Source: Reclinomonas americana ATCC 50394 (Eukaryota). From it: 64,000 bases of DNA. Position 1 is the stretch's first letter; every line of letters starts with the position of its first letter. Shown here in pieces: positions 1 to 64,000 of the stretch. The stretch lies in NCBI GenBank assembly GCA_048213135.1, contig PS015122.1, forward strand, positions 1-64,000. The letters are read 5' to 3'. The notes below the pieces were generated by a model. The model was given only the letters and a program-made list of their open reading frames with translations, was not told the origin of the DNA and ran no database searches. The translations under genes were made by a program, and so were the position numbers.

Positions 1-624
1 TAGGCCTCGGTGCGGAAACGCGAGTGCACGTCCTGCACATGCAGCAGCAGCAGCAGCACAGATAATGAGAAGGTGCGCAGACGACGAGTGACTTGCTTCA
101 GTGTCACTCAGCGCGCACCATGGTCATTGTGTAGAGCTGCCTGAGCGACGACATGGTGCGCAGCAGCAGCACCACGAGGCCGCCACCCTCCACTGTTTCC
201 ACCGTGCGCGCCAGCAAGTTGGGAGTGAGCGCCTCAAAGTCCTGCAGCACCAGCATGCCGAACGTGTTGCCGAGGATCTTGTGCGTCTCCGAGTAGTAGC
301 AGTAGCGAATGTCAGTGGACGAAAGGAACAACTCGAACGGATCGTCGGCATCGGGGTCCACCAGGCCACGCTGCATCAATTTCTTCATGCCACGCATGCG
401 CTTCTTCTTGTTGCTGGAGTTGTCAACACGGGAAATGAGTGACACACACAATGCCAATGGAAGAGGAAGAGTGCGTGACGCGGAAACCTGGTGAAGCCCA
501 GATCCTTCTTGTAGCACCACAGAACCGATGGCCGGGCCTTGACCTGGCATTTCGACAGCATGTAATGCAAGTTGACGATCTGACAACGTGCGACGAGCAG
601 TGAGAAAGGGCGCCACACAGAGTC
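1..624 (-). CDS. NAT10: NAT10/Kre33 RNA cytidine acetyltransferase, N-terminal exons (contig inverted in the scaffold)
   Basis: Spliced minus-strand translation gives IVNLHYMLSK..RPSVLWCYKKDLGF..KKRMRGMKKLMQRG..DPFELFLSSTDIRYCYYSETHKILGNTFGMLVLQDFEALTPNLLARTVETVEGGGLVVLLL, the conserved N-terminus of NAT10/Kre33. Confidence 0.93.
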
Positions 625-859
625 NNNNNNNNNNNNNNNNNNNNNNNNNNNNNNNNNNNNNNNNNNNNNNNNNNNNNNNNNNNNNNNNNNNNNNNNNNNN
701 NNNNNNNNNNNNNNNNNNNNNNNNNNNNNNNNNNNNNNNNNNNNNNNNNNNNNNNNNNNNNNNNNNNNNNNNNNNNNNNNNNNNNNNNNNNNNNNNNNNN
801 NNNNNNNNNNNNNNNNNNNNNNNNNNNNNNNNNNNNNNNNNNNNNNNNNNNNNNNNNNN

Positions 860-1353
860 GCATCAAAGCCCTTGAAAATGAACTCAAAGAGTGTTTTCAA
901 ATTCTCGGGCGACGGCGATGTCACGAAAATGTTGCTGTAGCCGTACGCGACGGCAGCACTCATCGCCAGTCCGAGAGCGGCCGACTTACCGCGACCACGA
1001 GCAGCAGTGAGCGCCACGGTGGACCGCAGTGTCTTTTCCGAAATCGCCTCCGCAAAGGTGAGCACGGCGCGCGCCTGATCCACAGTGCGCGTGCATGCGA
1101 TAAGAGATCCCACTGGCTGCGTGTCCTCCAACGACGTCTTCAACGCCTCCAGCTCGGTCCGACTGGCCGACGCCGACTCAATGTCCGACACCTCCACCGG
1201 ATGCACGAAGCGAGTGGCTCGAGAAATGGACGAGAGAACATTCAACTCGTCGTCGACCACCAGGCACGACTCGCAGGCCGCCAACGACAGCACCAGACCT
1301 GCTCACCCACACCACCCTGTCAGTGGTGCTCCTGAGACACACACAATCACTGC
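860..1353 (-). CDS. NAT10: NAT10 helicase-domain exon (second inverted contig)
   Basis: Translation gives LSLAACESCLVVDDELNV..VALTAARGRGKSAALGL..YGYSNIFVTSPSPENLKTLFEFIFKGFDA. It ends GAT GC, which joins in frame to T CTC GGG TAC at 1566 on the + strand (D-A-L-G-Y). Confidence 0.93.
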
Positions 1354-1565
1354 NNNNNNNNNNNNNNNNNNNNNNNNNNNNNNNNNNNNNNNNNNNNNNN
1401 NNNNNNNNNNNNNNNNNNNNNNNNNNNNNNNNNNNNNNNNNNNNNNNNNNNNNNNNNNNNNNNNNNNNNNNNNNNNNNNNNNNNNNNNNNNNNNNNNNNN
1501 NNNNNNNNNNNNNNNNNNNNNNNNNNNNNNNNNNNNNNNNNNNNNNNNNNNNNNNNNNNNNNNNN

Positions 1566-4490
1566 TCTCGGGTACGAGGAGCACGTGGACTACGGTGAGC
1601 GGATGGGAGGTAGCTGTGCGATTCTGGTAGCCGCATGCTGAGTCAGCTCGTATCTCTTTTGCAGAGCTTGTGCAGAGCACGAATCCAGAGTTCAACAAGG
1701 CCGTGGTGCGTGTCAACGTCTTCCGCAGCCACCGGCAGACAATCCAGTACATTAGCCCGGAGGATGCTGCGAAACTGGGTCAGGCCGAGCTGGTGGTGAT
1801 TGACGAGGCGGCCGCCATCCCGCTGCCGCTGGTCAAGAAGCTGATGGGTCCCTATCTGGTGTTCATGGCCTCCACAATCAATGGCTACGAGGGCACTGGT
1901 CGCAGTCTGTCGCTCAAGCTCATTCAGCAGCTGCGTGAGCAGCAGCAGCAGCAGCAGTTGCAGGCGCCGGCACCAGCTGCCGCCGGCGGTGCGTCTTCGT
2001 CCTCCGCCCCTGCTCCTCTCGGCGATGCGGTGGCGGGAGTCACTGGGCGCATTCTTCGCGAGGTGCAGTTGGAGGAGCCGATTCGTTACGCTCCGGGTGA
2101 CAAGGTGGAGAAGTTGCGGAGACTGCGAGGTTGCTGAATTGCCATTGGTTCGGCGTGTTGCTTACAGTCTATCTCCTTTAGGTGGTTGTATGAGCTGTTG
2201 TGTTTGAATTGTGCCACTGTGCCGCGCTCTGGCCGAGGCTGCCCGCACCCGTCCGAGTGTGATTTGTTGCGTTTGCACTGGTCGGTGACATTGATACGCC
2301 TGCTGCTGCTTACCGTTCTCGCCGGGCAGGTATTTTGTCGAGCGCGACACGCTGTTTTCGTATCACAAAGCCTCGGAACTGTTCTTGCAGGTGGGTGTGC
2401 ACACTCTGTCGGTCCCGGTCTCTCTCCATCATTCGTGAGTCTCACAAGGGCGCCTCGAGCAGCGCATGATGGCCCTCTACGTGTCTTCGCACTACAAGAA
2501 CACACCAAACGACTTGCAGCTGATTTCGGATTCGCCCTCGCAACAGCTCTTTGTGCTGCTCGGTGCGTGTGTCTGTGTGCTCTCCCACTCTTTCAAGAGG
2601 GGCACCGCTTCTCACCGCCCCCTACTGGATGCAGGTCCCGTGTCGGCGTCGGACTCGGCCGTGCCCGACATTCTGTGCGTCATCCAGGTGGCGCTGGAGG
2701 GCAAAATCACCCGTCGCAGCATGCAACACAATCTGAGCCGTGGTTTCCGCCCGAGCGGAGATCTGCTGCCGTACACCATTGCTCAGCAGGTGAGGGACTG
2801 CGAAAGACGATAATTTTTCGCCTTGCGTACATGCATGCAAGTGGTTGCTCACCACTCGTGCACACAGTACCAAGACGACACGTTTGGTTCGCTCTCGGGC
2901 GCACGCGTGGTGCGCATTGCCACGCACCCGGATTTCCATCGGGTGCGTTTGTGTGCAGGAGGAAGAGAGAGATCGATACATGCCTCTTCGTGCACGCCCC
3001 ATCTTTGCTCACTGTCTGTGGTACTCGTAGATGGGCTATGGTTCGCGAGCACTGGAGCTTCTCTGCCGATACTTCCAGGGCGAGATGACGTCGTTTGCCG
3101 CCCCCATGCCTGCACCGCGCAAGTCCAAGTCTGCAAAGGTGGAAGAGACTGCCGCTGCCGACGATGACGACGACGAAGAGGACGAGGATGAGGAGGAAGA
3201 GGGCGAGAAAGGGGCGCGCAAGAGCAAGTCATCAAAGAATGGCTCTGCAGTTGCGTGCATGTCATCGCACCCTTTTTTGTGTGGTACTCCCCCACCTGGC
3301 TCACACTCTCCCTCCTCTCTGTACAGGCGTCCTCCTCCGGCTCCTCGTTGTCCACGGAGAAGATTGGTGTGCGCTCGGCACTCCCACCGCTGCTGCAGCG
3401 ACTAGACGAGCGACCGGCTGAGCACTTGCACTACGTTGGCGTGTCGTATGGGTTGACGCAGCCACTCCTCGAGTTTTGGTCGCGCTCCCGCTTCCGCCCC
3501 GTGTATCTCCGTCTGACCACCAACGACCTCACTGGTGAGCACACGTGCATGATGCTGCGTGAATTGGATCTGGCCGCCATTCCACCGTCGGCGGACGATG
3601 TTGTGCCACAAGGTGGCTGGCTCGACGCTTACGTTGCCGACTTCCGACACCGTGTGGCTCACTTGATGGCCTACGAGTTCCGCGCTTTCCCGTCCGCCTT
3701 GGCGCTCTCTGTACTCATGCCGAGCACGGAAATGAGCAAGCTGGCTGCGCCCAAGCCGCTGACGCTGCCGGAGATCGAAGCGCTCTTCTCGCCCTACGAC
3801 CTGCGACGACTGGACAGCTACAGCCGCAACCTGGTCGACTATCACGTCATTATCGACATGTTGCCGGTGCTGGCGCAGTTGTACTTTTCGCGTCGCTTCA
3901 CCTTTGCGCTGTCGTACTCGCAAGCGGCCATCCTGCTCGCGCTCGGCCTGCAGCACAAGACCGTGTCGGATCTCGAAGTCGATTTGCGCCTCGGCAGCAG
4001 TCAGATCCTGGCCCTCTTCAACAAGATCATGCGCAAGGCTGCGGCTGCACTGCGCGAGGTGGAGGAGGGAGCGATTGCCGCTGGTCTCCCTTCTCGACGG
4101 CGTGTGTCGTCGGTGTTGCCGGACGCCGGATCGTCGTCCATGGTGTCACTGAACGAGGAGTTGACCGAGGCCGGCAGCGAGGCGCGCAAGAGAATCACCG
4201 CCTTGCTGGAGGATGATGAACTGAAGGGGTGAGTGGAGCGCAGGCAGAAGAGGAGGGATGAGAGAGAGTTTTGTGTTGTCTCACTGATTTTCATGTGCAG
4301 ACTGGCCATTGCTGGTGACGAGGAGGACTGGAAGGCTGCACTCAAGGGCGTAAAGGACCCGACGCAGATCAGTGTCAAGGCCGGCAAGAAGCGAATTGCC
4401 GACGAGGGCACGGCGGCGGCGGGTGCAGACGATGGCAGCGACAGGAAGCGCCGAAAGAAGGAGCACGGGAAGAGTGGCAAGAAGCGGTAA
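1566..4490 (+). CDS. NAT10: NAT10/Kre33 central and C-terminal exons (helicase, GNAT and tRNA-binding domains), multi-exon
   Basis: Motifs QAELVVIDEAAAIP, STINGYEGTGRSLSLKL, SSHYKNTPNDLQ, GARVVRIATHPD, MGYGSRAL and YHVIIDMLP, then a Lys-rich tail with stop at 4488-4490. Confidence 0.96.
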
Positions 4491-5119
4491 TGCGGGGGAA
4501 GGCACGACAGTGAAGCGAGTCGATGAAATGAGGTGGCGCTGACGGAGGTAGGGCGCTAAAGGTCACACAATTCGAGGCAACAAAGTACATTTTCCTGCGA
4601 GCCGGAATGCTGGATGCATNNNNNNNNNNNNNNNNNNNNNNNNNNNNNNNNNNNNNNNNNNNNNNNNNNNNNNNNNNNNNNNNNNNNNNNNNNNNNNNNN
4701 NNNNNNNNNNNNNNNNNNNNNNNNNNNNNNNNNNNNNNNNNNNNNNNNNNNNNNNNNNNNNNNNNNNNNNNNNNNNNNNNNNNNNNNNNNNNNNNNNNNN
4801 NNNNNNNNNNNNNNNNNNNNNNNNNNNNNNNNNNNNNNNNNNNNNNNNNNNNNNNNNNNNNNNNNNNNNNNNNNNNNNNNNNNNNNNNNNNNNNNNNNNN
4901 NNNNNNNNNNNNNNNNNNNNNNNNNNNNNNNNNNNNNNNNNNNNNNNNNNNNNNNNNNNNNNNNNNNNNNNNNNNNNNNNNNNNNNNNNNNNNNNNNNNN
5001 NNNNNNNNNNNNNNNNNNNNNNNNNNNNNNNNNNNNNNNNNNNNNNNNATTTGCGCGCGCAGATTTCGCGCCAACACGCGATCGGAAATAAACAAACAGG
5101 TTTCACAATAACAGGCGTC

Positions 5120-8100
5120 TCACCGACGCTGCGGCTTGGCGGCGTTGCTACCCTTGGCAGCACGGCCACCACTACCGGGAAGTGACCGCGAACGGTCATC
5201 TAACAGCACCGACTCGAAAGACGACGACATAAATCCGGAGGCGCCTCCGCCACCCGCAGTCGGAAACGCTGGTGGATGCACACTCGCCGGTGGCGACTGC
5301 ATGCACGGAATCACGGACGAGTGTCAGACAGAGAGACAGAGGGCGTGCACAGCAGAGAAGAGACAATCGCACCATCAGTGAATGCGCGTGATTGGATCCC
5401 GAGTCTGTGCGCGAGAACACCACCCTCTGCGCCTGCAGATTGGCGGTCTTGTTCTTCTTCACCGTTGGCTGGCCCAGCGCGCTGAACGCTTCCTCGGGCA
5501 AATCCAGGAATGACGGTGTCGTCCGCGGAAAACGAAGCTGCCACACGTTGTCGATGAGCATCTTCAGCAACAGCAAAACCAACGACGACGACGACGACGA
5601 CGCAACAGCACTGTTGGAGTCCTCTCCACTGCCGCCAGACGACAACGGCGTCGACGGCATGGACAGAGACAAGGAGGACGCCACAGCATGGAAACCGGAG
5701 AAACCAGTTGTCGACGACTGCCGCGTATTCGAGTGCCGGTCAGCATTGAACGTGCAACGCAACGCAAAACACGCACACGCACCGTCGAATTCTTGCGCGA
5801 GACCGGCTTTTGAATGAGGTCGCGAACCTGACGCGAGTCTGCATCATCATCATCCAGCGTGCTGACATGCGACCTGGACATGACTTGAGCGTGCCGCTTG
5901 CGATTCTGTGTCGACGACATGCACCCAGTTACACACCGCAGAGGGCATCACGACACTTTACGCACACACGCACACGCACCATTTCTCGCATCCGACGTCG
6001 CTTCTGCGCTTGCTGTTTGTTGCGCTCGGCCTCTTCGTCACTGTCGGCACTGTGTGGATTCGACAATTCTTGCGATTGCGACAGGGGAGTGTGCAGACTC
6101 GAACTGTCGTGCGACAAGCTCGCGGGCAAGCTGTTGCCTTCGGCTCCGAACGGGTTGCTCGAGGACATGTTGCTGTGCGCATGGAAAATCGGTCAGCAAC
6201 CGCACGTAGCCGCACCACCTCACAACGGAGAAACGCACCGACGCTTGAGGGGCGGAGCATCCAAGGACAAGGGCGTCGTCGGTTCCACATGGTCCATGGC
6301 AGTGGAGCACATGGTGCGCGCACTGCGTTTTTATGTCAATACCAGCAAGCAACAGAGACTCATATTAGTTAGTATCACACGTGCGTACCGTTTCCTGTTG
6401 GTGCTTCGTTTCAATGCGAGACTCTGGCCGCCCTGCGCCAGCGCACTCAGCGAGGCACTCGAGCTGGCAGGCACCAACAGACGTGGCGGCGCCGTCGCCG
6501 AGGAGCGCGACTTGGTCGATGCCGACGACGATTTCGAGCTGTGTGATCGTGGTGCCACACCAAACATTTCGGCCAACTCGGCAATCTGCAGTGCAGTGAG
6601 TGCGTTGAGAAAACCAGGTCGCGGGGCAACCATAGCCACTCGCTCGCACCTCTGCATCGTCGTCCTCATCCAGCTGACGGTAGTGTGCACGGACAGCTTC
6701 CGCCTGCTCCACATCGTCTTCCTCCTCGTCCTCCTTCTCGTCAGCAGCCAGCGTGTCGTCCACGTGGTCGTCGACCTCATCCTCATCGTCCTCATCATGC
6801 TCGTCGGCGTCGTCGTCGTCGTCGTCGACGACGCCAGACAGACGAGGTCGACGGTCGGCCCCCGGCTCCATGTCTTCGTCCTCCTCCACATCGCACTCGG
6901 CTGAGACGAAATCGGAGCGCGGAAGCACCCGGCTGCTGACAGCTTCCCGAACCGGTGACTGGTGCAGCGGCGAAGGCGGCGGCGACCGATGCAGTGGTGA
7001 TGGAGGCGGCGTCGGCGATCTCTCATCGTCCGCCATGTCTGCCGACGGTGTCGTCGCGGATGCCGGCGATGGCAGTGAGGCGGCTGGCGACACTGCTGGC
7101 GCAGCATCACTTGCCGACGTCTCCGGTTTCTTGTCTTTGCGCTGTGGCAACCAGGGGAATTTTCTGGTCGTCTTCTTCTGCGGCCTGGTCGACACACAAT
7201 TGGAAACGTGTGAGATGGTGGTGTGTGGAGGGATCGACAGTGAGTGTCGGAGCACTCAACTTTTCAAAGATAGAGTAGATTGTCGGTTTGGCGGTGTTGG
7301 CCGCTGGCGAAGCTCTGCAAACAACACATCACCGCGTGAGGCGATTCATCTTGCGCGCGAAGAGTGAATGCACTACGCAACACAAATGGCGGTGGTGGAG
7401 GTGGTGGAGGTGGCGGTGGCGGAGGTGCAGGCGATTCCATTTCCTTTTCCTTGGGAGTCGAAAACGGAGCAGGTCTGCAATGCACGAGTGAGAAAGCAGC
7501 TACGCCATTCGCCATGCTCAAGAGGCGCTCACCGTCGACTGTCGAACAATGCAGGAGACTCGACCCTGCGGACGGAACGAGGTTACCGAGTGAGCATGCG
7601 GCCGACGAGGCGCGGCGAGGAGTAATGCGCAACTCGGTGGGATACTGCGACTCCGTCAGCAAAGACTCTGGCAACAGAAACGTACGAACGCTGTTGTCCT
7701 CGTCGCCACTCTCCTGCGAGTCCTTCTCCTCTTTCTCCTCCTTCTCCACCTCTGCATGCTCGACCGGCGGTACAGGATCATTGTCTGCAGCAGCAGCATC
7801 ATCTACAGCTGGCGGCACAGGCAGTGGTGTGTCGTCAGCAGCATCGTCTACAGCTGGTGGCACAGGCAGTGGTGTGTCGTCGGCATCTTGCGACGGCAGT
7901 GGCGGCAATGCCGATTCGTCCACCGGATCCACAGCAGCGGGCACAGCATCGGTGCTGTCATCATCCACTGCCTTTCGTGGTCGAAGTCCCAGATCCCCCA
8001 ACAAGTCGTCATCGTCCTCCTCCTCTTCCTCCTCCTCCACCTCCTCTTCTTCCATTTCATCTCCGTCGCCATCCTCCTCCTCATCGTCGTCACCCCCATC

Positions 8101-10843
8101 CACCTCTTCCTCGTCATTGTACTGGGTACGACGAGCGCGCGATCGCCTGCCGGTCTCCTCTTCGTCCTCCTCATCGTCCTCTTCTTCTCTTCCTCTCCTC
8201 CTCCGTCTGCGACTCGTCTCCTCGTCGTCGTCGTACTCGTTGTCGCCGTCGTCATCGTCAATGTCCTCGGGCACTGCGCGCTTCAGTCTCAGCATGGGAG
8301 CGTCGGCGGCGGAGCGCGGCACCAGCTTGGACATCAACGACGACTTTGCATCGACCAGTCGAGCCTCTTCGTCGTCGTCAAACTCCAGTTCCACCATGCC
8401 ATCGTCCTCCTCGCGCTCCGGCTTCACCACAACCTTTGGCAGATCGTCGGGCACCAGGCGCCGTTTGGACAACGACGTCAATCGCTGCTGCAACATGTCG
8501 CGGAACGATGAGAGTCCGGCGTTGAAGCTGGTACGCGGCTGCATCGACGCGGGTGCCGGCAGTGTGCGACGAGCCTCGCGCACCAGCCGATCGTTCTCCA
8601 CCAGATCGGCCAACGACAACCCCGACGGCTTGCTCCGTTTGCGCTTGCTCTGCGCAGGCACACTGTCAGGCAACACCCTACAAGGGTTTCCTCAAAAACC
8701 ACGCACCGGTGCTTCGCCGCCTTCCTCGTCATCACCACCACCGTCCTCGTCGTCTTCGTCATCGACATCGTCCACCATGCGACGCTGTTTTTTGGAGATG
8801 CGCTTCCCACCTCGCCGACCGCCACCATCGTCGTCATCGTCGACCATGAACCCACCGTCGCCGTCACCCACCGGCAGCGCCTCCAGCTCATCCAGGAACG
8901 AATCGCGCTGCTTTACGCGCTTCTCGCGACGCGCCGCCAGACCACGCGACATGGCGTTCTCTTCGTCGGAGTCGTCGCTCGTGGTGGTCTCATCGACATC
9001 CGACTCGCTATCGCGGCGTCGACGGCGTGGACGCGTCTCTTGCCCCGGCAACACCAACCGGCGTCGCCCGCCCTGGACCTTGACGGTGCGAATAATGGGG
9101 CGTCCGTTCTCGTCAAACTCGGCACGCGGACCGCGCGACATTTTCTCTCCCGGGGGCGGCAGCTTGCAAGCCTGCAGCAGGCGACGCGCTCGATCCTGCT
9201 GCTTCTCGGTCAGTGGCACGGCAGCATTGCCAACCTTGCCAGAACCAAGTGCGCGTCGAATCGCCTGCGAGAAAAGAAAATGGGCATGCGAGCGACGGCA
9301 CTTTGGGATCTTTCTACTTGATGACAACAGAACCTTCACGTAGTTGAGATTGAGTCGACCAAAATGGTCGCGGAACGGAAGCTTCCACGTCTGGCGCCGA
9401 TGTCGCTCGCCCACCACCAGGTAATCGTAGGGCTTGAGAAACTTGCGCCGCACCGACGAGGTGGGTTCGTCGCTCACGGCGATTCCTGCAGACGCAAGTG
9501 AGTCGAGAGAGCATGGGAAGGGACTCACAAAAAAACAGACCTTCCAGATCGCCAAGTGTGGACGCCGAGTCAATGCTCTCCGCATCTTCGTCATCGCTGT
9601 TGCCGCCTTCCTTTCCATCAGCAGCGGCACCGCTCTCTGTGCTGGCAGGCGTGGCCTTCTTGTTCTTCCACACTCGGCGCGGAGGTGGTGGCGACTTGGG
9701 TCGTGGTTGCCGTTTCTTCTTTGGCGCACTCTGCGACGTCACTGCAGGACCACGTGCACTCGCTGCATGTTCTCGCGTGTGAGCGCAGCAGAGTCATGTG
9801 CGGGGAGAGAGAGAAAAGGTGGAAGCAAAGACCTTTGCTGACGACATTGCTCTTCTCCTTCTTGCCGTCGCCCTCCTCCTCCTCCTCTTCTTCTTCTTCA
9901 TCGTTTCCTGCGTGACAACACCCAGTGCATGAGCGCACGCGCGCAGACTGCGACAAACACAAGTGAAACACACACCAGAGTCGCTTTTGCCGTCGGTGGT
10001 TCGCTCGGCATCGCTGTCTGCGGGCGGTTGCGACGATGCATGTTCCTTCTCGTCGTCGCCGGCATCCTCGTCCACACACATCTCACCGTCGTCGTCGTCG
10101 CTCGACGCTGGTGACGCGCAAATAAACAAAGAAGCAAGGGAAAGGAATGCATCAGTGGCCACGCACCACTCTCTTTTGCCTTCTTCTTTGTCCTTGTCGT
10201 CTTCTTCTTCTTCTCCTTGCTCTTCTTCGACGCACGAGGCTTGCGCTGCTTGACACTGGCGCCATCATCCTCCTGCTCATCTGCGACCTCTGCTACGTTG
10301 TGAGCGATGAGCTGAGCTGACTACACGCATCGCGCCAAACAACACACCATCGTCCTCTGGCGGCGCATCGTCGTCCACTGCACCACGAATGAGTGACAGA
10401 ACAACGACATTATCAACAAAAAACACGTACCTTGCATGTTTTCATGATGCTCCGTCTCCTCTGTCTGTATCTCCTCCTCCTCCTCCTCTTCTACCTCCTC
10501 TTCATCTTGCTGCTGTTCGGAGACTGCGAGGAGAACCCTGTGAATACAGACAAGAGACAGAGAGACAGAGAGAGCAAGAGAGACACAACGCAACTCTCGC
10601 TGAGCATCGCAGTCACCACACCGCGGAACTCATCAAAGCACTCGCGACCATCGAAGCCACATCGTTCTTTGAGTTTCTTGGCCAGCTGTGTGTGTGTGTG
10701 TGAGAGAGAGAGACGCAAACAGTTACACTTTTACATACACAGTGTGTTTGTGTTTGTGTGTGACGCACCTTCTTCAACCCGCATGAGGTCAAGTCGACCT
10801 CCTCCAAGAGAGCACGCAGGCTCTCTCTCGCGCGCTCGTCCAT
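5120..10843 (-). CDS. Large acidic multi-exon protein with an N-terminal DEK_C-like helical domain and an Mrc1/Claspin-like acidic region
   Basis: Starts MDERARESLRALLEEVDLTSCGLKK|LAKKLKERCGFD (DEK C-terminal-like) and has long D/E-rich exons. The segment FVSAECDVEEDED..VDDHVDD..AVRAHYRQLDEDDDAE resembles the MRC1 domain. The family call is by eye only. Confidence 0.5.
7785..7890 (-). repeat. Coding tandem repeat (DDTPLPVPPAVDDAA x2 plus a partial copy)
   Basis: The 45-nt unit containing ctacagctggYggcacaggcagtggtgtgtcgtc occurs twice. Confidence 0.8.
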
Positions 10844-10931
10844 TCGCTGCTCGTTTGCCTTTAAGGGCGGGAATGTGTGACGTCACAGCGGCGGGAATTG
10901 CATTGTCCACTCACATTAATCCAACAACGCC
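10844..10931. promoter_or_regulatory. 88-bp bidirectional promoter with two E2F-like GGCGGGAA sites flanking a TGACGTCA (CRE) palindrome
   Basis: GGCGGGAA at 10866 and 10890 and TGACGTCA at 10878-10885 lie between divergent ATGs at 10843 (-) and 10932 (+). Confidence 0.6.
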
Positions 10932-11638
10932 ATGGCCAAATCACTGCGAAGCAAGGTGCGTGTGTGTGTGTGTGTGCGTGTGTACGCTGATGGGAGAGTT
11001 GGTGGGAGTAGAACGACGCGGACGAGAGAAAGAGTGTCCTCTTTTCGGCCATGTGCACATTCACATCACCAGCTCACTCACACTCCGCTCACACTCGCCA
11101 CACAGGTGAAGCGCAAGTGGCGTGCGGTGGCGCGAGCAGGAGCGGAGAAGTTTGAAGACGCGCGCTTGCAAAGGATCGCCGCGACGCTGCAAAAGTCGTT
11201 GGAGACGCACCAGGCCACGTTGAAAGCCACACCCACAGACACGCCGATGGTCACCACTTGTTGCGTGCCACTCCCTCCTCTTACAGTCTCTCTCTCTTTG
11301 CGCGCGTATCTCATCTCGTTGTTTTTGTAGTGGAGAAGCTCGACGCCGAGATGAGAACACTGGAGGAGAAGGCCGGCTCAGCATCATCTGCTCCCAGTGG
11401 CGATGTCGCCATGGCATCATCATCAACAACAGCAGCAGCAGTGGGAGGTGGGTCCAAGACACTGCGCCCTCGTGGCAAGAAGGTGGTTGTCAAGCGGCGT
11501 CACAATCCTCAATCGCGATCGGCCGACTCGCCCGGACGTCGCAAGCACAGCGGCTTTGGCGGCAAGAATCTGCAGCGCAATCACGTGCGGAGAGTGTCGG
11601 CGAGTGTTCCGCGTCGTGTGCGAGGCAAGGGCATGTAA
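10932..11638 (+). CDS. LLPH: LLP homolog (LLPH/LAPS18 family), 3 exons
   Basis: MAKSLRSK|VKRKWRAVAR matches the family N-terminal motif MAKSLRSKxKRKxR, and the C-terminus is basic. Confidence 0.75.
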
Positions 11639-11699
11639 AAGAGCAGTGTAGTGTGTGAGACAATGAAACCGATCGTCCGTCTTGATCTCGTGTTTGTCG

Positions 11700-12430
11700 A
11701 TGCGATTGCACGCGGTGAGTCGCGGAAGAGCTCTGTCTCTGCGGTGATCGTTGTTCACACGCACGCACGTACACACACACAGGTGCATTTTGATCGCAGA
11801 AAGAGTTGCGTGCTCTGATCGGTGATTGTGTTGCATGTGCGCTGACAGACAGACACCTCCGCACAGATGAGTTTGAACGCTCCTTTCCTGCGGCACTGGA
11901 TGGCAAGGTAGCGCTCATAATCACACACACACACTCTCTCCCTATCTTTCATCATCTCACACGATGGCAGATTATCGCCTCGGACTATCACATGGCGATT
12001 GGCAAGCTGAACGGGGCGCTGCGTCGCGGTCGCAGCTTCTGGTTCCTGGTCTTTTTTGTGCCCGTGTGCCTCGTGGTCATGTGGGCCGTCTACGCCCCGC
12101 TGCTGTTCATCACGGCCGCGCAGCACTCGCAGCAGGCGCCGCCGACGATTTCGTTGGTCGTGCTGGCACTGGTCACGGTCGGACTGGTGGTGTTGGCGGT
12201 GCGCGAGTTGTGGCGATTGTTGCAGCCGGTGGGTGCACCTGCTCTCCCTCCCTCTCTCTCTCTGTTTTGGTCTGACGTGTGAGCACGTGCAGTCGTGGAG
12301 ACGACTGGTGCCGGTGCTGGAGAATNNNNNNNNNNNNNNNNNNNNNNNNNNNNNNNNNNNNNNNNNNNNNNNNNNNNNNNNNNNNNNNNNNNCACGTCGT
12401 CGGATTCCAGCCGTACGACGAGGCGGTGAC
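11700..12430 (+). CDS. Small membrane protein, Erf4/Golgin A7-like; 3' end interrupted by a gap
   Basis: Spliced translation MRLHA|VHFDRRK|NEFERSFPAALDGK|IIASDYHMAIGKLNGALRR is followed by two hydrophobic helices. The F..FP..L.G...N pattern resembles the Erf4 domain. Confidence 0.45.
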
Positions 12431-12437
12431 GGTGAAG

Positions 12438-14666
12438 CTACCACTGTGGGTGGAGGGGGGTCAGCGGAGAAGGGGAGCGACGCCGACAAGCACGTTCAAG
12501 GAACCTGGGAATAGAGGCATCAACAGTGCACGAAAAATGTGCCGTGCCCTCGAAAATGCCCACGGATGGAATGCCTTCAGAGTCGTAGTTGAACCACTCG
12601 GTGACGGTCAGCAGATTGTTCGCGCCAAACTCGGGCACATCCACAGTAAAGTTGCGATGGACGGAGGGCCGAAGGGCGGCCGTGGCGTGCGCAGCGAGAG
12701 CTGTGGCGACGAGGGATGCACGTGAGCAAGAAGAGTTCATGCGCGGGGCGCACCGACGCCAACAAACAAACCTCGAACGCCCTCGCGCCCAGTCGGCACG
12801 TGCACAAAGAATACCTCGCGGAAGCCGAGCGCCGGCACCCACGAGCGATCCGACCGCACAACCGTGGCACCGGCGGCCGAATGCGCAAAGCCAGCAATGG
12901 CCTTGGCGCTCTGCATGTTGTCCTCGCGCACCGGCAGCACGAGATTGATGACAGCGCGCTCCGGGAAAAAGGTGGCATCCTCGGTGCAGCGCTCCACCAG
13001 GCGCGCGGCGGCCTCCGTGGCCAGTTTGTGGCCCCAGAATTTCATGTCGCACAGCGCCGTCAACCGCACCTCGTCCGTCACCGCCGCCTGCGGAGTGTGC
13101 ACCGCCAGCGGATTCTCGGAGGGATGCGCAAAGTGGCGAATGCGGAGGCACACAAAGCCGGCAATCAGCGGGAACTTGGCCTGATTGCGGCCTCCGTACA
13201 GCAGGAAGCGTGATTGCGAATCTGCGAATGGGAGGTGACGAGTGAGCGACAGGGGAGAAGCACAGAGATCTGTCTGCGAGTGGACAGACGCACCACACAG
13301 CCAGCGATGCATGCGACGAAGAATGAGGCTGAACGGGAAAGCACCGCCGTCCTCGTAGGTCATGAGATTGCGCGGATCACGGAACAGCTTGCAGAGAGCG
13401 CAGAGCGAGAACAAGGTCGGCTGCAGCTCGTAGTACACCAGACGGTCGCTCTCGCACACCACCGGCTGCGACACCTCCGCCGTCAACTGCGACAAGATCA
13501 TCTCCGCCTGGTGCACCAACTCCAGCTGCTGCTGGTGCTCGTCTTCCTTGATGTAGCTGCGGTCGACAGTCAGATGGGAGAGGAAAGGCAAAGGATAAAG
13601 GCGAACAGGGAGGAGCGCAAGATAGTATGAAGGACTCTCACTCTGTCTCTGGTGTGTTTGCGATCAACAAGAATGACACACAGCAGAGCACTCGAGAGAG
13701 GAAAGACGAGGGCCATCACTCTGTGCTCTGGTACGTGCGGTCAACAAGAATGACAATCATGCGAGAACACTCGAGAAACAGGGAGGAGTCTTTGGAGGTG
13801 CGATCAACAAGAACGACACACAGCAGAGCACTCGAGAGAGGAAAGAACCACTGGCAGTGAGCCATCACTCTGTCTCTAGAGTGCACGATATCAACAAGAA
13901 CGACACACATCAGAGCACTCGAGAGAGGAAAGACGAGGACCATCACTCTGTCTCTGATGCGCGTGAGAGAGCACAAGATCTCGAGGGCACCCCTTCTCCC
14001 TCCCGCTCCCATCCGCTATCCACCACCTTGACGGCCACCCCCCCCACCCTCTCTCTCCTCATGCCGCAGTCTCACACTCACCTCGCGCGGTACAAGAGAT
14101 TCCAGAAATCAACCTCCTCCTGCATCGCATGCCGCACCGCCTCCACCACCGCCGCCGGCGGAATATGCGACGCCGGATACAACGCCGCCGTCCAGTCATC
14201 CTCCAAGTTAGTCACAGGCAACACACCTGGCCAAAAAAAAGATGCGGATTGATTGGGGGCGCTGATACGCAAACTGTGATGATGACGAAAGTGAGGCAAA
14301 CCTTGAAGATTGTGCTCTCCGGAGCCTCCCCAGCCCAGCAGGTACCGCTGAATGCACTCTATACACATGCGCATGTGAGCTCTCTATCTCTCTCAATGTG
14401 CGAGTCGCACACTGTTTCCACATGCCTTGTTGGGAGGGCGTGACTGTACTCGGTGTTGCTGTCGTGGGATCCATGTCGGCATCCTCGAATCCGCTCATAT
14501 CCATCAGAGAGTCATGTGTGCGATGAAGAAAGGGCAGCAATGTGCTGGCACTTCCGCTGCTGTCAGCGGAGGCACTTGCTGAATTCATCGTCGCCTCCTC
14601 GGCAAATGTTTGCGGCAGTGACCCCTGGACAGTTGAACGAGCGAGCACGGTCACGGGACTGTCCAT
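12438..14666 (-). CDS. Multi-exon protein with a RimJ/RimL-type GNAT acetyltransferase domain
   Basis: FWGHKLATEAAARLVE..VREDNMQSAKAI resembles GNAT motif A (YWGKGYATEAA) and the downstream N..S motif. Start is MDSPVTV at 14666. Confidence 0.55.
13639..13990. repeat. Degenerate tandem repeat of about 78 bp (about 4.5 copies) inside a 525-nt intron
   Basis: Recurring blocks catcactctgtctct, tcaacaagaaYgacaca and gagcactcgagagaggaaaga. The intron spans 13557-14081 on the - strand. Confidence 0.85.
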
Positions 14667-15160
14667 CGGCCTAAAAACGTTACTTGCAGCGTTGGACGAG
14701 AAAAGACGTGGTGTGTATATCGAAATCGTGTGGGGCTGTGCAGCCACACGCTTTACGTGTGTGTGCGCGTAGAGGGGGGAGGGTGGGCAGAGTTCGCGCG
14801 CATAAGGCACTTTGTGTGCGCACTGCGTCTCGTAGATCGTTTTGGTACTCTTGCGTCTGCTTTCTCGCGTGCCTGTGTAATTCAAGTCTTGTGCGGGCCA
14901 GTGGTGGTGGTGGTGGTGGTAGTGATGTTCTCTATACTGCGTGCGCATCCACCTTGCGTGTCTGAGTTCTTTGCGTGTTTCTGTGTGCACATTGTTATGG
15001 CGAGTTGCAGCTCATTTTCGCTTGGCCGAGGCACACTTGCACACTCGCACCACGTGCAATTCCCACTGTCTCTCTCTCTCTCTTGTGTGTGCCTCTCCCC
15101 ACCTCCTCGTCTTCTTCTCACTTGTCGCGTTGTTGATCGCAGGAACAACGCGAACGACAC

Positions 15161-18100
15161 ATGTCACGGCAACTACCACAACAGGTGGCCGGTGGCGTGC
15201 GTCCTCGAGGCGTGTTTGCGTCGTACGGCAGCTCGGGAGTAATGTCGTCATCGTCTTCATCATCGCCGTCTTCAGCGGCTGCTGCTGCCGCTGCTGCGTC
15301 ATCCACACTGGTCGGTCATCAGCAGCCACCAACTCAGCCTGTGCCGCCGCCAGCGCTGGCCCGCAACCCAACTCCACCCTCCAACAAGGTTCGCGTCCTC
15401 ATGCCTGCCCAGGCTCCGTTTAGCTCGGTCGGCTCCAGCAGTGTGACAGGCGACGCCCCTGTTCCGCCGCCGGTACTCGGCGTGCCACCTTCGGCGTCGG
15501 CAGAGCGATGGACATCGCCGCTGGCGCGCGCACGTGAGGCAGAGAGCGTACCCACCTTCAAGTTCAAGGCCTCTATCGAACCTGCTGTGCTTCGCACCAA
15601 CGGCAGCAGCATTCAGCCGGTCTCCATTGCCCAGCAACCGCGTCGACAGTCGTTTGGAGCCGACGGCAGCGGGAGCGGCATGAATCCGCAGACCGACGCC
15701 GGCAGCAACGGGGTTGGAGTGACATTTGACCTCGATGATCCCAACAGCGCCAGTGCTCGGCGCGCCAACTCGGCCTCGCGTGCTCGTGCAGTGACTGGCG
15801 GTGTGCCGAGCAAGCGATCCACCGTGCTGACACAGCGTTCACCCGCACGGAGTCGCACTGGCCGCGTGACGCCACCCACTGCGGTAACGACCATCACCAC
15901 ACACGCGGGTATCTTGGCGAATGGTGGCTCTGGTGCAGCGACGGTGGCCGCTGGAGCACATGGGTCCGACAACCCAGCAGGTGTGCCGGCACGTTCGTCG
16001 TCTGCCGGCCGCTCAGTGTCGCCCACTCGCCCGTTGGTCACTGTGGCCACCAACTGGGGCTCCCGTGCGCCACCTCCAGAGCCGACGCATGTGGCTGGCT
16101 CCGTGCCGGCTACGTCGCCGCTGACACTGGCGTGGGTCATGGCCCAGCGACACACCACCACCGACACCGACAACGACAATGCATCGTCAACCCGGAGCGA
16201 GTCTCCGGGCGAGTTTCCGCTGGAGGCGGAGGTTCCGGATCGCATGACGCCACAAAACGGTCGGCAGTCGCGTGGAACACCAACGCAGAGTGGCACACCG
16301 ACTCGCACCACAACACCAACGCGCAACTCGACACCCACTCGCAACTCCACTCCCACACGCGGTACGCCCACCAATGAGCATGGTGGACGCCGTAACAGCG
16401 GAGGCAGTGTCACTACCAATGGCAGCAACTCGGCCTTTGCACCGACCGGCGGCAGCAGCAGCAGTTCTGCATCCAAGTCCGGCACACCGACTTCCCGACC
16501 CGTGGTCAAGTCCCAGAAGGTCAATGTGGTGTCGGCCAATCCCGAGGAGCCGCACCAGCACCAGCACCAGCAACACGGGAGCAGCAGTGGCGGTATGTGT
16601 GTGTCTGGCAACAAGTTTTCTTTCGCCGCCACCTCATTCGTTCAATGCTCTTCTCCACCTTGCAGGCGGAAGCGGTTCGACATCACCACGTTCGGCCGTG
16701 CTGTCGGCGGAGCCACAATGCGTGCAGCGCACATCACTGCACACGCTGATGCACGAGCAGCACGTGTGGGCAGCCACGTTCTCGCCCGATGGTCAGCACC
16801 TGCTGACCACGGCCATGAATCGCGTCATTCGTCTGTTCGACATCACCAATGGCAAGGCGCTGCTGGAGCTGAGCGGTCACAGTGCCGATGTCACCTGCTG
16901 CGCTTATCACCCGAAGCAACCGCGTTTCGTGACTGGCTCCGGCGACAACTCGATCATGGTGTGGGATGCGCAGACCAACACGTCGCTCGCCACCATGTTT
17001 GATCACAAGGACGGCGTGCGGTGCATTGTGTTTGAGCCCACCAACGGCTCAGTCTTTGTCACCACCTCGTGGGATGCGACGGCCCGCGTGTACGACTCGG
17101 CCACGCTCCGCTGCATCGCCGTGCTCGCCGACCACGAAGACGCGGTGTTTTCGTTTGCTTTCTCTCCCGATGGCACTCAGGCGGTGCGTCTATGTCTGTA
17201 TTCGCCACAGCTCTGGGCATCGTGCTCACATTCATGCTTCATCCCTCAGGTTTCCTCCTCCAAGGATCGCACCATTCGTGTGTGGAACATGAGCACGCAC
17301 CGATGTGAAAAGGTGCTGCGCGACTCCAACCAGGTGTGGAGTGTGGCGTACTCGCCAAACGGCAAGCAGATTGTGTCGGCGTCGCGTACCATCAAGGTGT
17401 GGGACGCAGCCTCGTACAAGCTGTTGGCCACCCTCGGTGGCCACACCGACGACGTGTCGAGCGTGGTGTTCCATCCGTCTGGCGCGCACTTTGCCACGGC
17501 ATCATGGTAATGCGTGCCTGTGTATGTCGGCGCATATGGTTGCCTCACGGCGCTCACTCTTTGTGTGTATTCACCAGGGACTGCACTGTGCGTCTGTGGG
17601 ATAGCGTCACGTTCCGTTGTTTGGCCGCGCTGCGATCACACACCGGTCCCATTTGGTGCGTCTCTGTCTGCACAGCAATAGTGGGGAGTCGCTGTGTTTC
17701 TCACCATCATCATCATCATTATCGACGCAGGAATGTGACATACAATGGCGCCGGTACTCACCTCGCTTCGGCCTCGGCCGACGGCACGGTGCGACTGTGG
17801 GAGCCGCCGTGCACCGTGTTTTCGCACAGTCTCGAACTGCATGTCGACGTGGCCACGAAGAACACGCTGTCGATGCGTCTGAAGCAGATGCCGTCGGTGC
17901 CGTGCAAGTGCGAATTGCAGCAAGTTGCGCCGCCGCCACCCCTGTGCTCGTACACATACGCATGCTTCAGTTGTCTCACTCCGTCTCCTGCACAGCTGGA
18001 TCCCTTCACGCAGCGATACACCTCGTGTGGTCCGATTGTCGCCAGCGAGAGCACACGAGTGCACGGCCTGCAGCCGCACAGCGAGTACACGTTCCGCGTG

Positions 18101-21100
18101 GTGGCCACCCACGCCTCTCTGTCGACCCTTGAGCTTGCCAGTTCGACACCGATGGTGTTGCGAACATCCGGACAGTGTGACCTGGCAGAGGTGAGCTCCG
18201 TTCTCGTCGCGTTGTCACATTCACCACCCACTTTTTCCTCACGGTCGCCAACAATCTCAGAAACGCATTCGGGAGCAGCTGGAGAGCTCACTGGGAGTGT
18301 GTGTGCTGGAGGCACCACACAGCGCGGACAAGGACTCGGCCGATGGTGGACAGTCGCTGATTGAGGCGTTGTTGAACTGGTTGTCGGCACTCCCCGTGTC
18401 CACGACGAGCAGCATGCCGCGCGCGTTGGTCGGCGACTTGCACCACACCCTCCAGCAATTGCTGCCGTACTGCAGGCCACTCAGCAGCGAGCTGACGGTC
18501 TTCAACGAGCACCTGCGCCGCGACGTGTCGCGCTTGATGCTGGTGCAACAGCAGGTGAGCAAACGTGCTACCACCTGTGATGTATGCTGCCTGCCTGTTT
18601 GACACCTTTCCCACTGTCCTTTTTCGATTGTAGATTGCTGGTTCGATTGAGCAGCGGCGCAAGTTGAACGAGAGCCTCAGGACCATCCGGGAGCAGATGC
18701 AAGTGGCACAGCAAGCCAAGGATCTCAGCCGACGACAGGAGTTGCTGCAGGACCTGCTCACCACACTCGAGCAGCACGTTCGTGTGTGCGAGGAACTGGT
18801 GCGTGTGACTCGCCAGTCGACGGTGCCAGACATTGAGGAGGCACAGCGGGCCACCAAGGGCAGCCTCCTGCAACGACACCGCGAGCAGGAGGATTTGATA
18901 CGCAAGTACCCCGAGTACCTCGATCAATGCCTCAAGTTCCTCGGCGACAAGCGACAGAACACGGAGAGTGAGATTGAGCAGCTGGAGCGCACGCTGGCGG
19001 AGAAGCGCGAGAAGCTGTCGGCCATCACCTCCATGGAGGACGAGTACAAGAACAAGAAGCAGCAGCGTAATGTGGTGCTGGAGCCGTGGACCAAGTGGAT
19101 GTCGAGTTGCGTCTCTCTCGTCAAAGCCCACACGCGCATGCGTGTTGATTCTAACGACAGCAAGCGCAGGCATGACGGTCCTCGAAATGGCGGTCGACAA
19201 TGCCTACAAGTTGCTGGCACGCAACTCGTCAGAGGCCGCGTACCAAGTGAGCACTGCTGGCAAGGAGGCGGCCGACGAGCTGCCGCGTTCCATGGAGGAA
19301 CTCATCAGAGTAATTGATGTGCGTCGAACGAGTCACATGCATCGCTCCACACACAGTGCACTCGGCTGACCACCCTCTGTTCTCCACAGACTGATATCGA
19401 GACCAGCGAGGCTCGCATGCGAGCATTCAAGCGCTTCATTGAGCACGCTGCCGAGGAGTTGCACGACTTGGAGCGTGGTTGCATGGCGGACGAGCTCCGT
19501 CAGGCGCAAGAGCGTATGCGCGACTCGCACCGCCAAGTCAGCGCACTGGAGGCGCACGTGACGCAGCAGCGAAGACGGCGTGCCGAGCTGGCTGCCCGTC
19601 TGCAGCAACTCAACTACATGTCATCGTCGGCTGCACAACCGAAGACCCACCACGCCGCCGAGCAGCCCGCACAACCGCAACCACCCCAGTCGCAGCAGCA
19701 GCCTGCGGCGCAGTCGTCTGCCCAGGCTGCCTCGCGCGCCCCGGTGCCGCCACCGTCTGTCTCACAGCCGGCGCGTGGAGCAGCTGCGCAGACAAGTGCC
19801 GTCAGCGGTAACGCTGCCGCTTCTGCTCCCGCACCTGGTCCGGCACGCAACCAGGACGCGCCGGTCGAACGCAAGTGGAACTCGCAGCCACAACCGCCAC
19901 CAGCGCCACCAGCCGCACCGCAGCAACACGTGCAAGTATCGCAGCCGGCGCCTGCGCCACCGCTGCCGCCACCGCCAGCACTGCCGAGTGCGCCGCCCCA
20001 AGCATCCTCCATGGCTGCGGTGCAGTCGTATGTCCAAGCACCGGCCGCCCCGCATCGCGATCAAGAGGCGATGGAGAACTCGGAATCCGACAGCGATGCC
20101 CTGTCGAGCGTCAGCTGCCCGGCTCCGCGGTACGATGCGCCACCAAGGCCGTCGGATGTACCGCCTCTGCCTCTTGAGGCTCTCCAAGGTTTTTTGCCCC
20201 CTGCCTCCCTTATTCGTCGACTCGCGCAAGTGCTCACTCTCACTCACTGTCATTGCAGCGGCCAAGAAGCGCCAGATCGCCTTCCAGGACCCGAATGCAC
20301 AACCGCAACAAAAGGCCAAGTTGCAGACGACGGCATCGGTTGCCGCTGCTGCCGCTGCCGCTGCTGCCTCGTCTGCCAACGCCGGCACCACGACCACCTC
20401 GGCCAATGCAGGCGAAAAGAAGCAGCCACAGTCGGTGCTGGTGAATGGTTCGACTTCTTTGCAGTCGGCGCTCGTCAACGCCTCCTCGGCAGCTGCTCGG
20501 TCGTCGTCGCCCGCAGCAGCTGCGGCGGGTGGAGCCACGTCGCCCTCACCAACATCTGCCATGATGAAGTCGGGTGCCGCTGCACCTCTTGCTGGCATTC
20601 CTGCCCCCAAGGCTGTGCGACAGGCCAGCGCCGTGGGCTCTGCGCAGGATGACGCGAAGCGAGATGTTATGCTGTCGCGCTTCTCGGACTTGCGTGAGAT
20701 CAAGAGCGGCACGTTGCGTATGGGAGAGTGGGAGAGTGGCGGAGAAAGCAGCCAACTTATCGTCCTCTCGCTGCAGTGACTACAAGTTGCTGTACGCCAA
20801 CGACAAGGTCCTCAATCGCGAAGTGATGCTGAAGCTGCGCGAGAGTGCCGATGCACGCGACAAGGAAGCGCATGCGTTGCGAGAGGTGCGGTATTGTTGT
20901 TTTCCTTGTTGCATCGTCGCCTGGTCACTTGAACTGACTGGCGTGGGAAACCGCAGCTGAGCTCCCCGTACGTGGTCAAGTTGCTGGACGTGATCAAGAC
21001 GCAAAAGATGGGCAACTTCCGCTTCGGCCTCGTGTTGGAACGCTCGCAGGGCTCACTCGATGGTACGATATCTGTCATCACCGTCTGTACCTGGCGAAGA

Positions 21101-21935
21101 GAACAAGAGTCTAATCTTCGCTCGTTGTGCACAGATGTGACTCCCGACTCACAACAGTGCTACCACTACGCACGTGGTGTGCTCGACTGCCTGCGGTTTG
21201 TGCAGGAGCGCGGCTACACACTCTCCAACGTTCGCCGCTCCATGGTTCGCTCCCTCGTGTGTTGTTGTTCTTGGTGCAATGGTGATGGCGGTGCTGAACC
21301 CGGTATTTCTCGTGTCCACAGTTTGGCAAGTACACAGACGACGAGGAGAACACGTGGGTACGCATTGCCGATGTTGGTGGACTGCAGCGACTGGGCACCG
21401 GTGTGCGCGAGTGCCTGGTGTGGCTGGCGGCGCCTGAACTGGTGCGCGCCGCCTCGGCGGGCAAGCCCGTGCAGAGCAACATCCCCATGGAGGTGTGGTC
21501 GTGGGGTCTGTTGGCTTTCGAGCTGTTTGCTGGCGAGACGCTGTATGCGCGCCAGATGAAGCTGGCGTCGTCACGCGAGATCTGCCAGTTTGTGCTAAAG
21601 ATGGAGACCGATCCGCCGTTTGACAACTGTGGACTGCCGGCGGAGGTGAGGGCACAACAAACAGCGTGTCGCTCTCTCCCTCCCTCAGTCGCCCCGACCC
21701 TTAACGCGCCTCTCTCTCTTTCTTTCTCTGCTTGCAGGTGATCCGCATGCTTAGTCGTGCACTCCGTCTCGACCCTTCGCAGCGCGCGTCGCTGTGGGAG
21801 CTGGCCGAGGACGCAGTATGGAAGCCGATTAAGAAGCGTCACGATGCTCTGTACCAAAGGTACACCATGTCACACGCATCACCGGGCACCGGCAGCAACG
21901 AGATTGATGACGGCGAACCCATGGCCTCGGAGTAG
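15161..21935 (+). CDS. Low-complexity N-terminus, WD40 propeller, FN3, coiled coil and C-terminal pseudokinase; multi-exon
   Basis: About 7 GH..WD-type repeats (GHSADVTCCAYHP, GHTDDVSSVVFHP), the FN3 motif VHGLQPHSEYTFRVVA, and kinase-fold motifs VMLK, VVKLLD, IADVG, APE, EVWSWG and LRLDPSQRAS. Confidence 0.75.
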
Positions 21936-22197
21936 ATCTAGAGAGCGCTCGCCTGGCGTCTAGCGTCGTAACTTTTCTAGTGTGTTTTTTTGTGTGTTGT
22001 TTGTTTTGCTTTTTGAGAGGAAGGAAGAACGAGAGAATGAGAACGGGCGGTTGCTCCACCCCCGTCTTTACTCGTTTCTATATGTGTGTGTTGATTCGTG
22101 AACGTTGTAAAACCCCCGTCGTCGTCGTCGTCGTCGTCGTCGTAGCAAGTGTCCGCCAAGCCTTGCAATTGTCAGTCGTCATAACAATCAAGCAAAC

Positions 22198-25100
22198 ATG
22201 GACGCCGCGACCGCCAGTCGCATCGCCAAGATGGAGATCCTCCTGCAGCTGTACAAGCAGCACAACCAGAACTTCCGCCTGCGCACACAGCTGCTGGCGG
22301 CCGAGCGCGCGACCCTCGTCGGCATCTCCGACGATGAGTCGACTGAGACACCGCCAATGCCACCGGCCTCGACGGAGGCCTTCAAGGCGGCGTTTGAGGC
22401 CAAGTTTCAAGGTGAGTCTCTCTCTCTGTCTGGTGCCTGCGTGTGTGTGAGAGTGTGTGTGTCTGAGTGATCAATGTGTTGTCGTGTAGCTGGTTTGGTG
22501 CCGGGCGTCAAGCCTCCGCGGCCAGTGAGTATCGTGTCGCGCCAGCCCATCCAGTCTGCGGAGGTGTGTGTGTGTGTGTGTGCGTGAGAGAGAGTGTGTG
22601 TGAGTGGTGATTCAACTGACGTGATGATGATGCTGGCGTGTCAGTTCCGCACCAAAGGCACCCTCAAGTCACAGTTCGAGTTCCACAATGGCTTCCGCTT
22701 CTCAACAGTGAGTGTGTGTGCATGAGTGTGCGCGCGTATGTGTGTGTGCGTTGCCCTCAATCTTCAATTCCATGTGTGTCTCACTCTCCGCTTCCTCTCT
22801 TTCTCTCTCTCTTTACGCACGCAGTTGTACGGCGACATTCTGTCGGAGCCCGTGGACGCCATTGTTGCGGTGATTACGGGACCTTCGTATTCGCTGGCCA
22901 ACTGCACCATTGCGGATCTGGTGGATCGTGTGGGCTCGAGTGTGCTGGTGCGCGTCTGTGTGTGTGTGCGTTTCTGCGCCTTTGTATCCATCTTGACTGA
23001 TGCGTGTGGCGCGCAGGCGGAGTTCATGCGCAAGTTGTCACAACAGCAGGTCACCACCGGCAGCGTGTTCCACATCTCCGGCGGCGGCCAGCTCTCGGTG
23101 CCGTACATTATCTGTGCTCTGTACGACGGGCGACATGAGGGGCTCGACATGAGCAGTGCGGTGAAGTTGACGGTGCAGCGTGTCATTGAGACCGCTGACG
23201 AGCTCGGCTGCAGCAGCATTGCGTTTGCGAACTTGCACAAGGGTGCGGATGTGTGTCTGGAGAGAGGGCATAGACGTGTGCTAGACTTTGTGAAACTCAA
23301 TAAGTTGCTGGTCTCGCAGGCTTCTTCCCTGCGCAAGCGTTCCTGCAGGCGGCGCTCCCGGTGCTGCAGCAGGCAGCGGATATGGTCGAATCCAACAGCA
23401 CTTCGGTGCAGGACTTTCGATTCGTCGAGCCGGTGCTCGCCAGTGGCGCCGAGCAGGGTCTGGTCGAGATCATCATGGTCCGGTTTGCGGACGAGGTTTG
23501 TTGAGCGCTGGTAATGGGTAACTCGGGATGCAAACAATGTCGATTCATTTTTCGTCCGTCTCCACAGCTCTCTCGCACGCCGGGGTACAAGCCGCTGGTC
23601 GGCGACATTAGCCAGATCGTGAAGCAACCGTCGGCACCGGCCAAGGCTCCCGAGGCGCCACCAGTCGACCCACGCACGTGCTACGCATCACATGTGCGTC
23701 TGGCACCGGTGCCACCCTCTCGTGCTCACGGCGGCGAAGGCAGCATTACCTTTATCGACAAGGGTGCGTATTCATTCTTGTGTGTCTTTCCTTTTTCGCT
23801 TCCCCCACTCACTCCGACTGGCAGGCGACGGCACGCAAATGGTGGCCAGAGCCACAGTCGCACAGCTGATTGAGCATCTCACACAGCACAATGCGCACTG
23901 TTGCGTCGCGCTCCTCCATTTTGTCTGTCCTCGGTGACCACGCTCACGTGTTGTGTGCAGCCATGTTCACGTTCAGCTTCCTGCTGACCTTCCGTTCGTT
24001 CATGTCGCCGGCCGAACTGGCTGACCGTCTCATCGAGGTGTTCAATCTGATGCCGCCGAGTCTGGAGCCCAAGGAGTTTGCGATGTTCAAGAAGAACACC
24101 CTCGACAGGGTCCGCCTGCGGTCAGTCGTGCATGGCCCTCTCTCGCAGTGCGACGACCACTCTCACGTGCTGCTGCCAGGGTTATCAATGTGCTGCGCAA
24201 GTGGCTGCGTGACTCGCGGCGCGACTTTGAGGATGAGTCGCTGCTGGAGCGCATTCGTGTGTTTGTGAGAGACGAAGTGGCGTTTGTGTACGGCCCGGCG
24301 GCGATGCTGACCACGCAACTGAATGGCGAACTCGACGCATTCGTCCAGTGGCGTGAGGAACAGCGCTTGTCACAACAATCCATCCTGCCCGCCATTCAAG
24401 TAATGCCGGCAAACGCCACGCTCGACGACAAGATCGCCATTGTCTGCAACGACAACATACTCGACAAGTGGGACTCGACGCAGATTGCACAGCAGGTGGG
24501 ATGCGTGCGGGAGGGAAATGGTAATGTGAAGGGAGAGTGGAGCTCTGACATCATCATCTGTGCGCAGATTACACTGTTGGTGTTTGACCTGTTCCAGCGT
24601 GTCGAATCGTACGAGTGCGTCGACCGGTACTGGAACATCGAGGGCAAGAAGCACTTGGCACCCAACATTTGCCGCGCCACGGAGCAATTCAATCGTTTCT
24701 GCAACTGGGTGTCGTCGACGATTGTCACCCAGACGGATCTCAAGAAGCGAAAGAAGTACCTGAAGACCATCATTGAGATCGCAGAGGTATGTCGTGGTGC
24801 CGCCACGCAGAGGCATGGTGTGGTGCTGATGCTCGCTCGCCGCCAGAAATGTCGCACGTACAACAACTTTGAGACGGTGGTCGCGGTGGTGGGAGCCCTC
24901 GGCTCGGCCTCTGTGCGCCGCCTGACCAAGACGTTTGAGCAGCTGTCGAGGAGTGCGCAGGCGCTGTACAACTCGCACATGCGCCTCTTCCCGGAGAACA
25001 AGAACATGAAGGCTTTGCGCGATGCGGTGCGCTCGTCGCAGGGTCCCTGCGTGCCCTACCTGGGCCGCTTCCTTACCGACATTATCCTCGCCGACGCCGG

Positions 25101-25388
25101 CAACCGCGACAAGGACGATGACCGTCGCATCAACTTCCGCAAGTGCACCATTATCGCCGAGGTCAGTGTTTCCTCTTGGGAAAGTTGCGATGCCTCCCTT
25201 CCTCCGTTGCTCACTACGCCGTCGACTTTGCGCAGGCCATTCGCGACATGCAACTGTACCAGCAGTTCCCGTACTCGTTTGCGCGCAACGAGGAGATACA
25301 GAGGCGTCTCGTGTCGCTGCCGTCGCTGAACGAGGACGAGATGTTTGAGTTGTCGCTGCGGGTCCAACCACGACAACCAAGCCGGTGA
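22198..25388 (+). CDS. RasGEF (REM + CDC25) with an N-terminal macro-like domain
   Basis: REM: ATVAQLIEHLT..FLLTFRSFMSPAEL. CDC25: QIAQQITL, FNRFCNWVSSTI, NNFETVVAVVGALGSASVRRLTKT, PCVPYLGRFLTDI, INFRK. Macro-like: LYGDILSEPVDAIV..GGGQLSVPYII..ADELGCSSIAF. Confidence 0.85.
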
Positions 25389-25473
25389 GGTCCGTGTGCT
25401 GGCGACGACGCCAGTGGCGACGGACGCACGAAAATGAAAACAAGTATCGTGGACGTGCGCGTGTCATGTTTCT

Positions 25474-26860
25474 TCACTCTTCGCTCGCTGCGTTGTGCGG
25501 TCGCTTGAGTGGTGGCGGCTCCGCCTCGTCGGCCTCAGCGTGCTCTAGTGGTCGCTTGCGTGTGTCGAGTGGAGACAACTCTGGTGCTGCCGCCGCTGCA
25601 GCTGCTGGTGGTGGTGGTGGCGGCGGAGGCGGAGGAGGAACGGCCACTCCAACGTGCTGGCGAAACGTGAGCGAGATGCGTGGTGTCAGCAGCTTGTTGG
25701 AGCGCTGTGGAGGAATTCCGTGCTTCCAATTCTGCTGCGTGGTGCCGCGCATCACCAGCAACGACCCGTGGGTCACTGTGACTCGTTTCTTGCGACTCTT
25801 GTCGCGCTTGCTCTGCAAGTCAAAGTACCGCGAGGCCCCGAGCGATATGCTGCGCGCGTAAAAGGTCAGCCAACGACACTGTAACAAGGGCACGAAAACG
25901 CCGCCTCCCCCCACCAGGCAACGCAGCCACTGGAGAGCGACTTTTCGTCGTCTGCATGCAGTCCGACCGAATCGCTGCCGTCGCGGTACAAGTTGGCCAG
26001 GATGGCTGCACCCGCACCTTCAGCACTCACCACCACACCACGGTCGCAGTCCACTCACCATTAAAGTGCGTGTTGAGGTGGTGGTTGATGTTTCGCAGCA
26101 GCTCGTCCACCGCGTCTGGCGTTCGCTGGCACACCAGCCCGCGGTTCTTCGAGTACCGATACGCCTGTTCCACACACACACACGAGTCAGCGACGAGCAC
26201 CGACTGCATGCCCGCTAACACACACACCGGTACCTCGACTTCCGCACTGCGCGTGATGAACGCCATGCCTCGGTGCTGGATGCAGTCGCGCCCATTGATC
26301 ACCACCGGCAACTCGAACTGCGACCCCAGAAAGAGACACAGATGAGCGACAACTAGAACGGCAAACAACAAGAAGAAGAGCAGTCTGACCTGGAACTTGA
26401 TGCCACTCCGCTCCTCGTCCATCAACAGCGCAAACATGTCATCAGCCACCGCCCTGCGGCAAGTAACAATGAGCGTGCGCAGCGCGGGGAGGAGAACGCC
26501 ACCACAGGCGACCCGCACACTCACCGATCGAGGAAGTGAGGCTCAAAGCTCACAAGTGACCCATCGGGCTCGTCAAGCACATATTCGACAACTGTGCACG
26601 CCGCGATCATCAATCACTAATGCACACACACTCTCTCTCTTCCTCTCTCTTTCTCACACACCATTACGAGGCGGTCTCTTGGGCACTCGCATGACCGTCG
26701 CCGCCACCACTTGCTCAACACTCTTCTGCTGTTGCTGCAACGATGGTGCCTCGATCTCCACCACATCATCATCATCATCCACCTCCTCTTCCACCTCTAC
26801 CGACGAAGCAGCCTTTGCACGCTGAAGAAAGGCGTCAAGTGTGCCTCTCGCGCGCTGCAT
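25474..26860 (-). CDS. AlkB-family 2OG-Fe(II) dioxygenase (ALKBH2/ALKBH3-like)
   Basis: FNAILANLYRDGSDSVGLHADDE, ISLGASRYF, HGSLLVMRGTTQQNWKHGIP and RISLTFR. The HxD..H and RxxxxxR motifs are intact. Confidence 0.92.
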
Positions 26861-26961
26861 TTGCCTCCAAATACAAAATTGCGACCACAAACACGACACA
26901 AAATGACAGGATGCCACATTGTCGGATTCTCGTTCTTCGCGCCTTTGTGTGACGCGCATCA

Positions 26962-29900
26962 ATGGCGGACGACGGCTCCAAGAACGCGCTTTACCTTGTG
27001 TATCAGAAGTGGCGATTGCCGGGTCCGCATTATGTCACTGAGCCGCATATGCGCGGATTTGAGACGACTGTTGCGTGCGAGTGAGCGCGTGTGAGCGTGA
27101 GTGAGTGCGAGTGTGTGTCAGTGAGCATGTGTGTGAGTGAGTGAGAGAGCGAAAAGTGTGCAACGTGAGTGCGTGCTTTTTTCCATGTGTGTCCCCCAGT
27201 TCGCGCTTATATAGATGATTGCATGCATGTAGCTGGAGCTTCCGGCTGAGTTTCGGTTGCCGGCGGGCGAGCGGATAGTGCGTGGTTTGGGCGCGAACAA
27301 GAAGAATGCGGAGGCAGAGGTGGCACGAGCGGCAATGGATTTGTTGCGAAGAGTGCGATGATCTTCATTTTTCCGCGCGCGCGCTTTTGTGTGCATGCTT
27401 ATCGTTGTTGATCGCAGAGTGGTCTGTTGGAGGTGATTTCGGGCGGTGCTGTGATGACGAACTCGAAGCAGGACCTATTGGAGTTGCGTTTGTGTATGCA
27501 TCTCTCGCTCGCGCGCCTTCTCTCACTCCCTGGTGGCAGGCGCGTGAGGCTGGCCCACGGAGACCCCAACGCGATCGAGTATAACTCCTGGTCATCGGGT
27601 CCGTCGCATGCACCGACATTCACGGCCTCCGTGACGGTGCACGACTTGCCGGCCATGCGAGGAGAGCCACTGGTGGAGGAGGCTGTGGCGTCCACCAAGA
27701 AAGGTATGACGACACGGCGGTTGTGCCTTCCTGTTGCCTCACACGCGGCTTCGCAGAGGCCGAGAAGCTGGCGGCGATGCAGGCAGTGGAGGTGCTGCAG
27801 CGTGCTCTGCTTGCTTGTCACACACGTCGCGTCTGCTCATCATGTCACAGAGAATCGACGACCTCTTGCGAGGCAGAGGAGGAGGAGGAGGAGGACGAGG
27901 AGGAGAAAGTTCGCGTGGTTCAGCCTCGTCACCTGCGGCTTATGCCGCTCCCGCTGCACGTCCCCCCGTCTACTCGCCAGCACCGGCTGCCGCGTCGCGT
28001 GTGACACCCGCCTCGTCACCGTATTCCGCATCGCCGAGCTCGCCGGCATCCGCATCGTCGTCGCGGTCGTCTCCCGCCGCCGCACTGGCCTCGTCGTTTT
28101 CTGTTCTATCGACCGCCGCGCCTCGATCCCCTGCGCGTCATACGGCCCCGACATTCTCTGCCGCAGCTGACGACGACGGTGACGATGACGACGACGACGA
28201 CGAAGACAACGACGACGATGACGGTGACGATGGCGATAGTGGAGCGTGGGGTGGAGTTGCGAAGGCGAAGAAAATGGACGTGGATCTGCCTGTGCTCGAC
28301 GAGAGCGCGGTTCCCGATGTGGTACGTGCCAGTCGCTGATGTGCACATGGACCGACGCTCACCCTCCCGTCCAGAGCTTTCGTGGACCGTCGGCCAAGGC
28401 TGAGTTGAACGAGTATTGCCAGACACATCGACTCTCCGTCCCACCAGCTTATCTCGACTCCCAGTGGGGCCCGTCGCACGCACCGGAGTTTGAAGCCTCC
28501 GTCAGCATTCGGCACGCGGCAGCTCCCGGTGGAGGTTCTTCCTTCCTGCCGCATATGTTCGTGCCAGTTTCTCTTTCGTGTCTCACGCTGCGACATGCGG
28601 TGTCCATCTAGCGTTTGTTGGGCGCGGTTGGGGTCGATCGAAAAAGGATGCCCAGGGTCGAGCCGCCATTCAGGTTCTCAGTCTCATCAGGGGAGCTGAC
28701 CGTGGTGCCAGTGGCAGCGGTTACACCTCAGCTGTGGCGGCAACTGCGCCCAGAAAGAAGAAATACTCGCGCGAGGTACTGCAGCCTGCAGCTGTCTCCC
28801 AGTTTCCGTTGCTAACCTGCTTGTTGTCAGGATCCTGCGGGCGAGCTTGTTCTCAGCGATTACGTCAGTGAGGCGCTCGGGAGGGCGCTTGCGCAGGTGG
28901 ACATGGTGCGTTCATCCCCCTGTATGATGTGTTGCACTCAGTCGCTTACACTCATCGTGCGTCCGGCAGCGGAGCCTGGAGTTGCCGGTTGCTGCTGCGG
29001 TGAGTCGCACGTGCCCTTCGTCTTTTGTGTGTGTGTTATCAGTCTGCTGATCAGTGCGTGCAGAACTCCGGCGCAAACGCTTTTGTGGCCTCCGGAGGCA
29101 ACCGCACGGGGCCTGAGCGTGCGGCTGTGAGTCGTCGGCTTCTTGAGGCTCACGTGTCGCGCATGTCATCGACAGAGCCCGCCTTTCTTCACCTCCAGGT
29201 TCTGTGAGAGTTCCTGCTTGATGCGTCCCGAGTCGATCCCTCACCGTGTGGCGGAGTGTGCAGGCGCAGCGGCAGTCGCTCCCTGTGTGGGCGCAGCGGG
29301 AACAACTGCTTCACGCGATGACCAGTGAGGACTTTTACGTGTGCGTTGTGACCGGCGAGACGGGCAGTGGTAAGACGACGCAAGTGCCGCAGTTTGCGCT
29401 CGACGACGCGTTGCGGAGAGAGGTATGTGGCTTGCCAGTGTACTCCTCTGTGTGTTGATGCTGATCTGTAGTGCACATGGCACGATGTTCAGCGCGGTGC
29501 CGACACGCGAATTATTGTGTGCGAACCTCGTCGGCTCGCCGCAATCACTATTGCAGCGCGTGTGGCTGCCGAGCGCGGTGAGCCTCTGGGTCAGTCGGTC
29601 GGCTACTCGGTGCGCTTCGACTCGGTTCCACCACGCGCAGAGGGTGGAACTATCGAGTTTGTCACCACCGGCACCCTTCTCCGTCGTCTGCAAGATACGA
29701 AACAGCTCGATGGTGAAACCTCCGTGCCGACTCTGCCGCTCGGCGATCATCACTAAACTGCAGTCTGACACGCGCAGGCATCTCGCATGTGTTTTTGGAT
29801 GAGGCTCACGAGCGTACTATTGACGGCGACATGCTGCTCTACTTGCTGCGAGATTTGACTCGCCGAAGTGGATCCCAATTGCGCGTTGTTGTCATGTCGG

Positions 29901-32597
29901 CCACCATCGACGTGTCGCTCTTCACCGACTACTTTGATGGCTGCCCGGAGATTGAAATCTTTGTCGACATGCACGACGTGCAAGGTGAAGTGTCGCTGCT
30001 GTTGTCGTCAACACGTGACTCTGTACATGTTTTCTTGCTCACGGCGTGTGACAGACTTTTTCTTGGAGGACTGGTGAACTCTCGCGCGCTAACACACACA
30101 CACGCACACACACCAGCAGGGATCTGACTCTGTCGTTGTACTGTGCAGTGTGCGGCTGACAAACTTTAGAGGCGGTGAGCGTCCACGATCGCAGTCACGA
30201 GTCTATTCGGACGACGACGTGAGTGTTCCTGCTGCCTTGCTTCTGTTCATCAACAAGCTCATCTTGGCTGACCTCGTGCACAGCATGCGACAGAGAACCT
30301 CAACGTGCTATCGCGTGATGCGTATCCGGAGCACATTTGTCGCGCCGTCGGGAGCATGGAGGAAGGCAACACACCGCCTGAGCTTGTGGCGGAGCTGATC
30401 CTGTACGCTGCCTCGCATCGGATCCCGCAGGCAGCCGTACTTGTCTTCTTGCCTGGCTGGTCCCACATTGACAGCCTCTACCATCACCTCTCGTCGCACG
30501 TGACCATCGGTGAGTCTCGTCTGCCCTGTGACAAGCTGACCTGCGCTGCAACTGACCGATGTCTCCCACACCAAAGGCAATCGGGCGCGCTTCCTCCTTC
30601 TGCCTCTGCACTCGCAACTTACTCGCGACGACCAAAATGCCGTGTTCATGCCTGCGCCGCCAGGCGTGACCAAGGTACGCCACGCCATGTTCTCCTTGTA
30701 GCTACCGTGCGCACATCTCTCACGACGGGTGTGACGCAGATTGTGCTGGCGACCAACATTGCCGAAACATCCTTGACGTTGCGTTCTCGCAGTCACCACA
30801 TTCTGACGCGTGAGCGGGAGGACTCATCTTTCTTGATCCCACAGCATCGACGACGTTGTTTTTGTTATCGACACCGGACTCGTGCGGGAAAAGGTGCATC
30901 ACGCACATCGAGCGCTGTCGTCGCTCGACGTCATGTGGATCAGCAAGGCCAGTGCACAGCAGCGGCGCGGACGAGCGGGTCGTGTGCGCGACGGTTTTTG
31001 CTTCCGACTGTACACACAAGCTCGATACGAACGGTGCGCTGAGTCCTTTTGTTGTCGTGTTGCACGGCAGGTTGCTCACAGAGTCTCGCTGCGCAGTTTC
31101 GCCGAGTACTCGACCCCCGAGATGCGCCGCATGGCACTCGACGAGTTGTGCCTGAGCGTGCAGGCTCTTGGCCTCGGCGAAGCGCAACGCATTCTCTCGC
31201 AGACGATCGAGCCTCCGGATGCTGTGCAGGTCGAGAGCTCGGTGCGCCGACTGCAAGGTTGGTCGGCGGAGTGTGTGTGCGCGAGGCACGGTGGTCGTGG
31301 TGACTTGCACGAGCTCAGTCACTCCTCTTGGCAGGTTTGGGCGCCCTCAACGCCGCCGGAGAAATCACGTCCCTCGGACGCCTCATGTCCAAGCTGCCGG
31401 TGGACGTGCGCCTCTCGCGAATGCTCATCACCGCCATGGTTCTCGGCTGCCGTGAAGAGGCGTTCCAGCTGGCGGCCATGCTGAGGTTTGTGTGTACATT
31501 CTGTCGTTTTGCGATTTCGGCTATCTCTCATCAACGCGCGAGCGCGCACGCACGCAGTTGTCGCGATCCATGGATTGCCACGCTCGACGAAGAGCAGCGA
31601 GAGCGCACTCGCAAATCGCGAGCGTATTTTGCGCGTGGACGCATGAGTGACCACCTGGCTCTCGTGCACGTACTGCAAGAGTGGATGGCGACAAGTCCTG
31701 CAGGTTTCGTGGTTATCCTCTGCTGGTTCTCCTGCTCGTACCCACTCGCAGTGATGATGCAGATCGGCGTGCGTTCTGTCTTCAACATGCGATGTCGCTG
31801 CACGTGATGGAGACGGCGGAGAAGACGCTGCGACAACTGCACACAACAGTGGACGAGGAGCGTGCGCTGCGTGATCTGGGCGCCCCTATTGCGGAAGGCC
31901 AAATGCCGGCAGAGGTGATGCATACCACGAAAGGAGTTTCCATTATTCCTATATCGCTGCGTGCTGTCGACTCTGATGCTCTCTTCCTCCTCTCTCCCAG
32001 GTGCCGTACGGGCTCCTGTGTGCGATTGCCTACACGGGCCTGCACCCGAATGTGGCAATTCACATTGACAAGAAGAAGTTCGTGACGCGCGACAATCCGA
32101 ACACCATGCTGCACCCGTCGAGTGCCAACTTCCGCACGCACCACCACTACCCGCAGCGCACATTCTTCTTTGATGAGATGACGCGGTCGTCGCAGGCATG
32201 TGTTGTCTGGTGGGGGAGGTGGGGTTTCGATAGTCAGCTCACTGTTGCTGATGTGGCGCAGCAGCAAATCTTTTTGCGCAACTCGACCGTGGCCAGCCCG
32301 CTGCTGCTGGTTCTGTTTGGGTCGTTTGAGATTCGGTACCAGCAAGACAACCGCTTCGACGAGCTCGACACCTTGCTGGAGCTCGACGGCTGGCTCCGCT
32401 TCCGCACGCGTCGCCGTGACATTGAGCTGGTGATCGGCCTGAAGCGTATTCTCGACAGCGTGTTCGAGCGGCGAGTGAGCAGCGGCACCCGTGCACTGAC
32501 GCAGGCTGGCGAGCAGACGCAGAGGATCCTCCACGAATTGCTGCCGGAGATCATGTTTGCCGACGAGTGGAGCTACACCAAGGAGCGTCCGTTGTAG
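26962..32597 (+). CDS. DExH-box RNA helicase (DHX9/DHX30/DHX36 group) with three N-terminal dsRBDs
   Basis: Helicase motifs GETGSGKTTQVPQF, EPRRLAA, DEAHER, MSAT, VFLPGW, LATNIAETSLTIDDV, QRRGRAGRV and HPSSAN. dsRBD motifs GANKKNAEAEVA, STKKEAEKLAA and GRSKKDAQGRAA. Confidence 0.93.
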
Positions 32598-32805
32598 TAC
32601 TCGAGAGAAAAGGTGGAACCTTTCCATGTACCTCGCACTCGAAATAAGGTCAAGGGAGACACGCAGTGAGTTGCATGAATGTGATCGAGCTCGACGTCGA
32701 TTAATGAGTTGTCCTCGTCCAACTGCAACAACCTCACTCATCAATCGAGCAATCACGAGGCCGCGTGCGTGAGGAATCTCGTTTGCAACTAGAGAAGAGG
32801 GAACC

Positions 32806-35800
32806 ATGGGTGGTGGCACTCCTTCCAAGCTCCTGCGCGTGATGCACTGCGACGATACCGTAACTGACCTCTCGTGGTGTCCCGATCCTGTGGCCGCCAC
32901 TGGCGACCTGACGCCTTTCGCCTTGCACAACTCCGCCTCCACTCCACAGCTCTCCTCTGTGGGGGCCGCCACGTCATCGTCCAGCTCACGCCGTTTACCA
33001 ACGCGCTCCACATCAACCACCATGTCATCGACGGGAACTGCTGCAGCAAATGGAGGCCACACCAAGACCAATGCTGTTCTTGCATCAGCGTGGTGGGATG
33101 GTGCGTTTCTCTCTCACTCTGCGCGTGAGAGTGAGTGTGTGTGTGTGCGCGCGCGCGCAACAGTGACTGAGTGTGCGCGTGCGTGTGTTCACAGGAACGA
33201 TTCACATGAATGAGCCGTTCACGGGTGTCAAGTTGATGAAGACGCTTCGTGCGGGCGGCAAAACCGGTCATGCGGCGCCTGTCACTGCAGTCACGTGGAC
33301 GCGCGATGGCAAGTTTCTGATCACAGGCTCCAAGGTGAGCTGTTTTTTATTGCACCGTCCTTGTATGGTGTGTACATTTGGCGCCAACAACAACACCTCG
33401 TGTGGCGATGCTAGGATCACGTGGTTCGGATATTCGATCCTCGCAAGGCGACGTGTCTGTGGAGCTTTGAGGGCCACGAGCGCACGGTGCGCAGCGTGTC
33501 GGCGTCGGCGCGCGACGATCACATTCTGGCGTCGTGTTCGGGCGACAACTCGGTGCGCGTGTGGTCGCTGAGCAGTGGGCGCTGCTTGGCCACGATTTGG
33601 AGCTCGGGTGGTGAGACGCACGATGTGGAGATTGCGCCGTCGGGTGCGGTGCTGGCCTACGGCTCGTACGATGGCACTGCGACAGTGTGGTCGATCGATT
33701 CGCAGCAGACGGTCATTACGCTGCATGGTCACGAGGGCCCGGTGCTGGCGCTCTCGTGGGGTCCGCAGTCGCACCGCCTGGTGACAGCATCGGCTGACAA
33801 GACGCTGCGCTTGTGGAAGGTCGGTGATTTCTGCTTGCATCCATCTCTCTCATACAGGAGGATATTCAGGCACATCTTTTATTATATTCTTGTTGTGTCG
33901 TTCGGCAGGTGGCCACTGGCAAGTGCTTGTTCCACTTGAAGGGTCACACACAGGCTGTGCGCGCTGTGGCCTATAGCCCTAATGGCACGCACATTCTCTC
34001 TGGTGCCATGGACGATTCGGTGCGCATCTGGAGCACCTCCAATGGCACATGCTTGCAGCGCCTTACCGACCATGTGCGTCGAGTGTGCGCATGTGCGCGA
34101 GTCCCATTACTTGCTCATTTCGTGGTGCGCCACAACAGGGCGACTGGATTCACTCAGTGTGCTTTAGCGCCGACGGTGCATTCTTTGCCACGGGCTCTCG
34201 CGATCTCACCGTGTGCGTGTACAAGCTCAAGCGCAAGCATCTCAACAAGTGTCGTTGCGCCGTTGTTCAACACTCTCCGCCTCGCCATTGCGTTTCATAC
34301 CGACAAAACTTTGTCCCTCTTTGTGTGCAGGGCCACCGACGCCGCCGGGCGACGAAGACGCGACTCTTGTCGGTCCAGCAAGCAACTCACCCGACGACAC
34401 CTCGGGTACGGGCTCCCACCCGTTTTTTTCCCGCATCCTTCGCAGTCGCAGCTGACTCGCTCTTGTTGCACAGCCGCCCTCAATATGGACAGCGGAGATG
34501 CCGACGGCGTTGACACGCTGCAGTCGATCACGCCGGCGGGACCACGTGGTTTGGCCGCCTCGACACCGGTGCTTGGCGTGCCGTCGCTGTCACTCTCCGC
34601 CAATCCAGTCGGCAAGGCGACTGCGAAACGAAGTGCGTACGTGCATTAATTGGCATGTTCTTGGCCGGTACTCCACACTCATGCGCAATGTATCGCTTGC
34701 AGCTGCGGGAAACGAGGGCGCTCTGCCAGACGCCGGCGGATTGTACGCTGGCGGTGTCAGCGGTGCCAGTTTGGATCAGCTGGCGGGCCTGGCGGGACCG
34801 TCACGCGGGTCTGCGCCGCCGTCTCCCGAGCCTTCACCCCTCCGTACACCGTCCAAGGCACCCATGTCGCCACTCGCCAATTTGTCGGCCGACGGTGTGT
34901 CAAGTCGTGGATCGGCACTAACTACAGAGCTGGCCAGTCTAACGACGCGATATATTGCAGACCGCCGGAATCTGACCGACCTGGCAGCCCTGCTGGAGGG
35001 CGAGGCCTCCTCCGGAAGCACGACAACACTGATTCCCGAGAGTGAGAGAGAGTCATTGTTGCGCATCGTCCAGTTGGCTCGTTGCTTGCTGCTGGTGGAT
35101 CGAGCCGATGTTTCGTGTCCATTTTTGCCGCCTCGTGTTGTTACAGTGTGAGCGCTTACACATGCAATGCAGGCCATGGGAGTGGATGTGCTGACGCTGG
35201 AGAAGAAGTTCTTGCAGAGCTCGCGCCGAGTGTTTGGTGCCGAACAGGCGTTAGCTGTGTTGCTCGGCTCGCCTAGTGCGTTGTCGCGCTTGTCGTCGTT
35301 GAGGTGCTGCACATCACTAACGATAAGCACTTGTGACAGCTGGTGAGAAGAAACGCATGCCACAATTGATCAAGAAGCGCGACAGATATCGACAGGACCA
35401 TTGTGCACTGCTGGGTCTGATCCGCGCCAACCTTGCCGATCGCCTGTCGCTGGTGCGCTCGATCGACACGCTTGGCAGTGTGCTGAATTCGCCACCGCCG
35501 TCCGCTCTCGACTCTGTGGCCGACGGCGACCTGGCTCCACCGTTCAACGGTGCCGAATGGATCCGACAGTACGCGCAGCCCATTGTGAGGGCGCTGAAGG
35601 CGTCAGTGTCGGTCGACGATGCCGAGTATCGGGCACTTGACGAGTCGCTGATATCGCAGGTTGGTGTTCCTCACAAAGGGTTCGTCGTCTGCTCTTCTTG
35701 GTCGGAGGACCTGACTCCTTTTGTGTGTGGCGCAGGCCATTCATCGTTCCACCTCGTGGTCGTCAACGGCATACGAGCGATGTCTTTCGTTCCTGCCGGC

Positions 35801-38800
35801 GCTGCTGCGCACCGAGATGCCACTGACACACATGTTGCATCGCATGGCGGATGCGCACGAGGTGTTTACGCAGCTGACGACGACAGTGCACGAAGGCGCT
35901 GGCGAGGCTCTCGGTCGTCTGAATGAGGCACTGAAGACGTTTGTCCGCATGCTGGAGTTGTTGCGTACGGAGCGCGACGAAGACGATGAGGCACAACCGG
36001 ATCACGCCAAGCGGCAGCAAAGAGTTGCGTAGGGAGGTCGCGAGAGAGAGTGGCGTGTGGCGTGCGACTTACCGTTGTTACAGATTATGCAAATGGAAGC
36101 GCGCATCTGTGTGCACGAGGATGAGCTGCTCGAGATGCGTGCGAAGGTCGCTCACTTGGCGAAGCGTGGCTTCCCCGAATATGTGTTCCAGTTGCAGCAG
36201 TCGCTGACCGACAAGGTTTCGTGGTGATATGTACTGTTGCTTTGGCTCAGTTGCTGTCGCTCACCCACAGATGCTGCAGGTACCATTTGGCCTGCACCTG
36301 GTCGACGATGTAGAATTTGGTGCGTTGTTGCTCTTCATTTTGTATGTTTGTATGTGCGTTTCACTGACGATCGACTGGATGAATGTGCATGCAGTAATGG
36401 ACACAGAACCCGGCGACTACACCATTGTGAATCAGATCATGAGTCGGCATCCGGTCGCCGTCATTCGGTGCGTGTGTGTGTGTTTGTGTTTGCTTGTCTC
36501 TGCGATACGCTGACGCAGCAGCATTGCCACGCACAGCATGGCCAACAAGTACTACTTTGCCAAAGAGTACAACATTCGGTCTGCCGATCAGTGTCTGTGG
36601 CTGAGCAACGAGGTCAACACGCTGGCTCAGCTGCGCCACCCAAATATCGTGCGACTGAAGGGTTTCATGTCGGATCACACGTCCAAGTTTCGCATGCACT
36701 CCCCCTGTTTCATTTTTTCGCAGCGCACACTCTCACGAAGCGGGGTGTCTGCAGGTCGCACTACGTCACTGTGATGGAGGACGTTGGCTCGGTCAACCTC
36801 CTGCGCGCACTGCCGACCATGGAGCTTCCGCAGATTCGCCGGGCCTTTGCTCAGCTGCTGCACGTGAGTCGTTCTGCGCTGCTGTGCAGCCTGGCTCCTC
36901 GCATGTTGCTGATCAAGAGTCTTGTGCACACAGGCCGTCGCGTACATGCACGATCAGGGCGTGGTGCATGCCAATTTGCACCCGGGCAATGTTATTTACT
37001 CGTCCGACCGCGGCGTCATTGTCATTTCGTTTACATCCGCCCAGTTCCGCGAGCCTTTTAATGTTGATACGGGTCAGTCGGTGGCTTTCTCTCTCGTGTC
37101 TGCCTATCCCTTCGCGATGCTCACTTTGCGCTTGCAGCTGTCTCACCGCGAGCGCGGTACGGTGCCCCCGAAGTCCTTCTGCGACGGTCGGCACCGGAGC
37201 CGCCGTGCGACGTTTTCGCCGTTGGCATCATGCTGTTTGACGCCTTCACATCGACCTCGTACTCACTGGATATCGACCCGGCCGCCGGTGTCGTCATGCC
37301 GCGCATCAACGAGGCTCGTGCCGAACTGGGTCTGGAGCCGCTGGAGCAAACGCTGGCCGACGAACTTGACGCTGCGATTGCTCTGATGGTGCGCGTTCAC
37401 TTGCGCTGTTGTCGTTGCTGCGCATTTTGCTGATTCGATCTTGCCACCACAGACGCACATCTCGCCCGGCAAGAGACCCACAGGGTGGGAGTTGCTGGCC
37501 ATGCCAGTGTTCCGCGCTGTGCATCGTGGCGACGACGGCAAGGATGATGTTGCGTGCAAGCAGCAGCAGCAGCAGAGGATAAAGTTGACACGTGTTCTTG
37601 TCGCTGATGATTGCGTTCCGTGATCCCACCAGCCCATGGTGCGCTTCTGGACTGCGCTCTCTCGTGCGCGGCGCGATGCACCGTCACTCCTGCAGGCGCT
37701 GGCGATCGACGAGGTGGAGCTGAGCACGTCGCCGTTGCAGAAGCTGCGATTCGACAGCCGAACAATCTTCAATCACTTGGTGATCGAGCACACGAGACGC
37801 GCCACCGACGCGGGTCATCCCGAGCAGCGCCTGTTTGGACACGCGCATCACGCGCTCGTCAGTGTTGCGTGGCACGACTCGCTGCTGATATTGTTTGTGT
37901 GGCTGCTGACTTGCTGCTGCACAGTTCCTCCGGCGAGTGGTCGAACAGTCGCCGGCCATTGAGTTCCTCGGTTCGGGATCGTACGTCGGGTCTGGGCAGA
38001 CGGCGTTCCCGGCGCCGTCGAGCCGCGCAGGCAACCCGGTGTTGGCCAGCTCCATTTTTACTCTGTTTGGGCGTGTGCTGGCCAAGATGCTGGTGCTCGG
38101 CTGCAAGGTCCCTCGCAAGGTGAGCGTCGGAATGAATGGCGGTCTCTTCTCGTCGCCAGCGATGATGGCACTCACGTTGTCTTGCTTGTGTTGCAGTTGC
38201 TACCTCGGTTCCTGTTCAAGGTGCTGGCCACCACAAAGGCAGTGGAGGCGCCGGTGCTGGCCGACTTGCTGCCCGACCTGCCGGCCATTGCGCGGCACTT
38301 GAGATTGCTGCGGTGTACGGTGGTCGACTGTTTGCACTTGTCGTTCACCGAGGGCATCGACGAGATGGGCCACTTTAGCGAAATCGACCCCGAGTTTGTG
38401 CCCTCGCACGCATCGGACGGTGAGTCTTTTTGTGTGCTGTATATATATGGCGACATGTACATATCCCGTGTTGCACAGAGGTAACGGAGGAGAACAAGGA
38501 AGAGTACATTCGTGCCGTTGTCGCTTCACAGTTGATTGGTTTCGGTCGGCGGGAGGTGAGGTCATGCTTGTCGCTTCTCTCGCCTTTCGTGTGTCGCTGA
38601 GTGTGCGTTCACGCAACGACAGGCATACCTGCGCATTCGAGCGGCCATGATGGAGGCTCTGGCGGTCAACGGGCGAGAGGAAGGGTGCGTGCTGTTGTCG
38701 ACGTTTATCTTGTTCATTCCCAGTGTTAGCTAATGCGTTTCTCTCGCAGATCGCTGTGGTGGGCCGCAGAGATCATGGAGGCCGACGACCTTCGCGGTCT

Positions 38801-39173
38801 GCTGGAGCACGCCGAGCAGGTGTCAGCGGAGGAACTGATTCACCACATTCGCTTCCATCCCGAGTTCGCCGCCAAGCGCAGCCCGGTGCCTGAGCAACTG
38901 TCGGAGACGCTGAGGGCGTGGGAACGCGAAAGCCGCCAGCATCGCTTGATCGACTTTGTCGAGTTTGTGGCCTCGCAGACACGCTTGCCGGTGCGCGACG
39001 CCTTTGCCGAGCGCGTGTCCGTCTCGGTAGTTCCACTGGCTGCGCCGGCGCACTTGCCTGAGAGCCGACCAGTGCATGCCGAGCTGTTCCTGCCAGTGGC
39101 CGGCTACGGATCGACTGCAGCACTTCGTGAGCGACTCGAGCGGGCTATGGATGGCATCCTAGAAGACGAGTGA
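32806..39173 (+). CDS. WD40 - coiled coil - pseudokinase - HECT-like protein (catalytic Cys absent); multi-exon
   Basis: WD40 repeats at about 32830-34230. Kinase fold FAK..EVNTLAQLRHPNIVRL..VVHANLHPGNV..ISFT. HECT-like FTLFGRVLAKML, VTEENKEEYI, FVEFVASQTRLP and LPESRPVHAELFLP..YGSTAALRERLERAM. Confidence 0.75.
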
Positions 39174-39241
39174 GAGACGTGCAGTTCATGTTGTAGATGG
39201 AGTAAACTTGCGGTCGACGGATCATTGCTGGTTTAGTTCCA

Positions 39242-42200
39242 ATGTCGAGCGTGGGCGACGACAGCGTATTGTCGACGCTGCGCGGTGTATGCGAGTCGTT
39301 CTTTGTGCAACATGCATCGCTGGCCGCCACTGTGCACGCGTTGCCGTCGTTCGATGCATGTCGCACTCTGGTCGGCACTCTCGTCGAGCATCATCTGAGC
39401 GGCGTTGCGTGAATTCTCTCTGGCACCAGTGATGTCTGTGATTGTGTGTAAGTGATAGGGAAGCCTCACCGCACCGCTTCACTCCACAGTTGCGTGTGTC
39501 GCGGGCGTGGGCGAGTGCGCTGCGTGTGGAGCACTTGTCGGAGTGGATGCATGCACAGCAGTGGTCGCACAGCGACGCCAGTGCTTTCCTTTGTCTCTCG
39601 CTGCTGGCTGGCCTCGCGTCGCGCTGTGGAGAAGAGGCGGAAGGAGAGCAGAGAGGAATGGTGGCAAAGGAGGAGATTGCGTGGACAGTCGTGTGCATTC
39701 CGAGCTTTGCCGCGTACCGTTTGCCCCTGGGCGGCGAGTTCTTCCGCACGAGAGAGCTGGGTTCGTTCGCCTTTCGCACCAAGTGTTTTGTAATCATGGT
39801 TGAGTTGCGAGTGCTGATGGGTGCACAGCCGCACGGCTCTTGCTGGAGAGTGCGTTGCGATCGACTGCGTTGCTGGATCGAATCGTCGCCGAGTGCAGTG
39901 CAGCGCTGCTGACCACCGACGAGCAGGCAGTCTCACTGGTCGGCTACAGTGTCGATGCCACTGCCGTGATCCACGGCGTCGGCAGCGGGGACAAGACGCC
40001 GTACGTGACGGGTTGTGCATCGGTCGTGCGATCGATGGCCGACGCTCTGCTCGCCGGCTCGCTCTCGGTACGCTGTTTCTCTTCTCCCCGAGCGCCCTTG
40101 TTGACTGTCGATCTCATCATACCTTGCGTGCCAGTGTTCACCATCGATCGTCGCACTGCTGGAGGAGCAACTTGACAGCTTGGCACACGGCAGTGGATCC
40201 GGTGCGGTGCGAGAGGCACGACGGTGGTACTTGTGCCCGTTGGTGTCGGCCGTGCTGGCGCACACTCCCGACTTTGTGCAACGGAACCAACTGGCGCAGG
40301 CATGTTGTGACACCGTGCGTGAGGTGTCGAGTGGCTACTCACTGACGTGTCGTGTCGCAGGTGGTTTTCCGCTCGCTGCTGTCGAGCCACTCATTCGGAC
40401 CGTGGCACCGTGCGGCATTCTTCTCCTACGTGTTGCAGTTGTCGACTGAGCTCGCAGACGGATTGGGCACGCGCACTGGTTCGCGCCGCATTCTTAATCG
40501 AAAAGTCTTGTTCGGTTCAGCAGCTCATTTGCTGCGTGGCAGGTGTGGATGTGCGCTTGGACGCCAGCTTCTGGAAGATGCTGCAGACCGGCATGTGCAC
40601 CACCGAGTACGGTGAGCACATGGCGGCCGCTGCCGTCCTGCGTCGCATCATTCGTCTGTCGAGTGAGGCGGCGGCGGCAGAGGACGGTCGAGTCGCATGG
40701 ATACCGTTGCGTTGTCGGCGATGACAGAGTATGCGCATTCTGCTCTGACTTGTGTGCTTTTCTCTCTCTCTTTCGCCAGAGAGTTCTCGTGGAGTCTGGC
40801 CGCCTGTGCACGACTGGAAGAGATGTGGGCACGCTACTTTCTGGTGTACACTACCGTTTCGGAGAACAGTCCGCACTTGTTGAAGGTGCGATGAGAGCAA
40901 GCGCTGAATTGCAGGCAGCCACTTGCTCATTGCTACAATAACAGGCCATGTTTCGCTCCATTGATTCGCTGTTGCCGACGGCGGAGGGTCGTAGTGTCGA
41001 CGGTTTGTGCTGATCGCGGTTCCTCTCATCGGTGCATGACAGACTGACAGACTGGCTCACGCAGCGAGTGTGGCGCCGCTGCACTTCTCCTGGATCGGAG
41101 TGCTGTACATGCGCGGCTTTGCGCATGTCAACATGGCGGTCGTTCGACAGGTGACGAACCACGCACTGGCGTTCGCCTTTGATGCTCACCCACCGGGTTA
41201 CATGCCGGCTCATTTCGTGCACGGTGAGAAGTTGTTACCCGAATGGCGAAGGAGGGGAGTGTGCCACCGCTAAAGGTGACTGTGCGCAGAGGTCATGCTA
41301 CCGCACTTGGACATGAGTCGCTCCCTGCAATATTCGGCCGACATTCCTGCGGTGACCACGCACTTTCTTGCGCGATACATCGACAACGCAGTCGACCAGG
41401 TGCGTTGTCGATGTGGTGCTGCATGATCAAGTTAGGGTTTGTTTATTCATTGTGCACTACAGGTGGCGGCGGCTTGCGGGTTCGTGGAGGCTGTGCGATC
41501 ATTTGACAAACCCGAGCTGTGGACCACCATGTCCATTGTGACAGCGATTCGTCAGGCGGCCGAGACGGCTGCCAAGCGACACGTAGCTCTCGTGAACACT
41601 GAGCTGTTGCAGAGCATCACGATGCTCATGGATCTGCGTGATCGCGGCTGGTGAGTTGTCGCCGTGTGTGTGACCTGTGATTTGGCCCACAATAACACGA
41701 ACTAGGACCATTGCGCTGGAGGCGAGACTCGATGTTATTCTCATGGATATTGTCTCGATTGGTCGCACGCCGACATTCGATGACACGCTGGCACTCGTGG
41801 ACCTGGTGCGTTTTGTCGCACGCTTGAATCCGCGCGTCGTGGCGGCTCGCGAGGTGCCCGGAGTCGCTCGTTTCTGCGAGTGGGTGACCTCGGTCTGTGG
41901 TATTCTTCCTTCTCATGGCATTCGCAATCATCTGTCTCACTTTGTGGCGTAGGCGCTGTCGTCTGTGTCGGAAACGATTGTCGATGAAGCCGTGCACGAG
42001 CTATTTGCCAACAACGGTGAGCATTGCCACGTGCTGCGTGTCAACACGAATCCTCCTCACTCATTGGTTGGTCGCCCTGCTTTTGCAGTACCGTCGTCGG
42101 CCGTGAGTCGCGGCTTGATGATGCTGATCTACTTTGTGGAGCCTCTGCAGACGCGTCTGACACGACTCGTCTGCGAGAAGACCGCCGAGTTGTACAGGTA

Positions 42201-45200
42201 GAGATCAGTTGATGTCTGTGCGCACCCTGCTACTGCACGGATGTCTCACCTTCACACTCGCTGCCAGTCACCCGTACATTGCGGCAGACCGCGTCCAGCG
42301 CACTGTGCAGGCCTTTGTGGATCTGTGCGACATTGCGGCCGCTGTTGGACCTGATGGTGCGCATCCCTCGCCCCTTCTCTCCTCACAGATCTCTCATTCC
42401 TCCATACAGCCCAGTGCGCACCTGCGTGGGGAGTCGTGGGACAAGAGAGTGGCAGGGCAGCGCGAGAGATCGCCTCCTTTGTGCAATCACAGAGCGATGC
42501 ACCAGACAGTGGTTCGTGTGGGCGTGAGAAATGTCTTGCTCATCACCGGTTCACCTTTGCCTGCATGTGTCGCGCAGATCTGTTTTCTGCATGCGTACGT
42601 GCGCTGGCACACTTGCATCGTCGTCACGCCAATCTGCCGTTTGTAAGCGATGCCGTGGAGAGCGTGTGCGGCATGGGCGCGCAACTATTGCGGAATTCAA
42701 CCTCTGGTGACTTTGTTGTTGCGAGGTCATGCGCGTGGAAAAAGTGGCTGACCGCATAGCATTGCTGTCGGTGGTGCAGTGGAACAAGCCATGACCGGTA
42801 TGTCAATTGTTGGCAGGCTGTTTGCATCGCAGGCTCAATTCGACGAACGCACACCTGTTGCGTAGCCGCGTTGGTTGGTGTGCGCAACACTCCGTCTATG
42901 TGATTGACACATGGTGGTGACCAGGGGCGAGTGGACATGTGGCAGCAGCGATTGCTCGAACTCATCAACTTTTCCCTCGCAAAAGCTCGCGGTGCCGACG
43001 CACAACAGCAGCAGAGGTGTGGTGTGATTTCCTGCATCGGCAATGTCTCAAATACCGGACTGAGTCGTCGAATGTGTGTGCGCGACGCAGTACCCCGGTC
43101 CGCCAATTTCACTTTTACCAGTACAATGCCGCGCATTTGGTGTGCGCTGCTCTGGTGGAGACGGTGTGTGTGTGTGCTTCTCGTCGCATTGTCGCCGGTC
43201 CAGCTGTCGCCGACCGTACACAATCACAGACGGCCAGGGGAAATGTCGACTTTTGGAGGAGTGTTGCCTCGCGACTGTGCGACATGCTGGACTGTGCGGA
43301 ACGCGGCCTGGTGGTCGCTCTCGGCGATGCAGCACTGTGTGCAGCCGATGCGCTGCTCGATTCGGATCCAGATGAGGTGTGACTTCGGTGATTCGTTTGT
43401 TTTCTTGCTCCGTTCCACTAACTCTGCATGCACGCCAGGCGATTACGACTATTCGTGCCGTGTGGCACAGCTTCTTCTCGGAGCGCGTGCTCGATGCCTG
43501 TCATGTGGCAGCTCTGTCGCGAATGTTTGGCGAGCGCTTCCTTGCGCACCCGTCACTGTCTGCATTCATGAAGGAGGTAACTTCTGTGCCAGCTTACCGG
43601 CGAGGTGACTGTGAGCTTCGTTACACACTTTTTTTTCGTGCTGTGCAGTTGCTGAGCTCGGCGTTGGACGCGTTCAGCAGCAACTATCGCATCATGTATC
43701 CGATTGCCGCGGTGGTGTGCCGAACATGCGCGCGTCTGCCACGCCTCCTGCTGCGCTATGTGGAGGTCAGTGACCATCACCTCCGTTGCAGCTGGCGGTG
43801 TCAGCTCATCACTTTTGCGCAACAGGAAATCTACCGCATGTGCATGTACATGACAGATTCGACGACGGACAATGAGGCGGAGCTCAGCCGTGCTGTGCTG
43901 ACTGTTGTACGCGTCAGTGGCGATGATACGTGGTTCGCCACTGTCCCCTTTTTTCGGTGGGTGCTTCTGCACGATTGTGCTCACGAGTTGCGGCATGCAG
44001 GTTGAACGCCGTGTTCCCGAGTTACACCATGCTGCTGGAGAAAGTCCGAGCCGTGGCGCTGTCGGCATTGCACGCTGTGGCCATTCTGCCATCAGCGAAT
44101 GCGGCCGTGCAGCGGTCCATTCTCGAGCGTGTGCTGGAGCTCGTCGGGGAATGCATGGCTCTCAACAGACGGCACAATGAGGAGAATCTCTTTCTGCACA
44201 GTCCAGTGGAAGGAGTTATGTCGCCCCTCGAAAGCATGGCTGCTGCTCGCACGCACAGTGCCTTATCCTCTGCCTTCTCCAGGTGATGGTAGCGCAAGTG
44301 CTGAGCGTGCTCACGCCGTGTACGACGCTGGAGACGGCGGCCATGCTGCTCGAGCCGATTGGCAAGGCTCTGGGATTCGGGTTGCATCCGTCGGTGCGCG
44401 AGTTGTTTGAGAATTTTATCTGCCGCTTGGTCCTCCGTTTCCCGACGCTGCTGCGCGACTCGCTGTGCAAGTAAGTCGGGAGGTCTTGTCGCCCGTTCTC
44501 TCAGCTTTGTGGTGGCTGACAGGCTCGCGCGCGTCTCATGTGCAGGGAGTTGACCAACTTTGAACTGAAACCGATTCGTGCCGCCAGTCTGGTGGCCATC
44601 ACCTGCATGTATCTGCTCGCAGTGGAACGTGAAGAGTTCCTGGATGTGTTGAAAAAGGTTGCAACGTGCCGCTTGATGGCACGAAGAGGTGAAGCGCGAT
44701 CTCACGCATGCATTCACAGGAGTTTTGGACGGTGTCGGCCTGGATCGCCACGCATTACCACTTGACGTGCAACTTGGTGCAGTACACGTGGGTCAAGGTT
44801 CACGAACGACTGCAGAGCGAAGGGTTGCGTGCGCTCCTCCGTTCGCATCGTGCGTATTTTTCCTCGTGCTAACCGCGCTTCCTTCGGCAGTGGATCCCCC
44901 TTCACGCCCGAAATGAGTGCGTTCCTGGAGAGCGTGGTAACATATGTGCGCACCAATCGAATTGCCCAAAAGAGCTTCCGTAAGGTGCGGGTTGAGTGGC
45001 ATTGCTCTCCCCCCTGTAATGCACAGCCCCTCAACACTAGTCGTTGTTGCAGAACATTCAATATGCGGCGCGCAATCAACAACGCGTCTTCCACTTGCCT
45101 GCTGTGCTGGCGGTGGAGACGTTGACAGACCCGGAGCTCATCCGCGCATCTCTGAGTCGGGTACGATGTGCCGCCACTGTCTCTCTTCTGTTCACAACAG

Positions 45201-46299
45201 ACAGTCGATCCTCACCTTATCGACGTGCAGAACATGATGCTCAGTGTGCGACTGGCGGGCTCCGAGTTCGCCAATCTGTTGGTGCACGACGAGCTGCTGC
45301 CCGGGTACCGTGAGCGCACGCTGCGCGATCTGGTCTGCGAGCTGCCGGCCGTTGTTCTGGACGACGACAGTCGAGAAAGCCAGCCGCTGTCGCCACCGGC
45401 GGATGAGATGGAGTGGACACAAGGTGCATAATGGTGCTGCTAGTGATCGAGGAGTTGTCCTTGTGGCAGTTGCTCACCTCCAGTGTAATGCGCCGTAGCG
45501 GCGCAACTGGTGGAGGCCAACTGGACGTGTCCCGAAGTCGAAAACTTTCAGCGCAAGGCTCGGACTGTCACAGACGAGACGCGCGAGTTCATTCTGGATC
45601 CAACGCGTGTGCGCAGTCACGGGTATGCTGAACCAACAAAGTGCTCGCTGTCCTCCAAATATCTTATCTGACACTGCGTGCACCAGACATCGGCACGAAC
45701 TGATTCTGGTGGCCTCGCTCATTGACAAGGCCCCGAACCTCGGCGGCCTGTCGCGCACCTGCGAGATTTTCAATGTCGGCAAGCTGGTGGTCGCCGACAA
45801 GACCGTCATGCAGGTACGCGCGCCTCACCGACACCACCGCACTGCGCTCCCTTGCGACTCACCATGGCACAGGATACCATGTTTGTGCAACTGGCCATGA
45901 CGGCCGAGCAGTGGCTGCCCATCGAAGAGGTACCAGTGGCCGACCTACCGGCCTACTTGCACCGCATGCAACACGACTGCGGCTACACACTGCTCGGCCT
46001 AGAACAAACGTCGCAGAGCGTCAGTCTCGAGCACTTTGAGTTCCCCGCGCGCTCGCTACTGCTCCTCGGCAGCGAGGGCGAAGGCATCCCACCCGAACTC
46101 CTCTCGCTGCTCGAGCGCACCATTGAGATCCCGCAATTGGGCGTCGTGCGCTCCCTCAACGTCGTTGCGTGCACAGTGTTTTTGACGCAGCACTAACACC
46201 ACTGATCATCATCCGCAGCACGTCAGCGGTGCCGTGGCCATGTGGGAATACACCAAACAGCGAGCTTTCGGCGGGCATGCAGTCCCACTTGCGCAATGA
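39242..46299 (+). CDS. TARBP1: tRNA (guanosine(18)-2'-O)-methyltransferase TARBP1/Trm3, many exons
   Basis: C-terminal SpoU domain [76 protein letters not shown] after a long helical N-terminal region. The start position is less certain. Confidence 0.9.
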
Positions 46300-46343
46300 A
46301 TAGAAACTGTGTCCTCGTCCTCTGTCTTTGTTGTTCTCCATCG

Positions 46344-47975
46344 ATGGGCGACAGTGACTACGCTGCATGGCCGACCTCGCCCAGCGCGGCTGCGCGTGTG
46401 GGCATCAACTCACTGGCGGCCTCCTTCACTGCCGACTCGCCTCGCCACGCCCCTCAACGCAGTCTGCCTGCGCAGTCGACTCCGCTCTACACCTCCAGTC
46501 GCTCACACTCTGCGGCCTCCTCCACGGGCTCCTCGCCTGCGCATCGTCCACAGTCGCACTCGGCACTGATGGTCTCCGGAGATCGCTTCATGTTGGACGA
46601 GGAGGAGGAGGAGGGAGATGAGGTCATGTTCCGCAGTGCAAAGGCCTATGATTCGTATGGTGAGAGAGAGAGAGAGAGAGAGAGAAGAGTGTGTGTGTGC
46701 GTGTGTGTGTGATGATTGTGATTGATGCATTGCATGACTGACTGATGCCTTTGTTTGATTTCAGCTGCTTCCATGTCGCCTAGTGGGCGGTTGCGCTTGC
46801 TGCCCTCGACTATCTTTGCTGGTCTGTGTGTGTGTCTATGTGTGTGTCTGCGTGGATTCTGTTTCTGACTGTTGCACAGGCGAGGAGCAGGAGTTCGGAG
46901 GATTGGCTGTTGCGTTTTCTGCTGTCTGCGAGCTTGTGTTTGCTTCCTCACTGTGTGCGTGCAGAGACATGCGGAGGTGACGATGAGGCAACGGTGGCTT
47001 GGTGAGTGCGGATGTGATTGTCGTGACGAGCATCCTTTCACTGACTGCTTTGTCTCGTGCAGGAATGTGCTCATGTGGACGGCGCAGCTACGATGTGGTG
47101 GGCGTGGACAAGGCCATTCTGTTCCGGTTGCGCAACAAGAGCAACTGTTGTTGCAACCATGTGCGTCGTGTTGTTCTGTGATGAGCGATTTCCGAGCATT
47201 CATTGTCATCCTTTCATCTGCAGTGCGTGACTTTTTGTTCCGAGACCGAGTTTGTGGCGCGGACGAGGGCTGTCGGTGGCACGCCGCACAGCGAGGACGC
47301 AGATGACTCAGATGATGAGAGCGCAGGCGGGCGGCGCACTCCGCGCACCGGAGACGGGGTGGTGTTCTCCATTGTGCAGCAGGCGTCGTGTTTGTCGCGG
47401 AGCATGTATGTTGCGTACACGTGTTGCAGTGGTGTGACAGGGAAGGAAGGTTGTAGTTGGTGATCGCGTTTCCGCCACACAGGTGTACGATAACGAGGAC
47501 ACGCCAATAGGGCGCACGTACCGGCCGATCTTTTGCTGTACGCAGCGAATCGATGTGTTTATGCGAACACCGCTGGAGGGCGAACGGAAAGTGTTTGAGG
47601 TCGAGTCCATCCGCGCGTGCGTCGGCTGCAATGACGTTGCGTGGACCGGCCGTACGCGTCCGTCCTTTTTGTTGTCGCCCCGGCTCACCTCCCCCTCGCG
47701 CGCAGTATTCATTCATCATCCGCTCTGCGGAGTCTGGCGAGGAGTTGGCCGTGATCACACGACGCTGGCAAGGTCTCTGCAAGGCCGCGATGAATCTAGA
47801 AGGTGCGTTCTGCTCGCTATTGTTGTGTGGCTGTACAGGGGAGGGTCTGACTGTGTCTGCAGACTGGAGCATCTCGTTTCCGCAGCATGCTGGGGCCATT
47901 GAGCGCGCCTTGTTGGTCGCCGCCGTCGTGCACCTGGATGTTGTCTTGGGTCAGCAGAAGAGTGGGTCGTCGTAG
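46344..47975 (+). CDS. Phospholipid scramblase / Tubby C-like protein
   Basis: Cys clusters, IGRTYRPIFCC, and ELAVITRRWQGLCK..WSISFPQHAGAIERALLVAAVVHLD, which matches the PLSCR C-terminal pattern. Confidence 0.8.
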
Positions 47976-48041
47976 AGCATAAAAGTAATGACGGCGTGAA
48001 ATGGTGAAACGTAAACAATCCTGGCAAATATTTTCATTCAT

Positions 48042-49763
48042 TCATTCATCATTCATTATACGTGTGGAGTCTGGTGGTCGCAGCAGTCGAGCGGTGAGCG
48101 GATTTGGCGTATCGTACGCCCCCGACTTGCTCAGCAGCACCACCGAATCGTGGTTTGTCGCGGTGGTATCCTGCAGCTCTGTTGCAGCAGCAAAGGATGT
48201 TGTGGAGGCGCGCCGCTTGTCCCACAACCACTGGCCGACCCACACGCAAACACGGAACAGGAAGCCGCAACCACCAGCAATGCTGATGAGCGAGGCAATG
48301 TATGCGGTGGGCGATATGGCAACCTGGGCGACAATGAGCGAACGGACGACGAGGACACGAAAAGCTTCATCGTCCTCCGCCGCACCTCGCGGTACGTGAG
48401 AGCACCGGCTCCGTCGAGAACAAACGCAATGATCGACACGTACATGTCGTCGGGGTTCAGCGCTCCACCAGTGGCCGCCATGCTGTAGCGCGTGTAGTTC
48501 TCGCTCGAGTTGAGGAACCTGGGTGGGGGGACACAGATGAGGTCGCCGACGGAGGGAGACATGCCGGGATTCTTGCACGCACTCGTACGTGACCGGGGCC
48601 ATCACGATTTCGTTGTTACTGGTCTGTGGTCAGGCACGTCAGCACGTCGGCAAAACATCATGCCAGCAGGAACCAGCATACCGTGTTGACAATCACGCCA
48701 GTCACCGTGTCCATGGAAGTGGTGACTGCGCGAAGCGAGGGAGAGTGAGGGAGAGAGAGAGAGAAGAATGCGAGGAGGAAGGAGGAAGGAGCAGAGTGAA
48801 GGAGAACGCAGAGCGAGGTTTGTTGCGCGGGCAATTGAGACGCAACGCTGGCCAAACATGAGCTTCACCGACGAGGCGACCGTCGACTGCGCAAAACACC
48901 GCAGGTTACAATCTACGACGAAAGATCCCAGAACAGGGTCATCGAAGAGCGCACCGTGGTGTCGGGAGTAAAGACGACCTTGGAGATGTCGAGTCCCGGC
49001 TTCGGCGTCATCGTGTACACCATGAGCTGTGTGCTCCCCGGCGGCGCTGGCTTCTCCAGCATGAAGATCAGCGGATTGCCAATGAGCACCGAACCCGGCA
49101 GCGTCTGCAGCGATCCGAGATTGCAGTCACAGTCGAGACAAGCTGCGAGGAACAGGAGGAAAAGTCGAACCTGCGCGACATTGACCATCCAGCAGTACGC
49201 TCCTTTCTGTTGATAGATAGACAGCAGTGGCGGCACGTTACCAGCAGACGGCCATCTGTGCGTGCATCAGCGGAGGAATGGGGTCCACTGAGAGAGAGAG
49301 ACTGGTCATAAAAAAACGCAACACTGCCTCATCGCAGGGCGTGAGGGTGGCCGCCGAGGTGTCCAGGAAGCAGCGGAACACGGGAACGTACTGTGGCACA
49401 TCGGCACGGTCCATAACAAGACACACAGAGAACATGGGAAGCTGACCAGTCACGCGCGAGGCTGTCACAGACAGGTCGGGATTCTGCGCGTGCATGTGAT
49501 GAGATCAATCATCCCTAGTCAGTCACTCACGCGCTCACTTGCTCACCTGGTGTGACTGCACAAGGTGCACCGTCTGCAGCACGCGCAGGCATGTGAGTGT
49601 GAGCAGGAGGGAGGGCAGAGAGAGAGAGACGCACATAATACACAAAGAAGGCGATCCACACGAGTGCGGCCAGCAGCAGTGGCCAGCGAAGAGTCAGCCA
49701 CTGTTGTGAGCGGTACCATGGAGTGGAGACTGGAGGAGAGGAGGGAGTGGAGGTGCCCCACAT
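48042..49763 (-). CDS. Uncharacterised two-transmembrane protein with a Cys-containing ectodomain
   Basis: N-terminal TM WPLLLAALVWIAFFVYY and C-terminal TM AYIASLISIAGGCGFLFRVCVWVG; multi-exon. Confidence 0.55.
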
Positions 49764-49961
49764 CTCCCTCCTGTCAAAGGAACGATCAAAGGAACCGACT
49801 GTTGACTGTCCAACACTCTGCCCTCTGACGGACTTCGCGTGCTTTTGTTGTTGTTGTTTTACTATAGACCAAGCGAGGATATGCAACGTAGTGTTGTGCA
49901 GTACACCGGTACAGGTACGAGAAAACAGAAAGACGAAACAGAGAGAAGGAAGGAGGTTGCG

Positions 49962-52463
<2,502 letters not shown>

Positions 52464-52780
52464 TCTCTCACTAGCACGCGCACACTGTCGCGCTCTCACT
52501 GATGAAGTCCGTCTGAGAGTTAGTGTCAAGTCCGTGAGAAGGACGAGGGGATTTGCGAAGTTCTCTTTCTTTGCATTGCGCCCCCCTCTGCAGTCTATTC
52601 TTCATTATTGGCCTGTGAGATACTTGGTAGGTCAAGGTTGCCAATTGCAAACCCTTTCCATTGGCATCATTTCGCCTCGTGCACTTCACCATTTCCTGCA
52701 ACCTTGGCAGAACGCACCTTTTTCGCCTTGCTACCCTTTGCCTTCAACCACGTGGGCCGAAAATTTTCCACTCTTGTTTA

Positions 52781-55700
52781 CTACACGGTGCCGTCGACAT
52801 GCGCCGCGGGTGCAGCGGCCGTCTCTGTCGCTGCCACGGGCTCTACGGTGGTGGCGGCAAGTGCGGCGGCGACGGCGTCTGGAGGCGGGGCTTTGGTGTA
52901 GGCGCGCTCGTTCTCGGCCTCCCACTCGTCGCGTAGCGTGCGCAGGAACACGGCGGGCGTGTCGAGCTGTTGCAGGAAGAAGCCGCACGGTCGCTGCCAG
53001 TCGACACTGACGGTCACGGCCGCGCCGAGTTCGTGCGGTGGTAGGCAGAGCGGCGAGGTCACCACGTCTTGCCGCGGCATGTCGCCGTACACAATCAGTT
53101 GCGCAAAGCCGCGAATGGCCGCGACCTGCGAGACCATCGACGGTGAGTGATAACGAGGGGGGAAAAACTCAACTCGTGACACACTCACCGCCGTGAGGCA
53201 CATGGGAAAGTTGATTTGCTCGCCATCCATGACAATGAGGTGCAGCTTGCTGCGCGGGAATGAGCGCCATTCTTGCCAGCAACCCAACAGCGGCATGGTG
53301 ACAAAGAAGACGCGTGCGGCGGAGGTGACATCGACGGCCTGCAGACGATAGGTAGAAGTGTGTGAGTGCGTGGCCTTCCATGCCAACTGGCATGTTCTCG
53401 TTCATCGCACACACCGACATGAGCGATTGCGTCGTCGACTCCACATGGCACCACTCCTGCTCGGCGACAAGCGAGTCGGGACGGGGTAGCCGCGAAATAC
53501 CGTCGGGTGCGTCTGCAGTGTATCGCGAGATGAGCGTCGTTATACAGTGCGCATCACGCTGCGAGAGACCACACACACACCTTCTCGGACAGTGACCGAC
53601 GACAAGCCCGGCAGCAGCTGCAGGTATCGCGCTCGCGTAGCCAGCATCTGTGCATGACTCGCAAACAGCAGCATCACTTTCGAGTCGTGAAGCATGGTGG
53701 TCAGCAAGTCCACCATGCCCAGCTGGAGCAGCTTGCGACCTGGAAGGAGAGGGATAGCATGGTGAGAGCGAAGCTACAATCACGGTGAGATAGAGGAGTC
53801 AACACAATAGCGCACCACACTGGGGCAGGGCTCGGATCAACAGCACTCCGTGCACCAGTGACTTTTGCAGCGCCGTCTGCTGTCCAATGGTCCACTTTTC
53901 AATGCCCCACAGCGGACACCGTGCAGTCAGGTGGCTCTGCACCGCGTGGCGGCTGAACCGCTCGGTCAGATTCATGGTTTTGCCACTGGCCACACGCTTC
54001 ATGCGCTGCGGCAGTGCCGGGTCGGTGAGGAACCTGGGGGAGAGAGAGAGGCGGCCGTGAGGAAACGCGACGAGGGTGGAGGCACGAGCATGCAACGCAC
54101 CGGCGCAGACTGAGGCCGAGAACGCGCAGCAGCCAGTATCTGGCCTCGAGGGGAGCGGTCTCGAGGTGAGCAAGTTGGGCGGCGTACGACAGCTGTCGAC
54201 AAGTACGTCGTGAGAAGAACCGCAATGCAAGAAGAGAGCGACAGGGAAAATTCCCGCACCGGAGGACGACCATCAATGAGACCATCGAGTGCGGTGACCA
54301 GTTGGCGCGCATCGACTTGCATCGGCTGCAGGTAGTTGAACGGGTCCTGCGCCACGACGGAGCGGATTCTCTCGTCGCCCATGTGCAACACGTGCTGCCG
54401 GCCAATGTCGATATTCTCAAAGGCCGCCAGCAGCGGCACCATGAAGCGCACGTCGCCGGCCGCGTAATCGAGCAGCACCTCCTTCATCGGGCGCACTTCC
54501 CACAAATTCCACTCCTTCCGCATCATGTCCTTGACACTGATCTGAGTGGAGGGAAGTTAGACGAAAGAGGTGCATGCTACTCCAGCAGGATGAGACGCGA
54601 AACTTTCTCGTCCACAATCGGCAAGTTGAAAAACTTGAGCACGTCATTGACACCGCAGCTGTTGCCCTTTTTGTGTGCGCCGACGCGTCGCTGGAGATCA
54701 TTCATGGCCAGGAACGTGTCGAACACGCCGCGAGGAATGATGCCAAACTGGTGCGACAGTGCCGCCGTGTCGCAGCGCAGGTCGTGGATCACCTTGATGA
54801 TATCCTCGCGCTCCAGAATCACTCGAAGCAACTGCATGTGAACGAGGGAAGGCGGTGAGGTGAGAGGGAGAAAGGGAGAGAGTGTGTGAGAGGGAAAGGG
54901 AGGGAGTGTGTGAGAGAGGGATGAAGAGGGAAAGGGAGAGAGAGGGCGACCATTATGTCAGCGAGCACAAAAAAAGAGAGGGAATGAGAGACAAGACACG
55001 CATTCGTGAAAGGAGAGAGAGAGAGGAGGAGTGGAGGAGGGAGGGAGCGAGAGACGCAACGCTATCCTCTCGCGCCAGCATTGTCGGCTCAACCACCACC
55101 TAACAAAGCAAAAATCAGGCGAGAGGGAACGACAATAGCAGCATCACGGCAGTAGCAACAGTACGCACGTCAAACAGATACNNNNNNNNNNNNNNNNNNN
55201 NNNNNNNNNNNNNNNNNNNNNNNNNNNNNNNNNNNNNNNNNNNNNNNNNNNNNNNNNNNNNNNNNNNNNNNNNNNNNNNNNNNNNNNNNNNNNNNNNNNN
55301 NNNNNNNNNNNNNNNNNNNNNNNNNNNNNNNNNNNNNNNNNNNNNNNNNNNNNNNNNNNNNNNNNNNNNNNNNNNNNNNNNNNNNNNNNNNNNNNNNNNN
55401 NNNNNNNNNNNNNNNNNNNNNNNNNNNNNNNNNNNNNNNNNNNNNNNNNNNNNNNNNNNNNNNNNNNNNNNNNNNNNNNNNNNNNNNNNNNNNNNNNNNN
55501 NNNNNNNNNNNNNNNNNNNNNNNNNNNNNNNNNNNNNNNNNNNNNNNNNNNNNNNNNNNNNNNNNNNNNNNNNNNNNNNNNNNNNNNNNNNNNNNNNNNN
55601 NNNNNNNNNNNNNNNNNNNNNNNNNNNNNNNNNNNNNNNNNNNNNNNNNNNNNNNNNNNNNNNNNNNNNNNNNNNNNNNNNNNNNNNNNNNNNNNNNNNN

Positions 55701-55821
55701 NNNNNNNNNNNNNNNNNNNNNNNNNNNNNNNNNNNNNNNNNNNNNNNNNNNNNNNNNNNNNNNNNNNNNNNNNNNNNNNNNNNAGGAAGAGAGAGAACGA
55801 ACGACGACGACGTAGTAGAGA

Positions 55822-55853
<32 letters not shown>

Positions 55854-56498
55854 CGAGAGACGCAACGCTATCCTCTCGCGCCAGCATTGTCGGCTCAACC
55901 ACCACCTAACAAAGCAAAAATCAGGCGAGAGGGAACGACAATAGCAGCATCACGGCAGTAGCAACAGTACGCACGTCAAACAGATACACATTCTGATCGA
56001 CATCCGACAGTTGCATCAGGCAGAGACGACCTCTGGACATCGCGGTGAGCACACACACTACGAACGCTTGCACAAACGATTGAACTCACGTGTATCCGAG
56101 ACTGACACCCTCACAATCCCAGCCAAGCACAGTGCTCGAGTCCAGCAATCGTTGCGACACGGCCTGGCACTGCGCGTACGTCGTAATGTAGTGCGTCTCG
56201 GCACTGTCGTTTGGCACAAACGGGATTGGAGCTACGCATGAACGCAGGTGAGATGATCATCAACAACAGGAACAAACACGCAGTCGATCGCGTCCACGCA
56301 CGAGGATCAGGCATGCGAATGGTTCCCGACGACTCTGCGCACAGCATCATTCGTCAGTGGCGGAGAACGATGAAGAAGGAGAGAGAGAGGAGGAGGAGGA
56401 GGAGAAGGAGGAGGAGGAGGACAAGAAGAAGAAGGAGAATAAGAAGAACAAGAACAAGAACAAGAAGAAGAACAAGAAGAAGAAGAAGAAGAAGAAGA

Positions 56499-56540
<42 letters not shown>

Positions 56541-56579
56541 GAGGAATAAGAAGAAGAAGNNNNNNNNNNNNNNNNNNNN

Positions 56580-56616
<37 letters not shown>

Positions 56617-56940
56617 CTCCTCTCTCTCTCTCTCTCTCACTCTCCTCTCTCTCTTCTCTTCTCTCTCTCTTCTCTCTCTCTTCTCTCTCTCTCTTCTCTC
56701 TCTCTCTCTTCTCTCTCTCTTCTCTCACACCTCATAAGGAAAGCCCGCATGTGCAATGTGCGCGGGAATGAGCCTATCGCCCGCAGTCGAGGAGGAGTCA
56801 GTGGCAAGTGACGAGCACGAGGCCTCATCACTCACACCGTCCTCAGTCACCACATCATCCTCTGCACCTGCACACACACACACACACACGTGAGACACAG
56901 AGAGTGAGCAGAGAGGAGCACAGACAGCGCAACTGCTCAT
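52781..56940 (-). CDS. DEDDy 3'-5' exonuclease domain protein (EXD1/Egalitarian/WRN-exo-like) with an uncharacterised C-terminal region
   Basis: ExoI VLGWDCEG, GRLCLMQL..VYLFD, ExoII KVIHDLRCD, VFDT, WEVRP and ExoIII YAAGDV. The gene spans two N gaps and its start is inferred. Confidence 0.8.
56370..56727. repeat. Low-complexity (GAA/GA)n tract followed by a (CT)n tract, separated by a 20-N gap; intronic
   Basis: Seen directly. Confidence 0.9.
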
Positions 56941-57242
56941 GAGTAAGACAGATAAGAGAGGACATTCACTGTGTCCTCCGTCCTTCGTCGTTCTCAATGA
57001 GCGACGAGCAGCCTCGCTGTCCACTCAACTGGAGTGTACGCGAGGAGCCCACTGCCTCCTCCTCCACCGGCCTCGTCGGCGCAGTTGCGTATGCGCAATC
57101 TTTGTAAAAAAGAAGTTTGCGCGCGAAAATCACACTCACAGAAAAACAGCGTCGCGGTGTCACTCTTCCTCCGATTGTCGTTGCTCCACAACTGCCTTCC
57201 TTTAGCGGCGGTGGCAGCAGTGATGCAGGCGCAGAGGCTTCT

Positions 57243-58318
57243 ATGATTGTGGCCGCGGCCTTGGCTGCAGCAGCTGCGCGACAGACAGAGACGTCGTCGC
57301 CGGTGACTCCTCCCCACTATGCGCCTTCGCCACTGTCGCCGACGCGTTTGTGGGCCGGTCAGCAGGTGTATCAGTATGCTCCGGTGGTGGTGGCGAGTGA
57401 GGCGGAGGAGGCGGCGTATTATGAGTCGGCAATTGCGTTGGAGCTGAAGGCGTTTGCGGCGGATCTTGGAGCTGCTTCTTCTTCGACGACGACGACCACA
57501 ACGACGACGACTACTGTGAGTGGGAAGCGTTTGCGAGGAGAGGACGAGCAGGAGGAGCAGGTGGCGGCGACGGTGGCGGTCAAGAGACCACCGAGAAAGC
57601 GCAGAAAGCTGCTGATCTCGTCGTCGGACGATGGTGCCGATCGGAAGAAGAAGGCGAAACGAAAGACACTGGCATCTCCTTCCTCCTCGTCATCGTCATC
57701 GTCGTCGTCGTCATCGTCGTCATCATCTTCTGATGAAGGCGACGATAAGCCACTGTCGGCGCTGCTCATGGGAAAGAAGGGCAAGCAGGTCAATCATCGC
57801 TGTCCACCACCACAGTCGTTCCATCTGTGTGCTCACTGCCGACGTGCAGGCCAAGAGTGCTGCTGCTGCTCCTGCTCCTGTTCCACCACCACCACCACCA
57901 CCTCCAGCTCCAGCTCCAGCTCCGGCTCCGGCGCAACCTGCGCCGCCCAAGATCCGCACCAGTGGCAAGAAGCTGAAGATTGAGCAGGCGGAGATCCCGC
58001 GCTTCAAGTACGACTCGACGGCGCCCATCTTCAGGTGCCCGTCCTCACCCTCGCCAGTGATGTCCCTTGCTCCTCACTCTCATGTCCATGCGCAGTGGTA
58101 TTCGGCAAAAGATGTTGGGTGCACTGATCGAGCAAGCGGCGTGGTTGCCGCAATGCCTCAACGCGAAACACGTGATTCGGTACGCGATGCAGCTGGAGGA
58201 GAACGCGTACACTCGGAGTCGTGGAGTGGAGGTGGTGTACAAGGGATCGATAGCGGCCGATGTGATGCGCATCAAGAGGGCGGTGGCGAGCAAGGAGATG
58301 TTGACAGACGTGCGGTAA
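57243..58318 (+). CDS. Hypothetical nuclear protein, low complexity with a small C-terminal helical domain
   Basis: NLS-like KRPPRKRRK, poly-S and poly-P tracts. The C-terminal GIRQKMLGALIEQ..AMQLEENAY..VYKGSIA loosely resembles TFIIS-central/REXO1-type helical bundles. Confidence 0.5.
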
Positions 58319-58491
58319 ACGACAAGAGTAGATTTGGCTTGGGGAAACGAAACAGCATTTACACACACACGCACTCACGCATGCACACGCGGAGGATCCG
58401 GTGGCTGGTGGGAGGGGAAAGAACAACGGGAAACACGCACGACCGGCACAATGAGGACGGCAGATATTTGGGGGTGTGAAGCGCAGGAGAC

Positions 58492-59698
58492 TCAGTTCTC
58501 TTGCTCGTCGGTGTCCGGCTCGGCGTCCTTCTCGCCACCGTCGTCGTCGGGCAGCACAAAGTCGTCCTCCACGGCGTACCTGCATTGGTGGTGAGTGTCA
58601 CCACGCGGGTGTGCATCATCCTGCGGGAGGCGAGACGCAACAGAATCTTGGTGACTTCCTCGAGGAAAGGTGGCACGGCGTCGGGGGCGGCCTCCTGCGT
58701 TGTCTGGCACATAATCTCAATGTCGCGCAGCTTGCCAAAGTAGAAGTCACGCTCGCGCTCCAGGCCGTCCACAATCAGCTTCAGCTCGGCCAGTTGTTGC
58801 TNNNNNNNNNNNNNNNNNNNNNNNGGAAGGAGAAGGAGAGCAAAAGAGACGGTGCAGGGGAGGATGACAAGGAAGAGATTTGCATGGGGAGTTTTTGGAG
58901 ACCTTCGATCTGCGTCAACGCCGGCCGCTTGACTGTTCGGTGGACACATGTGCACACACGCATACACACACACAATGCAGGGCACCGACGATGTATGAGC
59001 GGCTTTGCCGAGGAGCAGTACCCATGCTTTTTCCTCCTCTGAAACTCACTCTGGCCCAGTTCCCCGACGCACACACGCACACACAATCAGCACGCCCTCA
59101 AACCGTTGTAGCGGGCAATGGCCGAATCGCGCTCGTACTTGGCGTCGTACGGCGTCTGGTCGTAGTGCAACTCAAAATACCGCTTCATCCACTGCAGATG
59201 CGTGGTGAGCCGCGTGTGGAGCGAGAAAACAATCATCAGCAACACTACAAACGCGCCTGCACAAACTCCAAGTTGTCGAGGTACTTGGCCTTGACGAGCT
59301 TGTCGACCTCAATGTTCTGCACGCGCGCAGTCAGTCGCCGTGTGCAGCGCAGCTGCGAGAATAATAATGAGTACCTTCTTGATGTTCAGCTTGCTGAAAG
59401 CCGCCTGCAGGATCTTGAAGTTGTTGACATACTCGTGCTCCAGCTTGGCGTTGAAGTTGACCTTGTGCAGTGCGATCGAGTCTGCACACACAAGTTGTCA
59501 GTCAGCAGACAGCACAGAAATGCACAGGGTGCCCGAGGAGCGCAATACACACCAGGGAACAGAATGTGCATCAGCTGGCAGTGAGCCGCTCCTGTGAGAG
59601 AGAGGCAAGGCGANNNNNNNNNNNNNNNNNNNNNNNNNNNNNNNNNNNNNNNNNNNNNNNNNNNNNNNNNNNNNNNNNNNNNNNNNNNNNNNNNNNNN

Positions 59699-59746
<48 letters not shown>

Positions 59747-60413
59747 ATGTGTGTGTGTGCATGTGTGCGTGTGTGCAAGTGGGCAAGTGCGTGTGACTGT
59801 GTGTGACTGTGTGCATCACCCACCTGAGGCAAAGTCCTCGATCTTCTTCTGATCCTGCACAGAGGAAAGAAGAAGAGGAAGAAGAGTGAGTGGCGATCGC
59901 CATCGCACTCTCTCTCTCTCACTCTTCCGCTCACACACACACACACACAAACCATTTGAAGCAGCTCATTCGCCCACGCCAGGATCTCGTATCGACTGAC
60001 AAAGTAGGCACTGCATGTGCGCACAAAGACAAAGAGAGAGAGAGAGAATGAGCGCGCGAAATGCCATTGACAACAACAACAGTCACGTCATGTGTGTGTG
60101 AGATCAGTTGGCGCTCTTTTTGTATGCAAAGTGACTGCTCTTCTCTCTCTCTCTCTGCTTGTGTGCGCAAGTGTGTGCCTCAGTGAGTGTGTGACACAGC
60201 AGCAACACAATCGAACATCTCTCTCACTCAGTGTTTGCTGTGTCTCTTGTCTGTGAAGTCAACAAACCTGTCCATCATGCCTTACTCGTTCAACACACAC
60301 GCACACACACACACACACACAACGAGACAACACACACAAGTCAGTGTCTTCGTTTTTTTCCACTGCATTTTTTCATCGCACAGACCGATGGCTTCTCCTG
60401 CGCCTGCGTCCAT
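58492..60413 (-). CDS. EB1: Microtubule end-binding protein EB1 (MAPRE family)
   Basis: [57 protein letters not shown] and the EBH motif [17 protein letters not shown]. Confidence 0.96.
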
Positions 60414-60567
60414 GATTGCTCTCTCTTTCCTTTACACACACAGCACACACAGAGCACACACAAAGAGTCTTGAGTGCGTGGACAATCGGCGAGCACGCAA
60501 CGTTCATATTCGCTTCCCGCCAAATCGCCATTGTCCACACTTCCGATTTTCGAGAGAGAGAGAGAGA
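60414..60567. promoter_or_regulatory. 154-bp bidirectional promoter with an E2F-like TTCCCGCCAAA
   Basis: Motif at 60514-60524 between the divergent EB1 and SCCPDH start codons. Confidence 0.5.
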
Positions 60568-62813
60568 ATGAGCCAGCGTCGCTTTGATTTGACTGTGTTT
60601 GGTGCCACGGGTTACACTGGTTACTAGTCCATCGCAGCATGCTTCACTCTATGCATTTTTTCACTCACTTTTTTTGTCTTTTTTGTGTCTTTGTGTCTTT
60701 CTCTCTGTGTGTGTGTTGTTGTTGTCAGGCACGCTGATTGCCGAGTACCTCGCAAAGCAGCATTACGATGCGAGCAAGCTGTGTTTGGCCGGGCGGAGGT
60801 GAGTGCTTGCGTGAACGGAGTTGATTGATCGGAGTTCGCATGCACGCACACACGCGTTTCTCTCCGTCTCCTCTCTGTCTGTGTCTCTGTCTGCATGTGC
60901 ATGAGTGGCCGAGTGCGCCCTTGTGTCTGTGTGCATTGGAACTTGTACAAAGTGAAGATTCTCTCTCATGATCACTTTGCAGCAAGGAGAAGCTGGAGGC
61001 TCTCAAGAAGCACTTGGAGGTGCGTGCATTCTCTCCTCCTCCCTGCCTGCCTGCCTCACACTCTCTGTATCTCACCGCGCACACTTGCCCGACATGCAGA
61101 GCATTGAGAAATCGTTCAATCGCGTCAACCTGCTGGTGGCCAGTGTCGACAATGCCGACGAGGTCGAGGCCATGATCCGCCTCACCAAGGTCGTTGTCAA
61201 CTGCGTTGGTCCCTTCTTCCGCTACTCCGAGGTCGTCGTCCGCAACTGTGTCGAGCACGGCACTGATTACGTCGATATCACGTTGCGTCACTCTCTCGAA
61301 TACAGGTCATCTGCTCCTCACTCATGCGCGAGTGCAGTGGCGAGCCCAACTTCATTGCGCTGATGATGGACAAGTATCAGGAGCAGGCCGAGCGCAACAA
61401 TGTGCTCATTATTTCTGCGTGCGGCTTCGATTCGGTGCCCGCCGATGTCGGCGTGCAGTACGCGCGTCAGCAGTTCGGCATCGATCGTGTGCGCTCCGTC
61501 GAGGGCTATGTGTCGCTGAAGAACTTTGGGTTGTCGGCCGGCACGTGGAACACCATGCTGGACAGGTGGGGCAATGGGGGGAAGAGGGGAGGGGGAGGAA
61601 AGGGGCAAGGGGGATAGAGAAGGCGCAGAAGCAAGAATTGTGAGGGCATGTGTGTGTTTATGCGAGAGAGCGAAGCTGAGGAATATGGTAGTCTCTTGAA
61701 TTCGTCCACCAGGTGATAGAAACAGATTTTGTCACTCTCTGTGGTGGTGCTTCATGAGACGGAGCAAGCGTCGTATTCGTGTCAGATGAGAAGAAGTGTG
61801 AGGAAAGCGTTGATGAGCACCGAGAGGGAGAAATTGAGTACTGCATTAGCGTGTCATGTTTGCGTTTATTGCGGGCACCGCCGTCGCCTTCCGCTCACCA
61901 TCGCTTCTCCGACCCCACAGCATCGCCAACGCCAAGCAGATGGCTGCCGTGCGTCGCAAGAGTGCTGGCCCGCCGCCGGCTTCGATCCCGAAGGTCTGCT
62001 CTTTCCACGTATTCCTTTTCCAAACTCTCTCTCTCTCTCTCACGTATTCTCGCGTCGCGCAGGAAAAGCGCGTGCTCAAGAAGCTGCCGCACAAGTGCAA
62101 GCAGATGGACAACACGTGGTGCATTCCATTTGCCACCTCCGACCCGTTTGTGGTGCGCAAGACGATTGAGATCCAGGCGGACAAGTCGATGCCCTACTTC
62201 CAGTACGGCCACTACCTGTCGGTTGGCGGTCTGTTCCGACTGATCATCATGGCGCTGGGATTCGCGTTGGGTTGCGTCGATCAGCACGCGAGCAAGAACT
62301 CGGCCTGTGACTCACTTGTGTTCGTGCCAGTGTTCCTGCTTGCCAAGTTCAAGCTCACGCGCGACCTGCTCCGCAAGTACAAGTCGGAGGGCTCGGGGTG
62401 AGTTACCTGGAGGAAGGGTGCGTGTGTGCTCGACCTTTCTCAACTGTGTGATCTCGGCTCGTGCAGCTCGTCGGTCGAGAGCCGCCAGTCGAGTCGCTCG
62501 AGAATTCTGTTCGTCGCTCGCGACGACAACGGGAAGCTCCTGGGACAGGCGGAGTTCACCGGCGCTGATCCCTATGATGTCACCGCTGTGACTGTCGTGC
62601 AGGCGGCGCGCGTGTTGCTGGAGAAGAGAGTTGCGTCTGCAACGCTACCTTTCTCTCTCCATCTCACTGTTCTTCTCACACGCTGCTGCTGCTGTTGCGC
62701 AGGAGCAACTGCCGATGCGTGGTGGTGTGGCCACCCCAGTGTCGGCACTCGGCGACGTGTACACGGACTACCTGATGCGCTGCCCGGAGATTGCCTTCCG
62801 CAAGGTGGAATGA
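60568..62813 (+). CDS. SCCPDH: Saccharopine dehydrogenase-like oxidoreductase
   Basis: FDLTVFGATGYTG, LAGR, VVVNCVGPF, YVDITGE, CGFDSVPADVG and GGVATP. Confidence 0.92.
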
Positions 62814-62872
62814 GAGAACACCGTAGAGAGAGCATACAAGTTCACTCGCGCGTTCTTCGCCCGCCTTCCCCG

Positions 62873-64000
62873 TCACCTATCGCGTTCTGGTGGCGAGCCC
62901 AGTGAAAATGGCTCGAGTGCTGTTGTTGTTGTTGTTGTTGTGGCCACTGTGGGTGCGCCACGCCCAGCCGGTGGTGCGGCAGGTGGCGGACCGGGAGCGG
63001 CGGCCGCCGACTGTGAAGGCGTGGTCTGAATGGCGGGGAGTACCGGCAAGCGGAAACCTCGTCCCCGACCGACCGCAGTGCTCACTGGTGTTCTGCGCAG
63101 TGACAACAACCGAGTCAAGAGTCGAGCAAAGTGGGTGCGCGGCGACACGTAGCTATACGAAACGACATGTTGGAAAGGGGCGTCGTCGACCCCGGTGGCC
63201 CCACGGAGCCCACGCCCGCCGCACTGCAAGACACATAGAAGTGAGGGAATAGAGGGCACACACACACACATCGAGGCGAGAGCGGATAACGGTACCTGGG
63301 CGACGGGCCAGGAGCGCCGCGACCTCGTCCTCGTCCCATCACGCCCGCCAGGAGCGATGACACGGCACTGCCTCCCGCACAGCACGTGTGAGCGATGATG
63401 CATACGACAGTTGCAACAACATGGAGTAACGCACCTTGGTTGCTCAGCAGGTGGTCGATCGCGAGTCGGTCGTTCCTGATCGCGTACCACACCGTCGTCC
63501 TCGTCCGAATCGTCGTCGTACACGCTACGGCCTGTGGCGGCGGCAGTTGTGAGAAGAAGTGGTTCGCGCACCACTTTCATGGATCCACACACCTCGTCCC
63601 AAGGGCGCTGCTGCGGTGAGTCCACCCGGTGTGGTGGTGGTGGTTGTGGTGGTTGTGGTGGTCATCGGTGCACCACCAGCGGAGCCAGCGCGCAGCCACG
63701 ATGGCGCCCCTGTGCCCGCTGGTGGTGGAGCAGCAGCGGTGGCCGGCGGTGGACTGGCCACTGAACCTGCACTTCCGCGACCTCGTCCTGCTTGTGAAAT
63801 GAGAACAAAGAGAGCAGGAGAAGAAGGAGAGGGTTGGGAGGGGGTGGAGTGGAGTGGAGCGCACCTCGTCCACCCAGCGCGCCCAACACACTCGACATGA
63901 AGCGACCGCCGGCAGCAGGTGAACCAAAGTTCGTGCTGGCGCGAAGGCCGCCGACGGATGGAGGACTGTGGGGAGGGAGGGAGAGGAAGGGAAAGGGTGA
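62873..64000 (-). CDS. Partial low-complexity protein with repeated GRGRG motifs (5' end outside the window)
   Basis: Spliced exons give GGR|GRGRGS, MGRGRGRGA and VGRGRGF in P/T/A-rich sequence, with stop at 62873. Confidence 0.5.

Follow-up and report, generated by a model that had tools for sequence, protein, structure and literature searches.

The window, a GC-rich stretch of eukaryotic DNA of 64,000 nucleotides (64 kb) from Reclinomonas americana, contains NAT10, DEAH helicase, RasGEF and EB1 genes and genes for TARBP1-like methyltransferase, glycosyltransferase-like and saccharopine-dehydrogenase-like proteins. The draft assembly is interrupted by 8 N gaps and distributes parts of one gene over both strands. 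Introns were predicted with a donor-agnostic gene model, in which donors need GT only, and with a three-class donor mixture model, which scores intron bases only and is blind to exon bases; some junctions were located by alignment with homologous proteins. Introns opening with GTTGCG are given below.

2113-2181, + strand: GTTGCGG intron, 69 nt, NAT10 gene; homologues
2266-2329, + strand: GTTGCGT intron, 64 nt, NAT10 gene (ECDL|YFV); homologues
3250-3326, + strand: predicted GTTGCGT intron, 77 nt, NAT10 gene; within an acidic, variable region, not pinned by homologues
7315-7381, - strand: predicted GTTGCGT intron, 67 nt; new relative to the first-pass annotation
7475-7633, - strand: predicted GTTGCGC intron, 159 nt, unusually long; low confidence
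10524-10594, - strand: predicted GTTGCGT intron, 71 nt
17924-17995, + strand: predicted GTTGCGC intron, 72 nt
18157-18322, + strand: GTTGCGA intron, 166 nt, three-class model only (another run took a different donor); low confidence
19106-19169, + strand: GTTGCGT intron, 64 nt, predicted also by the donor-agnostic run
20713-20776, + strand: predicted GTTGCGT intron, 64 nt
23900-23960, + strand: predicted GTTGCGT intron, 61 nt, RasGEF gene
27070-27232, + strand: predicted GTTGCGT intron, 163 nt, with many GTGA repeats
27483-27539, + strand: predicted GTTGCGT intron, 57 nt
30778-30844, + strand: GTTGCGT intron, 67 nt, DEAH helicase gene (ETSLT|IDDV); homologues
34254-34473, + strand: predicted GTTGCGC intron, 220 nt; 3' end uncertain
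36024-36083, + strand: GTTGCGT intron, 60 nt, predicted also by the donor-agnostic run
37549-37632, + strand: predicted GTTGCGT intron, 84 nt
37864-37948, + strand: predicted GTTGCGT intron, 85 nt
39404-39489, + strand: predicted GTTGCGT intron, 86 nt
40706-40779, + strand: predicted GTTGCGT intron, 74 nt
44824-44890, + strand: predicted GTTGCGT intron, 67 nt, among the few with G at -1
46164-46218, + strand: GTTGCGT intron, 55 nt, TARBP1-like methyltransferase gene (RSLNV|HVS); 2ha8_A
46909-47087, + strand: GTTGCGT intron, 179 nt, three-class model only, gene score 36; low confidence
47127-47291, + strand: GTTGCGC intron, 165 nt, three-class model only, gene score 36; low confidence
47410-47482, + strand: predicted GTTGCGT intron, 73 nt, linking open frames of 75 and 139 codons
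47636-47705, + strand: predicted GTTGCGT intron, 70 nt
48726-48846, - strand: predicted GTTGCGT intron, 121 nt; new relative to the first-pass annotation
49256-49322, - strand: predicted GTTGCGT intron, 67 nt
50957-51018, - strand: predicted GTTGCGT intron, 62 nt, glycosyltransferase-like gene
57730-57937, - strand: predicted GTTGCGC intron, 208 nt, gene score 17; low confidence
58580-58641, - strand: GTTGCGT intron, 62 nt, EB1 gene (KIL|YA), predicted also by the donor-agnostic run
61282-61337, + strand: GTTGCGT intron, 56 nt, saccharopine-dehydrogenase-like gene (VDIT|GE); homologues
62271-62330, + strand: GTTGCGT intron, 60 nt, same gene; homologues
62630-62702, + strand: GTTGCGT intron, 73 nt, same gene; homologues

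Seven of these 34 introns exceed 150 nt and are doubtful. The first-pass annotation had proposed at least 30 GTTGCG introns and listed 32 of them. The hexamer begins at all 32 positions on the strand assigned; 24 are modelled donors and three more, missed by the gene model (2266, 46164 and 62271), are fixed by homologues, so that 27/32 are supported. The remaining five lie outside modelled genes and are unsupported:

11260-11265, + strand: GTTGCGT, plausible; a putative 71-nt intron would link open frames of 113 and 101 codons
11805-11810, + strand: GTTGCGT
52233-52238, - strand: GTTGCGT, followed by repeats
55861-55866, - strand: GTTGCGT, continuing into the N gap 55182-55783
56928-56933, - strand: GTTGCGC

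Homologues pinned seven junctions at residue level, those of the introns starting at 2113, 2266, 30778, 46164, 61282, 62271 and 62630. The proposed junction ECDL|YFV (2266) fitted 8/8 homologues and was exact in the 4 alignments reaching both exon ends. With one split-codon residue between them, the exons adjoined on 4/4 homologues at ETSLT|IDDV, on 14/14 at VDIT|GE and, around the intron at 2113, on 8/8 NAT10 homologues. At RSLNV|HVS, one exon ends at residue 160 of 2ha8_A and the next begins at 161. The junction at 62271 was exact on 3/3 homologues whose alignments reach there (14 examined), and that at 62630 on 6/7, one being off by one residue. The KIL|YA junction in EB1, also said to be pinned by a conserved motif, was consistent with the intron but was not pinned: the Pfam EB1 profile stood at 38/41 exactly at the exon end, and a PDB search with the following 28-residue exon gave no match. 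Downstream of the intron at 23900-23960, RasGEF_N positions 25-61 matched from the second residue of the exon.

The frequency of the motif was analyzed on both strands of the window. GTTGCG occurs 91 times, compared with 67.0 +/- 8.2 in dinucleotide-preserving shuffles (0/100 shuffles reached 91), and T follows in 44 of the 91 copies. Employing the donor-agnostic model, we found GTTGCGT to be the commonest donor heptamer (11/153 introns); GTTGCG opened 13 of the 153 introns and GTGCGT 14. By the three-class model (147 introns in genes scoring >30), the numbers were 30 and 23, most introns being output of a gene finder trained on the same 64-kb window. Independence of positions +3 to +6, named in the first-pass annotation among the conditions that would undo its proposal, predicts 1.12 GTTGCG donors, far below the 30 observed. 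Among motif copies, 24/44 of GTTGCGT were predicted donors versus 23/116 of GTGCGT. The modelled GTTGCG introns ended with YAG in 30/30 cases and contained a CTNAC branch-like word in 27/30; the median distance from branch A to 3' end was 18 nt in both donor classes, and the median intron length was 72 nt versus 68 nt in the canonical class. GTTGCG(T) donors are thus genuine and of the ordinary GT-AG (U2-type) kind; they make up the second major class here and open roughly one in five introns. No second case of such a donor class was described in the literature searched.

G|GTGCGT is the commonest canonical donor of the same genome. As the first-pass annotation had described, GTTGCG donors have C at +5 and the GCGT block displaced one base downstream. 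In the exon-blind donor model, G was present at -1 in 2/30 GTTGCG donors versus 65/89 canonical donors (Fisher p = 7.6e-11). The +7 base was T in 24/30, matching the canonical +6 T, and GT[A/C/G]GCGT served as donor in 0/35 copies, versus 24/44 for GTTGCGT, as expected if U+3 pairs. With no -1 G, a T needed at +3 and a T at +7, GTTGCGT looks like G|GTGCGT one base out of register, a rarity in human but seemingly routine here. The canonical profile, displaced by one base, fitted better than in place over both the exon bases (log-likelihood -136.6 vs -165.3) and bases +7 to +9 (-118.1 vs -134.2), and conservation stopped sharply after +7, with 0 bits of information at +8. On the exon side, however, the displaced profile was no better than background (-137.9), so that the missing -1 G fits equally without any exon-side reading. 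The -1 G frequency of the class was near background in the window, and G was also rare before non-donor copies of GTTGCG (9/60).

The best explanation, to which we assign a probability of roughly 0.55, is that a U1-type snRNA binds GTTGCG(T) donors in a +1-shifted register. Of the options offered in the first-pass annotation, a shifted register, a bulged register or variant U1/U6 snRNAs, the sequence statistics favor the shifted register and speak against the bulged one for the U1 step; folding points to a need for a variant U1. G+1 of the intron would occupy the usual place of the last exon G, U+2 would face the U1 base normally paired with G+1 and form a mismatch, and U+3, G+4, C+5, G+6 and U+7 would fill the canonical +2 to +6 places. 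Cleavage would still occur at the sole GU; presumably U6 and U5 set its position at a later step, as they do for shifted-register sites in human. For human U1, the shifted register and the +2/+3 bulge register are reported as established (PMC4856993).

The RNA recognizing the shifted class is probably U1 itself. Folding against the standard U1 5' end gave a mean of -1.5 kcal/mol for the GTTGCG class versus -6.05 kcal/mol for the canonical class, with no common register and the +1 register chosen by 7/30 sites. Because the standard U1 pairs weakly in every register, a non-standard U1, or a second one, is a prediction of the shifted-register model. When U1 position 5 was set to G, the +1 register became the lowest-energy pairing in 21/30 sites (mean -5.6 kcal/mol). 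Such a G would pair with C, and the U1 may be ACGYACC-like or a second variant; the pairing with U6 would then have to tolerate a bulge of one additional U. An end of the ACGYACC-like kind is reported for a Mastigamoeba U1 candidate (ACGUAC, co-evolved with GUGCGC donors; bioRxiv 10.1101/2022.06.08.495308), and we only infer the same kind here. A search for snRNA genes within the 64-kb window found none.

A special case of the shifted geometry is a dedicated second U1 with full complementarity to GUUGCGU at its 5' end. The base facing G+1 would be changed from C to A (ACGYAAC-like), and two U1 species would read the two donor classes. This version is possible but distinctly the lesser part of the shifted-register probability, in which it is included. 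The complementary 5' end folded at a mean of -11.4 kcal/mol in a single register at 30/30 sites, and the canonical class dropped to -6.1 kcal/mol. The tightness of the heptamer (T at +7; C at the canonical-+4 equivalent throughout, by class definition) also fits. Moreover, sliding both intron ends by one base would have no single-mutation route, since the base before AG must itself be part of an AG; the class must then be recognized stably and efficiently. According to the same preprint, the U1 5' end of Entamoeba is AACAAAC, co-evolved with its donor sites, as the altered end of the Mastigamoeba candidate did with its own, and standard and modified U1 variants are both said to be present in Physarum. 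However, a single U1 carrying G at position 5 is enough for the +1 register in 21/30 sites, so a second U1 species is not required.

We consider a bulged-U register improbable, in which G+1 and U+2 would pair normally, a U at +2 or +3 would bulge, and the GCGU block would be paired in the manner of GTGCGT. GTTGCGT can indeed be written as GT + T + GCGT, a table in PMC4856993 proposes the +2/+3 bulge register for 68 human 5' splice sites, one invented test context with -1 G folded in the bulged form, and the U6 step with a standard ACAGA box would need a bulged U. At the U1 step, however, a bulge keeps the -1 G:C pair and hence the canonical -1 G preference, contrary to 2/30 vs 65/89, and leaves the identity of the extra base free, contrary to the 0/35 above; the mixed 0/+1 register was the lowest-energy pairing in at most 7/30 sites, even when U1 position 5 was G.

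Equally improbable is recognition without U1 pairing, in which a protein, U6/U5 directly or another RNA would read the heptamer and U1 would play a minor role. The weak pairing of the standard U1 without a common register and the exon side without signal above background speak in its favor, and Thecamonas and Mamiellales are reported to favor C at +4 while keeping a standard U1 (bioRxiv 10.1101/2022.06.08.495308). Yet moving the commonest canonical site by one base reproduces the heptamer exactly, +7 T included, which would be a coincidence if the recognizers were unrelated, and in the catalytic register just 2 of the bases +2 to +6 would pair with a standard U6 ACAGA box.

An artefact, be it a T that the assembly systematically adds or a one-base misplacement of intron boundaries, is largely refuted: the draft state of the assembly and the gene split between strands count for it, and in 7/30 introns the next exon begins with G, so that moving the cut one base downstream leaves the mRNA unchanged, but a spurious T would leave ordinary GTGCGT donors with -1 G in about 73% (7% seen), sequencing errors would not select donors among GTTGCGT copies, the later cut gives GN ends without consensus (G 7, C 9, T 8, A 6) instead of uniform YAG, seven junctions are pinned, and both protein-distinguishing junctions favor GT-AG. 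At 46164, the first codon of the next exon encodes H as in 2ha8, and a cut one base later gives D; at 62271, the split codon encodes V (F, I or L in homologues), and the later cut gives G. A transposon-derived intron family is disfavored by the missing -1 G, the T needed at +3 and the T at +7.

Returning to the shifted register, we looked at donors of similar form with other cores:

7185-7260, - strand: predicted GTTGAGT intron, 76 nt, shifted counterpart of G|GTGAGT, A at -1
17611-17730, + strand: predicted GTTCCGT intron, 120 nt, possible variant
35110-35172, + strand: predicted GTTTCGT intron, 63 nt, shifted-class variant, -1 T
36216-36279, + strand: predicted GTTTCGT intron, 64 nt, variant, -1 G
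36687-36754, + strand: predicted GTTTCGC intron, 68 nt, variant

The first-pass annotation named two GTTTCG variants: that at 35110 was correctly placed, and the G of the other is at 36687, not 36688; in the exon upstream of the latter, Pkinase positions 19-71 matched up to residue 53 of 54. Other canonical cores almost never appeared in shifted form (GTTGAGT was a donor in 2/6 copies, GTTCAGT in 0/2). Apparently, the shift works only with GCG, and the +1-register model must therefore assume strong G:C pairing.

The hexamer GTTGCG was found in 91 copies in the window, compared with 67.0 +/- 8.2 in shuffled sequences (0 of 100 shuffles reached 91), and in 44 of the 91 copies it was directly followed by T. 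Introns were modelled with a small Viterbi gene finder, in which codon log-odds were trained on the window, introns were jumps from GT to AG, a YAG end and an upstream CTNA[CT] word were rewarded, and length was penalized. With GT as the only donor requirement, the gene finder predicted 153 introns; GTTGCGT was the commonest donor heptamer (11), and GTTGCG and GTGCGT opened 13 and 14 introns, respectively. Employing a three-class donor mixture whose fit used intron bases +1 to +9 and left the exon bases unseen, we obtained 147 introns in genes scoring >30, with GTTGCG as the donor of 30, GTGCGT of 23, GTGTGT of 11 and GTGAGT of 9. Independent positions +3 to +6 would yield 1.12 donors of the GTTGCG type, against the 30 observed. 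The class makes up about 20%, or about one fifth, of the modelled introns, most of which come from a model trained on this window.

All 32 GTTGCG coordinates listed in that annotation were correct for position and strand. As donors, 24 of the 32 were recovered by the three-class mixture, and 27 were supported by the model or by homologues; those at 11260, 11805, 52238, 55866 and 56933 were not. Of the GTTTCG variants also reported there, the second starts at 36687, not 36688. Seven further GTTGCG donors were predicted outside the list; five, whose introns measure 159-208 nt, are doubtful.

Junctions were compared with homologous proteins by translating the exons singly and aligning each of them to the homologues; a junction was considered exact when 0 residues, or 1 for a split codon, lay between the two aligned exons.

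Junctions compared with homologues (first intron base, strand, gene and outcome)
2113, + strand, NAT10: exact on 8/8 homologues
2266, + strand, NAT10: consistent on 8/8 homologues, with both exon ends reached in 4
Four canonical junctions of NAT10, as control: behaved like the GTTGCG junctions
30778, + strand, DEAH helicase: exact on 4/4 homologues
46164, + strand, TARBP1-like methyltransferase: exon aligned up to residue 160 of PDB 2ha8_A, the following one from residue 161
61282, + strand, saccharopine-dehydrogenase-like gene: exact on 14/14 homologues
62271, + strand, saccharopine-dehydrogenase-like gene: exact on the 3/3 homologues reaching the junction
62630, + strand, saccharopine-dehydrogenase-like gene: exact on 6/7 homologues

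At these seven exact GTTGCG junctions, removal of the intron restores a continuous conserved protein. The gene model had misplaced GTTGCG introns before the class was modelled, and afterwards it still missed those at 2266, 46164 and 62271. Annotation with a gene finder that has only one donor matrix puts introns of this kind in the wrong place. The sole PDB match of the exon following 46164 was 2ha8_A, and the homologues of the saccharopine-dehydrogenase-like gene were obtained by a full HMMER search. The NAT10 junction at 3250 lies within a variable acidic stretch and was not fixed by homologues, and the junction of EB1 at 58641 was consistent with GTTGCG but not pinned: in the PDB, the exon before it aligns only as far as residue 35 of 52, and the next exon (28 residues) had no PDB match. 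Pfam scans exon by exon gave profile coordinates for 6 of 20 exons only, and a shared-word search found no homologue of the 75-residue exon 61339-61563.

Apart from their donors, GTTGCG introns resembled the canonical ones. The 3' end was YAG in 30/30 GTTGCG and 89/89 canonical modelled introns, and the CTNA[CT] branch-like word was present in 27/30 and 74/89, respectively, a comparison not fully independent of the gene model, which rewards the word. The median distance from the branch A to the 3' end was 18 nt in both groups, and the median intron length was 72 nt for GTTGCG and 68 nt for canonical introns (Mann-Whitney p = 0.12). With no difference in length, branch distance or 3' end, the modelled introns of the two groups appear to be served by the same machinery. 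With an AG end, GT by class definition, a branch-like word and continuity of the encoded protein, GTTGCG introns have the features of U2-type GT-AG introns. U12-type introns begin with RTATCCTT and have a branch site resembling TCCTTAAC; neither motif was present in the sequences. An origin from introners or transposons was also considered. An all-against-all blastn comparison of the 147 introns returned only short matches in simple repeats, and the information content of GTTGCG introns fell to 0 bits at +8, with nothing in common beyond +7; therefore, the class is not a copied element.

Cutting one base later would preserve the reading frame, but the introns would then end in GN without consensus (G 7, C 9, T 8 and A 6). 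The encoded protein differs between the two readings at two junctions. The GT-AG reading fits better at both: at one it gives H, the residue of 2ha8, and the later cut D; at the other it gives V and the later cut G, at a place occupied by F, I or L in homologues. Phases 0, 1 and 2 were represented by 12, 6 and 15 GTTGCG introns (n = 33) compared with 41, 26 and 22 canonical introns (chi-square p = 0.02). In this small sample, moving the canonical distribution by one base brings it into agreement with the GTTGCG phases (p = 0.56). A one-base slide of both intron ends cannot turn a GTGCGT intron into a GTTGCGT intron or the reverse, which makes the relationship of the two classes an evolutionary puzzle.

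The first-pass annotation proposed that GTTGCG donors are recognized in a bulged or a shifted pairing register. In a register shifted by +1, the intron G+1 takes the usual place of the last exon G, and U+3 to U+7 take the canonical places +2 to +6. The two kinds of donors differed sharply on the exon side, to which the donor model is blind: G was found at -1 in 65/89 canonical donors, taken as those with G at +5 and a base other than T at +3, but in 2/30 GTTGCG donors (p = 7.6e-11). For GTGCG, -1 was G in 26/35 donors compared with 87/350 non-donor copies; for GTTGCG, in 3/31 donors compared with 9/60 non-donor copies. The GTTGCG class simply lacks the enrichment of G at -1. On the intron side, +7 was T in 24/30 GTTGCG donors, comparable to T at +6 in 55/89 canonical donors, and GTTGCGT aligned under G|GTGCGT shares 6 of its 7 bases. 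Only T is accepted at +3: GTAGCGT, GTCGCGT and GTGGCGT together served as donors in 0/35 copies, GTTGCGT in 24/44. Preferences at the exon end and downstream were both found moved by one base, as the canonical profile moved by one fitted far better than the unmoved profile on the exon side (log-likelihood -136.6 vs -165.3) and at +7 to +9 (-118.1 vs -134.2). On the exon side, the moved profile (-136.6) was no better than background (-137.9); therefore, the exon evidence is the absence of G rather than a shifted signal. The donor statistics point the same way, to what a shifted register predicts. The shift is almost limited to the GCG core: GTTGCGT, with 24 donors, stands beside GTGCGT with 23, GTTGAGT with 2 beside GTGAGT with 9, and GTTCAGT with 0 beside GTCAGT with 4.

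Base pairing with U1 was then evaluated by folding. With the standard U1 5' end, the GTTGCG class averaged -1.5 kcal/mol and its sites shared no register, compared with -6.05 kcal/mol for canonical donors, and the +1 register was chosen by 7/30 GTTGCG sites. With a hypothetical U1 carrying G at position 5, the class reached -5.6 kcal/mol and the +1 register was optimal for 21/30 sites; with a hypothetical, fully complementary U1, it reached -11.4 kcal/mol and a single register was shared by 30/30. Among the 89 canonical donors, the base at +4 was C (41), A (24), T (21) or, in only 3 cases, G. Since the standard U1 should prefer A and accept G, this bias is a hint of a U1 that has G facing +4. 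The preferred C would be mismatched with the standard U1; therefore, we infer a U1 in this organism that pairs with it. Taken together, U1-type pairing in the +1-shifted register is the reading that we favour, with a probability of roughly 55%. It predicts a U1 5' end of ACGYACC, or a second copy with ACGYAAC. Searched at gathering score and at E up to 1, the window yielded no snRNA gene. Once U1 has left, one U would have to loop out for a standard U6 box to reach G+6/U+7.

The second copy would belong to an extended proposal, which we consider unlikely: two parallel 5' splice-site codes, with a common U1 for G|GUGCGU and a second U1 fully complementary to GUUGCGU. The second U1 would differ at the base normally facing G+1 and pair one base out of register. 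If so, a fifth of the introns would need an snRNA variant of their own, and throughout the genome the position of the cut would no longer be tied to the U1 helix.

Alternatively, the canonical pairing at -1, +1 and +2 may be retained, with the extra U unpaired. Such bulge +2/+3 registers have been described for human sites (Roca et al. 2012, as summarised in an excerpt of PMC4856993), and the class here can likewise be written as a canonical site with an extra U after GU. A bulge would, however, keep the pair with G at -1, for which the class shows no preference, and would leave the identity of the extra base free, whereas T alone is accepted. The bulged register is disfavoured on both counts, and of the two registers proposed in the first-pass annotation it is the shifted one whose predictions agree with the donor statistics. 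A bulge may still be required at the U6 step. That the extra T is a systematic error, as that annotation had also considered, and that the cut lies one base later are both rejected, on the missing G at -1, the intron ends and the protein residues.

The shifted register itself is known. In human shifted-register sites, as described in part of PMC4856993 (Roca and Krainer 2009), the U1 helix is moved by one position and the cut stays at GU, and the oligonucleotide example given there, ACA/GUCAAGUAUA, is without G at -1; in these three respects, the sites resemble the class found here. In the same part of that source, validated noncanonical bulge and asymmetric-loop registers together account for 1.5% of 201,541 human sites. 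The human shift is a rare exception, whereas here about 20% of the modelled introns open with one invariant heptamer. Unlike in the human sites, the core here is GCG, which the standard U1 would pair poorly. Shifted or bulged U1 registers are known from a few human sites, examined singly. In the literature searched on the motif and on shifted or noncanonical registers, human work and a mention of tunicates were found, but no genome with a major shifted class; for the motif, 10,124 papers contained such strings, and among the 30 listed none dealt with splicing. Metagenome contigs scanned for the helicase motif and then for GTTGCG yielded 0. If genome-wide, the class would provide a natural large-scale test of cleavage-site choice independent of the U1 helix, and would bear on how U6 handles an extra base.

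Altered donors with a co-evolved U1 have been reported in Archamoebae. According to an excerpt of a preprint by Roy and Bowser (bioRxiv 10.1101/2022.06.08.495308), Entamoeba has GUUUGUU donors and a U1 with AACAAAC, and Mastigamoeba balamuthi has GUGCGC donors and a candidate U1 with ACGUAC. The likeness lies in donors of the GUGCG type, in which +4 is C, within a protist genome rich in both GC and introns, and the Mastigamoeba candidate carries G at position 5, exactly what folding requires here. In contrast, that excerpt gives the Archamoebae genomes one consensus in the canonical register with no mention of a second, shifted class, and +6 is T here (55/89), not C as in the GUGCGC reported there. 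NAT10 of the window did not group with two dictyostelids, the sole amoebozoans in the tree. Mastigamoeba itself, suggested by GC content (60.7%) and the GUGCG donors, is not supported as the source: besides T at +6, the searches gave no protein close to identity. The same excerpt assigns standard U1 to Mamiellales (Ostreococcus and Micromonas), with GYGCGY donors, and to Thecamonas, with a preference for C at +4 (bioRxiv 10.1101/2022.06.08.495308). The canonical GTGCGT class and its strict short-intron grammar are points of likeness to these genomes, but the branch words here are CTCAC/CTGAC-like, not ACTGAC. A shifted donor class is not described for these genomes in the literature searched.

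The window is dense in genes interrupted by short introns, with a GC content of 49-62% per 4 kb, and its scaffold is a draft with 8 N gaps. The N-terminal part of NAT10 (P-loop and part of the helicase) lies on the - strand at 104-1353 and the rest on the + strand at 1566-4490, with N gaps at 625-859 and 1354-1565 between the parts; a contig within the scaffold was probably placed in the wrong orientation. The best protein match of the 300-residue NAT10 exon in the homologue search was 52% identical. In a quick tree, the window protein paired with one protein (the highest alignment identity, 60%), and the pair fell outside fungi, dictyostelids, an animal and a streptophyte. The model broke the DEAH helicase (29318-32597, + strand) in two, placing a stop at 31646 and a second gene start at 31792; the same helicase homologues were matched by either part, and one intron near 31500-31790 is probably mis-modelled. 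In the saccharopine-dehydrogenase-like gene, a 355-nt 'intron' at 61566-61920 (+ strand) is far above the usual length, and the following 24-residue exon (61922-61993) aligns to none of the homologues; a small exon may have been missed, or the model may be wrong. A gene predicted on the - strand at 5120-10843, called coding from codon usage only, has about 1470 residues and 18 introns and consists mostly of acidic or proline-rich low-complexity stretches. Long simple repeats of the GT, CT and GAGT types occur in introns and spacers at 27070-27232, 22441-22644, 52050-52240 and 56457-56665. Sub-threshold microRNA-like Rfam matches, found at 56457-56665 and at 51983-52237, fall within simple repeats next to an N gap and, at the gap 56560-56579, appear on both strands; they were taken as chance matches.
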